Positions 1 through 64,000 of a stretch of 64,000 nt of DNA are shown one piece after another. This DNA is from Phenylobacterium sp. GTDB taxonomy: Bacteria > Pseudomonadota > Gammaproteobacteria > Enterobacterales > Alteromonadaceae. The notes under the pieces were generated by a model. It had not been told where the DNA came from. It worked only from the letters and a program-made list of their open reading frames with translations, and did no database searches. The position numbers and the translations under genes are program-made. How positions within the stretch are numbered: position 1 is the first letter of the stretch; each line of letters begins with the position of its first letter. Location of the stretch: contig JBLGCB010000002.1 in NCBI GenBank assembly GCA_047617105.1, positions 9,184 to 73,183 of the forward strand, in the 5' to 3' direction.

Positions 1-1615
1 TGGTGGCATCATAAGTCGCAGCTGTCATCGTCGGATTGGCGGAATTGCTAACAGTCACTCCATTAACGGTTAAATCCTTGATATCTACATTACCCGCGCC
101 GCCAGCCATCCAGTTATCGGCCACGGCAATATTGTATAACTTGCCGTCATCGGCATTTAGCAAGTCTTTGTTTAAAATGCCGTTGACATGATGTTGGTCG
201 GTAGTACTAAGGGTGACGGTAAAGGCGGTTTCTGAAGTGATCCCCACATTGGCCGTATCGGTTAAAGTATAACTATCGCCAGTGGTGGCGCTGAGGGTAA
301 TGGTATTGGCAACCACATCGCTATTTGAAGCGCTGACGCTGGACATTCTGGTCCCGGTCACCACCAAAGCGCCGCTACTGGCGTCATAAGTGGCAGAGGT
401 GATGGCCGGGTTGGCGTAGTTACTGACGGTGATTTCACTGGTGGGGATCGCAGTATTACCAGTCGTAATATTGGCAATAAAATCATCAAGCGTTGCCAAA
501 TTATAGGCAGTGCTATCATCTGCCACGGTAAGATTTTTATTGAGTAAAGCGTCAACTCGGCGCTTATCTACGCCGCTAATGGGGATGGTAAATTGAGTAG
601 CTGAATCCCGTTCAATATTGGTGGCAGAAGTTAAGGTATATTCACTACCACTGCCACCTTCTCCGATGATTTTCAGTTTATTCACCGTCACATCGTTGGT
701 ACCACCGCCTTGGGCTTCAAAATTGGTGCCGGTGACGACTAGGTTGCCAGTCGATGGGTCGTAGGTAACGCTGCTGATGGTTGGGGTAACACTGGCTGAA
801 CTGACCTTTGCGGTAACGCCTATGGTCGGATCATTGGTGGCATCAGAGTTATTGTCGCCTAAAAACCCGTTATAAGTGGTATTACCGGTCTGGCTGTCTG
901 CCACTGTTTGGCCAGTGGTTTCATTCAGTTTCCAATAACCGATTAAGTTGGTATCACTTAAAGTGGTCAGCTCGACGGGGCTACCACCATTGTAAGCTGT
1001 TGACACTTCGCCAGCGGTGCGTGCGGTTTTATAAAATCGAATATCATCAATGGTGCCCTGCATACTGTTGGCAGCGCCAACAAAATTACTACCAAATTGA
1101 AGTGTGGTGACACCTCCACTATGCATATCAGGTAAGGTTGTACCACTAGTCAACGCTGACCATACACTACCACCAAGAGTGGAAGTATCAGCAACATTGG
1201 CCGTGCCAACCAAACTACCATCTTGATAAAAATCCCAAGTACCACTATCAAACACCCAAACAAAATGATACCAAGTGCCCGTATTAATGGTCACCGTCGT
1301 TGTCGACTGATTAAAATCGCCCGCATTAAGGCTTGCGCCATCAAAATCACTGACCAATCGATTATTAGAGAACCCGCCCCAAACAAGTTTGGCTGAATCG
1401 TTCGCTGGCATCTCCCACATCACAATGGGCTGCGTGACATCAGAGAAATTGGCCCAAAACTCAAGGGTAAAAGTGGTTAAACCATTTAAAGGCGTTATGG
1501 CAGCATCAATTTGAATATTCTGCCCATTAGTGCCAAAAGTATATCCGGTGGTTGCCGCAGCCCATGTCTGGGTTGGCAGAATTAACAATAACAAAGCCAA
1601 TAATAATTTTTTCAT
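1..1615 (-). CDS. Secreted LamG/concanavalin-A-like lectin-domain protein with ~125-aa tandem modules (partial; C-terminus runs off the left window edge)
   Basis: Not in the supplied ORF track because the frame stays open to position 1. Minus-strand ATG at 1615-1613, then a signal-like MKKLLLALLLLILPTQTWA. Residues ~45-205 read FTLEFWANF...TWYHFVWVFDSGTWDFYQDG...GTIDDIRFYKTARTAGEV (LamG_3-type pattern). Three units then begin (S/T)xTYDxSxGxLVVTGT at aa ~283, ~408 and ~533 (period ~125 aa = 375 nt). My own by-eye translation. Confidence 0.6.
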   Translation of the reverse strand, partial: MKKLLLALLLLILPTQTWAAATTGYTFGTNGQNIQIDAAITPLNGLTTFTLEFWANFSDVTQPIVMWEMPANDSAKLVWGGFSNNRLVSDFDGASLNAGDFNQSTTTVTINTGTWYHFVWVFDSGTWDFYQDGSLVGTANVADTSTLGGSVWSALTSGTTLPDMHSGGVTTLQFGSNFVGAANSMQGTIDDIRFYKTARTAGEVSTAYNGGSPVELTTLSDTNLIGYWKLNETTGQTVADSQTGNTTYNGFLGDNNSDATNDPTIGVTAKVSSASVTPTISSVTYDPSTGNLVVTGTNFEAQGGGTNDVTVNKLKIIGEGGSGSEYTLTSATNIERDSATQFTIPISGVDKRRVDALLNKNLTVADDSTAYNLATLDDFIANITTGNTAIPTSEITVSNYANPAITSATYDASSGALVVTGTRMSSVSASNSDVVANTITLSATTGDSYTLTDTANVGITSETAFTVTLSTTDQHHVNGILNKDLLNADDGKLYNIAVADNWMAGGAGNVDIKDLTVNGVTVSNSANPTMTAATYDAT

Positions 1616-1878
1616 CGTATCGAAAAACCTGTTTAGGAACAAAAGTCAAGAAGAATTCTAAAATAACGCTGCACTATGACTATTAACCATAGTAAAATCC
1701 ATCAAAAATTCAACTTTTCCGCTTATAGAATCATATTTAAAGACTAAAGTATTCAGCATTTATGATTACGACTATTTTTTAACCTTTTTTTGCTGTGTTA
1801 CTTGCAGTTTCCGTTACAGTGTCTTTTACTTTAATGATTCTTTATTCAACAAAACTAACCAAAAGTAAGGGGAATATT

Positions 1879-2517
1879 ATGGAATTTATCATGGGTGGCA
1901 TTATTATGTTTGGTGGCAATTTCACACCAAAAAACTTTGCATCTTGTGAGGGGCAGCTAGTTGCCATTAGCGCCAACCAAGCATTATACTCAATATTAGG
2001 CACTACATTTGGTGGCGACGGGCGAACCACTTTTGCGCTGCCAGATTTAAGAAGCAGGGTCCCCGTAGGACTAGGAAGAGGACCAGGACAATCAGCCATC
2101 ACTCTGGGCAAATATTATGGCACTGAATCAACTCAGATGACCATTGCGCAAATGCCAACTCACTCACATAAAGCAGCTTTTAAAGGTAACGGCGGGGGGA
2201 CAGGTAGTTCTCTCACGGCAACAGCAAAAATGTTTGTAGCAGGCAAAAACGCTGATTCTCCAGATCCGACGAGTGCTTATCTTGCCAATACAACATCAGG
2301 CTTTAGTTCTACTGCTGTCTATAACACCACCCGAGGCACAGCGACCTTGGCAGCAGATGCGATTGACGTCTCCCTCTCCGGCAGCACCGGCGGCATCACT
2401 GGTGGCACGGTCGCCGTCAATCCAACAGGTGGTGGGCAGAAGCTAACCAACATCCAACCCTCGTTGGGTATGAGATATTTGATTTGCACGCAGGGATCGT
2501 TCCCATCAAGAAGTTAA
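1879..2517 (+). CDS. Phage-tail-collar domain protein (MdpB / microcystin-dependent-protein-like)
   Basis: Frame of track ORF 1795..2517. I prefer the ATG at 1879, 6 nt after AAGGGG (1867-1872). FGGNFTPKNFASCEGQLVAISANQALYSILGTTFGGDGRTTFALPDLRSRVPVG is the classic tail-collar motif. The C-terminal NIQPSLGMRYLICTQGSFPSR is also typical. Confidence 0.75.
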   Translation: MEFIMGGIIMFGGNFTPKNFASCEGQLVAISANQALYSILGTTFGGDGRTTFALPDLRSRVPVGLGRGPGQSAITLGKYYGTESTQMTIAQMPTHSHKAAFKGNGGGTGSSLTATAKMFVAGKNADSPDPTSAYLANTTSGFSSTAVYNTTRGTATLAADAIDVSLSGSTGGITGGTVAVNPTGGGQKLTNIQPSLGMRYLICTQGSFPSRS

Positions 2518-2565
2518 CCGCTGTGCTCACCGTCAATTAAAGCGCCTTCAATACTGCTGGCGCTG

Positions 2566-3522
2566 CTATAAAACATCAAACTGGGCTCCGGCATCCAGAC
2601 CAAAACGTTCAGCAAAAGCCAAACCGCTAAATACCCCTTCAGTAATGGTTAACACATCCAAACGTAACGCACCATCGATGGTGGCCACTATCAGCCCTTC
2701 AGGCTCGCCGACCAGCAACACGGTACCAGCAGGCACACCAAAGGTTGGATGATCAACCACAGTTGCTTGCAACAATCCGACAAAAGATTGATGCCAGACA
2801 ATCATCGCGCCATTAAACAACGGATTACCCGCCCTAGCCATCGCCGCAATCTCTGCGCCTTTCATGGTTTGCCAATTGATGATTAAATCTTGCTGAGTTG
2901 GCATCGGTGCCGCCAATGCCTTCTCTGTTTTAAGGATTTGCACTGTTGCCGTCAAGGTATTGTCCTGCAACTGACCGATAAATTGCAGTACAAAACCCGG
3001 TGAGTGCTCGGCCATCACATGGCCAAAACTGTTTAAGGTGTCCAGAGGGTGCAGCGGGAAACGTTGTTGTAGCATAATATCACCGCTATCAAGCTTTTCT
3101 TCCACCTTTAAGATGCTTAAACAACCTTCGCTTTCGCGGTTGCGTATCTGCCAATACAACGGCATCGCCCCGCGATATTGTGGCAAAGCTGAGGCATGTA
3201 AATTAAACAAGCCATTGGCAAAAACCCCCAGCACAGACGTTGGTAATTTATGGCCAAACGTGAAGATTAGCCCGGTATTGGCTTGCCAAGCTTCAATTTG
3301 ATGGGCTATTTGATGGGTAATGTTTTCAGGCTGTTCAACTTGATAACGAATATGAGGGATATTGGCCTGACTCAGTTGCTGAGCCAATTGCATCGAATCT
3401 TCATCAACACGGTCGCTCAGCACCACACCAGCCAGGTGTTGTGATTGCAGTAATTGATTTAAGGTCGGGATCACGATGCTGCTAGAAGCAAAAAGCACCA
3501 CTTTAACGGTGTTATTATCCAT
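2566..3522 (-). CDS. Fmt-family formyltransferase (tailoring N-formyltransferase, PvdF/CchA-like role proposed)
   Basis: FNLHASALPQYRGAMPLYWQIRN (N-x-H plus SLLP-type motif) and LDSGDIM (catalytic Asp region), with an Fmt-like C-terminal domain. The track start at 3528 is TTG. The ATG at 3522 lies 10 nt after GGGGAG (3538-3533) and 6 nt after the TAA of the upstream gene. Confidence 0.8.
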   Translation of the reverse strand: MDNNTVKVVLFASSSIVIPTLNQLLQSQHLAGVVLSDRVDEDSMQLAQQLSQANIPHIRYQVEQPENITHQIAHQIEAWQANTGLIFTFGHKLPTSVLGVFANGLFNLHASALPQYRGAMPLYWQIRNRESEGCLSILKVEEKLDSGDIMLQQRFPLHPLDTLNSFGHVMAEHSPGFVLQFIGQLQDNTLTATVQILKTEKALAAPMPTQQDLIINWQTMKGAEIAAMARAGNPLFNGAMIVWHQSFVGLLQATVVDHPTFGVPAGTVLLVGEPEGLIVATIDGALRLDVLTITEGVFSGLAFAERFGLDAGAQFDVL

Positions 3523-3528
3523 AAACAA

Positions 3529-4818
3529 TTAACTCCCCACGCCAACCGTGGCCAAAAACCCAGGCAAGCCATTGAGCCGATAGAAGAATTTCAGCGTATC
3601 GCCACTTTGCACCAATAAATCACCGGGTTTAGCATCATGAGGGGTAAAGTTAATACATACATGCAAGTCCGGTAACGGATGGGTGATGCCCGAATCATAT
3701 TCTCCGAGATATTCATCGTTATAGGTTTTTATTTGGGTGCAGATCAGCAATATCGGTTGCTCCGGCTTATCCTGATATTGTGCCAGTGGCGGGATCACCA
3801 CCTCACCACATTCGATCAAACGGGTATTTTCATCCAGTACGCGTTCGGTTAACCCGCGCAATGAGCTTGGGGTTAAACGTAAAATGTCGCCCAATTCCAC
3901 CCGTTGATCAACGCTATCTTGTGGCATATTCGCTTCACAGAGCCTGGAACTATTATCACGCCATTGCTCAACAAACTCTTGCTGACCGAGATTTAACACC
4001 GCGCGTAAAACCACCTCTTGAGGCAAAAATACCCCATCAACTTCCATTATGGCGGCAAAATGACGGGCCATAGGCAAATGCCCCTCCCGGCTAAAACCGT
4101 GCTGCATCGCTTCTAGCACCACCATATGTATCGGTGTTGTTGGTTGATACTCACAAGCGTCCTGACAACAAATTTCATTGATATAACCACTCAAGCCCAT
4201 ATCATGAACTATCGCCTCTAAACTGGCCGCAGCACCGGGCTGGATATCAATCAGGGTCAGGCGAAGATCATTTTCATCATACAGGCCCTTTTGCTGATAA
4301 TAGCCAATTAATGGCAATAACAACGGGGCAAAGGGGCCGCAAGCTGGGTAAACGATATGCAAGCAATCATCATAGCGATTTTTTAAGTCGGCAATGGCTT
4401 GATGTGCCCCGCGAATAAATGAACGCACCCGCAAAACATCTTTTTGCGTGGTGACACAATGATCAGGCGATATCACCAAACCGTGGCGCGAAATAAACTG
4501 TCGCTTACGGGCGGAGGGATCAATATCAGCCATCTGATAAACCTGATTAAGCTGGTCAAACAGCGCCACCAGCTTTGGCTCCAAAGCAGTAATATCGACG
4601 GTTTGTTGATTGAGTATTTGGCTAACCGCATCAACAATACAGCTTGGTAAGCTGGTGCTTTGCGGTTCGGGTTCTGTTGGGGCGGTGATCTCGGATGGTA
4701 TCGATTGGCTGAGTTGTTGGCGTAATAAATCATCCAATGAACCCGTTGATAACTGCGGATCGGCGTAATCCGCAGCGGTAGAAAAAGGGGTATCGTCTCC
4801 CATCACATTTTTAGTCAT
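3529..4818 (-). CDS. PRMT-like protein (arginine methyltransferase fold with double-E loop; degenerate SAM motif I)
   Basis: By-eye colinearity with type I PRMT cores. VYPACGPFAPLL occupies the VLDVGxGxG position. LIDIQ sits at the end of beta2. LEAMQHGFSRE has exactly 8 residues between the two Glu, as in SEWMGYCLFYE. MARHFAAIMEVDGVFLPQ parallels YARDKWLAPDGLIFP. ITHPL may correspond to the THW loop. The N-terminal ~110 aa are low complexity. Confidence 0.55.
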   Translation of the reverse strand: MTKNVMGDDTPFSTAADYADPQLSTGSLDDLLRQQLSQSIPSEITAPTEPEPQSTSLPSCIVDAVSQILNQQTVDITALEPKLVALFDQLNQVYQMADIDPSARKRQFISRHGLVISPDHCVTTQKDVLRVRSFIRGAHQAIADLKNRYDDCLHIVYPACGPFAPLLLPLIGYYQQKGLYDENDLRLTLIDIQPGAAASLEAIVHDMGLSGYINEICCQDACEYQPTTPIHMVVLEAMQHGFSREGHLPMARHFAAIMEVDGVFLPQEVVLRAVLNLGQQEFVEQWRDNSSRLCEANMPQDSVDQRVELGDILRLTPSSLRGLTERVLDENTRLIECGEVVIPPLAQYQDKPEQPILLICTQIKTYNDEYLGEYDSGITHPLPDLHVCINFTPHDAKPGDLLVQSGDTLKFFYRLNGLPGFLATVGVGS

Positions 4819-4878
4819 GCTTTGTCCTTCATTATTGATCTTATGGCAAACACGATCTTAAATGTATCAGACAACAGT

Positions 4879-4897
4879 GATAATGCCATTAAATAAC
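4879..4897. promoter_or_regulatory. Candidate Fur box upstream of the PRMT-like/formyltransferase pair
   Basis: GATAATGCCATTAAATAAC matches GATAATGATAATCATTATC at 13/19 positions (the first 7 are perfect). It lies 61 nt upstream of the 4818 start. Confidence 0.3.
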
Positions 4898-4925
4898 AAA
4901 AAACTATGACGGCACTATGAAGGCA

Positions 4926-5744
4926 CTACAACATCACATTGTAATGCACTTGTTTAACGAACCAGCTGAGTTTTTCATTCAAATAGTCCAGCACTTCTTC
5001 TTTATGGCTGTTGATAAAGAAGTGGTCACCATCATACTGTCTGACATCCACATGACCGTCCATCAATTCATGCCATTTTAATACATCCGCTTCTGGCACA
5101 TCGGTATCGCCGGTGCCATACAGTAAACTGGCATCACATTTAAGTTTGTGTTCGCCTTTGTAGCTGAAGGTTTCACTAAGGGCAAAATCAGACCGCAACA
5201 CCGGCATAAAGAGTTCCATCAGTTCTTTTTGCGCCAAAATTTCTTTCGGGGTGCCGCCAAGGCTTTCGAGTTCTTCAAGAAATTCATCATCTGGCAAGGC
5301 GTGTAAAGCGCGTTTTCTGGCGGGTAAATGAATTGCACGTTTGGCAGAAACAAAGTGATATAACTGACGTGAAAGGTGTGGATTGGTCGCCGCTTTTTGT
5401 TGTAATGCACGGGCTAATTCAAAGCTGAGCATTCCGCCATTACTATGGCCAAAGAAGATAAACGGCTTGGTCAGCAACGGCATAATTTGCGGCAATAATG
5501 CCTCAATCATACCATCACAAGAGCTGATTAATGGATCGACAAAACGGCTCGCTCGACCCGGATACTGAACGCCAATCACCTCAACCTCAGGGGGTAAACT
5601 TTCACACCAGTCCTGAAAAATCTGGGCACTGCCACCAGCGTAAGGAAAACAAAATAATCTGATCACGGCATCAGGCGCCGGTTTGGTGACGTTAAACCAC
5701 TTATTACGATATAAACTTGGCATCTTTGCTAGTCCCATTTCCAT
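4926..5744 (-). CDS. Type II (editing) thioesterase of NRPS/PKS systems
   Basis: LFCFPYAGGSAQIF, GHSNGG (GxSxG nucleophile) and a C-terminal DGDHFF motif. Size is ~260 aa. The start may be an internal Met (MPSLYRNKW). Confidence 0.85.
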   Translation of the reverse strand: MEMGLAKMPSLYRNKWFNVTKPAPDAVIRLFCFPYAGGSAQIFQDWCESLPPEVEVIGVQYPGRASRFVDPLISSCDGMIEALLPQIMPLLTKPFIFFGHSNGGMLSFELARALQQKAATNPHLSRQLYHFVSAKRAIHLPARKRALHALPDDEFLEELESLGGTPKEILAQKELMELFMPVLRSDFALSETFSYKGEHKLKCDASLLYGTGDTDVPEADVLKWHELMDGHVDVRQYDGDHFFINSHKEEVLDYLNEKLSWFVKQVHYNVML

Positions 5745-5984
5745 TGTTAATTACTGAATAAAAGCGCTTATAAAGGTCAATTTCATTGATTAGCGCGAAA
5801 AAAACCTCAAAAACCCCGACTCGGACTTAGAAAAAGCCATTATATAAGCACTATAGTACCGGGCAATATAGCAAAAATGGCCTGTTTCAACAAGTTAACG
5901 CGACAGCGAAAAAGTTGATTAAAAATGCTGTGCTATACTGATTATTAAGTAGCCAATTGGCCATTAGACGCAGACGGACGTAGA

Positions 5985-8270
5985 ATGAATAAAGCAAGCT
6001 GTCTTATCAACATGCTCATCATCATTTGTTTACTGAGCAGCGGCTTAGTTTGTGGCCAAACCGATGAAGTCGACCCGTTTAACTTGCCATTAGAACAACT
6101 GTTTAACACCCAAGTCAGCACTGCCTCGGGTTGGGACGAAGCGCTGCGAGATGCCCCGGCAGCCATGATGATCATCAGCCGAAAAGACATAGAACAGCGT
6201 GGTTACAGCAGTCTCGGCGATATTTTTGCCGACCTGCCAGGTTTTGATGCCATCGGTTTTGGCACCACTGCTCAAATTGTCGCCTATCAACGGGGTTACC
6301 GCACCACCGCCATGCAGCGCACGCTCATTGCCATCAATGGTGTATTAGACAACCACCTATGGACCCATCGACTAACCGCCAACCACCAATACCCGATGAC
6401 CGCCATTGAACGTATCGAAGTGCTTTATGGCCCGGCTGGGTCTATTTATGGCCCCAATGCATTTCTGGGCGTAGTGAATATTATTACTCGCCAACCAGAT
6501 GAGGTTGATGAAGAAGATGAACAACCCTATTGGCTCAACGTCAGCGCCACTTTGGGCGAAGATAACACCCGTGGTTTTAGTCTTGACGGCGGTGGCAAAC
6601 TCGGTGATGTAAACTTCAATTTTGCGCTGCAACAATACCGCAGCGACGGTGCCAGTCTTGATGACTATCCTAGCTGGGGATTTGCCAATGCCAACTGGCT
6701 GAACAATACCGACGTTTGGGGACCGGTATTACAACATCAAAGCAACGGCGAAAATTACGGCCATTATCTAAACCCGGATGATGACTGGGGTTTGCTCAGT
6801 GAGATCAGCTACCACGACACCACCCTCGGCGTGATCTCTTGGTCAACCACCCGCGGTTATGGTCTCTATTATGCCTTTGATCATGCTCAACCCAATGCCA
6901 GTTGGCAAACCGGATCTCGTCAGTTCTACCTCAAACATGACACCGCCATTAATCATAAACTCAAGTCAAAAACCTTGCTTAAATACCATATCAGTGATTA
7001 TCGCGGCGACTTTGCTGAGGCCATGGTGGACTCAAACGAAGGTCAACAAAACTTCTCTTACGTGTCGATTTCTGATTGGAACACCGATAACGATAGCTGG
7101 AAGTTTCGTCAAGATTTTGAGTATCAGGCCAACGACCAGTTAAAAGTCAGTGGTGGACTCAAGTATGCGCGTAAAGACCTGACCAAAGCCTATGATATTT
7201 GCAATTATTATGCTGATAGCTTTTGCTCAGCGGATAATGGCAACGACGACGGCCCCCATGGGCTGGGTGCTGGTATTTTTCATAGCACCGATGCACAACT
7301 TACCCTTGGGCCACCTCCTTTGGCTAATATACCTCGCCTCAATAAAGTCAAAACCAGCGATAAAGGCGCTTATGTCCAGCTGGGTTGGTTGCCCGAGCAT
7401 TGGCGTTTTTCGGCCAGTTTACGTTGGGATGATAATTCTGTTTACGGTGCATTTTTCAAACCTCGTCTGTCTGCCATTCATCACTTGAACGACCAGAGCA
7501 CCATTAAACTGATCTACGCCGAAGCCTTTCAAGAACCCGCCCCACAGCAACTCTACGGTGGTTGGACTGGGCGTAAAGCCAACCCAGATTTACAACCCGA
7601 AGAAGTGAGCAATATCGAATTGATCTTGATGCACCAACAGGGCAACTGGTCCCATGATGTTTCACTCTATCACGCCAAATATAATCATGTGATCAAAGAA
7701 GAAGCGCAAAATGCCGGAAAACGTGATGTCACTGGTGTTGAATACCGGGGTAACACCACCTTTGCCAATCCGCTAGGCAACACTGACAGCGTTGAAGATA
7801 TCACGGCCAACTTCTATTACAGCTGGACCGACGCCAAAAGTGCCATCACCTACGACCATGATATCGATGAATGGATTGATGGCCGAGCAGAGTTGGGCGA
7901 TATCGCCCGCCATAAAATCAGCGCGGCGGTTAACCTTCCTTGGAGTGAAGCCATCAATATCAACCTCAAAGCCAACTGGGTGGGTGATCGCACCCTTTAT
8001 TTACGCAATAAACTGCGGGCGCAGGGTAAAAAGGCCGACAGTTATACCACTGTGGACTTGACGTTAAACTGGTCATTCAACCCCATGGCTGATCACCCTG
8101 TTAAACTTAAACTCGCCATCACCAATTTATTTGATAAGGCTTATTACCATCCTGGTGGTGAGGCGGCAGATTCGGGAGATGATTTTACCGAGCGCGCTCA
8201 AGGGGTGAGAAACTCACTTGTCCCCCAGGTCGGGCGACGTTGGTTATTGAGCGTTGGGTATGAATTTTAG
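5985..8270 (+). CDS. TonB-dependent outer-membrane receptor
   Basis: Signal peptide. Plug motifs DAPAAMMIISRKDIEQRGYSSLGDIFADLPGF and IEVLYGPAGSIYGPNAFLGVVNIITR. 761 aa. C-terminal beta-barrel signature ...RRWLLSVGYEF. Confidence 0.9.
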   Translation: MNKASCLINMLIIICLLSSGLVCGQTDEVDPFNLPLEQLFNTQVSTASGWDEALRDAPAAMMIISRKDIEQRGYSSLGDIFADLPGFDAIGFGTTAQIVAYQRGYRTTAMQRTLIAINGVLDNHLWTHRLTANHQYPMTAIERIEVLYGPAGSIYGPNAFLGVVNIITRQPDEVDEEDEQPYWLNVSATLGEDNTRGFSLDGGGKLGDVNFNFALQQYRSDGASLDDYPSWGFANANWLNNTDVWGPVLQHQSNGENYGHYLNPDDDWGLLSEISYHDTTLGVISWSTTRGYGLYYAFDHAQPNASWQTGSRQFYLKHDTAINHKLKSKTLLKYHISDYRGDFAEAMVDSNEGQQNFSYVSISDWNTDNDSWKFRQDFEYQANDQLKVSGGLKYARKDLTKAYDICNYYADSFCSADNGNDDGPHGLGAGIFHSTDAQLTLGPPPLANIPRLNKVKTSDKGAYVQLGWLPEHWRFSASLRWDDNSVYGAFFKPRLSAIHHLNDQSTIKLIYAEAFQEPAPQQLYGGWTGRKANPDLQPEEVSNIELILMHQQGNWSHDVSLYHAKYNHVIKEEAQNAGKRDVTGVEYRGNTTFANPLGNTDSVEDITANFYYSWTDAKSAITYDHDIDEWIDGRAELGDIARHKISAAVNLPWSEAININLKANWVGDRTLYLRNKLRAQGKKADSYTTVDLTLNWSFNPMADHPVKLKLAITNLFDKAYYHPGGEAADSGDDFTERAQGVRNSLVPQVGRRWLLSVGYEF

Positions 8271-8463
8271 CGAATAATGTGAGCGCAAAATACACTGCCA
8301 TCCATCCCCAGTTCAATATCTCTTATGCTTTTAAAGCATGTTACTAGTGGTTTTAGAATGTTTTATTCTCAAAATAATTGCTGACTAAATAACCAGTATG
8401 ATTGCCTGGTGCTATACTTATATACAGTATAAAGCTGATAACTATAGCATTCAGGAGAACAAA

Positions 8464-10002
8464 ATGTTGTTAAATGAAAATCACTTATTTGATCACGCCA
8501 ATCGCGAATATAAGAATATTAGTAATATCGAACTTGGCGATGAAATCACGCTCATGGCCGGACAAATTACTGCCGCGACCTATTGTTTTTTAAAAATGCT
8601 CGCTGAATTCGACCGCCGCAAAGGTTGGGACAACGGGTGTATCCGTTCTTGCTCACACTGGTTAAGCTTAAATTGTGGCATGACTGCGACTACGGCTCGC
8701 GAAAAGCTACGGGTTGCCCATTGCCTTGAAAAACTGCCTAACATCAATAAAGAATTTGAAAGCGGTAAGCTCAGCTATTCTAAAGTGCGCGCCATGACCA
8801 GAGTGGCGACTGATGACAACGAAGACATTTTATTAAGTGTTGCCATCGGCGGCACTGCCAGTCATATAGAAAAGCTGGTTCGTAGATATCAACTGGTGGA
8901 TGAAAATCAAAATCCTGTAGAGCAAGGCGATGAATATCAGCAACGAAAGTTGGACTATTATCAGGATGATGAGGGCATGTGGATTCTGCACGCTAAATTA
9001 CCTCAGCTTGAAGGCGGCTTACTGGTTAAAGCGATTGAAGAAATCATAAGGCAGCAGGATAAAAATCATTCAGAACAAGTGTCTGAAAAGGAGCAAAATG
9101 CTTCCGCGGAAGCGCCTGGACAGGAACAAGATGCTTCCACACAAGTGCCTGAAAAGGAGCAAAATGCTTCCGCGGAAGCGCCTGGACAGGAACAGATAAG
9201 CGTGCCAGTGGTTGAAAAAGCCAGCTATAGTCAAAAACGTGGGGACGCGCTTGCTTCTCTAGCGGAACACTACATAGCGACAGCAACTGTTGATGATGAA
9301 AATGGCGGCGTTCAGGCATTGGCTGGTCATGAACGCTGTCAGGTGGTATTACATTTAAGTGTTGATACTTTAGAGGCTGAAGCCAAACCTAAACACGAGC
9401 ACGGTGAAAGCTGCCATTACCTCACCCCGCCGAATGTGGATTATCAGTGGATCTCTATAGCCAATGCCAAACGTTTTAGTAGTGATGCCAGTTTGTATAC
9501 GGTTTTAGAAGATAAATACGGTAACGTGCTCAATGTTGGCAGAAAAACCAGGACTGTCGGCACCGCATTGAAGCGAGCGCTGGATTTGCGCGATGAAATC
9601 TGCCGTTTCCCCGGATGTTGTGCTAATAAGTATGTTGATTTTCATCATATCAAACACTGGGCAGATGGTGGTGAGACCGAACCTGATAACCTTATCAAGC
9701 TATGTCGATTTCATCATGCTCAACTACATAAGGGTCATTACGCCATCACAGTACAACAACAAACTCAAGAGAACAACGGCCAGAAGTGGGAGTTTGAAAC
9801 AGCCGCAGGTGAAATCATAAACCCGAACCCTACACCACTACCAATTACAACAAACAAAGACTTTTTAGGCGTACAATGGCCCAACATTGATAGTCGAACT
9901 GGGGTTTCTAGTTGGCGGGGCGAGCCATTGAATTATTCAGAGGCACTTGGAGATTTACTTTGGTGTAAGCATCGTAATTTCGATAATTTACTTCGTTATT
10001 AA
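8464..10002 (+). CDS. HNH endonuclease-domain protein with DUF222-like N-terminal region
   Basis: C-terminal CRFPGCCANKYVDFHHIKHWADGGETEPDNLIKLCRFHHAQLH (HNH/Zn ribbon). N-terminal SCSHWLSLNCGMTATTAREKLRVAHCL resembles DUF222. The ATG at 8464 follows AGGAG (8453-8457); the track start at 8398 lacks an RBS. Confidence 0.75.
   Translation: MLLNENHLFDHANREYKNISNIELGDEITLMAGQITAATYCFLKMLAEFDRRKGWDNGCIRSCSHWLSLNCGMTATTAREKLRVAHCLEKLPNINKEFESGKLSYSKVRAMTRVATDDNEDILLSVAIGGTASHIEKLVRRYQLVDENQNPVEQGDEYQQRKLDYYQDDEGMWILHAKLPQLEGGLLVKAIEEIIRQQDKNHSEQVSEKEQNASAEAPGQEQDASTQVPEKEQNASAEAPGQEQISVPVVEKASYSQKRGDALASLAEHYIATATVDDENGGVQALAGHERCQVVLHLSVDTLEAEAKPKHEHGESCHYLTPPNVDYQWISIANAKRFSSDASLYTVLEDKYGNVLNVGRKTRTVGTALKRALDLRDEICRFPGCCANKYVDFHHIKHWADGGETEPDNLIKLCRFHHAQLHKGHYAITVQQQTQENNGQKWEFETAAGEIINPNPTPLPITTNKDFLGVQWPNIDSRTGVSSWRGEPLNYSEALGDLLWCKHRNFDNLLRY
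9083..9194 (+). repeat. In-frame 46-nt perfect direct repeat, period 66 nt (22 aa: EKEQNASAEAPGQEQ...)
   Basis: CTGAAAAGGAGCAAAATGCTTCCGCGGAAGCGCCTGGACAGGAACA occurs at 9083-9128 and again at 9149-9194. Confidence 0.9.
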
Positions 10003-10368
10003 CCAATGGTCTCTCTTCTATTGGGGCAATTCTACATAGGCGGCCTGCCCTGCTTCCGTGGAGATCGAAGGTGCACTTTCAATATTTATAAATATAAGGC
10101 GGTAGGTTACGCCATAAACAAAGTAATATGGATTAGTTAATTATTGTCAGTTTTTCGCCCAAAGCGAGCAAGTTGTCAATAATCAGAACTAACAGCAAAA
10201 ACTTGTTTACATGATAAATTCTAATTGAAAGGATGGTATTGGCGACGAAATATTACACTCACTTACCCCAGGCGGTCATTCAAACATAGTTATGCTCAAA
10301 ACAGTTGGTATGTTACTATTTAGTCTATTTTTAAACTATAATTTGGACCCTTAATAAGAATCAATATA

Positions 10369-10707
10369 ATGAATGAAATCATAACCAGCATAAACGACGG
10401 AGGCAACCCAAATCCAACCACAGGAACAGGTTATCGTGTTGCTGTTCCTTGGGGTTTCCGAAAATTACATTTTGATAAATACGCTGATAGAACCGTGACA
10501 CTCAAGCTTGAGGTTGGGGTGTGCGAGATAATTCTAACAGATTCATTTTGGAATCGCTGCAACGAGCTTAAACATCAACTTGTCGGAAAGCTGCTGATAA
10601 AACACCAAGCAACTGATTGGGTTAAAAATAAACCAAATCAAGTACTACTTAAAAAATTAGAAGAAGGAGTGTTTGAGGTGCAGTGGCTTAATAAAGTTAA
10701 AAGTTAA
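10369..10707 (+). CDS. Hypothetical protein (112 aa) in AT-rich island
   Basis: Only an open frame in AT-rich DNA. I recognise no motif. Confidence 0.4.
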   Translation: MNEIITSINDGGNPNPTTGTGYRVAVPWGFRKLHFDKYADRTVTLKLEVGVCEIILTDSFWNRCNELKHQLVGKLLIKHQATDWVKNKPNQVLLKKLEEGVFEVQWLNKVKS

Positions 10708-11161
10708 TCAAGTATCAAACCTTTATAGGGAATAGTTACCCGCTTACTAAATTTCAAAGTATTCGCCCATTGCTAGCAAACTGCCTAACAAGACTCAGCC
10801 AAGAAGTGACAACTACCTTGGAAAACACAGACGCTGTCGCCTCGATAGCATCCATGTAATCGACTCAGCCTGCAAGTATCCAAAGCACAATCCCTCTACT
10901 GCCAAATTATCACAAAAAAACACCGATAAGAAAAACTCAAAACAAAGAGGCTGCGTATTTTCATGAAAATATGCAAAGGAAGTCGTTGATTTACTAAATT
11001 CGCCTCAAACTGGCCGAGAGAAAGCGAAGATCTAGGGTAGGGTATGACTTGTCTGGCTAAAGTAGTAACAACCTTCTAGTAGCAGATTGTTAAAACGAAA
11101 CAAAGAATATGCACTACCTACAAGAGCAGAATTAAAGTCAATAATATATAGGAACATTCGA

Positions 11162-11464
11162 ATGTTAAGTAAAGTTATATTGGTAATAAGCTTTTTAATT
11201 GGTCTCTCTCACCAGCAAATCACAAACTGGAAAAAAATATTGAATGGATTCTACAAATTCATACTCTTATTGACCGTCATTATGATAACGGGACTAAATA
11301 CTCTCTACGCTTCCCAACTCCCTTCAGGTTCAATCGAGTTAATCCTCAACAACCTTTACGAGCGTCAAGCCATTTATTTATTCGTTATAGGTATAGTGTT
11401 AATGTCATATCAAGTTGCTCTACTGGTTGTTGCAAATAGTTTATACAAGTCTCTGGTAGACTAA
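11162..11464 (+). CDS. Hypothetical small membrane protein (~3 TM segments)
   Basis: ATG at 11162, 7 nt after AGGAA. Hydrophobic stretches VILVISFLIGL, FILLLTVIMITGL and IYLFVIGIVLMSYQVALLVVA. The track start at 11087 is TTG without an RBS. Confidence 0.45.
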   Translation: MLSKVILVISFLIGLSHQQITNWKKILNGFYKFILLLTVIMITGLNTLYASQLPSGSIELILNNLYERQAIYLFVIGIVLMSYQVALLVVANSLYKSLVD

Positions 11465-11503
11465 AGAGGAAGCAAAAAGGAAAGTGACTTTCCCATGATT
11501 TCT

Positions 11504-11531
11504 CTGCTCGCTTTGTGGCCACAGCGAGCAG
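11504..11531 (+). terminator. Hairpin downstream of the 11162..11464 ORF
   Basis: CTGCTCGCT-ttgtggccac-AGCGAGCAG (9-bp stem). No U-run follows. Confidence 0.35.
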
Positions 11532-11667
11532 AATTAGCCAATTGAATATGGTATTAACTCTAGGACAAACAAATCCCCCTCACACCCACACCAAAAGAAT
11601 ACTTATTCACCAAATACACACATACACAATATAAATGCACTTTTTTTAGCTTTTTAATCTTTTTTGT

Positions 11668-11696
11668 TTGCATTGCCAAAATAACCATGTTAAAAA
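11668..11696 (+). promoter_or_regulatory. Candidate sigma70 promoter for the arg leader/operon
   Basis: TTGCAT (11668-11673), a 17-nt spacer, then TAAAAA (11691-11696). An A/T-rich tract lies upstream. Confidence 0.3.
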
Positions 11697-11733
11697 TAGC
11701 TCCATTGAAACAAGCAACAGAGGCGAGGCTATT

Positions 11734-11865
11734 ATGATCAAGCGATTACAGACCAGCAAGCTAGACTCACTGACCATTATGGCCAGCCTTTGTGCGACCA
11801 CTTTGATGATGCGCCGTCGCCATCACATCAAAGACAAAACAGGCTTAGCCGGGCGCAACGAGTGA
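11734..11865 (+). CDS. Candidate arginine-operon leader peptide (43 aa, ...LMMRRRHHIK...)
   Basis: ATG at 11734 after GAGGCGAGG. Three consecutive Arg codons CGC CGT CGC at 11812-11820. Stop TGA at 11863-11865, 10 nt after a GCCGGG segment that duplicates the 3' arm of the downstream terminator. Confidence 0.3.
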   Translation: MIKRLQTSKLDSLTIMASLCATTLMMRRRHHIKDKTGLAGRNE

Positions 11866-11893
11866 AGTAACAGATACACTCTACTGAAATTGC

Positions 11894-11923
11894 AAAAACC
11901 CGGCCATAGCGCCGGGTTTTTTT
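11894..11923 (+). terminator. Rho-independent terminator / possible attenuator 80 nt upstream of argF'
   Basis: AAAAACCCGGC-catagc-GCCGGGTTTTTTT: CCCGGC/GCCGGG stem (11899-11904 / 11911-11916), flanking A5/T7 runs. Confidence 0.75.
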
Positions 11924-12002
11924 ATGGCTTTTTAACTCAGACAAACTAAAGTCATATGAATATCAGATAATCAACCATTAACAAGAAACAGCAGGAACTG
12001 CC

Positions 12003-13001
12003 ATGAAACATTTTATCACCACCGCCGATTGGAGCCAGCAAGAACTTCAATCGATGATTGATACCGCCAATGAGTTTAAGCAAGGCGCACAAAGCGACGC
12101 CCTTAAAGGCAAGTCTGTGGCACTGATGTTTTTTAACCCAAGTCTGCGTACCCGCACTTCATTTGAGCTGGGTACTTGGCAAATGGGTGGCCATGCCATC
12201 GTACTCGAACCGGGCAAAAGTGCTTGGCCATTAGAATTTGAACTCGGCACCACCATGGACAGCACCGCCGAAGAACATGTGATTGAAGCAGCGCAAGTAT
12301 TATCTAGATATTGCGATTTGATTTGTGTGCGTGCATTCCCAGCCTTTATTGACTGGCAACAAGACCGACAAGATAGCATGATCAAGGCATTTGCCCAATA
12401 TGCCACGGTGCCGGTGATCAACATGGAAACCATCACCCACCCTTGTCAAGAACTGGCCCATATGCAGATGATTCAGCAAAACATCGGCAAGCCAAAAAAC
12501 AAAAAATATGTCCTCACCTGGACCTATCACCCTAAACCGCTCAATACCGCCGTGGCCAACTCATCGCTGCTGATTTCAACCAAATTTGGCATGGATGTGA
12601 CCTTACTCTGTCCCAACGAAAACTACCTATTAGACCCGCGTTATATGGAACTGGCCAAACACAATGCCGAGCAAAACGGCGGTAGCTTTAATGTCACCCA
12701 TAACATCGATGAAGCTTACGAAGGCGCAGATATCGTTTATGCCAAAAGCTGGGGCGCACTGCCATTTTTCGGCAATTGGGCACCAGAGAAAGAAATGCGC
12801 GAGCAATACAAACACTTTATTGTCGATGAAGAAAAAATGGCCAAAACCAATAACGGCCTGTTCTCTCATTGCTTACCACTGCGAAGAAATATTAAAGCCA
12901 CCGATGGCGTGATGGATGCCCCTTATTGTAAGGCCATCGACGAAGCTGAAAACCGTATTTATGTGCAAAAAGCCGTGATGAAGCAATTAGTGAACCAATA
13001 A
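12003..13001 (+). CDS. argF': N-acetylornithine carbamoyltransferase-type transcarbamylase (Xanthomonas argF' type)
   Basis: FFNPSLRTRTSFE, VPVINMETITHPCQELAH, KKYVLTWTYHPKPLNTAVANS, YAKSWGALPFFGNW and FSHCLPLRRN. These are near-identical in pattern to the acetyl/succinyl-ornithine transcarbamylase family as I remember it. They are not the classical OTCase HPxQ/HCLP spacing. Confidence 0.8.
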   Translation: MKHFITTADWSQQELQSMIDTANEFKQGAQSDALKGKSVALMFFNPSLRTRTSFELGTWQMGGHAIVLEPGKSAWPLEFELGTTMDSTAEEHVIEAAQVLSRYCDLICVRAFPAFIDWQQDRQDSMIKAFAQYATVPVINMETITHPCQELAHMQMIQQNIGKPKNKKYVLTWTYHPKPLNTAVANSSLLISTKFGMDVTLLCPNENYLLDPRYMELAKHNAEQNGGSFNVTHNIDEAYEGADIVYAKSWGALPFFGNWAPEKEMREQYKHFIVDEEKMAKTNNGLFSHCLPLRRNIKATDGVMDAPYCKAIDEAENRIYVQKAVMKQLVNQ

Positions 13002-13040
13002 ACAGAATTAACACCAATTTTTAGTAGGAAAGAAAACGCT

Positions 13041-14288
13041 ATGAGCAACACCACAGCAGCACCAGACCTCACTCAAGACAAACAAGTCGTACTGGCATTC
13101 TCAGGCGGATTAGATACCAGCTTCTGCGTACCTTACCTAATTGAACAAGGTTATAAAGTCACCACCATTTTTGTTGATTCAGGCGGTGTGAGTGAAGAAG
13201 AAAAGCAAACCATCGAACAACGCGCCATGTCATTAGGTGCGGTTGCCCATAAAGAAGTCAGCATCGCCGCAGGATTGTGGCAACGGGTGATCACCCCGCT
13301 GATTCAAAGCGGCCAATGGTATCAAAACCAATATCCTTTATTATGCTCAGACCGTTATTTGATTGTTGAAGCGGCACTGAAATTATGTGATGAACTGGGC
13401 ACCAAAAACTTCTCCCACGGCTGTACTGGCATGGGTAACGACCAAGTCAGATTCGATATGACCGTGCATTGCCTTGGCGACTACAACATTCTTTCACCAA
13501 TTCGAGAAATTCAAAAACTGACCGGCGAAGTGCGCGCTTATGAGCAACAATACCTGCAAGACAAGGGTTTCTCGGTCTCTAGCCAAGTCAGCCATTATTC
13601 AATTAACGAAAACCTGCTCGGTGCCACCATTTCGGGCTCTGAAATCGACCAATGGCAGCAACCAGCAGACGCCAGTTATGTATTAACACCTGCGCCTTCT
13701 TCACAAGCCGGTCTTGAACCAACCACGTTGACCCTAGCCTTTAAACAAGGTGAACTGGTTGCACTGAACAACGACCCATTAAACGACAGCTATACTGGCG
13801 AACAGGTGATGCAGCAGTTGAACAAATTGGTCGGCAGTTATGGTATTGGCCGAGGTGTATATACCGGCGATACCACCATTGGTCTTAAAGGCCGCATCGT
13901 ATTTGAAGCCCCGGCCATCGCCGCACTTAACGCTGCCCATACCGCATTAGAGCAAGCGGTATTGTCCAAAGCACAAAATCGATTTAAAGCCACCATCGCC
14001 CAGAAGTGGACCGAGCTGGTGTATGAAGGTTTCTTCTATGAGCCGTTAAAATATGACCTCGAAGCGTTTTTAAGCTCTTCACAAACCCAGGTCACTGGCA
14101 CCGTTACCTTAGAACTCAGTCAAGGCCAGCTACACGCCGTGGCAGTTGAATCTGACAATATTCTCAAAGACAGCGGTTCTGTTTATGCCCAATCGGCTTC
14201 GTGGAATATCGAAGAAGCACTGGGTTTCATCAAATTATTTGGCAAGTCGGCAACATTAGCGGCTAACCAACTCAAAGCAAAGAAGTAG
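13041..14288 (+). CDS. argG: Argininosuccinate synthase
   Basis: N-terminal VLAFSGGLDTS ATP-PPase motif, GCTGMGNDQVRF, 415 aa, arg operon context. Confidence 0.9.
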   Translation: MSNTTAAPDLTQDKQVVLAFSGGLDTSFCVPYLIEQGYKVTTIFVDSGGVSEEEKQTIEQRAMSLGAVAHKEVSIAAGLWQRVITPLIQSGQWYQNQYPLLCSDRYLIVEAALKLCDELGTKNFSHGCTGMGNDQVRFDMTVHCLGDYNILSPIREIQKLTGEVRAYEQQYLQDKGFSVSSQVSHYSINENLLGATISGSEIDQWQQPADASYVLTPAPSSQAGLEPTTLTLAFKQGELVALNNDPLNDSYTGEQVMQQLNKLVGSYGIGRGVYTGDTTIGLKGRIVFEAPAIAALNAAHTALEQAVLSKAQNRFKATIAQKWTELVYEGFFYEPLKYDLEAFLSSSQTQVTGTVTLELSQGQLHAVAVESDNILKDSGSVYAQSASWNIEEALGFIKLFGKSATLAANQLKAKK

Positions 14289-14298
14289 GGCACGGCCA

Positions 14299-15426
14299 AT
14301 GACTCAAACAGCATTAACGAATACCCTCGCCCATCTTGAGGCGTTGGTAAGCTTTGATACCCAAAACCCGCCAAGGGCAATCACCGTTGACAGCGAGATT
14401 TTCGCTTACCTTAAGCAACAGTTGCCGGGTTTTGAACTCACCATGTTTGACGCTGGCGAAGGTTGCATCAGCTTGCTGGCCACCCGAGGCCAGCCAGAGG
14501 TCTTATTCAACTTTCATATTGATACCGTACCAGTCGCCCCTAACTGGTCAGTAGACCCCTTTACCTTGATTGTTGATGAAGAAAAAGCCATCGCTACTGC
14601 CATCGGTGCCTGTGATATCAAAGGCGCAGCAGCGTGTATGTTATCAGCCGTCAGCAAGACCGACGGTGATGTCGCATTGCTATTTTCTTCTGATGAAGAA
14701 CATGGTTCGAGCAAGGCCATCAAGTCTTTTTTGAGTCAATTGGCTGAAGTCGGCAACTTCAAAAAAGTCATTGTCGCCGAACCCACGATGGCCCAAGCAA
14801 CCCTAGCCCATCGCGGTATCATGTCTGCTAAGGGTTATTTTAGCGGTATTTCTGGTCATGCTTCAGAAGCCAGAGCGTTTAAAGACAGCGCCGTGCATAA
14901 AGCAGGCAAATGGATGGCATCAGCACTGGATTGGGTTGAACAACAAACCCACAGCTTTGACAGCCTCAGCGGTTTGCCGTTTAACATTGGCAAAATTGAT
15001 GGCGGTATCAAAGCCAACATGATCGCCGCCGATTGTGAACTGGCTTTTGGTTATCGACCCTTGCCGGGGCAAAATGCTGAACTGTTACTGGCTGAGTTAC
15101 AACAACTCGGTGGTGACGATTGTAAACTGGTGGCAGGTTTTCAGGGTCCAACCCTACCCGCTGCCAATCAAGATTTTGCCACTGCCATCGATAATGCTCA
15201 AGAACTGGCCCAATCGTGCGGTTTACCGATTGGCCAAGCAGTCAATTTTTGGACTGAAGCGAGTTTGTTTTCACAAGCCGGTTGCGCGACTTTGGTTTTT
15301 GGACCAGGTAATATCGCCCAGGCACATACTGCCGATGAATGGGTAGCACTGGAACAGTTACAGCAAGTTGAGCAGTGTTATTGTAATATCCTCTCGGGCG
15401 CTGCTCTGTCAGGCTTAGAAGGATAA
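14299..15426 (+). CDS. argE: M20-family deacetylase, acetylcitrulline/acetylornithine deacetylase type
   Basis: LVSFDTQNPPRAI, FHIDTVP, ACDIKGAAA and LLFSSDEEHG. The pattern matches the Xanthomonas ArgE' type that partners with argF'. Confidence 0.8.
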   Translation: MTQTALTNTLAHLEALVSFDTQNPPRAITVDSEIFAYLKQQLPGFELTMFDAGEGCISLLATRGQPEVLFNFHIDTVPVAPNWSVDPFTLIVDEEKAIATAIGACDIKGAAACMLSAVSKTDGDVALLFSSDEEHGSSKAIKSFLSQLAEVGNFKKVIVAEPTMAQATLAHRGIMSAKGYFSGISGHASEARAFKDSAVHKAGKWMASALDWVEQQTHSFDSLSGLPFNIGKIDGGIKANMIAADCELAFGYRPLPGQNAELLLAELQQLGGDDCKLVAGFQGPTLPAANQDFATAIDNAQELAQSCGLPIGQAVNFWTEASLFSQAGCATLVFGPGNIAQAHTADEWVALEQLQQVEQCYCNILSGAALSGLEG

Positions 15427-15438
15427 AAGGAAAAAGTG

Positions 15439-16767
15439 ATGAAAACGAATCAACCCAAAGTCAAAGAGACCATTATTCAATTGTTGTCTAACCTGGGTAA
15501 CCCTCAGGAAATTGACCAATATATGAAGCGTTTCGTCAACGCGGGTCAGGCGCATTTTGCGGTGATCAAAGTGGGTGGTGCGGTACTCGACAACGATTTA
15601 GACAACCTGTGTTCATCACTGGCCTTTCTCGAACAAATCGGCTTATTCCCCATCGTGGTTCACGGTGCCGGGCCACAGTTAAGCAAAAACCTCGAGGCAG
15701 GCAATATCGAGTGCCAATTTATTGAAGGACAAAGAGTCACCTCGGCGGCAGTATTAAGAGTCGCCAAGAAAACCTTTATTCAGCAAAATCTTAAATTAGC
15801 CAACAAATTGCAGGCAATGGGGGTGAAAACGGCGTCAATTACCTCCGGCGTGTTTGGTGCGACATTAACCACCAATACCGAGCTTGGTTATGTCGGTGAA
15901 GTCAATAACATCGACTTAGAGCCGATTAATGCCGCCATTGATAGCGGTGCTATCCCCATTCTATCTTCACTGGCTGAAACAGATACCGGCCAATACCTTA
16001 ACGTTAACGCCGATATCGCCACCAATCAGCTGGCTATCGCGTTAAAACCCTACAAAATTATCTTTTTGACTGAAACCGGAGGATTGCTCAATGAAGATGG
16101 CAAAATTATCTCCTCGGTCAATCTGGCCACCGATTACGATAGCCTGATGATGCAAGACTGGCTCAAAGGCGGCATGAAGCTTAAGATTCAGCAAGTGGCC
16201 GATATTCTTAGCCAACTGCCCGCCACCGCCTCAGTATCTATCACCACCCCAGCGCATCTGGCCAAGGAACTCTTTACCCACAAAGGTTCTGGCACCCTGC
16301 TGCGTAAAGGTGAAGCAATATTCACTCATGTGGATAGTAAAAGCATCGAAAAACAACGATTGTCACATTTACTCGAATCAGGTTTTGATAAAGTATTAGA
16401 CCTCGATTACTTCGAAAAAGCCCATATCCACAAATCCTATATTACCGGCTGTTACCGCGCCGCAGCGCTGATCACCTTACCTGAGGATGTGCCTAAAGAT
16501 ATTCCATTTCTCGACAAGTTTGTCGTTGCCGACGATGCCAAAGGCGAAGGTCTGGGTAAAACCGTGTGGCGTAAACTGGTTGAAGATAACCCCAAATTGT
16601 TCTGGCGCTGTCGCCCTGACAATACCATTAACGGCTTTTACTTTAAGCAATCCACCGGTTGTTATAAAACCGATGAGTGGACAGTATTTTGGTATGGGGT
16701 CAGTGATTATAAACAAATCGCTGAATGCATCGACTACGCCCTAAGTAAACCGGCGACATTGAACTAG
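15439..16767 (+). CDS. argB: Bifunctional-type N-acetylglutamate kinase with C-terminal GNAT domain (ArgA/B)
   Basis: AAK domain (FAVIKVGGAVL, VVHGAGPQ) plus a ~150-aa C-terminal acetyltransferase-like region (AKGEGLGKTVWRKL). ATG at 15439, 7 nt after AAGGA; the track start at 15436 is GTG. Confidence 0.8.
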   Translation: MKTNQPKVKETIIQLLSNLGNPQEIDQYMKRFVNAGQAHFAVIKVGGAVLDNDLDNLCSSLAFLEQIGLFPIVVHGAGPQLSKNLEAGNIECQFIEGQRVTSAAVLRVAKKTFIQQNLKLANKLQAMGVKTASITSGVFGATLTTNTELGYVGEVNNIDLEPINAAIDSGAIPILSSLAETDTGQYLNVNADIATNQLAIALKPYKIIFLTETGGLLNEDGKIISSVNLATDYDSLMMQDWLKGGMKLKIQQVADILSQLPATASVSITTPAHLAKELFTHKGSGTLLRKGEAIFTHVDSKSIEKQRLSHLLESGFDKVLDLDYFEKAHIHKSYITGCYRAAALITLPEDVPKDIPFLDKFVVADDAKGEGLGKTVWRKLVEDNPKLFWRCRPDNTINGFYFKQSTGCYKTDEWTVFWYGVSDYKQIAECIDYALSKPATLN

Positions 16768-16779
16768 TAGGTAAAATAG

Positions 16780-17763
16780 ATGACAAACAAATACACATTA
16801 GGGATCGTCGGTGCCCGAGGATACGTAGGCAAAGAGTTGCTCGCCTTAATTGCGTCACACCCACAAATTGAGGTGAGCTGGATAAGCTCACGCCAACTCA
16901 AAGGTCAATCGGCCAAAGAACTGGTCGACGCGTTGGCCGATATCACCGTAGAAGACTTATCACCACAACAAGTGGCGGCGAAACAAAGTGATATCGTGGT
17001 GCTGGCCTTACCCAATGGCCTGGCTGCGCCTTTTGTCGCGGCATTAGCAGATGTACCGCAGACTGATCTACCACAGACTAAAGTGATCATCGACTTATCT
17101 GCCGATTATCGATTTGACCCAAACTGGACCTATTCGCTGCCAGAATTGGATGTTATAGAACCGTTCACTGCAAAAGCAGGCGCGGTGAAAATCAGCAACC
17201 CCGGTTGTTACGCCACCGCCATGCAATTGGCAATTGCACCACTCAAAGACCGCATTGTTGCCAGACCCAACTGCTTTGGCGTCTCTGGTTATAGCGGTGC
17301 AGGCACCAAACCTTGCGCCAACAACGATCCAGAAAACCTCAGCAATAACCTGATTGGTTACGGTTTGGTCGAACATATCCATGAACAAGAAGTCAGCGCC
17401 CGAATGCAGCAAGGTGTGTCATTTTCGCCTCATGTGGCAGAGTTTTTTCGCGGTATCAACATGACCATTCAGTTTGAATTTGACCAGCCACAAAACTCGG
17501 CAGATTTGCTGGCGCTGTTTAACGACTTTTATGCCAACCAGCCATTTGTCTCGGCGCAACAGGCTGTGCCGACCATCAAGCAAATCGTCAACACACCAAA
17601 CTGCTTAATCGGTGGTTTTAGCGTCAGCAGCGACGGCTTACGGGCCACCATCATCAGTTGCCTAGATAACTTAACCAAAGGTGCCGCCACTCAGGCATTA
17701 CAAAATATCAACCTAGCGTTAGCTTTACCATCAACGACAGGTATCACAGGAGAGAGAGCATGA
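16780..17763 (+). CDS. argC: N-acetyl-gamma-glutamyl-phosphate reductase
   Basis: GIVGARGYVGKEL NAD motif, SNPGCYAT active-site Cys, operon context. Confidence 0.85.
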   Translation: MTNKYTLGIVGARGYVGKELLALIASHPQIEVSWISSRQLKGQSAKELVDALADITVEDLSPQQVAAKQSDIVVLALPNGLAAPFVAALADVPQTDLPQTKVIIDLSADYRFDPNWTYSLPELDVIEPFTAKAGAVKISNPGCYATAMQLAIAPLKDRIVARPNCFGVSGYSGAGTKPCANNDPENLSNNLIGYGLVEHIHEQEVSARMQQGVSFSPHVAEFFRGINMTIQFEFDQPQNSADLLALFNDFYANQPFVSAQQAVPTIKQIVNTPNCLIGGFSVSSDGLRATIISCLDNLTKGAATQALQNINLALALPSTTGITGERA

Positions 17764-19058
17764 GCGCAGCACCCATTTGGCAAAAAAACAGCCAGAGCAC
17801 CATAGATGAAACCATCATGGACTTTATGGCCGGTGAAGACATCATTCTCGACCAGCAACTGATTCAATACGATATTCAAGCCAGTAAGGCCCATGTCAAT
17901 GGCTTGCAGTCAGTTAAAATTCTCGGAGCGGAAGAAGCCAGCCAACTGATCAGCCAGCTTGACCAATTACAAGTTGAATTAAATGAAGGCAAGTTCGTAC
18001 TCGACAACCGCTTTGAAGACTGTCATTCGGCGATTGAGTTCTACTTGGTAGAGAAGCTCGGCGAACTGGGGAAAAAAGTCCATACCGGGCGTTCGCGTAA
18101 CGATCAGATCCTGGTCGCCACCCGACTTTATCTTAAAGCGTCATTACAGACGGCGATTGCGCATACCAAAGATTCTGTTAACGCCTGCCTTGACCAGGCA
18201 AAAGCCGGTGAAAGCATTGCGATGCCAGGTTACACCCATATGCAACGGGCAGTGCCTTCCACCGCTGGCATGTGGTTCGCCGGTTTTGCCGAAGGTATGA
18301 TTGACAACTTAATCACCTTAAACTCAACCCTGACGCTGATTGATGCTAACCCGCTTGGTACTGCCGCCGGTTACGGGGTTAACCTACCATTAGATCGAGG
18401 TTTAACCACCAAAGAACTTGAATTCAGCCGAATGCAAATCAACCCAATTTACGCCCAAAACAGCCGGGGTAAATTTGAAGTGGCGATGATGTCGGCATTA
18501 TCACAATGTATGCTTGATATTCGTCGATATTGCTGGGATTTATCATTATTCACCACCCAAGAATTTGACTTCGTTAGCCTGCCAGATGAAATGACCACTG
18601 GCAGTTCAATTATGCCCAACAAACGTAACCCAGATTTGGTCGAACTGATGCGTGCCAGCTATGCCCCGGTGCAAGCGGCGATGATCGAACTGCAATCGCT
18701 GTTATCTTTGCCATCTGGCTACCAGCGTGACCTGCAATTGACCAAAGGCCCAGTATTACGCGCAGTGAAAACCGCATTGCAAACCATGATGCTGTTCCCA
18801 CAGTTGGTGAAAGGCACCACATTTAAAACCAAAGAACTGAACGAAGCGATTGATACGCCGATGTATGCCACTGATTTGGCGGTTGAACTGAGTGCTAACG
18901 GAATGCCGTTTAGAGATGCTTATCAGCAGGTAGTTGAGCGTTATTCAGAGTTGGGTGACCGAACGCCAGCACAAAGTGTTGAAGCTCGAACTTCACCAGG
19001 TGCTTGTGCTGATTTACGTTTGTGTTGTTTGCGTAAGCGGTTTGAAGCGTTAAGCTAG
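17760..19058 (+). CDS. argH: Argininosuccinate lyase
   Basis: HTGRSRNDQ and the GSSIMPNKRNPD fumarate-lyase signature. ATGA overlap with argC. Confidence 0.9.
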   Translation: MSAAPIWQKNSQSTIDETIMDFMAGEDIILDQQLIQYDIQASKAHVNGLQSVKILGAEEASQLISQLDQLQVELNEGKFVLDNRFEDCHSAIEFYLVEKLGELGKKVHTGRSRNDQILVATRLYLKASLQTAIAHTKDSVNACLDQAKAGESIAMPGYTHMQRAVPSTAGMWFAGFAEGMIDNLITLNSTLTLIDANPLGTAAGYGVNLPLDRGLTTKELEFSRMQINPIYAQNSRGKFEVAMMSALSQCMLDIRRYCWDLSLFTTQEFDFVSLPDEMTTGSSIMPNKRNPDLVELMRASYAPVQAAMIELQSLLSLPSGYQRDLQLTKGPVLRAVKTALQTMMLFPQLVKGTTFKTKELNEAIDTPMYATDLAVELSANGMPFRDAYQQVVERYSELGDRTPAQSVEARTSPGACADLRLCCLRKRFEALS

Positions 19059-19064
19059 ACTGTT

Positions 19065-19083
19065 GGGTGCGCCATGCGCACCC
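19065..19083. terminator. GC-rich hairpin between convergent argH and a small minus-strand ORF
   Basis: GGGTGCGC-cat-GCGCACCC (8-bp stem). No U-run on either side. Confidence 0.4.
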
Positions 19084-19217
19084 TACTGATTCCCCTTGAG
19101 GAAAACTGCCACTTCACTTTCAAAAGCCTGCTCAGAAGCCATGATTTTCACCGCACTTAGCGCGGCGATGGCGATAAGCGCTGCTATCACCAAGTTTTTA
19201 TTTACTTTAATACCCAT
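19083..19217 (-). CDS. Possible 44-aa small membrane/secreted protein
   Basis: Below the track size cut-off. ATG at 19217-19215 after GGAG. MGIKVNKNLVIAALIAIAALSAVKIMASEQAFESEVAVFLKGNQ has one hydrophobic helix. The stop overlaps the 19065-19083 hairpin. Confidence 0.25.
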   Translation of the reverse strand: MGIKVNKNLVIAALIAIAALSAVKIMASEQAFESEVAVFLKGNQ

Positions 19218-19263
19218 AGTCTACTATCTCCATTTTCCATCCATACAACCTACCTAGTTATCG

Positions 19264-19409
19264 TCCAGAAACTCACATCCATGTGAGATTTCTGGAGCAA
19301 GCTACGTTCAAGCAAGTGGAACTTCGCTTACTTTTCAACGAGTTGAAAAGGCGGCACATCCGTGTACCGCATAGCCAGTGCCCTGAAACTGCGTTTCAAG
19401 ACGGGCACT
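19264..19409. other. Cluster of four consecutive stem-loops (REP-like element or structured RNA)
   Basis: Hairpins TCCAGAAACTCACAT-cc-ATGTGAGATTTCTGGA (19264-19296), CTTTTCAAC..GTTGAAAAG (19331-19350), GCGGCACA-tcc-GTGTACCGC (19351-19370) and AGTGCCCTGAAAC-tgc-GTTTCAagacGGGCACT (19376-19409). Confidence 0.4.
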
Positions 19410-19693
19410 ACCTAACAGCAAATCCGAAATACTCATCAACAAGCTGCGCCAATCTATAGACTTATCATAACTGGCCAATGGCCGATTAAGTTAGCACAGT
19501 ACTGACAAAATCTATCACAAACCAGACATAATGATGCTACAGCGCCGCTATGACGGGGTTTTATGCTTTCACTGTTGTTTTAAAACCTCGTCCCGTGACG
19601 CAGAATTACGTCCTTCGCTGCCCATTCGGTACCATAAAAACAAACTGCTTGCACGATGGCACAACTGCGTTTAAAGTGAGAGTGGTGGCGCTA

Positions 19694-20032
19694 ATGACAG
19701 AGACAACAGTGACAGCAAAACAATTTATCAGTTTTGAAACTGTGTCGGCGATTCTATTTAGTTTGTTTATTGGGGTCTGTGCATGGGCATGGTCAAGTGT
19801 GGATGATCGTTTTGAAAAAGTTGATCAGCGTTTTGAAAAAGTCGATCAACGTTTTGAAAAAGTCGAATCCAAACAGGATGCGATGATGGTGATGCTGACC
19901 AGAATCGAAGCCCAAATGGCGACCAAAGACGATATTATAAAAATTCATGAACGTATTTCAACCAACGAAAAAAACATTGGTATTATTAGTGCGAAAGTAG
20001 ATCTGCTGATAGACAAAATGGCCGCCAATTAA
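19694..20032 (+). CDS. N-terminally anchored coiled-coil protein with DQRFEKV heptad repeats
   Basis: The ATG at 19694 gives MTETTVTAKQFISFETVSAILFSLFIGVCAWAW (TM), then (D)DRFEKV-DQRFEKV-DQRFEKV and a heptad-rich tail. The track start at 19550 adds an implausible Cys/Pro-rich extension. Confidence 0.55.
   Translation: MTETTVTAKQFISFETVSAILFSLFIGVCAWAWSSVDDRFEKVDQRFEKVDQRFEKVESKQDAMMVMLTRIEAQMATKDDIIKIHERISTNEKNIGIISAKVDLLIDKMAAN
19805..19866 (+). repeat. 21-nt tandem repeat x3 (CGTTTTGAAAAAGTYGATCAR)
   Basis: Read directly; encodes the DQRFEKV repeats. Confidence 0.9.
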
Positions 20033-20053
20033 ACGGCCATAAACCGCTCCCCA

Positions 20054-21685
20054 CTAAGCAAACAACCTCTCTTCCCCCACATCAAACGCATAAATCTGGC
20101 CGCAATCAAGTTTATAAAGCCGGTCAGCGGCGTCAAAGTAATGGTCATCATGGCTGATGGCAATCACGGTTTTGCCAGCCCGTTTTAACTCAGGCAATAT
20201 CTGACGATAAAACACCTCTCGAAATACCGGGTCCTGGTCTGCCGCCCATTCATCAAGCAGCAATACCTGACGGTCTTCCATATATAACAGCAATAAGGCC
20301 AGTCGTTTTCTTTGTCCTTGCGATAACGAAGTGGTCGATAACCGCCCCTCGTTGACCGAGACTTTATGGTCGATGGCAAGGCGTTTAAGGTAGTGCTCAA
20401 CCTTGGCGTCATCAACGCTGTTATCTGTGCCAATCACATCGGTGAACAAAAAGAAGTTGGCAAAGATGGCCGAAAAACAATGGCGCAAGTCATCAACATT
20501 ATCTGCCGTCACGGTTTGGTGGTTTAACCTCACCTCACCTGAGGTCGGTAAATATAATCCGGTGAGTAATTTGGCCAAGGTGGATTTTCCGCTACCATTA
20601 CCACCCACAATAAATATCAACTCTCCGGCATACACTTCAAAATCAACCGGACCAAGCACAAAACCCGGTTCATCATTTTGCGCGGGATATTGATAAGCCG
20701 CAGCCTTTAAGCTGAGCGATTTAAAGTTCACTATCGATTGCACATGCATCGGTTTACTCTGGTCATTGTCAGTCAGTTGCAACCGATTAATCGCCGCCAA
20801 GGCGACATTGCCGCGGATCACCGCTGGAATACTGTCGAGCACCATCGACAGCGGGGTGCGCAAGAACATCAGCGCCAAGATATAACCCACCACAATCTCT
20901 TGACCAATAGAGGGCAGGATCACGCCACAGTAGAAAATCACCCCGACTAAGATAAACACCAACATGGTAGTCCAGTTAAGGTTGATGGCCCATAATACTT
21001 CCGCTTTCACCGACTCTTCACTAGAGGCTTTGGCGGTCGGTATAAACTGTTGATCAAACAAAAAGCGCCGCCGATTTGGATTAAGAGCCAGTTCATTACG
21101 CCCCTCAACCACCGCTTGGTATTGGCTAAACAAACGGTCATCCAGTTGCCTAACTTTGGTCAACATCAAGGTCAAACGGTCACTGAGTTTGGCATCAGTC
21201 CACACCCCCAGCACCACCACAAAACTAACAAAAGTGAACAGCAATGGCGATAACCAACACAGGTAGATTAAACCCGCCGCCAGCAATAAACCGTTATAAA
21301 GAGCCACTGGCAACTGTTTGGTGGCGTTAGATACCGCAGTCACATCCCGGTTAAGCACGTTATAAATCGCGGTGGCACCGAGTTGTTCTTGACGTTCGAT
21401 TGAGGTATTTAATATTCGATTGACCAGTTTTTTGCGCAACTGGTAAACCATGTTACAACCGATTTTCACCAATGCGACTTGCGAGAAAATACTGCTGACC
21501 AACAGCAGCAGCAACAAACCACTATAGGCCAGTACGGTGGTGCTGATGTCCTGCAAACCATTTTTTAGCGCATGATTAATGCCTGCAATAATGGCAATAC
21601 CAGCACTGGCACTAATGGCGCTGGCAAAAATCGCCATCGCCACGCCCGACTTCGCTTGGCTCAATAATTGTTTGGTGATGTTCAT
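20054..21685 (-). CDS. PvdE/SyrD-type cyclic-peptide/siderophore ABC exporter (fused TMD-NBD)
   Basis: N-terminal 6-TM region. Walker A GGNGSGKST, signature LSQGQRKRLAL, Walker B LLLDEWAADQDP. ATGA overlap with the last NRPS gene. Confidence 0.85.
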   Translation of the reverse strand: MNITKQLLSQAKSGVAMAIFASAISASAGIAIIAGINHALKNGLQDISTTVLAYSGLLLLLLVSSIFSQVALVKIGCNMVYQLRKKLVNRILNTSIERQEQLGATAIYNVLNRDVTAVSNATKQLPVALYNGLLLAAGLIYLCWLSPLLFTFVSFVVVLGVWTDAKLSDRLTLMLTKVRQLDDRLFSQYQAVVEGRNELALNPNRRRFLFDQQFIPTAKASSEESVKAEVLWAINLNWTTMLVFILVGVIFYCGVILPSIGQEIVVGYILALMFLRTPLSMVLDSIPAVIRGNVALAAINRLQLTDNDQSKPMHVQSIVNFKSLSLKAAAYQYPAQNDEPGFVLGPVDFEVYAGELIFIVGGNGSGKSTLAKLLTGLYLPTSGEVRLNHQTVTADNVDDLRHCFSAIFANFFLFTDVIGTDNSVDDAKVEHYLKRLAIDHKVSVNEGRLSTTSLSQGQRKRLALLLLYMEDRQVLLLDEWAADQDPVFREVFYRQILPELKRAGKTVIAISHDDHYFDAADRLYKLDCGQIYAFDVGEERLFA

Positions 21686-24600
21686 GATTCTGCTTTTTCC
21701 TTTTTAAAAACCACTTTTTCTACGCTCAACTGTTCAATGTTTTGTTGCAACTGAGCGGCCAATTGAGGATGGTTCAATATGGCGTAGTGATCAGCATCAA
21801 TGGTCCAACTTTGTATCAGCACACTTGAATGCGCTTGCCAAATTTGCGGCGGTGAAACAAAACCATTGCCTCGCCAAAGCCATATCGGGTTATCGATGAC
21901 TGGCGTGGCAGCTTGATACAACTGTTGTTTGAATTGCCAACGTTGCATCATCCGTTGCTCTATATCCTCAGCCGATGTTTGATCAACAAGGTTATTTATC
22001 TGCGGGTGACGTAATAATTGCTGCATAGCCTGTTGATAATTGCCACCCAGATTACTGCTGATGAGTTCGACCTGTTCGGACGATAGTCCAATCTGCTCTA
22101 GGGCGATATAGTCATTAAAATCTTCAATCAGCTGCTGCGCATCATCCGTCACCGTCAGTGTTTGCGCCAAATCAAAATCAATAATGGCCACTGCACTAAT
22201 GGTAAAACCCAGTGCCTTCATCCGTTTTGCCATCAATACCATCAATTTACCGCCCAAACTCCAACCAGTAAGGATCAGCGGTTTTGATTTTAACGGCAAC
22301 AGTTGTTCAATATAATCATCGACGATAGTGTCAATATCGCCGAGTTTGGCCGATAGCCATAATTGCGAGTCAGCGGTGATACCAACAATATCCACCACAT
22401 GTGATAAGTTAGCAATCAAGCCCTGATGGTAATTAAAATGCCCAGTATGCGAGTGCATCAACACCATGGTGTGTTTGCTGTTGGCTTGGGCCAAGGGGAT
22501 CAGCCGTGGGTTTGAAGTGTTTTTATGTTGTAAATTCCCTTGTAAATAGTGAGCCAAAGCGCGAATGGTTTTATAATGAAACAAACAATCATTGGCCAGC
22601 TCGCAGCCCAATTGTTGACGAATTTTGCCAATCACCTTTATTGCCGCCAGTGAATGACCACCAAGCGCGAAAAAATCATCCATCACGCTGATATGATGGT
22701 TTTGCAGTACCTGCTGCCAAATGGCCAACAGTTGCTTTTCAAGACTATTTTTTGGCGTCACCAGCACTTGCGGCTGTTGCGCTTGTTCAAGCAGCTTGTG
22801 GCGATCAATTTTACCATTGGCATTCAGCGCAAACTGATGCAGCTGAACAATACTGTTGGGGATCATGTAATGGGGCAAACGCTGTTTTAAATAGTCGAGC
22901 AGCCCCTGTTGACTGACCTCTTTACCCTTAACCGCAATCACAAAGGCCAGCAGTTTGACCATATCTGAATTCTTGTCGACCAGTACATGGGCCTGAGCAA
23001 CATCTGGGTGTCCACTCAACTGACATTGAATCTCATCCAGTTCTACCCTGAATCCACGAATTTTGACCTGATGGTCACGTCGACCGACAATTTCAATACT
23101 GTTATCGCCATGGCGTACGGCCAAATCGCCAGTTCGATACATCACCCCTGTACCAAAAGGATTGTTAACAAAAACCTCACTGGTGCGTTTACTGTCATTA
23201 AGGTAACCCCGACTCACGCTAGAACCCGCAATCACCAGTTCTCCGCATTGTCCGCTCACTGTGGCTTGCTGATGATTATCCAACAGATAAATTTGGCTAT
23301 CGCCAATGGCGGTGGTCAATCGGCTGCTTGGTGTTAATAAATCGACTTCACCATACAATACTCCGACCGTGGTTTCGGTCGGACCATAATGGTTGTAGAT
23401 TCGACACCCAGACCCGGCTGTCAGCTTAGTCAGCTGTTGTAACAACGAATGGCTTATCGGCTCTCCTCCCAATACCAACACTTGAGTCGGCAGCTTAGCC
23501 TTTAAAACCGCAATATCTGAACATAACAGCGCTTCAAGATGCGATGGCACAATTTTGAGGCAATCGAGCGGCGGCAGCTCATCTTTATCGAGTAAAATCA
23601 CGCAACTGGCGGTCAACCAGCCGGGGAATAACATAGTATTGCCCAAATCGGCCACCAAGGTCGAAATCAAGCCATAATTGCCTTGCTGCGGTAACGCCAG
23701 TTGTTCAATCACACTCTGGCTATAATGCATCAGTTGTTGATGTTCAACTTGCACCCCTTTAGGCTGACCTGTCGAACCCGAGGTATATAACACATAGGCC
23801 AGCTGATTTAGTGCAATGGTCACCGGGGTAAATGTGGCTACGGTTTGCTGCAATTGCGCTACAGTAACGATTTGATTAGCGACTAAAGCGGCATTGTCAC
23901 TCACCACCTCTTCACTTACCAAGACCAATGGATTGGCATCATTGATGATTTGTTGTAACCGCGCTTGCGGTTGTTCAACATCTAACGGTAAATAGGCTGC
24001 GCCCGTTTTTAATATTGCCAGTAAAATAATCAACGATTGGGCACCACGTGGCAGACACAATGCCACAATTTGTTCTTTACCCGCGCCTGCTTGTTGTAAC
24101 ACTCCGGCGTATTGGTTGCTCAGCTGATCGAGTTGTTGGTAGCTGTAATGAATGTCGCCATCGGTTAACGCCCTATGGTTAGGGAACGCCTGTGCTTGCA
24201 TAGAAAACAGCTCAACAAAGTTATCTTTAATGGCCAACTCAGTCACCGCCTGAGGATGTTCATCGGCCAACCAGCAATTGTGCTGTTGTATCGGTTGATT
24301 GGGCTGCGCCAAAACTGCGGCCAACAAAATCAGGTAGCGTTGTGATAACCGCTGCATCGCTTGCTGTTGGTAACGGGCACTGTTGTAGCACAATGTCAGT
24401 CCGGCAGCTCCCTGTGCTGTGCAGCTATAATGCATCAATAGCGGACAATGGCTGACCAAACCACCACTTTGCATCTGTGCTTGTTGCGCCTGCTGATGCC
24501 AATAAAATCCGGCATGGCAGCGACTATCAATGGCGCTAACATATTCCTGATATTCAAGCATCTCAGTCAATAACGCGCTGCTGCCCAAGCAGGCGCTTGG

Positions 24601-25467
24601 TAAATCACAGCTATCGAGTTGGTAAAACGGCATCGGTAGGGGTTGGGTAAATAATCCGAGGCTGGTATCGAATTCTTCATAATCATGGCGACAGTCATGA
24701 AAATAATCGAGTTTAAGGGCATCAACCCCCGAAAGTTTGCCAAGCAATACTGCCCACACATTTAACAGGATATGTGCTGGCTGACAATCGTACTGCCCTG
24801 CCCGCGCGAGCACTTGTTGCTGCAATACCTGGGGGAGTTCAACAGCAATACTTTGTTCATCATTCCTATCTGGATGGTTATCGCCTGTTTGGCATTCGTT
24901 TAATCGTGCCTCAGGCAATATTTTTAAGCTTAGATTTTGCCAAAACTCAATACCAGCCTGGCCTTGCTCATCATTGAGTAAGGTATTAATCCAATCACGA
25001 TACTCGCCATATTGAATATCTGGTACGGTGATCACAGCGTCAGCGTCGTCTAGTAGTTGATAGATTTTATCAACGCTATAATCATCGAGGGTCAAAGCAG
25101 AAGCAGCCAATAAGACCTTAACCCCACCCTGCTCTCTTTGGTTTTGCGGCCAACACCAACACAATAAATGCGGTGCCTGTTCGGTAAAAACCACCTTCGC
25201 TTGTTGTTCAAGCTGGCTCTGATGGCTAACAACATCATCATAAACTCGAAAGTCCAACCGTGGCGCTTGCTGCACAGAACGAACCACATCAAAACCCTGT
25301 GGCACGCCATAATCACAGCTTAACACCTGATGGTGCAACATCAATTGCTGTAACTTACTTTGCGCTTTTGTCATATCTAGCTCTGCAAAACTTAACCAAA
25401 AGTAGCGCTTCGAATCGACATTCAGTAATTGCTGTTGTCGCGTTAACGCTTGTCCTAAATCGTTCAT
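21682..25467 (-). CDS. NRPS 4: histidine-less C-like (interface-type) domain - A(Asp code) - T - TE
   Basis: The N-terminal ~400 aa have the C fold, but the HHxxxDG position reads ASALTLDDYS (nt 25076-25105). A motifs: YVLYTSGSTGQPKGV, NHYGPTETTV, YRTGDLAV, GRRDHQVKIRGFRVELDEI, NANGKIDR. T: FFALGGHSLAA. TE: GWSLGG. The ATG at 25467 gives an ATGA overlap with the upstream stop; the track start at 25476 is 3 codons longer. Confidence 0.95.
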   Translation of the reverse strand: MNDLGQALTRQQQLLNVDSKRYFWLSFAELDMTKAQSKLQQLMLHHQVLSCDYGVPQGFDVVRSVQQAPRLDFRVYDDVVSHQSQLEQQAKVVFTEQAPHLLCWCWPQNQREQGGVKVLLAASALTLDDYSVDKIYQLLDDADAVITVPDIQYGEYRDWINTLLNDEQGQAGIEFWQNLSLKILPEARLNECQTGDNHPDRNDEQSIAVELPQVLQQQVLARAGQYDCQPAHILLNVWAVLLGKLSGVDALKLDYFHDCRHDYEEFDTSLGLFTQPLPMPFYQLDSCDLPSACLGSSALLTEMLEYQEYVSAIDSRCHAGFYWHQQAQQAQMQSGGLVSHCPLLMHYSCTAQGAAGLTLCYNSARYQQQAMQRLSQRYLILLAAVLAQPNQPIQQHNCWLADEHPQAVTELAIKDNFVELFSMQAQAFPNHRALTDGDIHYSYQQLDQLSNQYAGVLQQAGAGKEQIVALCLPRGAQSLIILLAILKTGAAYLPLDVEQPQARLQQIINDANPLVLVSEEVVSDNAALVANQIVTVAQLQQTVATFTPVTIALNQLAYVLYTSGSTGQPKGVQVEHQQLMHYSQSVIEQLALPQQGNYGLISTLVADLGNTMLFPGWLTASCVILLDKDELPPLDCLKIVPSHLEALLCSDIAVLKAKLPTQVLVLGGEPISHSLLQQLTKLTAGSGCRIYNHYGPTETTVGVLYGEVDLLTPSSRLTTAIGDSQIYLLDNHQQATVSGQCGELVIAGSSVSRGYLNDSKRTSEVFVNNPFGTGVMYRTGDLAVRHGDNSIEIVGRRDHQVKIRGFRVELDEIQCQLSGHPDVAQAHVLVDKNSDMVKLLAFVIAVKGKEVSQQGLLDYLKQRLPHYMIPNSIVQLHQFALNANGKIDRHKLLEQAQQPQVLVTPKNSLEKQLLAIWQQVLQNHHISVMDDFFALGGHSLAAIKVIGKIRQQLGCELANDCLFHYKTIRALAHYLQGNLQHKNTSNPRLIPLAQANSKHTMVLMHSHTGHFNYHQGLIANLSHVVDIVGITADSQLWLSAKLGDIDTIVDDYIEQLLPLKSKPLILTGWSLGGKLMVLMAKRMKALGFTISAVAIIDFDLAQTLTVTDDAQQLIEDFNDYIALEQIGLSSEQVELISSNLGGNYQQAMQQLLRHPQINNLVDQTSAEDIEQRMMQRWQFKQQLYQAATPVIDNPIWLWRGNGFVSPPQIWQAHSSVLIQSWTIDADHYAILNHPQLAAQLQQNIEQLSVEKVVFKKEKAES

Positions 25468-28400
25468 GAAACACACTCCTTGGATAATTGCTCTAATTTA
25501 ATCGGTGGCGAAGTGGCGGTTTTGCCCGGTTGATAAATATCACCCATGGCCACGGCGATTTTACGTTCACCGCTAAAGGGGTCTCTGGCGTGGGCGGCGA
25601 GCATATTGTCGAGCATCACCACATCAGATTTTTGCCACTCAAAGCGCACCGCACAGCTTTCATAGAGTTCGCTGATGGTATCAATCACGAGTGGCTCTAT
25701 CGGGCTTAAATCGCCATAACAAACATTACGCGGCAGGTTATCGGTGCCGCCAGTGGCGAGCAAATGCTGAACCACTTCGGCCTCTAAAAAGCTGGCATGA
25801 TGGAGCTGAATTTGATTAAAGAAGCTTTTTTCGCCAGTGACCGGATGGGTGATAATCGCCGGACAACGTTGGCTAATGTGAAGGTTAAGGTTGTCTTTAC
25901 CATACCAGCGCCACTGAATGTTGTTTTGCTGGCAAAGTGCTTCGACCTCACTGCGTGATTGGGTTTTGAAAAAGTGTTGCCAGCTCACATCCAAATCGGT
26001 GAAGTTGCGGATATAACACAGCTGTTTTTGTTCGAGCTTTTGCCGCATCGCCGTAGGCAGTCGACGCACCATTTCGCGGCAATCAACTATCGGCGTCGCC
26101 CCACCGCTGGCAGCGGGCTGACGACAATAAAACCATTGCCGCCGTGGCCAGCGATGTTGATGGGAGCTTTCGTTATGAAACATGATCATCTGGTCTTGCG
26201 GATACGGGGTCGATTGATAAATTTTGCTGCCAAGCTCATTTTTCGGCAAGTCGCCATACTGGCCATAAAGCTGGGGATAGATGGCGACACAAAACTGTTC
26301 AAATTCAAACTCAGTCGGCAAGTTAAAACCACGAAAGACAATGCCGCCGTGGGTTTCGAGCCAGCGCATAATTTGCTGTTGGTTTTGTTGCGCCCAGCTT
26401 AACGCATCCAGCGCCTGGCTATGACATTGCACCAACAGTGGAAAAGGCTTATCGGCGTTTAGTGGTGCAGCGCTCACTGGTGCTGCTGAACCGGCTTTTT
26501 TCAGCTTGCCCAGTTTGCTTTTCTTGGCACTGGTTTTTGTTTTGGCCTTTGCTTTGCTGGCAAAAGCATTCAGTGGCGTTTGTGGCTTGTCTACCAGTTG
26601 TTCGAGCAAATGCGTCAATTGCTGACTAAAGTTTTCGATGGTGGTTTTATTAAATAACTGACTATTGAACACCCAGTTAAAAAGCAACTCATCGCTGGAA
26701 TCATCACAAAACAACGCCATATCGAATTTAGAATGCTGCTGTTCAGTATCCACCGCCGTTAAGGTCAAGTCTTTCGGTTGCGCGACGTTATCTGACTCAG
26801 CCTTAACCCCAGTGCTGACCCCCATCACAAACAACACTTGAACCAGCGGATGCACGCCGGTTATGCGCTCAGGATTGACCGTTTCGACGATTTGCTCAAA
26901 CGGCACACTTTGATGGTCAAAGCTGTCTAAACAGTTTTGCCGCACGTTTTGCAAATGATCACTAAAACGCAAAGTGGGTGTCAGCTGCATCCGCAATGGA
27001 ATTAAGTTAACAAAGAACCCCAGCATATCTTCTGTTTGTAAATGGGCACGATTGGCCACATCGGTGCCAATGACAATGTCCTCATTTCGGGAGTTTGCAC
27101 GGGTTTGTTGATGAATCAAGGCGCTATAAGCACTGATTAACAGCATAAACAACGAACATTGCTGCTGTGTTGCCAATGTCTTTAATTGCTGACTCAGTGT
27201 TGCTGATAAAGTAAAACTGACCGCATCCCCCTGACGCTGACTGGCCTCTCGCTGATGGTCAAAAGGCAACCGTTGTTGGGTCGGTAGTGCGGCCAGTTTT
27301 TGACGCCAAAAATCGATGCCAGCCTGTTGTTCTGCTTTGACCAGCGGACTATTTTGCCAATGGGCATAATCGAGATAATCCACTTGGTGAGGGGGTAATG
27401 TGATCGCTTTACCATCCACCGCTTGCTGATAAGCCAGCATCAGTTGGTTGAGCAGCAAGGTCATTGACCATTCATCTGAAGCGATATGGTGTTGCACCAA
27501 CTGGCAGTAGTGTTGCTGATTATTGATGCTATACAGGTAAACCTTCAGTGGTGCTTGTGTGGTTAAATCAAAGGTTTTATTGGCTGCGGTGTCGAGCAAT
27601 TGCGTTAGCTGTGATGGTAATATATCTGAAACCATCAACGGCACCTGCAAATCAGGGTTAAACCTTTGTACAGCACTGCCATTTACCTGATGATAAGTCA
27701 CCTGCAAAATGGCATGATGCCGGGTCACCGCCAATAAGGCTTGCTCTAACGCATCGAGCTGCAAATCTCCTTCAATACGCACCACGGTTTGCATATTAAA
27801 ACTGCTGTCTTGCGGGTTCAGCTGTTGCATAAACCATAAACGGTTTTGGCCATCACTCAGCGGCAAATCTTGTTGTCTGTCAGTTATATGCACCATCGGC
27901 TGATATTGGCTCACCGTCAGTAACTTGGCCTGCGCTGATAGCTGCGGATGTTCAAATAACGCTTTCAGTGGCAGATTAAAGCCAGCTTTATTGAGCCGCG
28001 CTTTTAACTGTGCCGCCAACAATGAATGGCCGCCCAGTAAAAAGAAGTTATCACTGGGGTTAAGCTGCTCGACCTTTAACAAACTCTGCCAGATATCGGC
28101 CAATTGCTGCTCTTTAGCGGTTTTTAGCGTGGTTATTGATGATGTTGTTGTCTGTACTTTCACTTCAAGCTGTGACAATGCCCTGCGGTCAACTTTACCA
28201 TTGCTGTTGAGCGGTAAAACTTTCAGCGGCTGATAGCGTTCAGGCAACATATAACTCGGTAAATGTTGAGCCAGAGAGTGATTCAAGCTAGCGCTATCTA
28301 CTACGGTGCTAGCAACAAAGAATGCAGTCAGATGATGGTCGTTTAGCACCACCACGGCTTCGCTAATATCCGGATATTGTAACAACCTGGTTTCGATATC

Positions 28401-31400
28401 ACCCGGTTCAATGCGAAAACCATGGCGTTTTAGCTGAAAATCAGCACGACCAATAAAAGCCAGTTCACCGCCATTAAGCCACTTAACCCGGTCGCCGGTG
28501 CGATAAAGTCGACCATATTGCGGATGTTCAATAAAATACTGCGCAGTCAGTTCAGGGTTAAAACGATAACCACGGCCGACAGTGGCACCGCCGATATATA
28601 GCTCGCCAATCGCCCCCTTGGGCACTCCTTGATGTTGGTTATCTAAAACATAAAAGTGGTTATGCATTAACGATTGACCAATTGGGGTGATGGCCTGTTG
28701 GCTAGCAGCAACGCTCGCATCAACACGATAACTCGATGACCATACGGTGGTTTCGGTCGGGCCATAAACATTGATTAAAGAGCGGCATTGTTGCCGTAAC
28801 TGCTGTGCCAATGCCTGGTCTAACGCTTCTCCACCACAGATGGCATGAACTTGTTGCAGCGGTAATTCGCTGAGCATTCGCCAAGTCGCAGGCGTAGCCT
28901 GAATCAAGTCGACCCGATGCTGTGAAATCAAGGCTGCCAGCAACTCACTGTCTCGTTGCGCCAGTTCATCGGCGATCACCACCGCACCACCACGCACCAA
29001 TGGCAAACATAACTCTAACCCAGCAATATCAAAGGTGATGGTGGTTAATGCCAACAAGCGGGTAAAGACCGGGGTCACCTGGCTAATGGCCTGTAAAAAG
29101 GCGGCAAAATTGCCGCGCTCAATATCCACCCCTTTGGGTTTTCCGGTCGACCCAGAAGTATACAGGGTGTACGCCAAAGCATTGGGCTGATAGGTTTGTG
29201 CAGGATTGCTTTTACTTAACTTTTGCAATTCAAGCTGAGCCAACGAATAAAGCGGCAAGCTTAACCCGCTGACCGCCGCTTTGGTTGATGCGTCACACAA
29301 GCATAAAACCGCTTGGGCATGACTGCTGATATCGGTTAAACGTTGTTGCGGATGGCTGGCATCGAGCGGCAAATACGCCGCCCCGGCTTTTTGAATCGCC
29401 AATAAAACCACCAGCAGCTGATAACCCCGAGCCAAACAAAACGCCACCAGCTGTTCATGACCAATGCCCTGGGCAATCAACCAATGGGCCAACTGATTGG
29501 CATCTTGATTGAGGGTGAGGTAACTGTATTCAATATCTCTGTCAACCACCGCCACCGCTTGGGGGCCATTAAACACTTGGCGCTCGAAGCGACAGATAAA
29601 ATCATCGTGTTCAGTAATATGGCTTGATTGGCTTGGCTGCTCAGCCTGCCCTTGCACCATAGAAGGCAGTTGTAAATTCGACAGCGTTTGTTGTTTGCCT
29701 TGCTCTAAACCTGATAGTAAATCTGACAGCAAAGCCTGATAATCGTTAAACAGTTGCGCGATGGTAGCTGCTGCAAACAAATCAGCGTCATATTCGATTT
29801 GTAATGCTAAGCTGCCACAACCCTCACGGCGCATCAGGTTAAAACTCAGTTCAAATTTGGCGCTAACACTGGCTTCATCAATCGGGTTAAAACACAATCC
29901 TGGCACATCGATATTGCGCTGGTTCTGCTTGTCACTTTGATAATTAAACAACACCTGAAACACCGCCGGACGGGTCAAATCACGGGCTGGCTGTAACAAC
30001 TCTAATAGCTGTTCTACTGGCATTTGCTGATGGGCCAAATCATTTTGAATCTGTGTTGTGGTGTCTTTAAGCCATTGCTCAACGGTTTGATTGGGGTCGA
30101 TGGTGGCTCGGTTGATCACAGTATTGATAAATACCCCCACCATCTGCTGGGTGATAGCCTGTTCACGACCACTGACCGGGATACCGACAGCAAAATCCTT
30201 TTGCCCGCTATAGCGCCATAACAGCAACTGAAATCCCGCCAATAACAGGCTGAACGGGGTGGCTTTTAAGGCTACGCCTGCTGATGAACCACAGTAACCC
30301 TCTAGCTCAGTGACAATGGTTTCATCTAAGTAATACTCGCGAGTATTGCCGTTATCGCCCTTTGAGGTCGCTACATCGGCGGGTAAGGCCAGCGCATGAG
30401 GCATATTATCAAGCCGCTGCAACCAGTATTGTTGTAATTCGGCATCTGGCTGACTTTGACCCGATGCCGCCCAATCGAGATAACTGCGGGTCACTGCCGT
30501 CGGTAAGTTGTTACCACCTTGATAATGCTGATATAAGGCGACAAAATCTTGCACCAGTAAACCCATCGACCAGCCATCGGTGGCGATATGATGGATATTA
30601 AATAACAGCTGGTAGTGCTGCTCGCCATCGGTGGGTAACAATGGCAATAAATCAATCGCCATCACTTTGCCTGTGGTCAAATCAAATACTTTGTCGGCAC
30701 TTAATTGCTGGTGTGAAGCATGAATGGTCAACGGCTGATAGCTATTGACCAGTTGCTGACGGGGCTGTCCATCTTCATCAACCATATAACGCACCCGCAA
30801 CATATGATGGCGTTCCACCAACGCCTGACAGGCCAGTTTTAATGCGCCAAAATTGATGGTTCCTGTCACCTCAAACCGAGCAGGTAAATTGTAGCTGGTG
30901 CTTTGCGGCTCAAGCTGCTGAATAAACCAGATGCGTTGCTGCGCCAGTGATAAGGGTTGTGGCCGTTTGTAATCGACCTTTTGTTCATTGACGACTGAGG
31001 CAACCGTTGTAATGGTCGCGGCAATCGCGGCCAAAGTGCGATGATTGACCACATCCAGCGGTTTGAGTTTTAACCCTTGTTGCGAGGCCAAACCAATCAT
31101 TTGCAGACTCATAATCGAATCACCACCGAAGGCGAAAAAGTCATCATTTGCGCTGATTTGTTCAGTCTTTAACAGTTTTTGCCAGATAAGCGCCAGCTTT
31201 TGCTCGGTTGGGTTTAATGCTCTGCTGCATTCAACAGATTGTTGCTGCTCGGGCAAAGGTAAGGCATGACGGTCGATTTTACCATTGCCATTTAACGGCA
31301 GTTGGTCCAGCGTCAGCCAATGATCCGGTAACATATAATCTGGCAAACATTGACTGATTCTGTGCTGAACGCCGCTTAAATTGAAGCTTGAGGCAGGTTG

Positions 31401-34169
31401 TAGCCAGGCAATCAGCTGATCTTTGTTATCCACTGGCTTTAGCAATACTATCGCATTATCAACCTCAGGCTGAGCGTTGAGCCAACCGCTGATTTCACCC
31501 AGTTCGATACGATATCCCCGACGTTTGATTTGATCATCTGCCCGGCCGATATAATCCAGCGTGCCATGACGGTTAATTCTCGCCAAATCACCCGTTCGGT
31601 AATAGTTGCCTGAACCCTGTGCCAATTGCGGCCCAGATACGCATAATTCAGCCACCACACCACGAGGCACAATCTGTTGCTGATGATCACGCAAGGTAAT
31701 TTGGTTACCCGGCAATGGCAAACCTAAGCTCGCCACCGGACTAAATTCAAAAAAGGCTTGCTCTAATTTGGCGGTGGTAATGCCCACCGTGGCCTCAGTC
31801 GGACCATAATGATTGATGATATTCAGCCCTGGTGCCAGCTGACGAATTTTATGATAAACATCCGCAGACAAGCCTTCGCCGCCCAAAAACAAACTGTGTT
31901 TCGGTAACATCAGCTGTGGGTTTTTAACACTCAGTAAGGCATTCAGATGCGACGGAGTTATTTTCAAGCAATCTGCCGGATGCTGGGCCAAAAACGCCGC
32001 TAAACCAGCAGGATCGAAGGTCAATTCAGCCGCTGGCAATAACACACATTGACCTTGGTATAACGCGCCCAACACTGCGGTTAACCCCAAATCTGCGGCC
32101 ACCGTGGCAATGGTTAACCAACGGCTGTTGGCGGGTTGTGGGTGCTGTTGGCTTAAGGCCGCGGCATAATGGCTTACGGCACGGTGACTGATCAGCACCG
32201 CTTTCGGTTTTCCGCTCGAGCCTGAGGTGTAAATCATATAAGCGGTATCGTCGAAGTTTACTTTCTCTGTCTTATGCTCTGAGTCTACGCCAGTTAAATC
32301 CATGGTTTCACTACTGATAATCAGCTTTGCTTGGGCATCAACAATCTGGCCATTTAACCGTTCAATAGGCTGGCGGGGGTCTAACATCAGGCAAATCGCG
32401 CCCATCCGCCAGCAGGCCAACATCGCAGCAATTTGTAATGGCTGGCGGGTCATCACCAAAGCCACCACTTGGCCTTTTTTAATGCCCTGGTGTTGTAACC
32501 ATGACACCGCTTGCCCGACTTGTTGATTAAGGGTCTGATAAGTGACGCTATTATCACCATCGAAAAGCGCTATATCGGTCGGTTTATGATTGGCTACTTT
32601 AGCATTAAGCAACATCGGCTGATGATCCAATAGCGGAGCATCGAGAATGCTTAAGCCAGAATCAAATTTCAGTTGATCAAAACGAAGCTCTGGGTTATCC
32701 AGCGTGGTTTCGATGATAAATTGCAGCTGGTCTAATAATCCGCTGATGGTTTGCGAGTCAAACAGTTCGCTGGCATATTCTAAATCGAGCACAATCTGCT
32801 GCCTGCCCTGCTCAGAACGGTTCTCGCTAACGCGCATCGACAAATCAAAACGGGCAGTATTTTGCTCCGGCGTGACCACTTTTCCTTCGCTCTTACCTTC
32901 ACTCTTACCTTCAGCCCCTGACAACATAATAGTGTCATCACTTTGCATACCAACATGAATAAACATCACTTGGAAAATCGCGCTATGGGTCTCATCTCGC
33001 TCGATATTGAGCAATTCGCTAAATTTTTCAAATGGGTAATCTTGGTGGTCAAACGCCTCGCCCGTGATTTTTTGACAGCGAACCAGCGACTGATGAAAAC
33101 TCGGATTGGCCGCCAATGAATGACGTAACACTAGGGTATTTAACAGCGGCCCCACCAACGCGGCTAACTCCGCCCGTTTACGATTGGCAATAGAGCACCC
33201 AAAACAAAAATCCGTCTGACCACTGTATTTGGCCAACAGCCAAGCAAAAGCGGTTTGCAGATGAATATATAAGGTATTGCCCGCACTGGCGACTTGCGCC
33301 CGTAACCGCTCACTGAGTTCAACATTAAGCACCAATTGCTGCACATCACCGTCAAAAGAGCGCTGTTTTAGCGCGGTTTTTTGAAAATCTTGCGGCAACT
33401 TAAGCGGTGCTGGCAAGTCGGCCAGTTGTTGCTGCCAATAGCTTTGCTGGCGAATAAAATCATCACTTTGCAACCACTGTTGTTGCCACAGCGCATAATC
33501 TTGATATTGAATCTCTAGCGGTGCCAATTGCAGTGGTTTATGCTCACTGGCCGCTTGGTAGAAAAAAGCCAATTCTTGATTAAACTGCGCCATTGACCAT
33601 GCATCAAAAGCGACATGATGAATGGTGAAAAACAATCGATAACCCGACGCTTCGGCAAATATTTGCAACCGAAAAGGCGGTTCGCAGGTCAAGTCAAACC
33701 GCTGTTCGAGTTGGTGATTAAACTGTTGTTGGCTCCAGTCTTCGACCGTCTGCCCCTCAAGCAACGACAGGGTCTGTGGTTGGGTGTTTACTAACACTTG
33801 ATCCAGTGGTTGAATAAACCAATGGCCCTGTTCATCTTGGTTAAAGCAGCTACGTAATACCTGGTGGCGTTTAAGCAAGGCATTCACCGCTTGTTGCAGT
33901 GCCACTAAATCTAAAGCACGGTCAAACGCCAGCACCGAACACAGGTTATACAATGCCCGTTTGCTAAACTGTTCGGCCAGCAAAAATCGTTGCTGTGCCA
34001 GCGACAGCGGATATCGCTGCTGGCTATTGCTAGCCGTTATCGGCAATTGCCAACTGTTAATGCCCTGCTCAGCCAGTTTCTGGCGAAATACCAACTGTTT
34101 ATCAGGGCTTAACAGGGCCAGCCGTTTGGCAACCTGAGCATAATCCGGTTTGTTTGCAGTTTGGTTCAT
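25464..34169 (-). CDS. NRPS 3: C-A-T-C-A-T-C followed by a fused TauD/SyrP-type beta-hydroxylase domain
   Basis: C motifs: HHVAFDAWS, HHIATDGWS, HHIASDEWS (nt 27468-27494). A: YMIYTSGSSGKPKAV/NHYGPTEATV/YRTGDLAR and YTLYTSGSTGKPKGV/NVYGPTETTVWSS/YRTGDRV. T: FFAFGGDSIMSLQ and FFLLGGHSLLAAQ. Lys/Ala-rich linker. The last ~328 aa (nt ~25467-26450) are TauD-like (GGIVFRGF, FHNESSH, MLDNMLAAHARD). Confidence 0.95.
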   Translation of the reverse strand: MNQTANKPDYAQVAKRLALLSPDKQLVFRQKLAEQGINSWQLPITASNSQQRYPLSLAQQRFLLAEQFSKRALYNLCSVLAFDRALDLVALQQAVNALLKRHQVLRSCFNQDEQGHWFIQPLDQVLVNTQPQTLSLLEGQTVEDWSQQQFNHQLEQRFDLTCEPPFRLQIFAEASGYRLFFTIHHVAFDAWSMAQFNQELAFFYQAASEHKPLQLAPLEIQYQDYALWQQQWLQSDDFIRQQSYWQQQLADLPAPLKLPQDFQKTALKQRSFDGDVQQLVLNVELSERLRAQVASAGNTLYIHLQTAFAWLLAKYSGQTDFCFGCSIANRKRAELAALVGPLLNTLVLRHSLAANPSFHQSLVRCQKITGEAFDHQDYPFEKFSELLNIERDETHSAIFQVMFIHVGMQSDDTIMLSGAEGKSEGKSEGKVVTPEQNTARFDLSMRVSENRSEQGRQQIVLDLEYASELFDSQTISGLLDQLQFIIETTLDNPELRFDQLKFDSGLSILDAPLLDHQPMLLNAKVANHKPTDIALFDGDNSVTYQTLNQQVGQAVSWLQHQGIKKGQVVALVMTRQPLQIAAMLACWRMGAICLMLDPRQPIERLNGQIVDAQAKLIISSETMDLTGVDSEHKTEKVNFDDTAYMIYTSGSSGKPKAVLISHRAVSHYAAALSQQHPQPANSRWLTIATVAADLGLTAVLGALYQGQCVLLPAAELTFDPAGLAAFLAQHPADCLKITPSHLNALLSVKNPQLMLPKHSLFLGGEGLSADVYHKIRQLAPGLNIINHYGPTEATVGITTAKLEQAFFEFSPVASLGLPLPGNQITLRDHQQQIVPRGVVAELCVSGPQLAQGSGNYYRTGDLARINRHGTLDYIGRADDQIKRRGYRIELGEISGWLNAQPEVDNAIVLLKPVDNKDQLIAWLQPASSFNLSGVQHRISQCLPDYMLPDHWLTLDQLPLNGNGKIDRHALPLPEQQQSVECSRALNPTEQKLALIWQKLLKTEQISANDDFFAFGGDSIMSLQMIGLASQQGLKLKPLDVVNHRTLAAIAATITTVASVVNEQKVDYKRPQPLSLAQQRIWFIQQLEPQSTSYNLPARFEVTGTINFGALKLACQALVERHHMLRVRYMVDEDGQPRQQLVNSYQPLTIHASHQQLSADKVFDLTTGKVMAIDLLPLLPTDGEQHYQLLFNIHHIATDGWSMGLLVQDFVALYQHYQGGNNLPTAVTRSYLDWAASGQSQPDAELQQYWLQRLDNMPHALALPADVATSKGDNGNTREYYLDETIVTELEGYCGSSAGVALKATPFSLLLAGFQLLLWRYSGQKDFAVGIPVSGREQAITQQMVGVFINTVINRATIDPNQTVEQWLKDTTTQIQNDLAHQQMPVEQLLELLQPARDLTRPAVFQVLFNYQSDKQNQRNIDVPGLCFNPIDEASVSAKFELSFNLMRREGCGSLALQIEYDADLFAAATIAQLFNDYQALLSDLLSGLEQGKQQTLSNLQLPSMVQGQAEQPSQSSHITEHDDFICRFERQVFNGPQAVAVVDRDIEYSYLTLNQDANQLAHWLIAQGIGHEQLVAFCLARGYQLLVVLLAIQKAGAAYLPLDASHPQQRLTDISSHAQAVLCLCDASTKAAVSGLSLPLYSLAQLELQKLSKSNPAQTYQPNALAYTLYTSGSTGKPKGVDIERGNFAAFLQAISQVTPVFTRLLALTTITFDIAGLELCLPLVRGGAVVIADELAQRDSELLAALISQHRVDLIQATPATWRMLSELPLQQVHAICGGEALDQALAQQLRQQCRSLINVYGPTETTVWSSSYRVDASVAASQQAITPIGQSLMHNHFYVLDNQHQGVPKGAIGELYIGGATVGRGYRFNPELTAQYFIEHPQYGRLYRTGDRVKWLNGGELAFIGRADFQLKRHGFRIEPGDIETRLLQYPDISEAVVVLNDHHLTAFFVASTVVDSASLNHSLAQHLPSYMLPERYQPLKVLPLNSNGKVDRRALSQLEVKVQTTTSSITTLKTAKEQQLADIWQSLLKVEQLNPSDNFFLLGGHSLLAAQLKARLNKAGFNLPLKALFEHPQLSAQAKLLTVSQYQPMVHITDRQQDLPLSDGQNRLWFMQQLNPQDSSFNMQTVVRIEGDLQLDALEQALLAVTRHHAILQVTYHQVNGSAVQRFNPDLQVPLMVSDILPSQLTQLLDTAANKTFDLTTQAPLKVYLYSINNQQHYCQLVQHHIASDEWSMTLLLNQLMLAYQQAVDGKAITLPPHQVDYLDYAHWQNSPLVKAEQQAGIDFWRQKLAALPTQQRLPFDHQREASQRQGDAVSFTLSATLSQQLKTLATQQQCSLFMLLISAYSALIHQQTRANSRNEDIVIGTDVANRAHLQTEDMLGFFVNLIPLRMQLTPTLRFSDHLQNVRQNCLDSFDHQSVPFEQIVETVNPERITGVHPLVQVLFVMGVSTGVKAESDNVAQPKDLTLTAVDTEQQHSKFDMALFCDDSSDELLFNWVFNSQLFNKTTIENFSQQLTHLLEQLVDKPQTPLNAFASKAKAKTKTSAKKSKLGKLKKAGSAAPVSAAPLNADKPFPLLVQCHSQALDALSWAQQNQQQIMRWLETHGGIVFRGFNLPTEFEFEQFCVAIYPQLYGQYGDLPKNELGSKIYQSTPYPQDQMIMFHNESSHQHRWPRRQWFYCRQPAASGGATPIVDCREMVRRLPTAMRQKLEQKQLCYIRNFTDLDVSWQHFFKTQSRSEVEALCQQNNIQWRWYGKDNLNLHISQRCPAIITHPVTGEKSFFNQIQLHHASFLEAEVVQHLLATGGTDNLPRNVCYGDLSPIEPLVIDTISELYESCAVRFEWQKSDVVMLDNMLAAHARDPFSGERKIAVAMGDIYQPGKTATSPPIKLEQLSKECVS
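32884..32919 (-). repeat. 12-nt in-frame tandem repeat x3 (encodes EGKS repeats) in the first C domain of NRPS 3
   Basis: CCTTCRCTCTTA-like units. Confidence 0.8.
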
Positions 34170-34172
34170 GAT

Positions 34173-37100
34173 CTAATCCTCGAATTCGCTGAGCAACTGG
34201 TCCATAAAGTCCAGCGTGTCATCTTTAACAGCGTTAGCTGCTATTTGTAGTGAAATATTGGCTATCGTCGGCGATTGAAATAAACTTTGTAACGATAGTG
34301 ATAACCCAAAGCGGCTTTCAATCAGGCTAATCAGCTGCATCGCCAATAGTGATTGGCCGCCCAGTGCAAAGAAGTTACTGTTAATGCTGATATCATTTGC
34401 ATTTATGCCCAGCAAGTCAGCCCAAATCTGGGCCAACAGCTGCTGCGCCTCGGTAGACGGGGCAATAAAATCTGTCTTAACACTGGAAAATGTCGCTATA
34501 GGTAACGCTTTACGGTCGATTTTGCCATTGCTATTGAGTGGCCATTGTTCAACAAAGATAAAGATTGATGGCACCATATAACTAGGCAAATGGGCACTCA
34601 AATGGGCTTTAAGTTCTGATTCACTGGTTTTATCAGCAATCACATAAGCCACCAGATGTTGATCGCCTTTGTGATCACTTTGCGCACAGACCTGAGCGCC
34701 GTTAATGGCCGGATGTGATGTCAATTGGCTTTCAATCTCGCCCAGTTCGATGCGTAATCCACGAATTTTCACCTGATGGTCAATTCGACCCAGGTAAAGC
34801 AAATTGCCATCGGCTTGATAACGGACCAAATCGCCGGTTTTATACAATCGCTGGCTATTAATCTGCGAAAATGGGTTATCGATAAAACATTGTGCGGTCA
34901 GCTCAGCTTGATTGAGATAACCCAACGCCAAGCCAACCCCACCAATATACAATTCGCCACTGGCACCAAATGGCACCAATTGTTGCTGCTGATCCAATAC
35001 CAGCAACTGGGTATTATCAATGGGTTTACCGATAGGCACGGTGTGATGTTCAGCAGCACAGGGCCAAAAACTGACATCAATGGCCGCCTCGGTCGGTCCG
35101 TAGAGGTTATGTAATTTGGCTTTGCTATTAGCGAAAAACGTTTGCTGAATATCGTTGGTTAATGCTTCCCCACTACAAAATACCTGTTTAACCGCCGAAC
35201 CCTGTAACCAATGGCCCGAATGCTTAGAATTGAGCATTTGCGCCAGCATCGAAGGCACAAAATGCAATGTAGTGATCTGCTGTTGCTTGATAACCTCAGC
35301 CAGATAAGCCGGGTCTTTATGCCCTTGCGGTTTGGCGATTACTAGGGTCGCACCAGTCACCAGTGGCCAAACAAATTCCCATACCGAAACATCAAAGCTG
35401 TACGGTGTTTTTTGCAATACTCTGTCGTTGTCGGTCAATGGATATTGCTTTTGCATCCAGTGAATTCGATTGACCAAACCTTGATGGCTGCACACCACCC
35501 CTTTTGGTGCGCCGGTAGAACCTGAGGTATAGATCAAATACGCTGGTGCCTGAGGTGAGAGAGGTGAGAGAGGTGAGAGGGGTGAGAGGGGTGAGAGGGG
35601 TGAGAAAGGTGAGAGGGATGATTGCACTGGCCTAAGAGCCGCTGTTGACGGTGCTTGATCTAAACACTGACGCACCAACTGCTCGGTGAGCACCATCATT
35701 GGCTGGCTGTCGGCCAGTATGGTATCGATTCTCGAAGTTGGTAATTCAGGGTCAATCGGCAGATAAGCCGCGCCAGATTTAAGCACCGCCCAAATTGCAA
35801 TCACCATTTCTATTGAACGCTGCATATGCAAAGCGACAAACCCACCTTGTTGCCCCTGTTGCATCCCCTGTTGCATCACCTGTTGTTTCCCCTGTTGCAG
35901 CAAATAGTCAGCCAATTGATTGGCCTGCTGATCAAGCGCTCGATAACTTAAGCGCTGCTCACCAAAGACCAAGGCACAGTGATCACCAGATAGCGCCACT
36001 TGTGCTTCAAATAACTGATGTATGCATTGATCATGGGGGTAATCGGCGTCAGTTTGGTTGAGTTCGAATATCTGCTGTTGTTCTGACAACGGTAATACAG
36101 AGCCTAGTACAGAACTGGGTTGGCTGGACTCACTCAGCAAGTTCGACAATGCGGTTTCAAAGTAAGCGCAGATGCGCCGAGCGCTATATGGCTGCTCGAC
36201 CTGAACATTGATCACAAAGTCATCACCATAATCATCCACCGATATGGTCAATGGATAGTTAGTCCGCTCTTTAGTGCCAATAAACTTTAACCCGGCCAGT
36301 GGATTGTGCTCGTCCAACGGTGGCGCTTTTTGGCTATGGCGATAGTTGATGATGGCGCTAAATAAAGGCAGTTCAGCGGCAATGCCACTGCAACTTTGCG
36401 CCAGGGCCAATGACACTTGTTCAAAGGGCACTAAATCCAATAATGATTGATTGACCTGGGTCACCAAGCCACTGGAATTAGAGCTCAGGTTACAGTCCAG
36501 CTTCACCCGCAGCGGTAAGGTATTAATAAACATACCCATCGAACCCTGTTCACCCCCTTGTAACCGACCTGACATCACGGTGCCAAAGACCACATCATTT
36601 GAAGCCCCTGAACAGGCAGCAATCACCATCGCCATCGCACTGTGGAACAATGCCGCCGGAGTGAGTTTTAATTGCTTGGCTCGCTGGCGTATTTGCAGGC
36701 TTAGCGCAGTTGGCAATTGCTGTTCTTGCTCATCAATCGAGCCACCCTGGTTTTGAACATTAGTAAGATTAAAGGGCAAGGTCGGTTGTTCGATATCACC
36801 GAGCAACTGACTGAAATACGCGGTGGCATCCTGCGTTTGCAGCTGCTGTTGATGATGGCTATGGGCGACAAATTCTCGATATTGCACCGGGGCAGCCAGT
36901 TGTTCGACATTGCCGGCAAAAATCAGCGCCAACTCTTGTTGAATAATGGCTAACCCGACATGATCAGACACCACGTGGTGTTCTAATAAACCAATCATAT
37001 ATTCGTCATTCACCCGATGATGGGCCACGGTTAAGCCAATCAGCGGTGCCTTTTCGATATTTATGGTCATATCAGCACAATGGCGCTGCATTTGGGCCAA

Positions 37101-40100
37101 ATGGTCCTGACTGTCATCAAACTCCCTGTCATCAAATTCACTGTCATCAAACTCAACCATGGTCACAGGCAAGGTCACCTCTCGATAAACCACCTGCACC
37201 GGTTGGGTGCGATGACGCCATAATATCGCTGTTCGCAACACATCATGGCGTTTTATCACCTGTTGCAGGCCATCAATAAATAACGCATAAGCCTCACTGC
37301 CCTGAATCCGTAAGAAAGCTGGCATCACATAAGGGTCGTTGTCAGGGTCAATCATATGGTGAAACAAAATCCCCTGCTGTAGCGAGGCCAATGGATAGAT
37401 ATCTTCAATATTGGCCGCACCACCGGGTACTTTGGCGACGATCGAGGCAATGTCATCACTATTGAGCGTGACCATACTGAGCATATCTGGGGTGATATGG
37501 GTGCAATCTGCGGGGATACCATTGGCGGGCGCGCTAAACCTTGCCACCGTGCTATTTTTGAGCAACAAAGCCAGTGATTTTAAGTCCGGGTTGGCAAATA
37601 TCTCGGTGGCCGATAGGCTGATATTTTGCTGTTGCAAGGTGGTGATCATCTGCATCACCAACAGTGAATGACCACCGAGTTGAAAGAAGTTGTCGTCACG
37701 ACTCACGTTTTCGACATCGAGCACTTCTTGCCATACCAATGCCAACTGTTTTTCGGCCTTTGTCTTGGGTGGCTGGCTTTGCGGTGGTAGGCTCAGTGGT
37801 GGAAGGCTTAGTTTTGGCAGGCTTAGCTTTGGCAACGCTTGAACCGCGACTGCTGGTAAACCCTGATCGGCACAATGATCATCAGTTAATACATGGCTAG
37901 ACCCATCCGCTTCAAGCAGCAGCTGTAAAGCATTGAGCATATCGTCAATCACTTGTTTTGCTGGTATTTGCTGATCAATTTCAGCGGTGATGGCGAAACC
38001 TGCGCTAGCGCCATAATCATCCACAGACAAGGTAAATGGGTAGTTACTCGGCTCCGCCACTTCAACCAATTTAATGCCATTTAAAGCGTGGTCGTTAGCG
38101 GGGGATGAATGGCGATAATTTAACAGCGCACTAAACAAACCCTGTTCTGTCGGCAACTGAGCACATTGTTTTGCCATCGCCAATGAGCATTGTTCATGGG
38201 GGATCAGCGCTTGCAAATTTTGCTGCATCAGCCGCAATAACTGATCAGCGGTGAGCTGATAAAGGTTAATTCTCAGCGGTAAGGTATTAATAAACAAACC
38301 CAACATGGCATCGAGATTGTCAATATTTTGCAACCGTCCAGACATCACCGTGCCAAACACGATATCACTGCGACCACTGGCCTGCGCCACCACCAGCGAC
38401 CATGCGCCATGAAATAATACCGCAGGTGACATACCATATTGCTTGGCAGTATCACGTATCTGCTGTGAAAGGGGGTTATCGAGGGTGTGTTTATGCTGTG
38501 CTAGCTGACCACCAACGTTTAGATCGTAGGGCAGTGTTGCAGTATTCATACCAGCCAACTGCTGAGTAAAATAGGCCATCGATTCAGCCTGACTGCTGCT
38601 GTGTTGAGCTGTGCCTGTAAAAGCTGCAACAAAGTTGCGGTAAGGCACCGATGGATTTAAGTTCAATTCATCACCAGCAACAAAAGCGGCTAATTCTTTG
38701 ATAATAATATCAACACTGACATGATCTGAAATAATATGGTGCTCTAAAAACAGCACCGCATGACGGTCGGTTTTGGGGTCTTTGGCCACCTGAACTTGCA
38801 ATAACGGTGCTTGTTGTAAGTCGATGCTGAAGTTTCTGCCTCCTTGTGAAGAGAGTTGATGCTGGCGCATCAGTTCGACAATATCGTCATTGCCTGCCAA
38901 CTCTAACCAAGTCAGCGATAATGGTGCTTGGCGACTGATCACCTGAACTGGCTTTTTCAGTTTACGCCAAACAATCCGGGTTCTTAACACATCATGACGG
39001 TTAATCAGCCACTGCAAGCCTTCAACCAGACGATTGAAAATATTTTCATTGGCCACATCCAACAAAGCACTCACCACATAAGGGTCATTGTCGGGGTCAA
39101 TCATATGGTGAAACAAAATGCCTTGTTGCAGCGGTGCCAGCGGGTAAATATCTTGGATATTGTCAGCACAACCCAGCTGGTCTATCTCACTTTGGCTCAG
39201 TTCAATCAGCGGCAACATTTCTGGGGTGATGGCCTGACAATCATCGGGGATTTTATTGGCTGGAACAGCCGCAGATACCAACGCGGTGGATGCAACAATG
39301 GCCGCGGCCAAACCCGCAGGCGTCGGGGTTTTAAACAGTTGCGCCGCCTCAATCACCAGCTCGCGTTTACGCAACGCAGACAATAGCTGAACCACCAATA
39401 ATGAGTGACCGCCGAGGGTGAAAAAGTTATCGTCAATACCAACATGATTAATATCAAGCAGCTGTTGCCACACTTCACATAGGGTGGCTTCTAGTTCGTT
39501 GGTAGGCGCTTGTGGTTTAATAAGCCGCTGACTTTGCGGTGCCGGTAAGGCCTTTTTATCAATTTTACCATTGGCGGTTAATGGCAAACGCTCCAGCGCA
39601 ATAAAGACCGATGGCAGCATATAATCAGCCAAACTGACGGCCAGTTGCTGACGTAATGTTGTAGTGTCTATATCGTTGTTGGAGGTGTTGTTGGCGGTAA
39701 AATACGCCGCCAGCGCTTTATCGCCATTGGCTTTTTTATAGACAGTGACCAGGGCTTGTTTGACCCCTTCACATTGTTGTAATACCGCTTCGATTTCGGC
39801 TAATTCAACCCTGAACCCGCGAATTTTCACCTGATCATCAATACGACCGACAAACTCCAATTGTCCATCAACGCCCCAGCGCACCAAATCGCCACTACGA
39901 TATAACAAACCTGGACCAAAAGGAGATGGCACAAACCGTTCAGCGGTGAGTTCTGGCTGATTTAAATAACCCCGAGCGACGCTGTCACCACCGATAAATA
40001 GTTCACCGAGGGCATTAAATGGCAGTTGATTGTGCTTGGCATCTAACACATACAGTTGAGTGTTGATATTTGCTTCACCGATGGGGATTTCGCCGCTGGC

Positions 40101-42497
40101 GCTAAACGACTGATGCAAATGATAACCACAGGCAGTGACCGTCGCTTCAGTTGGGCCATAAGTGTTGACCAATTCAACACTTTGTCCTTTGCTACTCCTT
40201 TTACGACTACATTGCTCAAACCAACGATTGGCCAAACCCGCTTGCAGCGCTTCGCCACCGACGATCACCATGCGTAAAAATTCGGGTAACACCTTCAGTT
40301 GACAGGAAGCCAGCTGATGCCAAAAGGCGGTGGGTAAGCTAACCAGCGAAATTTGCTGCTGCTGACAAAAATCGAAAAAGGCCAGCGGGTCGATGGCACA
40401 TGCTTCGTTTCTTAACACCAACTCGGCACCAAAACACAATGCGCCAAAGATTTCTTCTACCGCAATATCAAAGTTGATGGTCGAAAATTGCAATACTTTA
40501 TCTTGGGCGGTAATGCGATAACGCTGCTGCACATTGAGCAAAAAGTTGCTCAGCTGACGGTGCTCTACCATCACCCCTTTGGGGTTGCCGCTGGTGCCCG
40601 AGGTATAAATCACATAGGCCAAACTTTGTGGAGTGATGGTGATGTCTGGCAATGTGGTTTTACAGCCATATTGGACATATTTTGCATGGTCCATCAGCAA
40701 CAACTCAGCGTCAGACCCTTTGAGCGCAGCATGTTCTGCCAGCGATTGTTGGCTGATAATGGTTTTCAGTCCGGCATCGTTGATCATATATTGCAACCGG
40801 GCGGCCGGGTATGCCGGGTCTAGCGGCACATAAGCACCACCGGCTTTTAAAATCGCCAACATCGCCACCAGCATATCGGCGCAGCGGTGAAAACATAACC
40901 CCAGCAAGGTATCAGCAACCACCTGATGGTGTTCAATCAAGTGATGGGCGAGCGCATTACTTTGCTGTTCAAGTTCACTATAACTTAAGCTTTTTGCACC
41001 ATCCTTTACCGCGTAAGCATCTGGATTAAGTTGGGCCTGCTGACGGATTAACAGTGGTGCCGGGGCAATGGCCTGGTGCTGTTCTGTTGCTGCTGGTACA
41101 GCCACTCCCATTGCCACTTGCGGCTGAATATCAGCCAAAGTAGCACTGGCCGGGTCACTATGCTGCGCCAAATTAAGCAAGGTTTGTTTAAACAGATTCA
41201 GCATCACTGCCACCGCTTGCGGCTCAAAATCAGAACAGCGATAAGTCAGCTCTAGCTGTAACCCGCTACCAGATAATCCATTGGGCGGTATCACCGTGAC
41301 GGTTAATGGATAATTGAGGTTCGAACGGTTTTCTGCGGCTTCGACGGTAAAATCCAGTTGATTTAACAGCTCACCCATCGGCGCATTTTCATAAACAAAA
41401 ATGCTGTTAAACAGCGGTTGATGCTCGACTTCACTCCACTGCTGAATCAATGCCAATGAAGTGTGCTCATGCTCTCGCAGGTCTAAGTTATCTTGTTGGA
41501 GTTGGCCCAACCAAACACTTAATGGTTGCTGCGAATTCAACCGACAACGCAGCGGCAAGGTATTGATAAACAAACCGAGCATCGATTCAATGCCTGCCAC
41601 CGGGGCTGAACGACCTGCCACCGTGACACCAAATAAAACCTCATAGTCGCCACTGTATAACGCCAATGTTTGCGCCCAGGCCCCTTGCAACAAAGTGTTT
41701 AAGGTCACCTGATACTGGCGGGCGATGGCTTGCAGCTGTTTGGTGTTTTGCTGACTCAACTCACTGGTCAAGTCTTTACTCAACGGCTGATTGGCCGCTT
41801 TAAAACGATTGGGTTGCTCAATAGCCAACGAGGTTGGACTAGCAAAACCTTGCAGTTTTTGTTGCCAAAACGCCTGTTGCGGTTGTTTCTCAAGGTCTTG
41901 GGCTTCTAACCAAACAATATAGTCTTCGAAACGGGCGGGTTTGCTTAACTGCAAAGATTTGCCATCAGCAAAGTGGCCATAATATTGCAAAAAGTCGCTC
42001 ATGATCAGCGAGAAACACCAGGCATCCATTAAGATATGGTGATAACTGCGGGTAAACTGATAACGATTATCACCGAGTCGAATCAGTCGAACATGCATTA
42101 ATGGCGCTTGGTGAAAGGCCAAACCTTGTTCGCGCTCCTGTGCGAGTAATTGCTCAAGCTGTTGCTGCTGCTGGCTTTCGCCCAAGTGCGACCAGTCGAG
42201 AAAATCAAACGGCAATTCCACCGATTTCATCACCACCTGTAACGGCTGCTCTTGGCTGCGGTGAACAAAGCAAGTACGCAATATCTCATGCCGTGCCACC
42301 ACGGCCTGCCACGCGGTGGCAAAAGCGTCGATATTCAGATTCTCCATCACCATAATATGACGGTACTGTTGTAAATACATGCCGCAACCCGGATGCATCA
42401 GGCTATGAAATAACATGCCTTGCTGAGTCGGCGTTAATGGGTAAATCGCAGCTATCTGTTTGGATAAGGCATTGTTTATTAAAGTAGGGTTATTCAT
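34173..42497 (-). CDS. NRPS 2: C-A-T-C-T-C-A-T (contains an A-less C-T module)
   Basis: C: HHILMDAWC, EHHIISDHVS, EHHVVSDHVG. A: YVIYTSGTSGNPKGV/NTYGPTEATV/YRSGDLV and YLIYTSGSTGAPKGV/NLYGPTEAAIDVS/YKTGDLV. T: FFTLGGHSLLVVQ, FFQLGGHSLLVMQ and FFALGGQSLLAMQ. There are no A-domain motifs between the second C and the second T. Confidence 0.95.
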   Translation of the reverse strand: MNNPTLINNALSKQIAAIYPLTPTQQGMLFHSLMHPGCGMYLQQYRHIMVMENLNIDAFATAWQAVVARHEILRTCFVHRSQEQPLQVVMKSVELPFDFLDWSHLGESQQQQQLEQLLAQEREQGLAFHQAPLMHVRLIRLGDNRYQFTRSYHHILMDAWCFSLIMSDFLQYYGHFADGKSLQLSKPARFEDYIVWLEAQDLEKQPQQAFWQQKLQGFASPTSLAIEQPNRFKAANQPLSKDLTSELSQQNTKQLQAIARQYQVTLNTLLQGAWAQTLALYSGDYEVLFGVTVAGRSAPVAGIESMLGLFINTLPLRCRLNSQQPLSVWLGQLQQDNLDLREHEHTSLALIQQWSEVEHQPLFNSIFVYENAPMGELLNQLDFTVEAAENRSNLNYPLTVTVIPPNGLSGSGLQLELTYRCSDFEPQAVAVMLNLFKQTLLNLAQHSDPASATLADIQPQVAMGVAVPAATEQHQAIAPAPLLIRQQAQLNPDAYAVKDGAKSLSYSELEQQSNALAHHLIEHHQVVADTLLGLCFHRCADMLVAMLAILKAGGAYVPLDPAYPAARLQYMINDAGLKTIISQQSLAEHAALKGSDAELLLMDHAKYVQYGCKTTLPDITITPQSLAYVIYTSGTSGNPKGVMVEHRQLSNFLLNVQQRYRITAQDKVLQFSTINFDIAVEEIFGALCFGAELVLRNEACAIDPLAFFDFCQQQQISLVSLPTAFWHQLASCQLKVLPEFLRMVIVGGEALQAGLANRWFEQCSRKRSSKGQSVELVNTYGPTEATVTACGYHLHQSFSASGEIPIGEANINTQLYVLDAKHNQLPFNALGELFIGGDSVARGYLNQPELTAERFVPSPFGPGLLYRSGDLVRWGVDGQLEFVGRIDDQVKIRGFRVELAEIEAVLQQCEGVKQALVTVYKKANGDKALAAYFTANNTSNNDIDTTTLRQQLAVSLADYMLPSVFIALERLPLTANGKIDKKALPAPQSQRLIKPQAPTNELEATLCEVWQQLLDINHVGIDDNFFTLGGHSLLVVQLLSALRKRELVIEAAQLFKTPTPAGLAAAIVASTALVSAAVPANKIPDDCQAITPEMLPLIELSQSEIDQLGCADNIQDIYPLAPLQQGILFHHMIDPDNDPYVVSALLDVANENIFNRLVEGLQWLINRHDVLRTRIVWRKLKKPVQVISRQAPLSLTWLELAGNDDIVELMRQHQLSSQGGRNFSIDLQQAPLLQVQVAKDPKTDRHAVLFLEHHIISDHVSVDIIIKELAAFVAGDELNLNPSVPYRNFVAAFTGTAQHSSSQAESMAYFTQQLAGMNTATLPYDLNVGGQLAQHKHTLDNPLSQQIRDTAKQYGMSPAVLFHGAWSLVVAQASGRSDIVFGTVMSGRLQNIDNLDAMLGLFINTLPLRINLYQLTADQLLRLMQQNLQALIPHEQCSLAMAKQCAQLPTEQGLFSALLNYRHSSPANDHALNGIKLVEVAEPSNYPFTLSVDDYGASAGFAITAEIDQQIPAKQVIDDMLNALQLLLEADGSSHVLTDDHCADQGLPAVAVQALPKLSLPKLSLPPLSLPPQSQPPKTKAEKQLALVWQEVLDVENVSRDDNFFQLGGHSLLVMQMITTLQQQNISLSATEIFANPDLKSLALLLKNSTVARFSAPANGIPADCTHITPDMLSMVTLNSDDIASIVAKVPGGAANIEDIYPLASLQQGILFHHMIDPDNDPYVMPAFLRIQGSEAYALFIDGLQQVIKRHDVLRTAILWRHRTQPVQVVYREVTLPVTMVEFDDSEFDDREFDDSQDHLAQMQRHCADMTINIEKAPLIGLTVAHHRVNDEYMIGLLEHHVVSDHVGLAIIQQELALIFAGNVEQLAAPVQYREFVAHSHHQQQLQTQDATAYFSQLLGDIEQPTLPFNLTNVQNQGGSIDEQEQQLPTALSLQIRQRAKQLKLTPAALFHSAMAMVIAACSGASNDVVFGTVMSGRLQGGEQGSMGMFINTLPLRVKLDCNLSSNSSGLVTQVNQSLLDLVPFEQVSLALAQSCSGIAAELPLFSAIINYRHSQKAPPLDEHNPLAGLKFIGTKERTNYPLTISVDDYGDDFVINVQVEQPYSARRICAYFETALSNLLSESSQPSSVLGSVLPLSEQQQIFELNQTDADYPHDQCIHQLFEAQVALSGDHCALVFGEQRLSYRALDQQANQLADYLLQQGKQQVMQQGMQQGQQGGFVALHMQRSIEMVIAIWAVLKSGAAYLPIDPELPTSRIDTILADSQPMMVLTEQLVRQCLDQAPSTAALRPVQSSLSPFSPLSPLSPLSPLSPLSPQAPAYLIYTSGSTGAPKGVVCSHQGLVNRIHWMQKQYPLTDNDRVLQKTPYSFDVSVWEFVWPLVTGATLVIAKPQGHKDPAYLAEVIKQQQITTLHFVPSMLAQMLNSKHSGHWLQGSAVKQVFCSGEALTNDIQQTFFANSKAKLHNLYGPTEAAIDVSFWPCAAEHHTVPIGKPIDNTQLLVLDQQQQLVPFGASGELYIGGVGLALGYLNQAELTAQCFIDNPFSQINSQRLYKTGDLVRYQADGNLLYLGRIDHQVKIRGLRIELGEIESQLTSHPAINGAQVCAQSDHKGDQHLVAYVIADKTSESELKAHLSAHLPSYMVPSIFIFVEQWPLNSNGKIDRKALPIATFSSVKTDFIAPSTEAQQLLAQIWADLLGINANDISINSNFFALGGQSLLAMQLISLIESRFGLSLSLQSLFQSPTIANISLQIAANAVKDDTLDFMDQLLSEFED
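35554..35616 (-). repeat. 9-nt in-frame tandem repeat x7 (GGTGAGAGR; encodes SPLSPLSPLSPL...) inside an A domain
   Basis: Read directly. It lies just upstream (protein sense) of the AYLIYTSGSTG core motif of the Ser-type A domain. Confidence 0.9.
35841..35900 (-). repeat. 12-nt in-frame tandem repeat x5 (CCCCTGTTGCAT-like; encodes QQG(K/M)QQ...)
   Basis: Read directly. Located between A-domain core motifs A1 and A2. Confidence 0.85.
37111..37155 (-). repeat. 15-nt in-frame tandem repeat x3 (encodes EFDDS/EFDDR/EFDDS)
   Basis: CTGTCATCAAAYTCM x3, inside the third C domain of NRPS 2. Confidence 0.9.
37769..37843 (-). repeat. 15-nt in-frame tandem repeat x5 (encodes LPKLS/LPKLS/LPPLS/LPPQS...) in the C-T linker of the A-less module
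   Basis: Read directly. Confidence 0.85.
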
Positions 42498-45400
42498 GAT
42501 TGTAACTCGGCTAGTAAGGAGACAAATGCCGCATCATCGATGCCCGCATGAGGAAAATCGGATCCGGTGGCCCGGCCATTGGCCTGATTAGAACAATGCC
42601 GAACAATCGCCTTCACTTGCTGGTCAAACGCCACCGCGACCTCCGGCAAGGTATTAAATACCGGATGGTTGTTCGGATAACACCAATCAACTTGCAAGCT
42701 GCCATTAACGATGATGGCATTGATATCCAGCAGGTGAGGACGCTGGTTTTGGGCCCCACGCATACCCACGCACATTGCTGGTATTAACTGAAAAGCTTGA
42801 TCATCAAGCTGTGGCTGCTGGCCGAGGTAGTTAAACGAGACCAACGATGAATGACCCCACTCTTGCGTTTGTGGTAATGGCTGTGCGCCATAACGAATCA
42901 TGCCATAACTCAAACCATGGTCAGGCACATTACGCAATTGCTCTTTGGTGTCGATGATGGCTTGTTCGAGTGAGTCGCTGGTGGTGAACTTTTGCGGATA
43001 ACGACAAGTAAACCAGCCGATGCTACGGGATAAATCGATGTCGGCTGTTAAAGCTTCACGGCCATGACCTTCAAGCTCAATGGTAATTTGAGTCAGATTC
43101 AACCACTGACTCAAGGTTCTCACCAAGGCACAAATCAACAACTCCTGCACTCGGGTATGATATGGCTGATTTGATTGATGGATTAACGCGCTGGTAATAG
43201 ATTCGTCAAACCCCATCCTATGATGGCGGCTGTTACCATAACGGTTATCAACCTGTGAGATAGCGGTGACAGATAACTGTTGCATCCAGTATTGACGTTT
43301 ATTGTCGATATCTTCAATAGCGGTTTGGGCCAACAGCTGTTGCCAATCGGCAAATTCGGTTGATACGGGATCCAAGCTTTGCTGATGGTAGGCTTTAAGC
43401 AAATCATCGACAATAATCCGCCATGATACCGCATCAACAATCAAGTGGTGCGCCGCCAGCAGCAAGGTATTGCTTTGGGCAAACCAGACAAAACGTAATA
43501 ACGGCGCTGCCGCCAAGTCAAAGTCACCCTGCACCAATGTAAGCAGTTCGTCATCAACTTGTGCATCAATCACTTTCACCACATCTGCCGCCCAGTGCGA
43601 TTGATAATCTTGGTAATGCTGTGACCAGCTGCTCTGGGTTTGGTTCTGACTAAAGGCCAATCGTAAACTGGCATGATGGGCCAAGATAGCGTCCGTTGCA
43701 GTGACTAACGCTTCAATATTCAACCCATTGGGTGCTTTTAATAAAATCGATTGATTCCAATGACCCGGATTATCTAGCTTTTGCTCGAGCAACCAATGCT
43801 GAATTGGGGTCAGCGCAAATGATTGTTGAGTGAGTGAGGTCTGAGCTATTGGTTGCACTGGCTGTTGTTTTAAAGCCAGTGCTGCCGCCAATGCTGCAAT
43901 CGTTTTATAAGCAAAAATATCTTTGGGCAAAATCTGAATATTATGGCTTCGTGCTTTGGCCACCACTTGTAAACTGAGAATTGAGTCACCACCGCTGGCA
44001 AAAAAGTCATCATCAACGCTTAACTCAGGTTTGCCGAGCATTTGCCGCCAAATTTCCAGCAGCACAGTCTCTGTAGGATTAAGCACTCTGTTTTGCACAC
44101 TGGTCGCGGTTGGTTTCTCACTGCACGCAGGCAAGGCTTTTTTATCGATTTTGCCATTGGCTAACCGTGGCAAAGCCTCTAACAATACCCAATCAGCAGG
44201 CTGCATATAATCGGGCAATGCTTGGGCTGCAAGCTGTTGAATAACCTCAAGCTGCTGTTCACTGACCAGATAAGCCACCAGCGAATTTTTGCCCTGTGCA
44301 TTGGTGATATTCAGCACCACGGCATCGCTAACATGCTGCTTTAACCAGTGTTCAATCTCGCCAAGTTCTACCCGGTAGCCGCGTATTTTCACCTGGCTGT
44401 CATTGCGACCAAGATAATGCAATTGCTGCCCGTGCATCACCACACTGTCACCGCTGCGATACCAGCGTTTACCCTGATATTGATAAAACTGTTGCTGGTT
44501 CAACTTTATTTGATTGAGGTAACCTGCGGCCACGGTCGGGCCACTAATATGCAGCTCACCAGGGAACCCCTCAATCTGATGATGACCAGCACTATCCACC
44601 ACCCTGACGGTCATATTGGCCATCGGTTGGCCCAGCGCAATACTATCTGCGTCGTCTCCAGTCAGCTTGTTTAGTAATACCCCGATGGTGGTTTCAGACG
44701 GTCCATAATGATTAAAAATAGCCAACGCTGGTTTTTGTGCCCTGATGCGATTAAACAGTTGTGGCGAAAAGGCTTCGCCACCACAAATCAGCACCTGTTG
44801 TGGCAAAATTTCTAAAGCATCTTGCTGTTCAGCCAACAGCAAACCATTTAAATGTGACGGCACGATTTTAAGGCAATCAACCGGCTCGGCTTTAAGTGCA
44901 CTGACCAATGCTTGGCTATCTAGCGCCAGCGATTCAGCCAATAAACGCAAACAACGCCCAGTCAGCAGCGCACCAAATAATGCGGTATAACCCAAGTCTG
45001 CACTGTGATTAGACAAACTGGCCATGCTGGCATTGGCCGTTAAACCGAGTTGAGGCATTACCCCGCTGACATAATGAACCAAATTACTTTGACTGATGCA
45101 AACCGCTTTAGGGTTACCGGTCGAGCCTGAGGTGTAAATACAATAGGCTTCGTCTTCAGGTTGATTAGACACTTGCTCTGACGAATAGGTATATGCTCCA
45201 CTAGTCGAGGTTAAGTGATCATTGCTGATCACAAGGGCCAGCCCGGCATCTTTAACAATGTAATCAATTCTTGCCTGTGGCCACTGGGTATCAAGCACCA
45301 CAAAAGAACCGCCAAGACGCCAGCTAGCCAACATCAACACCACCTGCTTGACACCACGAGGTAAATGAATGCCTAACCTTTTATTGGCACCAAAACCCTG

Positions 45401-47065
45401 CTCAACCAAACGATTGGCTTGTTGTTCTACCTGCCCAAACAGGTCGCTATAACTGATTTTTAAACCCTCGCTTGAAATGGCGATGGCCTGAGGTGAAGCG
45501 GCAACATTGTCAGCAAAAGCCTGCGAAGCAGTGGCGGCAAGCGCGGGTTGTGACGGCCCTTTGAGCACAGATTGCAGTGATTGTGGCCCCATGCTTAACT
45601 GATCAAGCAGCAAATGTTGATTGGTCAACAACTGGTCCACCACATGAAAAAACATGGTTTGAATTCGTTCAACCGTGGCGGGTTTATACAGGCTATTGTT
45701 ATAACGCCATTTACACACAAAGTCGCTTTTATCGTCAACCACCACCAAGTTTAATTCATGGGCTGCACCGCGCTGCTCTGCCAACAATTCACGTTCAATC
45801 AGTTGCTGGTCAAGGCTATTGTGATGCAACTGGTTTAAGGTAAACATATGCTGAAATACCGGGTTACGGCCGGCTGTTCGGTTAACTTCAGGCTTGTCGG
45901 TCAAATTGTCCATAAGCGTGGCAAATGGATAAGCTTGATGTTTTACCATCTGCTGTATTTGTTGATTAACCTTCACCAACCACTGCGAAAACAGCTGTTG
46001 TTGGTCGGTTTGACAGCGCAACGCCACCGGGTTAACCAAATAACCCACCAACTCATTGTCTTGCGGGGTTAACCGCCCAGCCGCGGGCGTGCCGATAACA
46101 AAATCGCTTTGCCCAGACAACCGAGACATAAACCATTGAAAAGCCGCCATCCACCACACATAAGGGGTGACGCTTTGCATTTGGCAAGCCTGTCGTAACT
46201 GCTGTGATAACGCTGGCGCTAATGTCTGTTGTATTTCAGCCCCAGCGGATTCTAGATTCGGTTGATGCACAAAATCTGTCGGTAACTGTAATTGCGGTAA
46301 ACCTGCTAAAGTTTGCAGCCAATAAGCCTGATCTTGCGGCTTTGTCTGGGTTTGCTGGTTGAGAGTCCATTGCTGATAATCATAATCTGGATACTGGCGA
46401 GTTACCGGGGCAGATTTATTCAGCAAGCGCAGCAAGTCACGACGCAATAATTCAAAAGAAATAAAATCGGCCGCGATATGATGGACCACAATAGATAAAT
46501 AACAGTTTTCGCCAACTTTTAGCACAGATGCAACACAGGTTTTACCGGCATCAGGTGCCAGTTGCTGGTCAGCTTGTTGATTGACCCATTGTTTGATGCG
46601 CAACTCGCTGGCATCGGCCGCTTCAATGATAGCCACTGCTGACTGTTGACTGCCATTAAGCCATTGAAAAGGTTCACCATCACGCTCACCATAATTGCAA
46701 TTAAGCTGCGGGTAAGTCTGTAATAACTGACTAAAGGCAAACTGAATATCTTCATCACTGTAATGATTTTTCAGTTGGATGGCCCATGCCATGTTATACG
46801 CCACACTGGTCGGGTTGAGCCGATATAAAAACCACAACGCCCGTTCATTATCACTCAGAGGCCGGGTCTGATAATAATCAGCTTGTTCGGTTAACAGTTC
46901 AATTAGCGCGGGTTTAGCCGCTTTGATTTGCTGTAATAAGGTGTCATTCATCGCCCCTTCTGGCGCTTTAAATGCCAAGTTATCACCGTTCACCGTCAGT
47001 TCAATGCCGAGTTTCCAGCAGTTTTTTAACAGAGTAGGTATTGCTGTTGAGGCTATTGTGGCCAT
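42494..47065 (-). CDS. NRPS 1: TubC-type N-terminal docking domain - starter C - A(Asp code) - T - E
   Basis: The ATG at 47065 overlaps the FAAL stop (TAATG). LLKNCWKLGIELTVNGDNLAFKAPEGAMNDTLLQQIKAAKPALIELL is docking-domain-like. C: HHIAADFIS. A: YCIYTSGSTGNPKAV/NHYGPSETTIGV/YRSGDSV. T: FFASGGDSILSLQ. E: LTPIQHW, HHLIVDAVSW, EGHGRE. The track start at 47185 adds 40 aa that overlap the FAAL gene. Confidence 0.95.
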   Translation of the reverse strand: MATIASTAIPTLLKNCWKLGIELTVNGDNLAFKAPEGAMNDTLLQQIKAAKPALIELLTEQADYYQTRPLSDNERALWFLYRLNPTSVAYNMAWAIQLKNHYSDEDIQFAFSQLLQTYPQLNCNYGERDGEPFQWLNGSQQSAVAIIEAADASELRIKQWVNQQADQQLAPDAGKTCVASVLKVGENCYLSIVVHHIAADFISFELLRRDLLRLLNKSAPVTRQYPDYDYQQWTLNQQTQTKPQDQAYWLQTLAGLPQLQLPTDFVHQPNLESAGAEIQQTLAPALSQQLRQACQMQSVTPYVWWMAAFQWFMSRLSGQSDFVIGTPAAGRLTPQDNELVGYLVNPVALRCQTDQQQLFSQWLVKVNQQIQQMVKHQAYPFATLMDNLTDKPEVNRTAGRNPVFQHMFTLNQLHHNSLDQQLIERELLAEQRGAAHELNLVVVDDKSDFVCKWRYNNSLYKPATVERIQTMFFHVVDQLLTNQHLLLDQLSMGPQSLQSVLKGPSQPALAATASQAFADNVAASPQAIAISSEGLKISYSDLFGQVEQQANRLVEQGFGANKRLGIHLPRGVKQVVLMLASWRLGGSFVVLDTQWPQARIDYIVKDAGLALVISNDHLTSTSGAYTYSSEQVSNQPEDEAYCIYTSGSTGNPKAVCISQSNLVHYVSGVMPQLGLTANASMASLSNHSADLGYTALFGALLTGRCLRLLAESLALDSQALVSALKAEPVDCLKIVPSHLNGLLLAEQQDALEILPQQVLICGGEAFSPQLFNRIRAQKPALAIFNHYGPSETTIGVLLNKLTGDDADSIALGQPMANMTVRVVDSAGHHQIEGFPGELHISGPTVAAGYLNQIKLNQQQFYQYQGKRWYRSGDSVVMHGQQLHYLGRNDSQVKIRGYRVELGEIEHWLKQHVSDAVVLNITNAQGKNSLVAYLVSEQQLEVIQQLAAQALPDYMQPADWVLLEALPRLANGKIDKKALPACSEKPTATSVQNRVLNPTETVLLEIWRQMLGKPELSVDDDFFASGGDSILSLQVVAKARSHNIQILPKDIFAYKTIAALAAALALKQQPVQPIAQTSLTQQSFALTPIQHWLLEQKLDNPGHWNQSILLKAPNGLNIEALVTATDAILAHHASLRLAFSQNQTQSSWSQHYQDYQSHWAADVVKVIDAQVDDELLTLVQGDFDLAAAPLLRFVWFAQSNTLLLAAHHLIVDAVSWRIIVDDLLKAYHQQSLDPVSTEFADWQQLLAQTAIEDIDNKRQYWMQQLSVTAISQVDNRYGNSRHHRMGFDESITSALIHQSNQPYHTRVQELLICALVRTLSQWLNLTQITIELEGHGREALTADIDLSRSIGWFTCRYPQKFTTSDSLEQAIIDTKEQLRNVPDHGLSYGMIRYGAQPLPQTQEWGHSSLVSFNYLGQQPQLDDQAFQLIPAMCVGMRGAQNQRPHLLDINAIIVNGSLQVDWCYPNNHPVFNTLPEVAVAFDQQVKAIVRHCSNQANGRATGSDFPHAGIDDAAFVSLLAELQS

Positions 47066-49224
47066 TAAATCATTCCTTCCATTGGTGGTTTGGCTTGTTT
47101 TGAACGGGTTTGGTCGATTTGAGCACTGGTGGCAATGCTGGCCAGTTGTTGCGCCAAGGCTTGAATCGATGGGTAAGACCAGCACAAATCAGCACTTAAG
47201 GGCACATCTAGCTGCTTTGATAATTCATGGGTCAGAGTCATGGCATCAATAGAATCTAAGCCCAATTGCGCCAACTGTTGGTATGGTTTTAACTGTGTGG
47301 CAGGTAAGTTTAGGCGCTGAGCAATCCAGTGGATGATCCAGTGACCAATCGCCTGATCAAGGGAATCGGCATCAAATTGACTAATACGCCTATTGGCTTG
47401 ATGGTAATTGGCTTGATGGTAATTGGCTTGATGGTGATTGTCATCTGCCACCGGTTTATGCCAGCTGGCGACGGTTTGCAGTTGCCCTTGCAAATACGCC
47501 TCACGACAGGCGACCCGTTGTATTTTGCCCGACGAGGTCTTGGCCAAAGTCAGTGGTTTTATCAACATCACCGCAGCCAGTTTCAACTCATGAGCCTGGG
47601 CAATTTGTGCAATCACTTGCTCAATCAATGGTTGATAATGGCTGTGCTGATCACCCTGTTGCTTATGGTGTTGCCTATTATGCTGATAGGTTTTTCGTGA
47701 CAGTTCCTGCACCAATACCAACTCATGATTATGCTCGTCGGTCGCTACTTCGAAGATGGCCCCGCCGTGAGGGGTGAGTTGTTCGCTAAAGACATTCAGT
47801 GATTCTTCAATATCTTGTGGATAATAATTGCGACCGTTAATAATAAACATTTCTTTGCAGCGGCCGCTGACATAAAGCTGGTTGTTGTCGATAAACCCCA
47901 GATCGCCAGTCGCCATAAAACCGCCTTGGTTGGCTACCTGTTGATTGAAGATGGTTTGATTGATATCCGGCTTTTGCCAATAACCTCGGCTGATGCAATC
48001 GCCTTTAATCATGATCTCACCGACATAACCATCGGGTAATAACTGACGGCTGCCCTGATGAACAATTTTGACCGTGACTTCGGCCATAATTTTACCGCTA
48101 CAGGCCATATCTACCAGATTTTTGGCATTGCTATCATCGCTCATCACCGCTTTGCCTAGCGATAACTTGTCTTTATCTAAGCTAAGCAACTTAAAGCATT
48201 GATGCTCGGCGGTGGCGGTCACCAATAAACAGGCTTCTGCCATGCCATAACTGGGTTTAAGTGCCTCAGGGGCAAAACCCGTCTCGGCAAAAGCTTGGCT
48301 GAAGCGAGTTAAGGTGCGGGCATTGATGGGTTCAGCACCATTGATAAACACTCGTAATGACGATAAATCGAGCTCTGCCTTCTCTGCGCTGGTGACTTTG
48401 CTTAAGGCCAAATCAAAGATAAAGTTGGGTCCTGCGGTGACGGTTGCTTTGATATCAGTAATCAATTTCAGTAAGCGAAAAGGTTGCTGGGCCACGGTGG
48501 CCGATGGCATTAACCAGGTGCTTGCCCCCACCAACAGCGGGGTTAGAACACCGCCGACAAAACCCATATCATGATACAAGGGCAACCAGTTGACGAACTT
48601 ATCTTGCTCACTAAAATGATAACTGCGCTGAATCAGCCGGGTATTACTCAGCAGGTTTAGATGGCTTAACATCACCCCTTTTGGGTTACCGGTAGAGCCT
48701 GAACTATATTGAAAATAAGCGATATCATTGCCATCAATGGCCGGTTTGCGCCACTGTTTAGCAATCTCTAGGCTATCAGCTGTAGATAACTTATCCACAG
48801 CAATTGTTTTAGTATGGCTATTGCCAGCATTTATCCAGCCATCGACTGGTTTTTGTTGTGCGACGTTATGTAGTACCAGCGCTGGTTCGCAATCTCGCAC
48901 TATGGTATCTAGCCGAGTCCAGTCGCGTTTTTTGCTGTTTGGTGGGTAGGCGGTAACGGCAATCACATTGGCATAAATACAGGCAAAAAAGCCAATCACA
49001 TAATCAATGCCAGCGGGTAACACGATAAGCACCCGATCACCAAATTGAGTGTGCTGAGCAAGTTCTGTGGCCAGTGTTTTAACCCGTTGTGATAGCGCAG
49101 CATAACTGATACTGCGGTCTGATTCGATAAAGGCCAATTGGTCAGGACGACTGCTGGCCTGGTGTTCCAGCACTTCAATCCAGTTATTTACGGTGTTGCT
49201 TAATGGTTCAATTTTTGTTGTCAT
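47065..49224 (-). CDS. Fatty acyl-AMP ligase fused to an acyl carrier protein (lipo-initiation module)
   Basis: FAAL-type N-terminus (RVLIVLPAGIDYVIGFFACIYANVIAVTAYPP), YSSGSTGNPKGV, TGDLGF. C-terminal ACP with LGLDSIDAMTL. Confidence 0.9.
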   Translation of the reverse strand: MTTKIEPLSNTVNNWIEVLEHQASSRPDQLAFIESDRSISYAALSQRVKTLATELAQHTQFGDRVLIVLPAGIDYVIGFFACIYANVIAVTAYPPNSKKRDWTRLDTIVRDCEPALVLHNVAQQKPVDGWINAGNSHTKTIAVDKLSTADSLEIAKQWRKPAIDGNDIAYFQYSSGSTGNPKGVMLSHLNLLSNTRLIQRSYHFSEQDKFVNWLPLYHDMGFVGGVLTPLLVGASTWLMPSATVAQQPFRLLKLITDIKATVTAGPNFIFDLALSKVTSAEKAELDLSSLRVFINGAEPINARTLTRFSQAFAETGFAPEALKPSYGMAEACLLVTATAEHQCFKLLSLDKDKLSLGKAVMSDDSNAKNLVDMACSGKIMAEVTVKIVHQGSRQLLPDGYVGEIMIKGDCISRGYWQKPDINQTIFNQQVANQGGFMATGDLGFIDNNQLYVSGRCKEMFIINGRNYYPQDIEESLNVFSEQLTPHGGAIFEVATDEHNHELVLVQELSRKTYQHNRQHHKQQGDQHSHYQPLIEQVIAQIAQAHELKLAAVMLIKPLTLAKTSSGKIQRVACREAYLQGQLQTVASWHKPVADDNHHQANYHQANYHQANRRISQFDADSLDQAIGHWIIHWIAQRLNLPATQLKPYQQLAQLGLDSIDAMTLTHELSKQLDVPLSADLCWSYPSIQALAQQLASIATSAQIDQTRSKQAKPPMEGMI
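47392..47436 (-). repeat. 15-nt in-frame tandem repeat x3 (encodes HQANY x3) in the FAAL-ACP linker
   Basis: ATTGGCTTGATGGTR x3. Confidence 0.9.
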
Positions 49225-49405
49225 GATAATGTCTTATTGTTAATGAATGAAAAACCTTGTAAGTGCTCAGCGTGATTAGATTTTGCTTCAGAACAAGGCC
49301 TTACTTCGCGAAAACAGTCGCACGGAAAATAGGCGCATATGACCATATGCAACTGTTTGAGTACGAAAATAACGCCGTTATGATGCAAAAGATAAGTGCG
49401 CTGGG

Positions 49406-50374
49406 TTAGGCCATGGCTACAACGACTTTACGCTTGCCCTTATAGCTACTACGTCCATGGGCAGCCAACATATTGTCGAGCATCATCACATCGCCTTGTT
49501 GCCAGCGAAAAGACACTTTGCATTGCTCCAAAATATCTCTGATATGCACCAAAGTGGCGTGTTCAATTGGGCTGCCATCGCCGTAATAAACATTTCTCGG
49601 CAGATTCTCTTCACCCACAATCGATATTAGGGTTTCGCGAATGACCGGCTCTAGGTTGGAGATATGAAATAAATGGGCTTGGTTAAACCACACCATTTCT
49701 TTGGTGGTAGGATGCTGCGCCACAGCCTGACACACCTGGCGGGTTTGCAATTCGCCGTCGGCTTTCCACAGATAGCTGATTTGGTTGTTATCACAAAAGC
49801 GTTCGACATCACTTTTATTGCTGGTGGTAAAGGCTTCTTGCCACGCTAAATCCAGGCCATTGCCGTAGTTGCGCACATACAACAAGCCGTGTTTGGTAAA
49901 CTTGTCTTTCACCTGTGGATCCATTTTTTGATAGATTTTACGGCTGTCGGCAATGGGCGTTTCACCTCCCTGCTCGGCGGCAGTCACACAATGAAACCAA
50001 ATTTTTTGTGGCCAGCTTCGAGTATAAGCCTGTTCATTGTGCAGCGGGATCACCTGATGGGCGGGATATTCGGTTGAGGTATAGACCCCTTTAGCCACTT
50101 CACTGCGAGGAGTAGAGGCATAATCATAATTGAGCAGTTGCTGACCAAATGCATTGACGAACTGAGTAAATTGATGCTCATCGCACATCGCAAAACCCCG
50201 AAACACCAGCCCACCAATATCGTTAAGATATTGTTCTGCCAATTGTTTTATTTCATCAAAGCAATAAGACCAACTGTTGTTATCTATCGGGGTCACCAGC
50301 AACGGCAATGCTGAGTGGCTCAGTAGCGGCGCAATGGCAATGGATTTAAACGGGTTTGGTTGACTCAAAAACAT
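49406..50374 (-). CDS. Stand-alone TauD/TfdA-family (SyrP-like) aspartyl beta-hydroxylase
   Basis: GGLVFRGF, PLHNEQAY (H-x-E) and MLDNMLAAHGRS (distal His). Clearly paralogous to the C-terminal domain of NRPS 3. Confidence 0.8.
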   Translation of the reverse strand: MFLSQPNPFKSIAIAPLLSHSALPLLVTPIDNNSWSYCFDEIKQLAEQYLNDIGGLVFRGFAMCDEHQFTQFVNAFGQQLLNYDYASTPRSEVAKGVYTSTEYPAHQVIPLHNEQAYTRSWPQKIWFHCVTAAEQGGETPIADSRKIYQKMDPQVKDKFTKHGLLYVRNYGNGLDLAWQEAFTTSNKSDVERFCDNNQISYLWKADGELQTRQVCQAVAQHPTTKEMVWFNQAHLFHISNLEPVIRETLISIVGEENLPRNVYYGDGSPIEHATLVHIRDILEQCKVSFRWQQGDVMMLDNMLAAHGRSSYKGKRKVVVAMA

Positions 50375-50432
50375 AGAACATCCTCATTTCTTGTTGACTC
50401 AAGACATTGTCAATCGGTATGGGAATGGATCT

Positions 50433-50470
50433 TAATGCAAATCATTCGTATTTGCAAATGCGAATGGTTG
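50433..50470. promoter_or_regulatory. Two adjacent Fur-box-like sites in front of the hydroxylase-FAAL-NRPS operon
   Basis: TAATGCAAATCATTCGTAT (12/19 to GATAATGATAATCATTATC), immediately followed by TTGCAAATGCGAATGGTTG. They lie 59-96 nt upstream of the 50374 start. Confidence 0.45.
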
Positions 50471-50623
50471 TTATTTATATTTTATTTAAATTGGATTTAA
50501 ATTGAACTTACGTTGGGGTGTTATTAAACAAAAAATACAGGAGAGGTAAGCCCCGCAAAGGAGGCTTATGAATGGTTAACCTGAGAATGAAGTGAGGTTA
50601 TGAAAAAGTCATGGGTAATCGGA

Positions 50624-52267
50624 TTAATATTCCACAACAGGCACTCTACCACCCCCTTGAACACCTGCTTTGTTGTGAAGTCTCCACCCTGAATATCCCA
50701 AAACTATACCCACCACCAGCAAGCCGATATCAACCACCAAAACTGTTTTAACCCCCTGATGCCATAAACCGATAATGACCTCACTCAACACCAGCCAATC
50801 GTGAAACACCAAACCCAGTAGTAACACCGACGACAGGCCAAGTAAACCGCTTAAGCAACGCTTTGTATTGTCCTTCTTAGTGCAATAAAGCAAGTAAAGT
50901 CCGGTAATCCCCAGCGTTAACACAAAGCTGTAGACCAGCCAATCTGAACGCTCCGCAACTTGCACAGGTAACTGAGCAGGCAGCTGAGGCGGTAACAGGC
51001 GCTCTGCCAAAAAGGCCACTACCGTGGCCAACACCACCCCCACGCTACCGAGCAGGGTGAAATGTGTCACCAATGCCACCGTTTTGGCCGATGATTTTCT
51101 TTGCCGGGCTTTCTTATCAATCCATAATAAATTGCCCGTGACAATAAGCACACAGACCCCCAAACCGAGCAAGAAATAAATCAACCGCAAATCAGTACCT
51201 GCGTAATTGCCAAAATGGAGTGTCGAGACCACGGCCAAACCACTTTTTAACGCATTACTGTGCTCGCTATCCTGTTGGAATAATATTGCGCTTGGGCCTT
51301 GGCCAATGCGATAAGCCACTTCAAAACGCTGACCAAAACCGCTTTTTGATTCACCACGAAAATGAATCGCCGCCCCTTCATCGCCATAATTAAACATCCG
51401 GATTGAGCTGGGTTGTTGTTGATACTTTGCCACGGTCTGTGAAAATAAAAGGTCAATATCGGGGCTTGACCACGGCTTATCCTGCCATGGCTGACTGACA
51501 GATAAATAACCAGAATCTTCACGGAAGGTTTGTTCATCCCCTTGGTAAAGCACCACCACAAAGGCAATTTGATAGATGATCAATAAGTTAAAAATAAGGC
51601 CACTAATGGCGTACATCACGGTAAAAGGCAGGGTCATCACGCCAATCACGGTATGCATATCGAGATATTTTCGGCGTTTATCTTGCGCTGGTTGATATCT
51701 AAAAAATTGGCTGAGCAGCTTGCGTGCATGGATCACAATACCCGACACCAGTGCAAAAAAGAAAAACAAGGTAACAAAACCAATCACTTCATAACCAAAT
51801 GAACTGTTTAATTGGTAATGTAAGCGATAGATAAATTTGGCCAAAAAAAACTGATCATCATCGCCGATGATCTCGCCTGTGGTTGGGCTGATGATGACGG
51901 TTGATATTTTGCTCTTTGTGACTGGCTCAGCCGCTACATCACCCCGTTCTGGCACGGTAAAAAAGTGAGCTCGTAATCGATAATAAGGCATATGCTCACT
52001 AGGCATCACCAAGGTGGCACGGCGCTTGGCATCAAACGGTTTGGCTTGCATCACCCGCGCGAACACTGCACTAATGGGTAGAGCTTGGTCCTTACCAGAT
52101 TGAGAATGAGCGGGAAGCTGATAGTGAGGTTGGAATGCCCATTGATGAATTTCTTCCTTAAACAAGGTGATGGAACCGGCAAAAAACACCACAAATAATA
52201 GCGCAGATACAATGAGTCCCAACCAGCTATGGGCTTCGACTAAGCGCTTTAAAAACTGTTTATCCAT
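50624..52267 (-). CDS. PepSY-associated TM-helix protein (PiuB/FoxB-like, putative ferric-siderophore reductase)
   Basis: The N-terminus LVEAHSWLGLIVSALLFVVFFAGSITLFKEEI is typical of PepSY_TM proteins. Multiple TM helices, a periplasmic PepSY-like insert, siderophore-locus context. Confidence 0.7.
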   Translation of the reverse strand: MDKQFLKRLVEAHSWLGLIVSALLFVVFFAGSITLFKEEIHQWAFQPHYQLPAHSQSGKDQALPISAVFARVMQAKPFDAKRRATLVMPSEHMPYYRLRAHFFTVPERGDVAAEPVTKSKISTVIISPTTGEIIGDDDQFFLAKFIYRLHYQLNSSFGYEVIGFVTLFFFFALVSGIVIHARKLLSQFFRYQPAQDKRRKYLDMHTVIGVMTLPFTVMYAISGLIFNLLIIYQIAFVVVLYQGDEQTFREDSGYLSVSQPWQDKPWSSPDIDLLFSQTVAKYQQQPSSIRMFNYGDEGAAIHFRGESKSGFGQRFEVAYRIGQGPSAILFQQDSEHSNALKSGLAVVSTLHFGNYAGTDLRLIYFLLGLGVCVLIVTGNLLWIDKKARQRKSSAKTVALVTHFTLLGSVGVVLATVVAFLAERLLPPQLPAQLPVQVAERSDWLVYSFVLTLGITGLYLLYCTKKDNTKRCLSGLLGLSSVLLLGLVFHDWLVLSEVIIGLWHQGVKTVLVVDIGLLVVGIVLGYSGWRLHNKAGVQGGGRVPVVEY

Positions 52268-52532
52268 ACGAAAACACCACCCCTGGCCACAACATCAAAG
52301 TATTTAAACCGGCAGAAAGTAACAACCCGCCACCACAACGTCGCCATGCTTGCCAGCCATTTTTACAGCCATAACAAGCCACCATCACCGCCACCCACAA
52401 CACAAAAGCCAACAAGACGCTAACCAATAACTTGCTGTCTGTGGCAACAGGCAATAACACATTAATATTAATGGCCAAAGAGGCAGATAACAAAGCACCC
52501 GCAACAATGGCCGCAAAAGTCTTAGACCACAT
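52260..52532 (-). CDS. Small integral membrane protein (90 aa)
   Basis: Three hydrophobic helices. 8-nt overlap with the PepSY gene start and 11-nt overlap with the upstream ORF suggest coupling. Confidence 0.5.
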   Translation of the reverse strand: MWSKTFAAIVAGALLSASLAININVLLPVATDSKLLVSVLLAFVLWVAVMVACYGCKNGWQAWRRCGGGLLLSAGLNTLMLWPGVVFSYG

Positions 52533-52905
52533 GCATCACTCCTGACCACTGGGCAGACTCTGTCAATCCACTGTGGATCATCATAATAATTGCAGTGCAG
52601 GTAACACCACCCGCCAAGGCAAACGGCAATAAACGCGCCCTTAAGTGGCCGTGGCATAACACAATAGTCGGCCACATCAACATAATGCTCACCAGTACCA
52701 GAATGGCCGAAATAGCCGGCGAATAAAATTGCAGGTTTAGCCACCAACTGCAAGGCAAACATAGCGCAAATATCGACCACGCAGGCACAGTGGGTAGCCG
52801 TTTAGTAAGCAATTGTTGATGAGGCGATGCTAAAAAACTGGCTAAACAGCCAGTCCATAAAAGCATCACGGGTATTAGCTCAGAACTTAAATAAAGGCTT
52901 AACAT
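52522..52905 (-). CDS. Small integral membrane protein (127 aa; DUF3325-like guess)
   Basis: Four hydrophobic helices. First gene of a three-gene minus-strand unit. The start codon abuts a Fur-like site, so the true start may be internal. Confidence 0.45.
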   Translation of the reverse strand: MLSLYLSSELIPVMLLWTGCLASFLASPHQQLLTKRLPTVPAWSIFALCLPCSWWLNLQFYSPAISAILVLVSIMLMWPTIVLCHGHLRARLLPFALAGGVTCTAIIMMIHSGLTESAQWSGVMHVV

Positions 52906-52928
52906 AAATACGAATCATTGTTATTTAC
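52904..52928. promoter_or_regulatory. Fur-box-like site (minus-strand membrane-protein operon side)
   Basis: ATAAATACGAATCATTGTTATTTAC shares the core AATACGAATCATT with the site at 53080-53107. Confidence 0.4.
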
Positions 52929-53079
52929 AATTACCAAGCATTCTAGTTGATCTTGAGGATAATTTAAATAGTTAACTAAATAACTTTTAAATTAAGGGCT
53001 TAATCAAGGCTGTAGTTAAAATATTTGCCAGTTTCAGTATTTTTACCCTTGTGCTTATGGTCTTAACCCAGTAAAGTAA

Positions 53080-53107
53080 ATATCAAATACGAATCATTCT
53101 CATTAAG
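53080..53107. promoter_or_regulatory. Fur-box-like site 13 nt upstream of the TonB-dependent receptor start
   Basis: ATATCAAATACGAATCATTCTCATTAAG; 12/19 to the Fur consensus when aligned on AATCATT. Confidence 0.45.
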
Positions 53108-53119
53108 GTAAAGTCACTA

Positions 53120-55303
53120 ATGAAAGCTAAAAGAGTACACAACATGATCAATCCTCCTTCGATATTGAAAAACACCGTGTTTATCTCGGCAGTCTCAATC
53201 GCTACCTCATCATTGGCGATGGCCGCTGAATCCACAGCCACGCAAAAGCCCGCTTCAACAGACACAGAAGTGATCACCGTTAAAGGTCGTGCTGCGCAGT
53301 TTTACTTCGTCGAAGAGTCGATGATGGCAACCAAAACACCGACCAGTTACATGGACTTACCCCAGTCTTTGCAGGTATTGAGTACTGAACTGATCCGTGA
53401 TCAGGCAGCCCGACAAACCTCCGATTTGTATCGTTCAATCTCAGGTATCACTCAATTTAGCTATTCAGGCGTGACAGCCAGAGGGTTTAGACAAGATCAG
53501 GTGCGTTATGATGGCGTGCAGGGCGACCCCTACTCTGGTTTTTCTATTCCCCAATTATTTAATATCGAACAAGTGGCGGTATTAAAAGGCCCTACCGGCA
53601 TGTTATATGGATCTGGGCAGCCCGGCGGATTGCTCAATTACATCAGCAAAAAACCCAAATTCAGCCAACAAACTGAACTCGCTTTTATTGGCGGCAGCGA
53701 CAGTTTGCGTGGTGCCTATGCGCAAACCACCGGGCCGATGAATAAGGATTCAAACTTGGCTTATCGCTTGGCGGGTTTTAGCCAAAACAAAAAAGGTTTT
53801 CGCAATAACACCGATGAAAAAAATACCTTATTATCAGGCGGCTTAACCTGGTTAGCCAGTGATGCGGTTGATTTGACCTTGCAATATGATTATATCGATC
53901 AAGATTTGGCTGGCCATCGCCTGCGCGGTGTACCTGTCGACGACAACGGCAACTTTTTAACAGATATCAGTTACAACGCCAATGAAAAATCAGACTTTCA
54001 GCGTTTAAGCGCCGATGTATGGCAGCTAATTGCCAACAGCGAGATATCTGACAACCTCACCAACCGTACGGTTTTACGCCGTTTAGACAATGAACGTACC
54101 CAGCAATATCACGAGAATAGAGGTTTAGCGGATGATGGTGTCTCTATGGTCCGTGAATTTCGCGACCAATTCAGAACCAATGAAGAGTTAAGCCTAACCA
54201 CCGATTTTGTTTATCAATTAACCACTGGTGGTATTGAGCATCAACTATTGTTTGGTGGTGATTATTTTACCAGCGACATGTTTTATGCCGCTAAACTGGG
54301 TCGTGGTGCGCCATCATTGATACCCGATTTAAATATCATCAACCCAGTTTATGAAAACAACAGCGCCAATTACTTATTGCTACAGCGCCCGGACTCAGTC
54401 AGCGAAAGTCGTCGCACCGGGTTATATGTTCAAGATCAGTTCCGCCTCAACGAAAGATGGCTTGGCGTGGTGGGTGGTCGATATGACAAATTTGAAGACA
54501 GCACTTTTTCAGGAAGTTCGGCTTCTGACCAGTTCAACCTTTCAGACAGCAGTTTTAGCCCTCGTATTGGTGCCATTTATCAACCTGATGAAAGCATGTC
54601 GGTATTTGCCAATTACACCCAAGGTTTTGCGCCCCAGAGCCTTTATAACCAAATACAAGACAGTGATGATAGCGACACCATCGGCAAGCTTAATCCAGAA
54701 ACAAGCACTCAGCACGAAATAGGGATTAAAAACCAGTGGTTAAACAACAGCTTATTAACCACCTTTACCGCTTATAACATTGTTAAATCAGACGTCGTGG
54801 TGGCGAACCCAGCCGATACCGGGGTCAATGATGGTATCGCAGCCATGTTGCAAGTGGGTGAAGTGACCAGCAAAGGCATCGAAATTGATGTGATCGGCGA
54901 TTTGGGTGAACACTGGACCGGCACCATCAACTACGCCTATAACCAGGCCAAAATTACTGGCGGTGCGCCTGATGCATTAAGAAATACGGTGGGCGATGAG
55001 TTTGTTAATGCCCCTGATCATACCTTAGGCATCTGGACCCGCTGGGCCATTCCTAGCCTTGATTCTTCTTTTGCCATTGGTGCTGATTATGTCAGTGAAC
55101 GAATTAGTTTAAGTGGTCAAAAAGTCAAACCTTACACGGTTTGGGATGCCAGCTGGCAAACCACCATTAACCAGTTTGAGCTTCAGCTGAATCTCAAAAA
55201 CCTGTTTGATAAACGTTATGCCACCAGCGGTTTTAACCAACGTAATGGCCATTTTCCGGGTGAACCTAGGAGTATTTTGGTACAGTTGAGTTATGCGTTG
55301 TAG
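53120..55303 (+). CDS. TonB-dependent siderophore receptor
   Basis: Signal peptide. Plug motifs DLPQSLQVLSTELIRDQ and VAVLKGPTGMLYGSGQPGGLLNYISKKP. 727 aa, with a beta-barrel C-terminus. Confidence 0.9.
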   Translation: MKAKRVHNMINPPSILKNTVFISAVSIATSSLAMAAESTATQKPASTDTEVITVKGRAAQFYFVEESMMATKTPTSYMDLPQSLQVLSTELIRDQAARQTSDLYRSISGITQFSYSGVTARGFRQDQVRYDGVQGDPYSGFSIPQLFNIEQVAVLKGPTGMLYGSGQPGGLLNYISKKPKFSQQTELAFIGGSDSLRGAYAQTTGPMNKDSNLAYRLAGFSQNKKGFRNNTDEKNTLLSGGLTWLASDAVDLTLQYDYIDQDLAGHRLRGVPVDDNGNFLTDISYNANEKSDFQRLSADVWQLIANSEISDNLTNRTVLRRLDNERTQQYHENRGLADDGVSMVREFRDQFRTNEELSLTTDFVYQLTTGGIEHQLLFGGDYFTSDMFYAAKLGRGAPSLIPDLNIINPVYENNSANYLLLQRPDSVSESRRTGLYVQDQFRLNERWLGVVGGRYDKFEDSTFSGSSASDQFNLSDSSFSPRIGAIYQPDESMSVFANYTQGFAPQSLYNQIQDSDDSDTIGKLNPETSTQHEIGIKNQWLNNSLLTTFTAYNIVKSDVVVANPADTGVNDGIAAMLQVGEVTSKGIEIDVIGDLGEHWTGTINYAYNQAKITGGAPDALRNTVGDEFVNAPDHTLGIWTRWAIPSLDSSFAIGADYVSERISLSGQKVKPYTVWDASWQTTINQFELQLNLKNLFDKRYATSGFNQRNGHFPGEPRSILVQLSYAL

Positions 55304-55337
55304 GTAAGGATATGGGTGAAGAAAAGATATAGCCAGA

Positions 55338-55377
55338 AACAACAAAACCCGGTTAGCAGCCGGGTTTTGTTGTTTTT
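55338..55377 (+). terminator. Rho-independent terminator of the receptor gene
   Basis: AACAACAAAACCCGG-ttagcag-CCGGGTTTTGTTGTTTTT. Confidence 0.8.
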
Positions 55378-55389
55378 GCCGCAAGCGGC

Positions 55390-55415
55390 GGTAGAGACAC
55401 ACTCTAATTGAACAG
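55390..55415 (+). repeat. 26-nt perfect direct repeat, copy 1
   Basis: GGTAGAGACACACTCTAATTGAACAG; an identical copy lies at 55635-55660. Confidence 0.95.
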
Positions 55416-55634
55416 CTCAACTCTAAACCCAATCTTTGCTCAGGTCAAGCAAAGCAACCAAAAAACCAACTCAAATATCCATTGTAATTTACAGGCAAAT
55501 ATTGATAGAATTGTTTTCTGTTCTAAAAGAGCTGCTTGGTGCCCGATGGGCCACAAAGAACCTTTTCTTTTCTTCCAAAAGGCTTTTAAACCCTCGGCTT
55601 GTTGTGTAGCAACAACAAGATACTCAACCTATCG

Positions 55635-55660
55635 GGTAGAGACACACTCTAATTGAACAG
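55635..55660 (+). repeat. 26-nt perfect direct repeat, copy 2
   Basis: GGTAGAGACACACTCTAATTGAACAG, 245 nt downstream of copy 1. The flanks are unrelated. Confidence 0.95.
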
Positions 55661-55734
55661 AGGACAGCTAGGTAACCGAGGTATTCAAAGTGTTTTCTTG
55701 GTCGTCTCAATCCCGATTAAACGGGAAAAAACGT

Positions 55735-55821
55735 ATGATTGAATTTATAGTGCTTATTGCAGCAATATTGCAAATCATTGTCTTGGTGAAACAGCTGCAC
55801 GACGACAACAAAGACGAGTAG
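55735..55821 (+). CDS. 28-aa hydrophobic peptide (type I toxin-like or small membrane protein)
   Basis: ATG at 55735. MIEFIVLIAAILQIIVLVKQLHDDNKDE has one TM helix plus an acidic tail. A strong hairpin lies 25 nt downstream. Below the ORF-track size cut-off. Confidence 0.3.
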   Translation: MIEFIVLIAAILQIIVLVKQLHDDNKDE

Positions 55822-55846
55822 CTGTGCCATCAAGATTTGACGGACT

Positions 55847-55878
55847 AAAAGTGGGCAAGTGCTAACTTGCCCACTTTT
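55847..55878. terminator. 13-bp perfect hairpin (bidirectional terminator-like)
   Basis: AAAAGTGGGCAAG-tgctaa-CTTGCCCACTTTT. Confidence 0.7.
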
Positions 55879-55962
55879 GATAACTCATTAAAAACTTGAA
55901 TAGCTAAGCCTAACAGGATAAAACAACTGTTTAAAAAATTGCACTGATACATCCCTGTAAGC

Positions 55963-55997
55963 AAAAAAGCCGACCCACAAAGTGAATCGGCTTTTTT
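55963..55997 (-). terminator. Rho-independent terminator downstream of M4 protease 1
   Basis: AAAAAAGCCGA-cccacaaagtgaa-TCGGCTTTTTT, with A/T runs on both sides. Confidence 0.65.
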
Positions 55998-56087
55998 GTT
56001 TTCATCATCAATCAGCGCGTTAAAACCCTCGCTCTCAGCCCATCAGTCTTATCGTTTAAGCAAGGACACACTGATTAACCATTGATT

Positions 56088-58310
<2,223 letters not shown>

Positions 58311-58416
58311 TCACGACGCCTTAGATACTGCTTTGTTATTAGATTGTTTGGTTCTGACCATATCGCGTCATTTATGGTAGCAAAAGCCCATTTTATGTCA
58401 AAATCCGAAAATATCG

Positions 58417-58582
58417 CCGTAGGGTGCCCGTGCGTAGCACGGTCCGAGGTTACGAGGAGCATTGCGCACCATTGAACAAACAGTCATAGGCCAACCTAGA
58501 ATGTGGTTGAATGATGACGAATGGTTCATGGTGCGCAGTGCTGCTCGTACCTCGCATTTCGCTACGCGAAAGCACCCTACGG
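58417..58582. repeat. MITE-like imperfect inverted repeat (~55-nt arms, ~56-nt centre) in the 5' leader of protease 1
   Basis: Left arm: CCGTAGGGTGCccgTGCGTAGCacggtccGAGGTtACGAGgAGCAtTGCGCACCAT. Reverse complement of the right arm: CCGTAGGGTGCtttCGCGTAGCgaaatgcGAGGTACGAGcAGCAcTGCGCACCAT. Confidence 0.7.
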
Positions 58583-58762
58583 TTAAATCTCCAAGAGCAA
58601 CTGTTACCCAGTTTGATTGGTGCCGTTATTATTATTATTTACGATCCCTCGCATTTGTTATTGTTGTTGTTATTGTCTGATCCAAACTCTTTTATGAGCC
58701 ATTTTGCGCCAGAAGCATCGTTGTAAATTCAACGATATGTTTGTGCCTGCCGCCGATGCAAT

Positions 58763-58794
58763 AAATCTATTACATAAAAACAACAATTGCCACC
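58763..58794 (-). promoter_or_regulatory. Conserved 32-nt upstream motif of the M4 paralogs (copy 1)
   Basis: AAATCTATTACATAAAAACAACAATTGCCACC; 31/32 identical to 62079-62110. It lies 495 nt upstream of the protease 1 start. Confidence 0.5.
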
Positions 58795-59365
58795 CCTAAT
58801 TTTAATTTAATGTTAAGAAAGAGTAGGTTTTTGGTCAGGAAAATGGATTCAGTGACTTAAGAAAATGGGTTTCCTATCGCTGATAGATTAATTTAACTGT
58901 TTTATTTCAATAGGATATGAAAAAATTAACGATTAAAAGTCAAAACATAAAAAACATTTTCAAACGATAAAAAGAATCTCAAAAATAACTTTTCACTATA
59001 AATACCGATTTACCTTCGTTTTTTGGTCCTCTTTACTGCCAATAAAGCCTTTAATTACCGTTTTACCATGATTAAAAGATCATTAACAACCAACATGCAA
59101 AAAATAAATTAACTTAAATATAACATTTAAAATAATTACACCGACAATATCAAGACATCTCAGATAACGGCTGAGAAAGATACAATTTGGCGCATCAACG
59201 ATAATTTTTGGCGTGCAAATGGATGTTTTGAACCAAAATGTCCAGCAAACCAATTTATTCAATCCATGGCCATCCGTCGGAAAATGAATATTTTGCACAA
59301 AAATGTCCTGGAGACTAATTTTTTGGTTTGAAGGGAGGCGAAAGCGAGTGAGTCAGAAAGGGATA

Positions 59366-59632
59366 GCGTCGTGCTCTCTACGATTAAGTTGTACTGTGGA
59401 CTGGAGGTTGGTCATACCTGCGTCGTGCTCGGTTTTTAATTGGCAGTGTTATTGGCTGGAGGTTGGTCATACCTGCGTCGTGCTCGGTTTTTAATTGGCA
59501 GTGTTATTGGCTGGAGGTTGGTCATACCTGCGTCGTGCTCTCTACGATTAAGTTGTACTGTGGACTGGAGGTTGGTCATACCTGCGTCGTGCTCGGTTTT
59601 TATTTGGCAATATCATTGACTGGAGGTTGGTC
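59366..59632. repeat. Array of a 30-nt repeat (4 full + 2 partial copies) separated by 24-25-nt spacers of only two sequence types
   Basis: CTGGAGGTTGGTCATACCTGCGTCGTGCTC at 59401, 59456, 59511 and 59565; partial copies at 59366-59376 and 59620-59632. Spacer A is TCTACGATTAAGTTGTACTGTGGA (x2). Spacer B is GGTTTTTAATTGGCAGTGTTATTGG (x2, plus one diverged copy). Order: A-B-B-A-B'. Confidence 0.9.
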
Positions 59633-59681
59633 TACAATTGCCATGCATCCCTTCGCAATTGCATTCGACCATCCATGGTCG

Positions 59682-59711
59682 AAAAAGCCGACTCACAGGG
59701 AGTCGGCTTTT
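59682..59711 (-). terminator. Rho-independent terminator downstream of M4 protease 2
   Basis: AAAAGCCGACTC-acagg-GAGTCGGCTTTT, with a T-run on the minus strand. Confidence 0.75.
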
Positions 59712-59772
59712 AAGTTTAAGCAATTGATGTGAAATTTATATCATCACATCAATCTTTGAATAAGCGGTTTGC

Positions 59773-61995
<2,223 letters not shown>

Positions 61996-62078
61996 TTAGC
62001 TGTTGTTACTTATTGTTGTATTTTCAACGATATCGATGCAACTGAAATTAGATTGTTGCTCTACAAAGTTGATGGGTT

Positions 62079-62110
62079 AAATCTATAACATAAAAACAAC
62101 AATTGCCACC
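62079..62110 (-). promoter_or_regulatory. Conserved 32-nt upstream motif of the M4 paralogs (copy 2)
   Basis: AAATCTATAACATAAAAACAACAATTGCCACC, 147 nt upstream of the protease 2 start. Confidence 0.5.
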
Positions 62111-62482
62111 TTTTATTTTAATAAGTTGTTAATGAATTAAGTTGTCTAGGCGGTCAATTGTACAAACCTATGCGGGTAGAGGCTGTAATCATGGAAGGTA
62201 AATATTTATAAAACAATGGGTTAAATATAAATAGGCAGGAACGGCAGCGTGTTACATTTTGTCAGAATGTAACACAAATTAATTTAAATTAGAATTCACT
62301 GGCTTTGTCCACTTTTCATAAATACCGTTAAACAGCTATTTGGTTACTTCGATGTTAAAAAAAACCGTTAACTGGTCAACCAATGAACGTCTGGTATATC
62401 AATAATGCCAGATTTTGACGTTATATATGATTGTGGAATAACATATAATACACTTCGTTAACATGCAGGGGATAATCCGTCG

Positions 62483-63169
62483 TCACTCAGTAGCATCACT
62501 TATCTGTTGCGCAACAAAATAGCCAACTGTTTCACCGGTGGTCAAGAAGTCAACTTCCTGACCTTCTAGACCTTCTTTACCTTCTAGACCTTCGGCATCA
62601 TTCAAACCAGCAACGACATCAGCAGAGCGTGGTTGATTTTCATAGGCGTACAGGGTATCGCCGCTATGCGCATCGATAAAATAAACCGGATGTAAACAAT
62701 GGGCACCATTTTCGCCCGCGATAACATAAGAGATAAGATAAACCAGCTTGGGTTTATTGTTGATCATATAGATATACAAATTATTTTGTTGGCGATACAC
62801 CTCCCCTTCACTGACTCGCTCGTTAGATAACGTCAAAGCCATCGCTTGTTCGGCACTTAAGGTAGGTTGGGTTGAGAAGTTTGCTTGACCAAAGTGGCTA
62901 GCCTGGCCAGACACATCATTTATCAAACCCGATGATGATACCGTAGTGGCAACACTATAGCCAAAGACAGGGATGCCTTTATAGTGTTGTTGAAAACGAA
63001 GTTTCAACCCATCAAGATTAAGGTGACTCTGGTCGATAACCGCAGGCGTTTGTTCTGGTGTCACAACCGTTGCAGCACTAGCAGACAAAGATAAAGTAAT
63101 TACCCAAGCCACTGCAATACAGCGCTTGAAAATACTAATATGAATAGTTCGAATATTGCGGATTGGCAT
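62483..63169 (-). CDS. Stand-alone M4-protease propeptide homolog (FTP + PepSY region only; no catalytic domain)
   Basis: LRFQQHYKGIPVFGYSVATT..GLINDVSGQ...QPTLSAEQAM...NNLYIYMINNKPKLVYLISYVI...PVYFIDAHSGDTLYAYENQ aligns with aa ~60-205 of both proteases. It then ends after a GLEGKEGLEGQE repeat. No HExxH. Confidence 0.7.
   Translation of the reverse strand: MPIRNIRTIHISIFKRCIAVAWVITLSLSASAATVVTPEQTPAVIDQSHLNLDGLKLRFQQHYKGIPVFGYSVATTVSSSGLINDVSGQASHFGQANFSTQPTLSAEQAMALTLSNERVSEGEVYRQQNNLYIYMINNKPKLVYLISYVIAGENGAHCLHPVYFIDAHSGDTLYAYENQPRSADVVAGLNDAEGLEGKEGLEGQEVDFLTTGETVGYFVAQQISDATE
62561..62596 (-). repeat. 9-nt in-frame tandem repeat x4 (encodes GLEGKEGLEG)
   Basis: ACCTTCTAG/ACCTTCTTT/ACCTTCTAG/ACCTTCGGC. 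Confidence 0.85.
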
Positions 63170-63387
63170 TGGTTAGCGGTTCCTCCCTTTATACAATAAA
63201 ATTTTATAAGCTGACACCTTCATTCATTGAGGTTGCTTAATGGTCGCTTAGGTCACGCGTGGGCACAAAAAACGTGACCACCCTACGTCATTTCATCACA
63301 AGTTTCGGGTTACAATTTAATGATTCATTGCTTAGAACTAAGTGCAAGGTGAGAATTTATAACAATTATCGAACAAATACCAGCGGT

Positions 63388-63414
63388 TTTTGGTTGCTTT
63401 TTAACCAACCAAAA
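63388..63414 (-). terminator. Hairpin downstream of hipA-like gene
   Basis: TTTTGGTTG-ctttttaac-CAACCAAAA. No clear U-run. Confidence 0.35.
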
Positions 63415-63456
63415 TGTCAACCAATAAACTAGGGGCTTATTACCATAAACTCAGCC

Positions 63457-64000
63457 CTACAACGGTTCATACGCCAATACCTGAATCAACTTAAGCCGAT
63501 GTTCAAAACAGCGAACCACCTGCTGACAGTGATCTAGTGGCATAAAACTATGGCGTAATGTACTCGTCACCACATCCGCTTTGGCAACGACACCTTTAAT
63601 CAACTTCTTGACCATTTTATCATTCAGCGCTAACCCTTGACCCAATTGAATAAAATCATAACCGATAGGTTGGCCATAAGCAGTGTTATAACCCGGTGCC
63701 AGTTCATGGCTCTTTTCTTCGATTTTTAATAACGGTAGCGCGAGGTAACAGGAGGTAAAGGTACTTTGATAGGGGGCAGTACTGACAAAATCGTAAATCG
63801 GGGCCAATTGGTTTTTTGCCGTTTGGGGGATTAACACCGCTAAATTACGTAAGTGAAAATCATTGTTGCCCAGTAAATAAGCATAGATCACTCGCAAAAA
63901 CAGGTCTTTTTTGAACGGCAAACTGCTGTCGATAGTGTTGATTAAAAAACCACAGGCACTTTCATAACTCACGGTTTGCTCATCATTAATATTGCCATAT
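63457..64000 (-). CDS. hipA: HipA-family serine/threonine kinase toxin, C-terminal part (N-terminus beyond the right window edge)
   Basis: YLLGNNDFHLRNLAVLI (GxxDxHxxN catalytic loop) and LAPIYDFVSTAPY. The frame stays open upstream of the track 'start' (a GTG at 63972) to position 64000 (...YGNINDEQTVSYES). Confidence 0.65.
   Translation of the reverse strand, partial: YGNINDEQTVSYESACGFLINTIDSSLPFKKDLFLRVIYAYLLGNNDFHLRNLAVLIPQTAKNQLAPIYDFVSTAPYQSTFTSCYLALPLLKIEEKSHELAPGYNTAYGQPIGYDFIQLGQGLALNDKMVKKLIKGVVAKADVVTSTLRHSFMPLDHCQQVVRCFEHRLKLIQVLAYEPL

Follow-up and report, generated by a model that had tools for sequence, protein, structure and literature searches.

At the beginning of the window (the whole stretch of 64,000 nucleotides analysed here), the gene for a 429-aa protein with features of protein arginine methyltransferases (PRMTs) runs almost directly into that of a formyltransferase, which raises the question of what these two enzymes modify in a bacterium. 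PRMTs are generally regarded as enzymes of eukaryotes; to our knowledge their bacterial relatives have been noted by comparative genomics only, and no biochemical characterisation of such a relative was found in the literature searched. An earlier note on this DNA had suggested that the pair may tailor a siderophore. The open reading frames and coordinates that it gave were confirmed, and the features concerned are listed below, MTL1 being the name used in this report.

1-1615, minus strand: giant surface protein, 5' part, 538 codons, running off the window start (Sec signal peptide, LamG, repeats)
1879..2517, plus strand: phage-tail-collar-domain (COG4675-type, tail-fibre-like) protein, 212 aa (PF07484, PHROG)
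2566..3522, minus strand: Fmt/ArnA-like two-domain formyltransferase, 318 aa, ATG at 3522 (PF00551, PF02911; coupled to MTL1)
3523..3538, minus strand: coupling junction (Shine-Dalgarno-like GGGGAG 3538-3533; TAA 3531-3529; spacer 3528-3523)
3529..4818, minus strand: MTL1, putative SAM-dependent PRMT-fold methyltransferase, 429 aa (AF2, Foldseek, homologues, profile alignments)
4926..5744, minus strand: type II thioesterase (PF00975, 2.9e-44), 107 nt upstream of MTL1 on the same strand

MTL1 and its coupled Fmt-like partner

The AF2 model of MTL1 (pLDDT 85.3, pTM 0.83) comprises a helical N-terminal region, a Rossmann domain (residues ~150-277) and a beta-rich C-terminal domain (~307-425). When it was compared with the PDB by Foldseek the top 50 matches were all PRMTs (PRMT7, PRMT5, CARM1, PRMT1, PRMT6 and PRMT9), with E-values from 2e-10 to 6e-8, the best being 2.4e-10 at a probability of 1.00. 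Model and matches together point to a Rossmann domain combined with a PRMT-type beta-barrel. The TM-scores between the model and the PRMTs in Foldseek are only about 0.4-0.5, which we count against the reading preferred below.

Concerning the primary sequence, MTL1 has no direct match in Pfam, NCBIfam or the PDB and none in PADLOC or PHROGs, and neither the Pfam PRMT models nor the PDB sequence search place it significantly among the PRMTs. A profile search of the PDB found PRMT7 as best match (E 0.0074 and 0.034), in an alignment that spans DxxR, motif I and the double-E loop, and hhalign against PRMT1 aligned 133-185 columns with E ~0.0015. Against a single PRMT1 sequence or a vertebrate PRMT1/8 alignment hhalign returned the expected alignment at a probability of 2-17%, which is low because the PRMT1 template profile is shallow; the homologue search for PRMT1 yielded only vertebrate PRMT1/8 of at least 65% identity and therefore added little diversity. 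Judged from the sequences, the likeness between MTL1 and PRMTs is marginal (E 0.001-0.03), which likewise counts against that reading. Both the fold (AF2/Foldseek) and the alignment (hhalign) support the colinearity with PRMTs proposed in the earlier note, and hhalign reproduces its two pairings, VVLEAMQHGFSRE opposite IIISEWMGYCLFYE and HFAAIMEVDGVFLPQ opposite ARDKWLAPDGLIFPD.

The key residues of MTL1 are D127, R130, G161, D191, D220, E236 and E245. The assignment of a double-E loop holds, since E236 and E245 fall on the double-E of PRMT1 and PRMT7 with hhalign as well as HMMER; both are invariant in 41 homologues, with the spacing E-x8-E, and are conserved in the paralogous family MTL2 too. 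PRMTs carry a DxxR(T) motif N-terminal to motif I, whose Arg binds the SAM carboxylate. MTL1 shows this DxxR in the form of the invariant D127 and R130, which align with KDEVRT of PRMT1 and DFDRN of PRMT7, and the MTL2 consensus is DxxRT. The SAM motif had been called degenerate, which is right insofar as the canonical motif I, (V/I)LD(V/I)GxGxG, is replaced by IVYPACGPFA, with a Tyr for the acidic residue, and YPACGPFA is invariant in MTL1; however, the central G161 is kept, as the only Gly of the motif, and MTL2 has a near-canonical YAGCGPFA. Positions common to MTL1 and MTL2 include R130, G161, D191, D220/A221, E236 and E245, all used in PRMTs. A segment SGITHP is nearly invariant in MTL1 and its His is variable in MTL2; the proposed equivalence of ITHP with the THW motif was not reproduced, the alignment of the C-terminal half being non-significant and leaving the two motifs unpaired.

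A search for homologues of MTL1 gave 351, with invariant motifs, and the family amounts to 1537 representative clusters at 50% identity. We assign MTL1 to this large family of PRMT-fold methyltransferases in bacteria, so far uncharacterised; it probably uses SAM, and arginine is its putative acceptor.

The partner protein matches PF00551 (4.8e-17) and PF02911 (6.8e-07), both above the gathering thresholds, and N107, H109 and D145 form the intact N-x-H...D set that had been described. In the PDB it comes closest to Fmt (3tqq, 4e-21) and ArnA (1e-15), and it scores 107.8 bits with the fmt equivalog TIGR00460, against a cut-off of 201.5. The 6 nt claimed between the MTL1 stop and the ATG of the Fmt-like gene can be read directly at the junction (minus strand, GTG GGG AGT TAA ttgttt ATG), where the Shine-Dalgarno-like run sits within the 3' end of the MTL1 gene.

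Gene context of the pair

MTL1 and the Fmt-like gene are adjacent in 81 of 82 related loci, and their tight coupling is likewise conserved, with a median gap of ~4 nt (73 loci). One or two collar genes accompany the pair in 78/82 loci and a giant (>2000 aa) Ig/cadherin-repeat surface protein in 73/82; an example annotated in RefSeq is a five-gene operon between unrelated housekeeping genes. The synteny of this module extends across phyla, and the collar and giant genes are the real context of the pair. Both lie immediately downstream of it in the window and do not figure in the earlier note. The set of MTL1, Fmt-like, collar and giant genes is conserved and unstudied, and no description of the module was found in the literature searched.

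The collar protein of the window is well above the PF07484 cut-off (3.8e-25; 88.1 bits against 24) and matches PHROG tail and tail-fibre families; its gene is convergent with the Fmt-like gene. Inspection of the N-termini revealed no signal peptide in either the collar protein or MTL1. The giant protein carries a LamG domain (PF13385, 2.6e-12), and its repeats share 45-70% identity with the repeats of the giant in another locus, L026. Across loci the giants end in OmpA-like barrels or GlyGly-CTERM-like anchors, and their N-terminal domains (LamG, DUF4347 and others) are unrelated to one another. A rule linking the collar N-terminus (M-E/D or M-A/S) to the status of the Fmt-like gene was tried and rejected: a Pseudoalteromonas clade combines an intact Fmt-like protein with M-S/A collars, and the correlation is unclean and confounded by phylogeny.

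The catalytic N/H/D residues are missing from 17 of the 82 Fmt-like partners (21%), yet the gene is retained. With the catalytic residues lost in one fifth of the partners and the gene kept, the conserved role may be non-catalytic. A RimI-like GNAT occurs in six loci, all of them (6/6) among those 17 (Fisher p = 3.5e-5), and, given this co-occurrence, acylation appears to be a needed step. Accessory enzymes are an AspH-like hydroxylase, 2OG oxygenases and a sulfotransferase, kinds that include known modifiers of peptides and proteins, and their cofactors are all cytoplasmic. Fusions comprise GNAT-MTL1 (P0030), MTL2-GNAT, AspH-MTL2, MTL2-PhyH and tandem MTL2-MTL1, as in PRMT7; homologues of ~720 aa, considered as possible methyltransferase-Fmt fusions, turned out to be such tandem MTL2-MTL1 proteins.

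The association with collar genes recurs independently in MTL2, the larger paralogous family, with the motif YAGCGPF, whose neighbours include arrays of collar genes, GNATs and giant T9SS proteins. Most MTL1 loci, the window included, have no MTL2, and many loci carry both. Among metagenome loci of at least 6 kb, collar genes stand beside MTL2 in 9 of 36; that only ~25% of MTL2 loci have one nearby is counted against the collar-module reading given below. The collar-associated MTL2 loci apparently stem from Bacteroidota, and several carry giant T9SS/SprB-type proteins. One of the MTL2 loci, L084, presents eight collar genes and a GNAT, and its available 14 kb include no giant gene.

Proposed mechanism and alternative readings

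We tentatively read MTL1 and the Fmt-like enzyme as a protein-modifying module, combining arginine methylation with N-acylation, that acts on a collar-domain protein, and we give this reading somewhat less than an even chance. The module would have four parts: a methyltransferase; an N-acyltransferase, which is Fmt-like or, where the Fmt-like gene is degenerate, a GNAT; one or two tail-collar proteins; and a giant Ig/cadherin-repeat surface protein. In the cytoplasm, MTL1 would bind SAM through predicted contacts of R130 with the carboxylate, the G161 loop, D191 with the ribose and D220 with the adenine. E236 and E245 would hold a guanidinium between them, and the methyl group would pass to an arginine in a protein, for which the collar protein is the likeliest candidate. 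From N10-formyl-tetrahydrofolate, the Fmt-like enzyme would transfer a formyl group to an amine of that substrate, perhaps the N-terminal one, and the modified trimeric, fibre-like protein would then work together with the giant surface protein, presumably in adhesion or cell-cell interaction. A complete locus, L046, with the pair and a giant gene and no collar gene is counted against the role given here to the collar protein, and the atypical motif I and the unconfirmed THW equivalence also weigh against the reading. The bolder claim, that this is bona fide prokaryotic protein-arginine methylation in which a widespread PRMT-fold family, paired with an Fmt-like or GNAT acyltransferase that caps N-termini or amines, is dedicated to modifying collar proteins working with giant adhesins, in Proteobacteria and Bacteroidota, and represents the bacterial stock that gave rise to the eukaryotic PRMTs (PRMT7-like tandems included), seems to us rather doubtful.

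The tailoring proposed in the earlier note, in which the pair would modify a basic residue of an NRPS siderophore encoded 15 kb away (at ~20-50 kb) under the control of Fur, is already contradicted by synteny, and we regard it as barely credible: across 82 loci the conserved partners are the collar and giant proteins, and an NRPS is absent from all 165 related loci. It is true that a TonB-dependent receptor and the type II thioesterase adjoin the pair, as had been observed, and that receptors, a fatty-acyl-AMP ligase and a TauD-type hydroxylase belong to an NRPS cluster in the window. However, this NRPS is set off from the pair by an HNH/DUF222 gene and by the arginine-biosynthesis operon at 12003-19058. 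Of the 165 loci, L026 alone has the thioesterase again (61% identity, its stop overlapping the start of a GNAT gene); we class it as a neighbour that may at best be a lineage-specific accessory, outside the core. The Fur-like site upstream does score 13/19 as had been stated, but this is chance level, 45 sites in the 64 kb scoring at least 13 and none in the intergenic region upstream of MTL1 reaching 14, and regulation of the pair by Fur is not supported. In line with the earlier note, no N-hydroxylase was found among the scanned window ORFs of at least 150 aa; as the cluster has a TauD-type hydroxylase instead, the formyl-hydroxamate logic is absent, not merely incomplete, and neither these ORFs nor the 165 loci place an N-hydroxylase and an NRPS together with the pair. 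The pair is outside the siderophore pathway, and a false link between the two is thereby removed.

Other substrates are conceivable. According to the summary in PMC3417536, bacterial PRMT relatives are found in antibiotic-like operons with peptide dioxygenases; they are described there as methylating peptides in operons that resemble those of secondary metabolism, so that a small peptide stays plausible as a substrate. MTL1 might then methylate the guanidino group of free arginine, a derivative of it or a short peptide, which the Fmt-like enzyme or GNAT would N-acylate and hydroxylases and a sulfotransferase would decorate, giving a metabolite, signal or toxin for the collar or giant proteins to bind or display. 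As a set, the accessory enzymes (AspH-like, PhyH and AlkB-like 2OG oxygenases, sulfotransferase, GNAT, thioesterase in two loci) do resemble natural-product tailoring, the AspH-like protein weakly matches TIGR04531 ('nonproteinogenic amino acid hydroxylase'), and a C39-peptidase ABC exporter adjoins the L026 operon. We nevertheless consider this pathway unlikely: the module has no conserved gene for an NRPS, PKS, carrier protein, ATP-grasp protein or precursor peptide, the core genes of the window leave no space for a small ORF between them, and the universally conserved partners that are not enzymes are two proteins only. The giant surface protein might itself be the substrate, receiving its methyl and acyl groups ahead of Sec export or in the course of it, with the collar as an adaptor or co-assembled tip. 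Its presence in 73/82 loci and beside collar-associated MTL2 genes apparently from Bacteroidota, the collarless L046 and the classical occurrence of AspH-type hydroxylation and sulfation on extracellular repeat proteins all speak for this, but the unrelated N-terminal domains and differing anchors of the giants offer no evident common recognition element, unfolded Sec export would leave cytoplasmic enzymes little chance, and in L084 eight collar genes, a GNAT and MTL2 occur without a giant in the 14 kb seen; we hold it to be quite improbable. To the idea that MTL1 no longer binds SAM and serves as a non-catalytic partner or scaffold, in the manner of the PRMT1 prozyme of T. brucei or of the second PRMT7 module, with a mainly structural Fmt-like protein, we give little credence. 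The YPACGPF of MTL1 against the YAGCGPF of MTL2, the tandem MTL2-MTL1 fusions with both paralogues in many loci, and the 21% of Fmt-like partners that lack catalytic residues would fit it. On the other hand, most MTL1 loci have no MTL2, some members of the MTL1 family give borderline Methyltransf_25 scores, and G161, D191, D220, R130 and the two glutamates are invariant, as one would expect if selection maintained an active site.

Relation to known enzymes and collar proteins

With the eukaryotic PRMTs (PRMT7, PRMT5, CARM1/PRMT4, PRMT1) MTL1 shares the class I Rossmann domain and C-terminal beta-barrel, the DxxR before motif I, the E-x8-E double-E loop directly after strand beta4, a conserved DG(I/L)xxP segment and a conserved W-containing segment that hhalign aligns with the beginning of the PRMT1 dimerisation arm; fusions of two modules in tandem are also known from PRMT7 and PRMT9. 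It differs from them in its ~10-13% identity without a Pfam PRMT match, the Tyr instead of Asp/Glu in motif I (YPACGPF), an extra conserved helical N-terminal region, a THW loop that is not demonstrable, and the location of its genes in bacterial operons with Fmt-like/GNAT, collar and giant surface protein genes.

The formyltransferase domain, the C-terminal OB-like domain, the N-x-H...D set and a RAxNP motif are common to the Fmt-like protein, Fmt and the N-terminal domain of ArnA. The partner is set apart by a score half of the fmt equivalog cut-off, by its pairing with a PRMT-fold gene and by the catalytic depletion of 17/82 orthologues. Siderophore N5-hydroxyornithine formyltransferases (PvdF, CchA and similar) belong to the Fmt superfamily and formylate the amine of a basic residue; they act with an N-hydroxylase in NRPS clusters, whereas neither is conserved around the MTL1-Fmt pair.

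Bacterial 'PRMT-like peptide methylases' were described by Aravind, Abhiman and Iyer in 2011, as summarised in PMC3417536. In terms of that summary, both groups are bacterial PRMT relatives associated with peptide dioxygenases, here represented by AspH-like, PhyH and AlkB-like neighbours or fusions. The summary stresses operons with NRPS and amine oxidases and domains embedded in NRPSs, whereas the MTL1 family, compared with this description, has no conserved NRPS and has the collar, the giant and Fmt-like/GNAT proteins as constant partners.

The MTL1 family keeps the catalytic positions of PRMTs and has a candidate substrate encoded beside it. Should the collar protein prove to be this substrate, a specific bacterial protein would be known to undergo enzymatic arginine methylation, an Fmt-like formyltransferase would be known to act on protein, and the enigmatic free-standing tail-collar proteins, which marine and soil bacteria encode next to giant adhesins, would gain a function. 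As in the T4 gp12-type collar and COG4675 ('microcystin-dependent protein'), the partner has the Collar domain, and the collar proteins carry the PxHxH motif and a conserved C-terminal strand. Unlike the phage protein it is encoded on the chromosome outside a prophage, and tblastn of phage genomes gave no relative of MTL1 or MTL2. A free-standing collar protein has been detected in the exoproteome of Ruegeria (PMC4949626).

The gene pair and the PRMT likeness of MTL1

The pair described in the earlier note stands at the same coordinates: the 429-aa ORF of MTL1 is followed, 6 nt past its stop, by the ATG of a formyltransferase-family gene (Fmt-like), and a GGGGAG run, read from the sequence, lies within the 3' end of the MTL1 gene. 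The type II thioesterase and TonB-dependent receptor reported next door are likewise genuine, as judged from domain matches.

Features around the pair and of the NRPS cluster (window positions)
1-1615 (-): giant surface-protein gene, 5' end only, cut by the window edge; signal peptide, LamG domain, ~90-residue repeats
1879-2517 (+): phage-tail-collar-domain (collar) gene; PF07484, 3.8e-25
ATG at 3522 (-): Fmt-like ORF, 318 aa, directly after the MTL1 stop TAA (3531-3529)
3529-4818 (-): MTL1 ORF, 429 aa
4926-5744: type II thioesterase
5985-8270: TonB-dependent receptor
20054-52267: NRPS cluster; ABC exporter, NRPS with terminal thioesterase, C-A-T module with TubC-type docking domain, fatty-acyl-AMP ligase-ACP, TauD-type hydroxylase, PepSY-TM protein
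53120-55303: TonB-dependent receptor by the NRPS cluster

Pfam, NCBIfam and PDB sequence searches with MTL1 gave no matches; its homologues number 351, the majority from marine Gammaproteobacteria. Four motifs are invariant in an alignment of 41 homologues (YPACGPxAPL, LEAMQHGFSRE, EYDSGITHPLPD and NGLPGF). From this same alignment AlphaFold yielded a confident model (pLDDT 85.3, pTM 0.83), in which a helical N-terminal region precedes a Rossmann domain and a beta-rich C-terminal one. When this model was searched against the PDB with Foldseek, the best 50 matches were all PRMTs (PRMT7, PRMT5, CARM1, PRMT1, PRMT6, PRMT9; E 2e-10 to 6e-8, TM-scores ~0.4-0.5), which agrees with the PRMT likeness that had been noticed in the sequence.

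At the sequence level, support for the relation is marginal yet consistent. For the profile of MTL2, a paralogous PRMT-fold family, the top PDB match is C. elegans PRMT7 (E 0.0074), the alignment spanning DxxR, motif I and the double-E loop, and a combined profile of both families reached E 0.034 in the PDB. Hhalign to human PRMT1 (sequence identical to 6nt2_A) aligned 133-185 columns with E about 0.0015, pairing D127/R130 with KDEVRT, IVYPACGP with VLDVGSGTG, E236 and E245 with both glutamates of SEWMGYCLFYE, and DGVFLPQ with DGLIFPD, the same colinearity and double-E alignment that had been read by eye. Aligning the C-terminal halves, which was not significant, left ITHP unpaired with the PRMT THW loop. 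R130, G161, D191, D220/A221, E236 and E245 are among the positions conserved in both MTL1 and MTL2; their PRMT equivalents serve SAM and guanidinium binding. The replaced SAM motif noticed earlier is indeed an atypical motif I (IVYPACGP) in MTL1, and that of MTL2 is near-canonical (YAGCGPF).

MTL1 thus has the fold and three signature motifs in common with PRMTs, but neither their canonical motif I nor statistically significant sequence membership; since its PRMT-like activity is also putative, we file it as a PRMT-fold family and not as a PRMT.

A conserved module of enzymes, collar proteins and giant surface proteins

The locus set comprised 79 loci (one genome per species) and three from exact look-ups, 82 in total. 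In these loci, a survey of the kind that had been proposed, the Fmt-like gene lies immediately 3' of MTL1 in 81/82 loci, with a median gap of about 4 nt, and the remaining locus is cut by a contig end. One or two collar genes occur in 78/82 loci and a giant Ig/cadherin/He_PIG-repeat protein, mostly >2000 aa, in 73/82. These giants start with Sec signal peptides; their N-terminal domains vary (LamG, DUF4347, others), and their C-termini are OmpA-like barrels or GlyGly-CTERM-like anchors. The window shares this arrangement, with a collar and a giant gene beside the pair, and the repeats of its giant are 45-70% identical to those of a 2504-aa protein in the related locus L026. On a RefSeq-annotated Pseudoalteromonas chromid the entire operon (in order: hypothetical, formyltransferase family protein, hypothetical, tail fiber protein, 2867-aa Ig-like protein) is flanked by unrelated housekeeping genes. 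Subsets of loci add a sulfotransferase, an AlkB-like 2OG oxygenase, a GNAT or a 160-aa protein of unknown kind.

An exhaustive profile search returned 1537 representative proteins, most of them MTL2, for which Pfam and NCBIfam hold no model. MTL2 is shorter (~340 aa) and homologous to MTL1 end to end (hhalign E 4e-73); it sits upstream of MTL1 in many loci and elsewhere occurs without it. In 9/36 metagenomic loci (at least 6 kb each) it adjoins collar genes, several with GNATs, and a single locus has the order MTL2, Fmt-like, MTL2, collar, collar. One solo MTL2 (L084) follows a GNAT and, directly upstream at 1332-9160 of that locus, eight tandem collar genes with two 119-aa unknowns interspersed. 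Some MTL2 genes adjoin giants of 1.5-2.2 thousand residues; two giants read beside MTL2 contain SprB-type repeats, and in one the C-terminal domain is of T9SS type; either feature is characteristic of Bacteroidota. The module with collar and giant surface proteins is conserved across phyla. Fusion partners of the methyltransferases are GNAT, an AspH-like beta-hydroxylase, a PhyH dioxygenase and each other, the tandem MTL2-MTL1 proteins (P0073, P0081-P0083; 720-740 aa, canonical-motif module first) being built of two modules like PRMT7 and PRMT9. The enzyme kinds fused to or near the methyltransferases are known peptide or protein modifiers, all with cytoplasmic cofactors.

A passage of PMC3417536 citing Aravind et al. 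2011 describes bacterial PRMT relatives as peptide methylases from antibiotic-like operons that also encode dioxygenases and NRPSs. Such relatives are already known; the enclosing module is conserved but undescribed, and our literature search found nothing on a PRMT fold paired with Fmt-like/GNAT enzymes, collar proteins and giant adhesins.

Proposed acylation, candidate substrate and alternatives

The Fmt-like protein of the window has Formyl_trans_N and Formyl_trans_C domains, scores 107.8 bits against the fmt equivalog, below its cut-off of 201.5, and has Fmt and the ArnA N-terminal domain as nearest solved structures. Its catalytic set is intact, as had been claimed (N107, H109, D145). In 17/82 partners this set is lost and the C-terminal domain kept (L009, L011, L016, L018, L020, L023, L026, L034, L043, L046, L047, L051, L054, L055, L063, L076, L080), a warning that the protein may also serve a non-catalytic function. 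A RimI-like GNAT lies directly upstream in six loci, all six among these 17 (Fisher p = 3.5e-5), an overlap suggesting that the module needs N-acylation, with acetylation able to stand in for formylation. The window collar protein starts MEFIMGG. Collar starts of M-E/M-D occur only alongside an intact Fmt-like gene, and all collars of the 17 loci start M-A/S/P; M-S/A collars are found in one clade with intact Fmt-like too, and the pattern tracks clades, so we take it only as a lead towards N-terminal capping.

We propose that MTL1 would methylate an arginine with SAM, and that Fmt-like would formylate an amine of that substrate as well. The collar protein, cytoplasmic at synthesis, encoded nearby (78/82 loci) and small, is the clear candidate; the modified, fibre-like collar trimer would then work alongside the giant. 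In Ruegeria, a free-standing collar protein has been found outside the cell (PMC4949626).

A small-molecule or short-peptide product is unlikely. In L026 (2248-9716) a type II thioesterase stop overlaps the GNAT start ahead of MTL1, and a C39-peptidase ABC exporter and a second ABC protein lie divergently upstream, together with a possible membrane-fusion protein, genes that may point to export of a peptide or to thioester chemistry in this sublineage. The giant as substrate is distinctly unlikely: it is exported unfolded through Sec, which gives cytoplasmic enzymes little chance to act on it. A pseudoenzyme role, to which the atypical motif I and the 17 Fmt-like partners might point, is very unlikely given the conserved SAM- and guanidinium-binding positions.

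Tailoring of a siderophore, as the earlier note had it, is extremely improbable. The window does hold an NRPS cluster and TonB-dependent receptors; the link fails on several counts. NRPSs were found in 0/165 related loci, where the thioesterase recurs in L026 alone; a DUF222/HNH gene and an arginine-biosynthesis operon stand between the pair and the cluster; and no N-hydroxylase was found among scanned window ORFs of at least 150 aa, the cluster carrying a TauD-type hydroxylase. The Fur-like site does score 13/19, but 45 window positions score at least 13, so it has no weight. The context of the pair is a conserved module and not a siderophore pathway: the earlier observation is confirmed and its functional interpretation replaced.

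Other features of the window

The NRPS cluster looks like one for an acylated beta-hydroxy-amino-acid type siderophore or lipopeptide; two ~2800-2900-aa ORFs in it, outside the scan, are presumably NRPSs. The arginine-biosynthesis operon is complete (12003-19058, +: OTCase, argininosuccinate synthase, ArgE-like M20 peptidase, ArgC, ArgH and a bifunctional N-acetylglutamate synthase/kinase-type protein), and that it lies so close to a putative arginine methyltransferase is probably a coincidence, because the operon is not a conserved neighbour in the related loci. Within the DUF222/HNH endonuclease gene (8398-10002, +) a low-complexity peptide (SEKEQNASAEAPGQEQ...) is repeated almost perfectly, and the gene has the look of a selfish or mobile element that landed beside the TonB-dependent receptor gene. 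Two tandem paralogous thermolysin-type (M4) metalloproteases have two PPC domains each (56088-58268, 59773-61932, -), and a 171-aa ORF (63457-63972, -) that corresponds to no more than the C-terminal part of HipA may be what is left of a toxin gene. Just one database protein is identical, P0001; it is labelled as from a 'Phenylobacterium sp.' MAG, probably a binning error. The window has ~46% G+C, with Moritella, Algicola and Thalassomonas as its nearest relatives.

Follow-up and report, generated by a model that had tools for sequence, protein, structure and literature searches.

This locus raises the question of what its peptide assembly line makes, and whether the transport genes and operators around it serve the same function. 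The window, meaning the whole 64-kb stretch of DNA analyzed, comes from the MAG of a marine bacterium. We consider the locus likely to be a Fur-type iron-repressed biosynthesis and uptake unit for an amphiphilic β-hydroxyaspartate peptide siderophore.

Seven co-directional genes run on the minus strand from 50374 to 20054. The sequence-only reading had described them as coupled, and the ORF list and sequence agree: within this tauD-to-exporter set, stop and start codons overlap as TAATG (47067 to 47063, read on the minus strand) and as ATGA (42497-42494, 25467-25464, and 21685-21682). The first gene, tauD (49406-50374, minus strand), encodes a 322-aa stand-alone TauD/TfdA-family Fe(II)/2-oxoglutarate dioxygenase (PF02668, E 2e-49). 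It is followed on the same strand by a FAAL-ACP gene (47065-49224; FAAL part 47470-49176, ACP part 47146-47340), NRPS1 (42494-47065; module 1), NRPS2 (34173-42497; modules 2-4), NRPS3 (25464-34169; modules 5 and 6 and the condensation half of module 7), NRPS4 (21682-25467; the remainder of module 7), and a fused permease/ATPase ABC exporter of the cyclic-peptide export type (20054-21685; PvdE/SyrD family), which scores 396 bits against TIGR01194 (cutoff 286). A terminator-like hairpin (20018-20040, minus strand) closes the biosynthesis and export operon. Pfam and domain mapping reproduce exactly the domain string proposed earlier: FAAL-ACP, then TubC_N dock-C-A-T-E, C-A-T-C-T-C-A-T, C-A-T-C-A-T-C-TauD, and C-like-A-T-TE for NRPS1 to NRPS4. 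The assembly line totals six A domains and, as had been counted, seven aminoacyl T domains in addition to the ACP, all with the carrier serine. A motif check showed that the N-terminal domain of NRPS4 lacks HHxxxD, which all other C domains carry.

Lipo-initiation, also proposed from the sequence alone, is borne out by the domain analysis. The FAAL-ACP protein matches the Pfam AMP-binding, DIP2-like, and PP-binding models, among specific NCBIfam models fatty-acid--AMP ligases score highest (403 bits), and its ACP serine sits within LGLDSI; the docking domain and a starter-position C domain of NRPS1 come next. The domains show a FAAL predicted to load its own ACP with a fatty acid; the Asp on T1 would be acylated by the first C domain, and the chain would be released by the terminal TE (GWSLG). 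The E domain that ends NRPS1 has EGHGRE and FNYLG motifs and matches the GrsA E domain (phmmer 3e-59) and TIGR01720 (105 bits).

The specificity codes specify Asp, Lys-like, a module lacking an A domain, Ser, Asp, Gly, and Asp for modules 1 to 7. The Asp codes of A1 (DLTKIGHIGK), A4 (DLTKFGHVGK), and A6 (DLTKVGHVGK) share DLTK[IVF]GH[IV], which matches the SrfAB Asp code; this code is also found at the β-hydroxyaspartate positions of Pseudomonas syringae pyoverdine. Module 4 carries a Ser code (A3, DVWHFSLIDK) and module 6 a Gly code (A5, DILQIGVVWK). In module 2, where a DCL-type C domain precedes A2 (DIESIGTVTK), the code DIESIGTV is identical at 6/8 positions to the BacB-M1 Lys code DAESIGSV (PMC3207962), and is invariant across the cluster family. 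The A2 substrate is predicted to be Lys-like on this basis, although another basic substrate (Orn, Arg, or a modified one) is possible. The codes agree with the earlier acyl-(D-)Asp-X-X-Ser-Asp-Gly-Asp order, with X basic and Lys-like, and the six A and seven T domains show an assembly line for a predicted Asp-Lys(like)-Lys(like)-Ser-Asp-Gly-Asp peptide.

The A-less module 3 (37557-39143, minus strand) consists of a dual E/C-clade C domain, C2 (37863-39143), a Pro-rich linker, and T3 (37557-37748), and the single Lys-like A2 would charge T2 and T3 alike. Alternatively, this module might be skipped or inactive, giving a hexapeptide with one Lys-like residue. Only the Pro-rich linker lies between C2 and T3, and 2/12 family members retain an A domain at this position, so its loss could be degenerative. 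However, the A-less form is the majority, found in 10/12 members from three genera, the T3 carrier serine is intact, and C2 (motif HHIISDH) and T3 are conserved much like their neighbors (54-55% identity to Thalassomonas haliotis, compared with 56-61%), and we regard a skipped module as unlikely. In the favored heptapeptide, residues 1-3 would be D-configured through the E domain and two dual E/C-clade C domains. C2 and C3 are 40-41% identical to C domains of Pseudomonas lipopeptides, versus 21-31% for other C domains; they group with dual E/C domains, which supports the D-configuration of residues 2 and 3.

Module 7 is split between NRPS3 and NRPS4. Its condensation half, a C domain (HHIASDE) followed by a fused TauD-type β-hydroxylase (25548-26396, minus strand; PF02668, E 2.5e-39), ends NRPS3, and NRPS4 begins with a C-like interface domain (24268-25467, minus strand) in which ASALTLDD replaces HHxxxDG and which matches C-domain models weakly (E 4e-16 in Pfam, 1e-6 in NCBIfam), followed by A6, T7, and the TE. 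This is the fused-hydroxylase/interface arrangement of the potashchelin and cyanochelin assembly lines. The stand-alone TauD has an HNE iron-binding motif, is 40% identical to the fused domain (phmmer 4e-72), and is predicted to be an aspartyl β-hydroxylase acting in trans. This architecture backs the β-hydroxyaspartate formerly proposed for the product. The fused TauD and the interface domain would hydroxylate Asp7 on T7, giving the L-threo isomer by analogy with potashchelin, whose fused enzyme was credited with L-threo and whose stand-alone PtcA with L-erythro (PMC7100376). The stand-alone enzyme would act on its predicted targets Asp1 and/or Asp5, and once epimerized, Asp1 would have the D-threo form found in loihichelins. 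Two or three α-hydroxycarboxylate pairs would then bind Fe(III). With a C12:0 acyl chain, the predicted [M+H]+ is about 994.49 for three hydroxylations and about 978.50 for two. Among the carrier domains, T1 and T5 have a common GGDSI core and each is tandemly duplicated in relatives, T7 being a single GGHSL domain; the T1/T5 likeness was counted as a link between modules 1 and 5.

Hydroxamates are a second source of iron ligands to consider. Both basic residues might be N-hydroxylated and acylated by enzymes encoded outside the cluster, giving a mixed hydroxamate/α-hydroxycarboxylate siderophore like aquachelin or potashchelin, and most characterized marine lipid siderophores do pair β-hydroxyaspartate with N-hydroxy-ornithine derivatives. 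A formyltransferase-like gene (2566-3528) could be taken as favoring this, but it belongs to an unrelated conserved triad of PRMT-like, formyltransferase, and tail-collar proteins that lies 4.8 Mb from the siderophore cluster in T. haliotis and is also found in Moritella marina, which makes hydroxamates unlikely. Furthermore, no flavin N-monooxygenase is recognizable in the window or in the relatives' flanks, and a hydroxamate product seems improbable to us. In agreement with the absences noted earlier, a motif scan of the 64-kb window detected neither MbtH-like nor Sfp-type PPTase motifs, and no N-hydroxylase is recognizable there. Elsewhere in the window are three genes that the earlier reading did not mention: besides the formyltransferase-like gene, there is one for a type II thioesterase (4926-5744) and one for another TonB receptor (5985-8270).

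The flanking genes reported previously were all identified. A PepSY-associated TM protein (50624-52267, minus strand; PF03929, E 8e-61) is followed by a terminator-like hairpin (50536-50557) and is translationally coupled to two small hydrophobic proteins on the same strand (52260-52532, and 52522-52905 or with a start at 52866); members of this family are usually read as inner-membrane ferric-siderophore reductases of the FoxB/PiuB type. A TonB-dependent siderophore receptor with plug and barrel (53120-55303, plus strand; Pfam and TIGR01783, 276 bits, cutoff 223.5) is also present, with a hairpin and T-run at ~55345-55380 seen in the sequence beyond it. The sequence shows a PvdE/SyrD-type pump, a predicted siderophore receptor, and a PepSY_TM protein alongside the assembly line.

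Three Fur-like operators front these genes. The first, a palindrome at 50440-50469, sits upstream of tauD, 66-95 nt from its start, and consists of two inverted AAAT(A/G)CGAATG(A/G)TT half-sites in an inverted repeat with a 13-pair stem. The second (52906-52926), where the small-protein/PepSY operon begins, combines an exact 14-mer with an inverted half-site, and the third (53085-53098) precedes the start codon of the receptor by 22-35 nt. The exact 14-mer AAATACGAAT[C/G]ATT occurs at 50440-50453 (minus strand), 52906-52919, and 53085-53098 and nowhere else in the window, and inverted partner half-sites are present at 2/3 operators. Allowing up to 2 mismatches, there are 7 matches in the window versus 1.36 expected, a number reached in 0/100 shuffles. 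The three Fur-like sites proposed earlier all contain this 14-mer, but their match to the Fur consensus, which is that of E. coli, is weak (11-12/19 to the 19-mer, alone not above chance), so that we infer the identity of the regulator. Comparative evidence favors iron regulation, as had been claimed: orthologous promoters in relatives score 14-16/19 to the Fur consensus, and the site orthologous to the tauD operator in the closest relative scores 15/19. Under iron sufficiency, a Fur-type repressor would occupy the common operator at all three promoters; the ferric complex would re-enter through the TonB-dependent receptor, and the PepSY_TM protein would help release the iron.

Syntenic clusters, including versions with the A-less C-T module, were found in T. 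haliotis, Thalassomonas viridans, several Pseudoalteromonas, one Colwelliaceae strain, and MAGs. In relatives too, tauD heads the cluster and the ABC exporter follows NRPS4; the PepSY gene adjoins the cluster in Thalassomonas sp. RHCl1, and Thalassomonas has equivalent small genes beside it. The fatty acid might be a biosynthetic handle only: if a PvdQ/CcsQ-type acylase encoded elsewhere removed it in the periplasm, the mature siderophore would be the free heptapeptide. The pyoverdine acyl group is removed by an acylase, the FAAL-primed line for cyanochelin C yields a non-acylated product (bioRxiv 10.64898/2026.07.24.740629), and an acylase adjoins the last NRPS in the related cyanobacterial plasmid pLBX cluster. 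No Ntn-acylase gene was found in the 64-kb window or in the relatives' flanks examined, and the marine lipid siderophores potashchelins and loihichelins retain the acyl chain, and we give deacylation little credence. Least probable is an acidic lipopeptide that serves mainly some purpose other than iron uptake, such as a calcium-binding antibiotic or surfactant with Asp/β-OH-Asp binding Ca2+ and with the transport genes as chance neighbors. A FAAL-ACP start, several Asp, Asp-Gly-Asp, and TauD-type hydroxylases are known from non-siderophore lipopeptides as well, for example, flavipulchrins with PflD (PMC12819058), malacidin, and syringomycin (cited in PMC7100376), but the receptor and both the biosynthetic and the PepSY operons are preceded by one and the same 14-mer operator, the receptor and PepSY genes are linked to the cluster also in Thalassomonas and Pseudoalteromonas, and the C-TauD/interface-A-T module is described as siderophore-associated (PMC7100376; bioRxiv 10.64898/2026.07.24.740629).

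The acylated siderophore that we favor had been thought to have no counterpart. A literature comparison, with MIBiG and pseudoalteropeptide A outside it, found no characterized product with the same residue order, which differs from those of potashchelin, loihichelin, and cyanochelin B/C; the cluster itself is not unique, as it occurs in several cultured genera. Potashchelin of Halomonas sp. MG34 is made by FAAL-ACP-C-TauD-C-A(Asp)-PCP and the stand-alone PtcA, an assembly-line type its authors extend to taiwachelin/cupriachelin (PMC7100376). Common to that system and this locus are FAAL-ACP lipo-initiation, TE release, a stand-alone TauD together with one fused behind a C domain, a further C-like domain and then A(Asp)-PCP following the fusion, dual E/C domains for D-residues, and two β-hydroxyaspartate iron ligands, which here are predicted from the genes (PMC7100376). 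However, potashchelin is a nonapeptide (bOHAsp-Ser-Gly-Ser-Ser-bOHAsp-Thr-Ser-cyclic N-OH-Orn), unlike the heptapeptide predicted here; its fused hydroxylase lies in the loading protein and serves residue 1 rather than preceding the last residue; and it contains a hydroxamate, its cluster including MbtH, PPTase, and TE-II genes (PMC7100376). This locus lacks hydroxamate genes; three of its modules are for Asp, two residues are predicted to be Lys-like, and one module has no A domain.

Cyanochelins A/C and the Leptolyngbya boryana pLBX cluster have the same tail of Asp module, Gly module, C-TauD, and separate last NRPS with TE; in cyanochelin C the cassette is a Gly module and C-TauD followed by the last NRPS with TE (bioRxiv 10.64898/2026.07.24.740629). 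The C-terminal motif bOHAsp-Gly-X is common to cyanochelins and the product predicted here, cyanochelin C also has the FAAL start and D-Lys predicted here, and NRPS4, interface domain included, aligns at 30% to the last NRPS of pLBX, with 86% of its length covered. Cyanochelins differ in having heterocycles (oxazole or thiazoline), β-Ala or PKS parts, and a terminus of DHABA or ethanolamine, and the acyl group of cyanochelin C is removed by the acylase CcsQ; genes or domains for these are all absent here. Alterobactin A/B reportedly ends in bOHAsp-Gly-bOHAsp, with an NRPS-fused hydroxylase. Its start in Pseudoalteromonas luteoviolacea is a catechol and Lys-derived 4,8-diamino-3-hydroxyoctanoate rather than a fatty acid, and the full-length relatives found for NRPS4 and for NRPS2 included no P. 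luteoviolacea protein. Loihichelins, aquachelins, and marinobactins carry an N-terminal fatty acyl group on D-threo-β-hydroxyaspartate, the type of start that module 1, with Asp, E domain, and stand-alone hydroxylase, would give; they combine one β-hydroxyaspartate with two N-acetyl-N-hydroxy-ornithine or cyclic N-hydroxy-ornithine hydroxamates, whereas this locus has three Asp modules and no hydroxamate machinery. Every part is of a known kind, and the cluster is an uncharacterized addition to a familiar siderophore class.

Between positions 50374 and 20054 of the window, the ORF table contains seven genes, all on the minus strand: tauD (49406-50374, 322 aa, assigned with Pfam), the FAAL-ACP gene (47065-49224, 719 aa), NRPS1 (42494-47065, 1523 aa), NRPS2 (34173-42497, 2774 aa), NRPS3 (25464-34169, 2901 aa), NRPS4 (21682-25467, 1261 aa), and an ABC transporter gene (20054-21685, 543 aa). 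The stop/start overlaps described in the sequence-only reading were recovered, the TAATG overlap from the minus strand itself (47067 to 47063) and three ATGA overlaps from the ORF coordinates, and the only gap among the cluster genes is the 181 nt between tauD and the FAAL-ACP gene. A terminator-like hairpin (20040-20018) lies 3' of the ABC transporter gene, and a second hairpin (50557-50536) lies between the PepSY operon and the tauD promoter. The terminator is overlapped by a plus-strand ORF of 160 aa (19550-20032) in which DQRFEKV is repeated three times and a single segment is hydrophobic; it has no family match, and its status as a real gene is uncertain.

The domain string proposed previously was reproduced exactly with Pfam and a domain map built from cluster-internal seeds, so that the genes, overlaps, and domains observed in that reading are confirmed by ORF table, sequence, and Pfam. 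The string is FAAL-ACP / TubC_N dock-C-A-T-E / C-A-T-C-T-C-A-T / C-A-T-C-A-T-C-TauD / C-like-A-T-TE, with six A domains (A1-A6) and seven aminoacyl carrier domains (T1-T7), each possessing the carrier serine. Fatty-acid--AMP ligase models rank highest for the ligase domain (NCBIfam: 403, 382, and 365 bits, vs 274 bits for the best CoA-ligase model), with no NCBIfam model reaching its own equivalog cutoff, and the carrier serine is present in the ACP. The first gene of the assembly line is therefore predicted to encode a fatty acyl-AMP ligase, not an acyl-CoA ligase, fused to a carrier protein. The first C domain in the line (HHIAADF) stands apart from the LCL-like and DCL/dual-like groups of the cluster in a cluster-internal comparison. 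NRPS1 ends with an E domain that has the EGHGRE and FNYLG motifs, matches the GrsA E domain (3e-59), and scores above the TIGR01720 cutoff.

Stachelhaus codes were extracted by alignment to GrsA, for which the code itself, DAWTIAAICK, was recovered correctly. Asp was assigned to A1 (DLTKIGHIGK), A4 (DLTKFGHVGK), and A6 (DLTKVGHVGK), the last following the C-like domain of NRPS4; A2 (DIESIGTVTK) is Lys-like, A3 (DVWHFSLIDK) corresponds to Ser, and A5 (DILQIGVVWK) to Gly. DLTKVGHI is the Asp code of SrfAB, DLTKIGHV is used for the beta-OH-Asp residues in P. syringae pyoverdine, and the Lys code of BacB-M1 is DAESIGSV (PMC3207962), to which the A2 code is identical at 6/8 positions. Together with the module order, the codes give the product acyl-Asp-Lys(like)-(module 3, without A domain)-Ser-Asp-Gly-Asp, in agreement with the residue order proposed from the initial reading. 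Residue 1 is subject to an E domain followed by a DCL-type C domain. Downstream of T2 and of T3, the C domains have an N-terminal LFHHMIDPD motif and share 40-41% identity with those of Pseudomonas arthrofactin-type synthetases (21-31% for the other C domains of the cluster). This puts both in the dual E/C clade and points to a D configuration at residues 2 and 3.

Relatives of NRPS2 with 100% query coverage and 50-54% identity are encoded in Thalassomonas haliotis, three Pseudoalteromonas strains, a Colwelliaceae strain, and metagenomes. The C-A-T-C-T-C-A-T layout is present in 10/12 of the NRPS2 relatives; in the other two, a MAG and T. viridans, module 3 possesses an A domain with a basic-type code, DAEDIGV[VI]TK. 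The A2 code is identical in 12/12. Conservation of C2 and T3 between the window and T. haliotis resembles that of their neighbors (54-55% vs 56-61%). From these comparisons, the A-less module is a family trait and not damage, and the simplest reading is that A2 would charge both T2 and T3. The pair of T. haliotis, without the A domain, and T. viridans, with it, represents a natural experiment in the charging of an adenylation-less C-T module.

Two predicted beta-hydroxylases of the TauD type are encoded in the cluster. One is a domain at the C-terminus of NRPS3 (residues 2592-2874; PF02668, E 2.5e-39), a fusion that is kept in relatives. The HHxxxD motif is retained in all nine aligned C-type domains except the N-terminal one of NRPS4, where residues 1-400 align with C domains, with weak C-domain scores, and have ASALTLDD at the active-site columns; the C domain directly before the fused TauD is intact (HHIASDE). 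From this alignment pattern, the last module is C-TauD / inactive C-like domain-A(Asp)-T-TE. NRPS modules with a fused beta-hydroxylase and an interface domain reportedly constitute the IbetaH type of Reitz et al. 2019. Such hydroxylases and "interface domains" are modeled by antiSMASH 8 as parts of siderophore modules. The fused TauD, together with a C-superfamily domain that lacks HHxxxDG and precedes an Asp A domain, has the predicted architecture of the IbetaH type.

The other hydroxylase, TauD of 49406-50374, is free-standing in the NRPS cluster, whose modules 1 and 5 have the simple form C-A(Asp)-T with no interface domain, and its gene context is that of a putative TbetaH/SyrP-type enzyme. 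It is 40% identical to the fused TauD domain, and a PDB sequence search returned only generic clavaminate-synthase-like matches. The hydroxylase arrangement has a chemically characterized counterpart: in the potashchelin string, FAAL-ACP-C-TauD-C-A(Asp)-PCP, the fused enzyme forms L-threo-beta-OH-Asp in the adjacent module, and the stand-alone PtcA forms the L-erythro isomer in an ordinary C-A-PCP module (PMC7100376). By analogy, Asp7 would be converted to L-threo-beta-OH-Asp, the stand-alone TauD would act on Asp1 and/or Asp5, and the epimerized Asp1 would become acyl-D-threo-beta-OH-Asp, as at the N-terminus of loihichelin.

Both T1 (43877-44065) and T5 (31014-31202) have a GGDSI core. Such a core is usual in carriers that deliver to an E domain, but T5 is followed by an LCL-type C domain and no E domain. 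Each is a single carrier in the window and in its closest relative, and in T. haliotis, Thalassomonas sp. RHCl1, and Pseudoalteromonas sp. A25 the GGDSI carriers of Asp modules 1 and 5 are tandem, being located in one of the three at NRPS1 ~1033/1110 and NRPS3 ~1025/1096, and likewise in the other two. Module 7 has only one carrier, of the GGHSL type. GGDSI or tandem carriers may identify the modules that the stand-alone hydroxylase serves; the pattern is no more than suggestive of modules 1 and 5 being its clients, and hence of three beta-OH-Asp residues in the product. The family offers natural material for studying the choice of carrier domains by a stand-alone hydroxylase.

No N-monooxygenase, MbtH-like gene, or PPTase was detected in the window by motif scan and family searches, as the first reading had also found, and no Ntn-acylase was found there. 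The lack of the N-monooxygenase and the Ntn-acylase makes hydroxamates unlikely and retention of the acyl chain probable. Hydroxamate tailoring by an Fmt-like formyltransferase (2566-3528, minus strand) and its translationally coupled 429-aa neighbor (3529-4818, minus strand) was considered and rejected. The two genes form a conserved triad with a phage-tail-collar-domain protein gene (1795-2517, plus strand), and this triad (1795-4818), which is unrelated to the siderophore cluster, is also present in T. haliotis, 4.8 Mb away from that cluster, and in Moritella marina, in both cases beside genes for giant adhesins. Searches of Pfam, NCBIfam, and PDB sequences gave no match for the 429-aa protein, and its AlphaFold model (pLDDT 83.7) is PRMT-like and not that of a monooxygenase, resembling the arginine methyltransferases PRMT5, PRMT7, and CARM1 (Foldseek E ~1e-10, TM 0.38-0.45). 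Its family is widespread in marine Gammaproteobacteria and includes some longer versions of 719-739 aa. On the other side of the triad, a minus-strand ORF (1-1650) that spans 548 codons or more and begins like a signal peptide is cut by the left edge of the window; in T. haliotis and Moritella, the matching position beside the triad is occupied by giant adhesin genes.

Export and uptake functions accompany the biosynthetic genes. The ABC protein passes the TIGR01194 threshold for cyclic-peptide exporters, the receptor (53120-55303, plus strand) is above the TonB-siderophore cutoff, and the PepSY_TM gene (50624-52267) and the genes for two small hydrophobic proteins (52260-52905) form a coupled minus-strand operon. 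Three Fur sites had been proposed; the candidate operators that correspond to them lie before tauD (50440-50469), at the PepSY/small-protein operon (52906-52926), and at the receptor gene (53085-53098). Against the E. coli Fur box they reach only 11-12/19, and there are 34 other 13/19 matches to the E. coli Fur consensus, mostly within genes; because the proposed sites fall below 13/19, shared-motif statistics and orthologous promoters were used instead. The three candidate operators have in common an exact 14-mer, AAATACGAAT[C/G]ATT, with inverted partner half-sites at two of the three. At up to two mismatches the 14-mer has 7 matches vs 1.36 expected, a number reached in 0/100 shuffles. The tauD site forms a palindromic stem of 13 pairs. 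In the closest relative, the equivalent promoter contains GAGAATGATTTTCATTAAG, a 15/19 match to the Fur consensus; the corresponding values are 14/19 for the T. haliotis orthologous promoter and 16/19 for the Thalassomonas sp. RHCl1 receptor promoter. We conclude that one Fur-type repressor would control the three transcription units through these predicted operators.

A possible fourth Fur site (55764-55782, 14/19) was discarded as probably compositional; it is the only 14/19 Fur-consensus match near the receptor and lies inside a hydrophobic mini-ORF of 28 codons (55736-55821, MIEFIVLIAAILQIIVLVKQLHDDNKDE). The mini-ORF is followed by a strong hairpin (~55850-55880) and preceded by a direct repeat of ~25 nt (GGTAGAGACACACTCTAATTGAACAG, 55389-55413 and 55635-55660). 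At gathering thresholds, no Rfam RNA family was detected in the window.

Elsewhere in the window, a type II thioesterase gene (4926-5744; PF00975, E 3e-44) is divergent from a second TonB-dependent receptor gene (5985-8270), whose product is of the BtuB/CirA-like type and below the siderophore-receptor cutoff; neither a Fur-like motif nor a riboswitch was found between them. The thioesterase, 14 kb from the NRPSs, could be their proofreader, but its gene is not linked to the clusters of relatives. Between the second receptor gene and an arginine biosynthesis operon (12003-19058), a gene for a DUF222 + HNH endonuclease (8398-10002), which may be a mobile-element remnant, is situated within a stretch of low G+C (38% at 10-12 kb). 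Two full-length M4 (thermolysin/vibriolysin-type) metalloprotease paralogs, each with a propeptide and two PPC domains, are encoded on the minus strand at 56088-58268 and 59773-61932, and a third, shorter minus-strand gene (62483-63169) has only the FTP propeptide motif.

NRPS4 is identical to MFT4924011.1, which is labeled "MAG: Phenylobacterium sp." in NCBI protein. The window has a G+C content of ~47%, and the nearest relatives of the genes examined are from Psychrosphaera, Thalassomonas, Pseudoalteromonas, Algicola, and Moritella, with all close relatives being Alteromonadales-type marine Gammaproteobacteria. Both the G+C content and these marine gammaproteobacterial relatives argue against the Phenylobacterium label: the contig looks mis-binned or mislabeled, and the source looks like an Alteromonadales-type gammaproteobacterium. 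The whole cluster (tauD, FAAL-ACP, four NRPSs, and ABC) is syntenic in T. haliotis (CP059693.1, around 856-890 kb), Pseudoalteromonas sp. A25, Thalassomonas sp. RHCl1, and an ENA MAG, with further NRPS4 orthologs in T. viridans, P. caenipelagi, Pseudoalteromonas sp. S16_S37, and Marinobacterium jannaschii. A scan of a species-representative genome collection with NRPS2, using over-specific peptide patterns, returned only generic Paenibacillus/Bacillota NRPSs of 29-39% identity. Within the family the Asp-Lys...Asp-Gly-Asp frame is constant and residue 4 is Ser, Gly, or one of two other codes, a variability that argues against a ligand or a conserved cyclization point at residue 4. T. haliotis, T. 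viridans, Pseudoalteromonas sp. A25, and P. caenipelagi have DVQHFCLIDK or DVWHFILVVK for this residue, and their products would differ in mass from the Ser variant of the window, whose predicted [M+H]+ series is 966.46/994.49/1022.53/1050.56 with three hydroxylations and 15.995 lower with two.

The interpretation of the locus in the sequence-only reading is supported in its lipo-initiation, residue order, and hydroxylase architecture, and we consider it likely, with good confidence, that this is an iron-regulated locus for a lipo-heptapeptide beta-OH-Asp siderophore. All of its components are of known kind and it is no new kind of system. What is noteworthy is the conserved A-less module, the natural variants with and without the A domain, and the possible all-beta-hydroxyaspartate coordination. 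A fuller picture, which we put forward tentatively and think rather less likely to be correct than not, is that the family product is an amphiphilic, hexadentate, all-alpha-hydroxycarboxylate, photoreactive lipopeptide in which the sole iron ligands would be three beta-hydroxyaspartates (Asp1, Asp5, and Asp7), with two D-Lys residues put on two successive modules by one A domain, and with a stand-alone hydroxylase serving two distant modules marked by GGDSI carriers that are tandem in relatives. We know of no characterized tris-beta-hydroxyaspartate siderophore. Fe(III)-beta-OH-Asp complexes are photoreactive, and the product of the locus would therefore bear on marine iron cycling.

The claim that the locus has no counterpart held for the product in a comparison with potashchelin, loihichelin, and cyanochelins B and C, whose residue orders are different, but not for the cluster itself, which is syntenic in several genera. 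The family, from Thalassomonas, Pseudoalteromonas, Colwelliaceae, and uncultured relatives, several of them cultured, is an uncharacterized siderophore family with a concrete structure prediction. Pseudoalteropeptide A (Ueoka et al. 2021) is an iron-chelating lipopeptide of Pseudoalteromonas piscicida SWA4_PA4, as cited in PMC10458718. No P. piscicida protein is among the full-length relatives of NRPS4 or NRPS2, and this absence argues weakly against pseudoalteropeptide A being the product of the window. The P. flavipulchra cluster for flavipulchrin was set aside, being an NRPS-PKS different from this one and not a siderophore system (PMC12819058). A literature search on Thalassomonas and Pseudoalteromonas lipopeptide siderophores found nothing matching.

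The predicted Asp-Lys-Lys-Ser-Asp-Gly-Asp differs from the published potashchelin, loihichelin, and cyanochelin B/C sequences. To our knowledge, its order is also unlike those of the aquachelins, marinobactins, cupriachelin, serobactins, and variochelins. The predicted product does have a bOHAsp-Gly-(bOHAsp-derived) tail in common with cyanochelins A and C, a tail also present in alterobactin, and the cyanochelin C cluster has the same tail cassette as the window cluster, consisting of the Gly module, C-TauD, and a final TE-containing NRPS. The product, if confirmed, would join the alterobactin/cyanochelin-type bOHAsp-Gly-bOHAsp tail to the fatty-acylated marine siderophores, without a hydroxamate.
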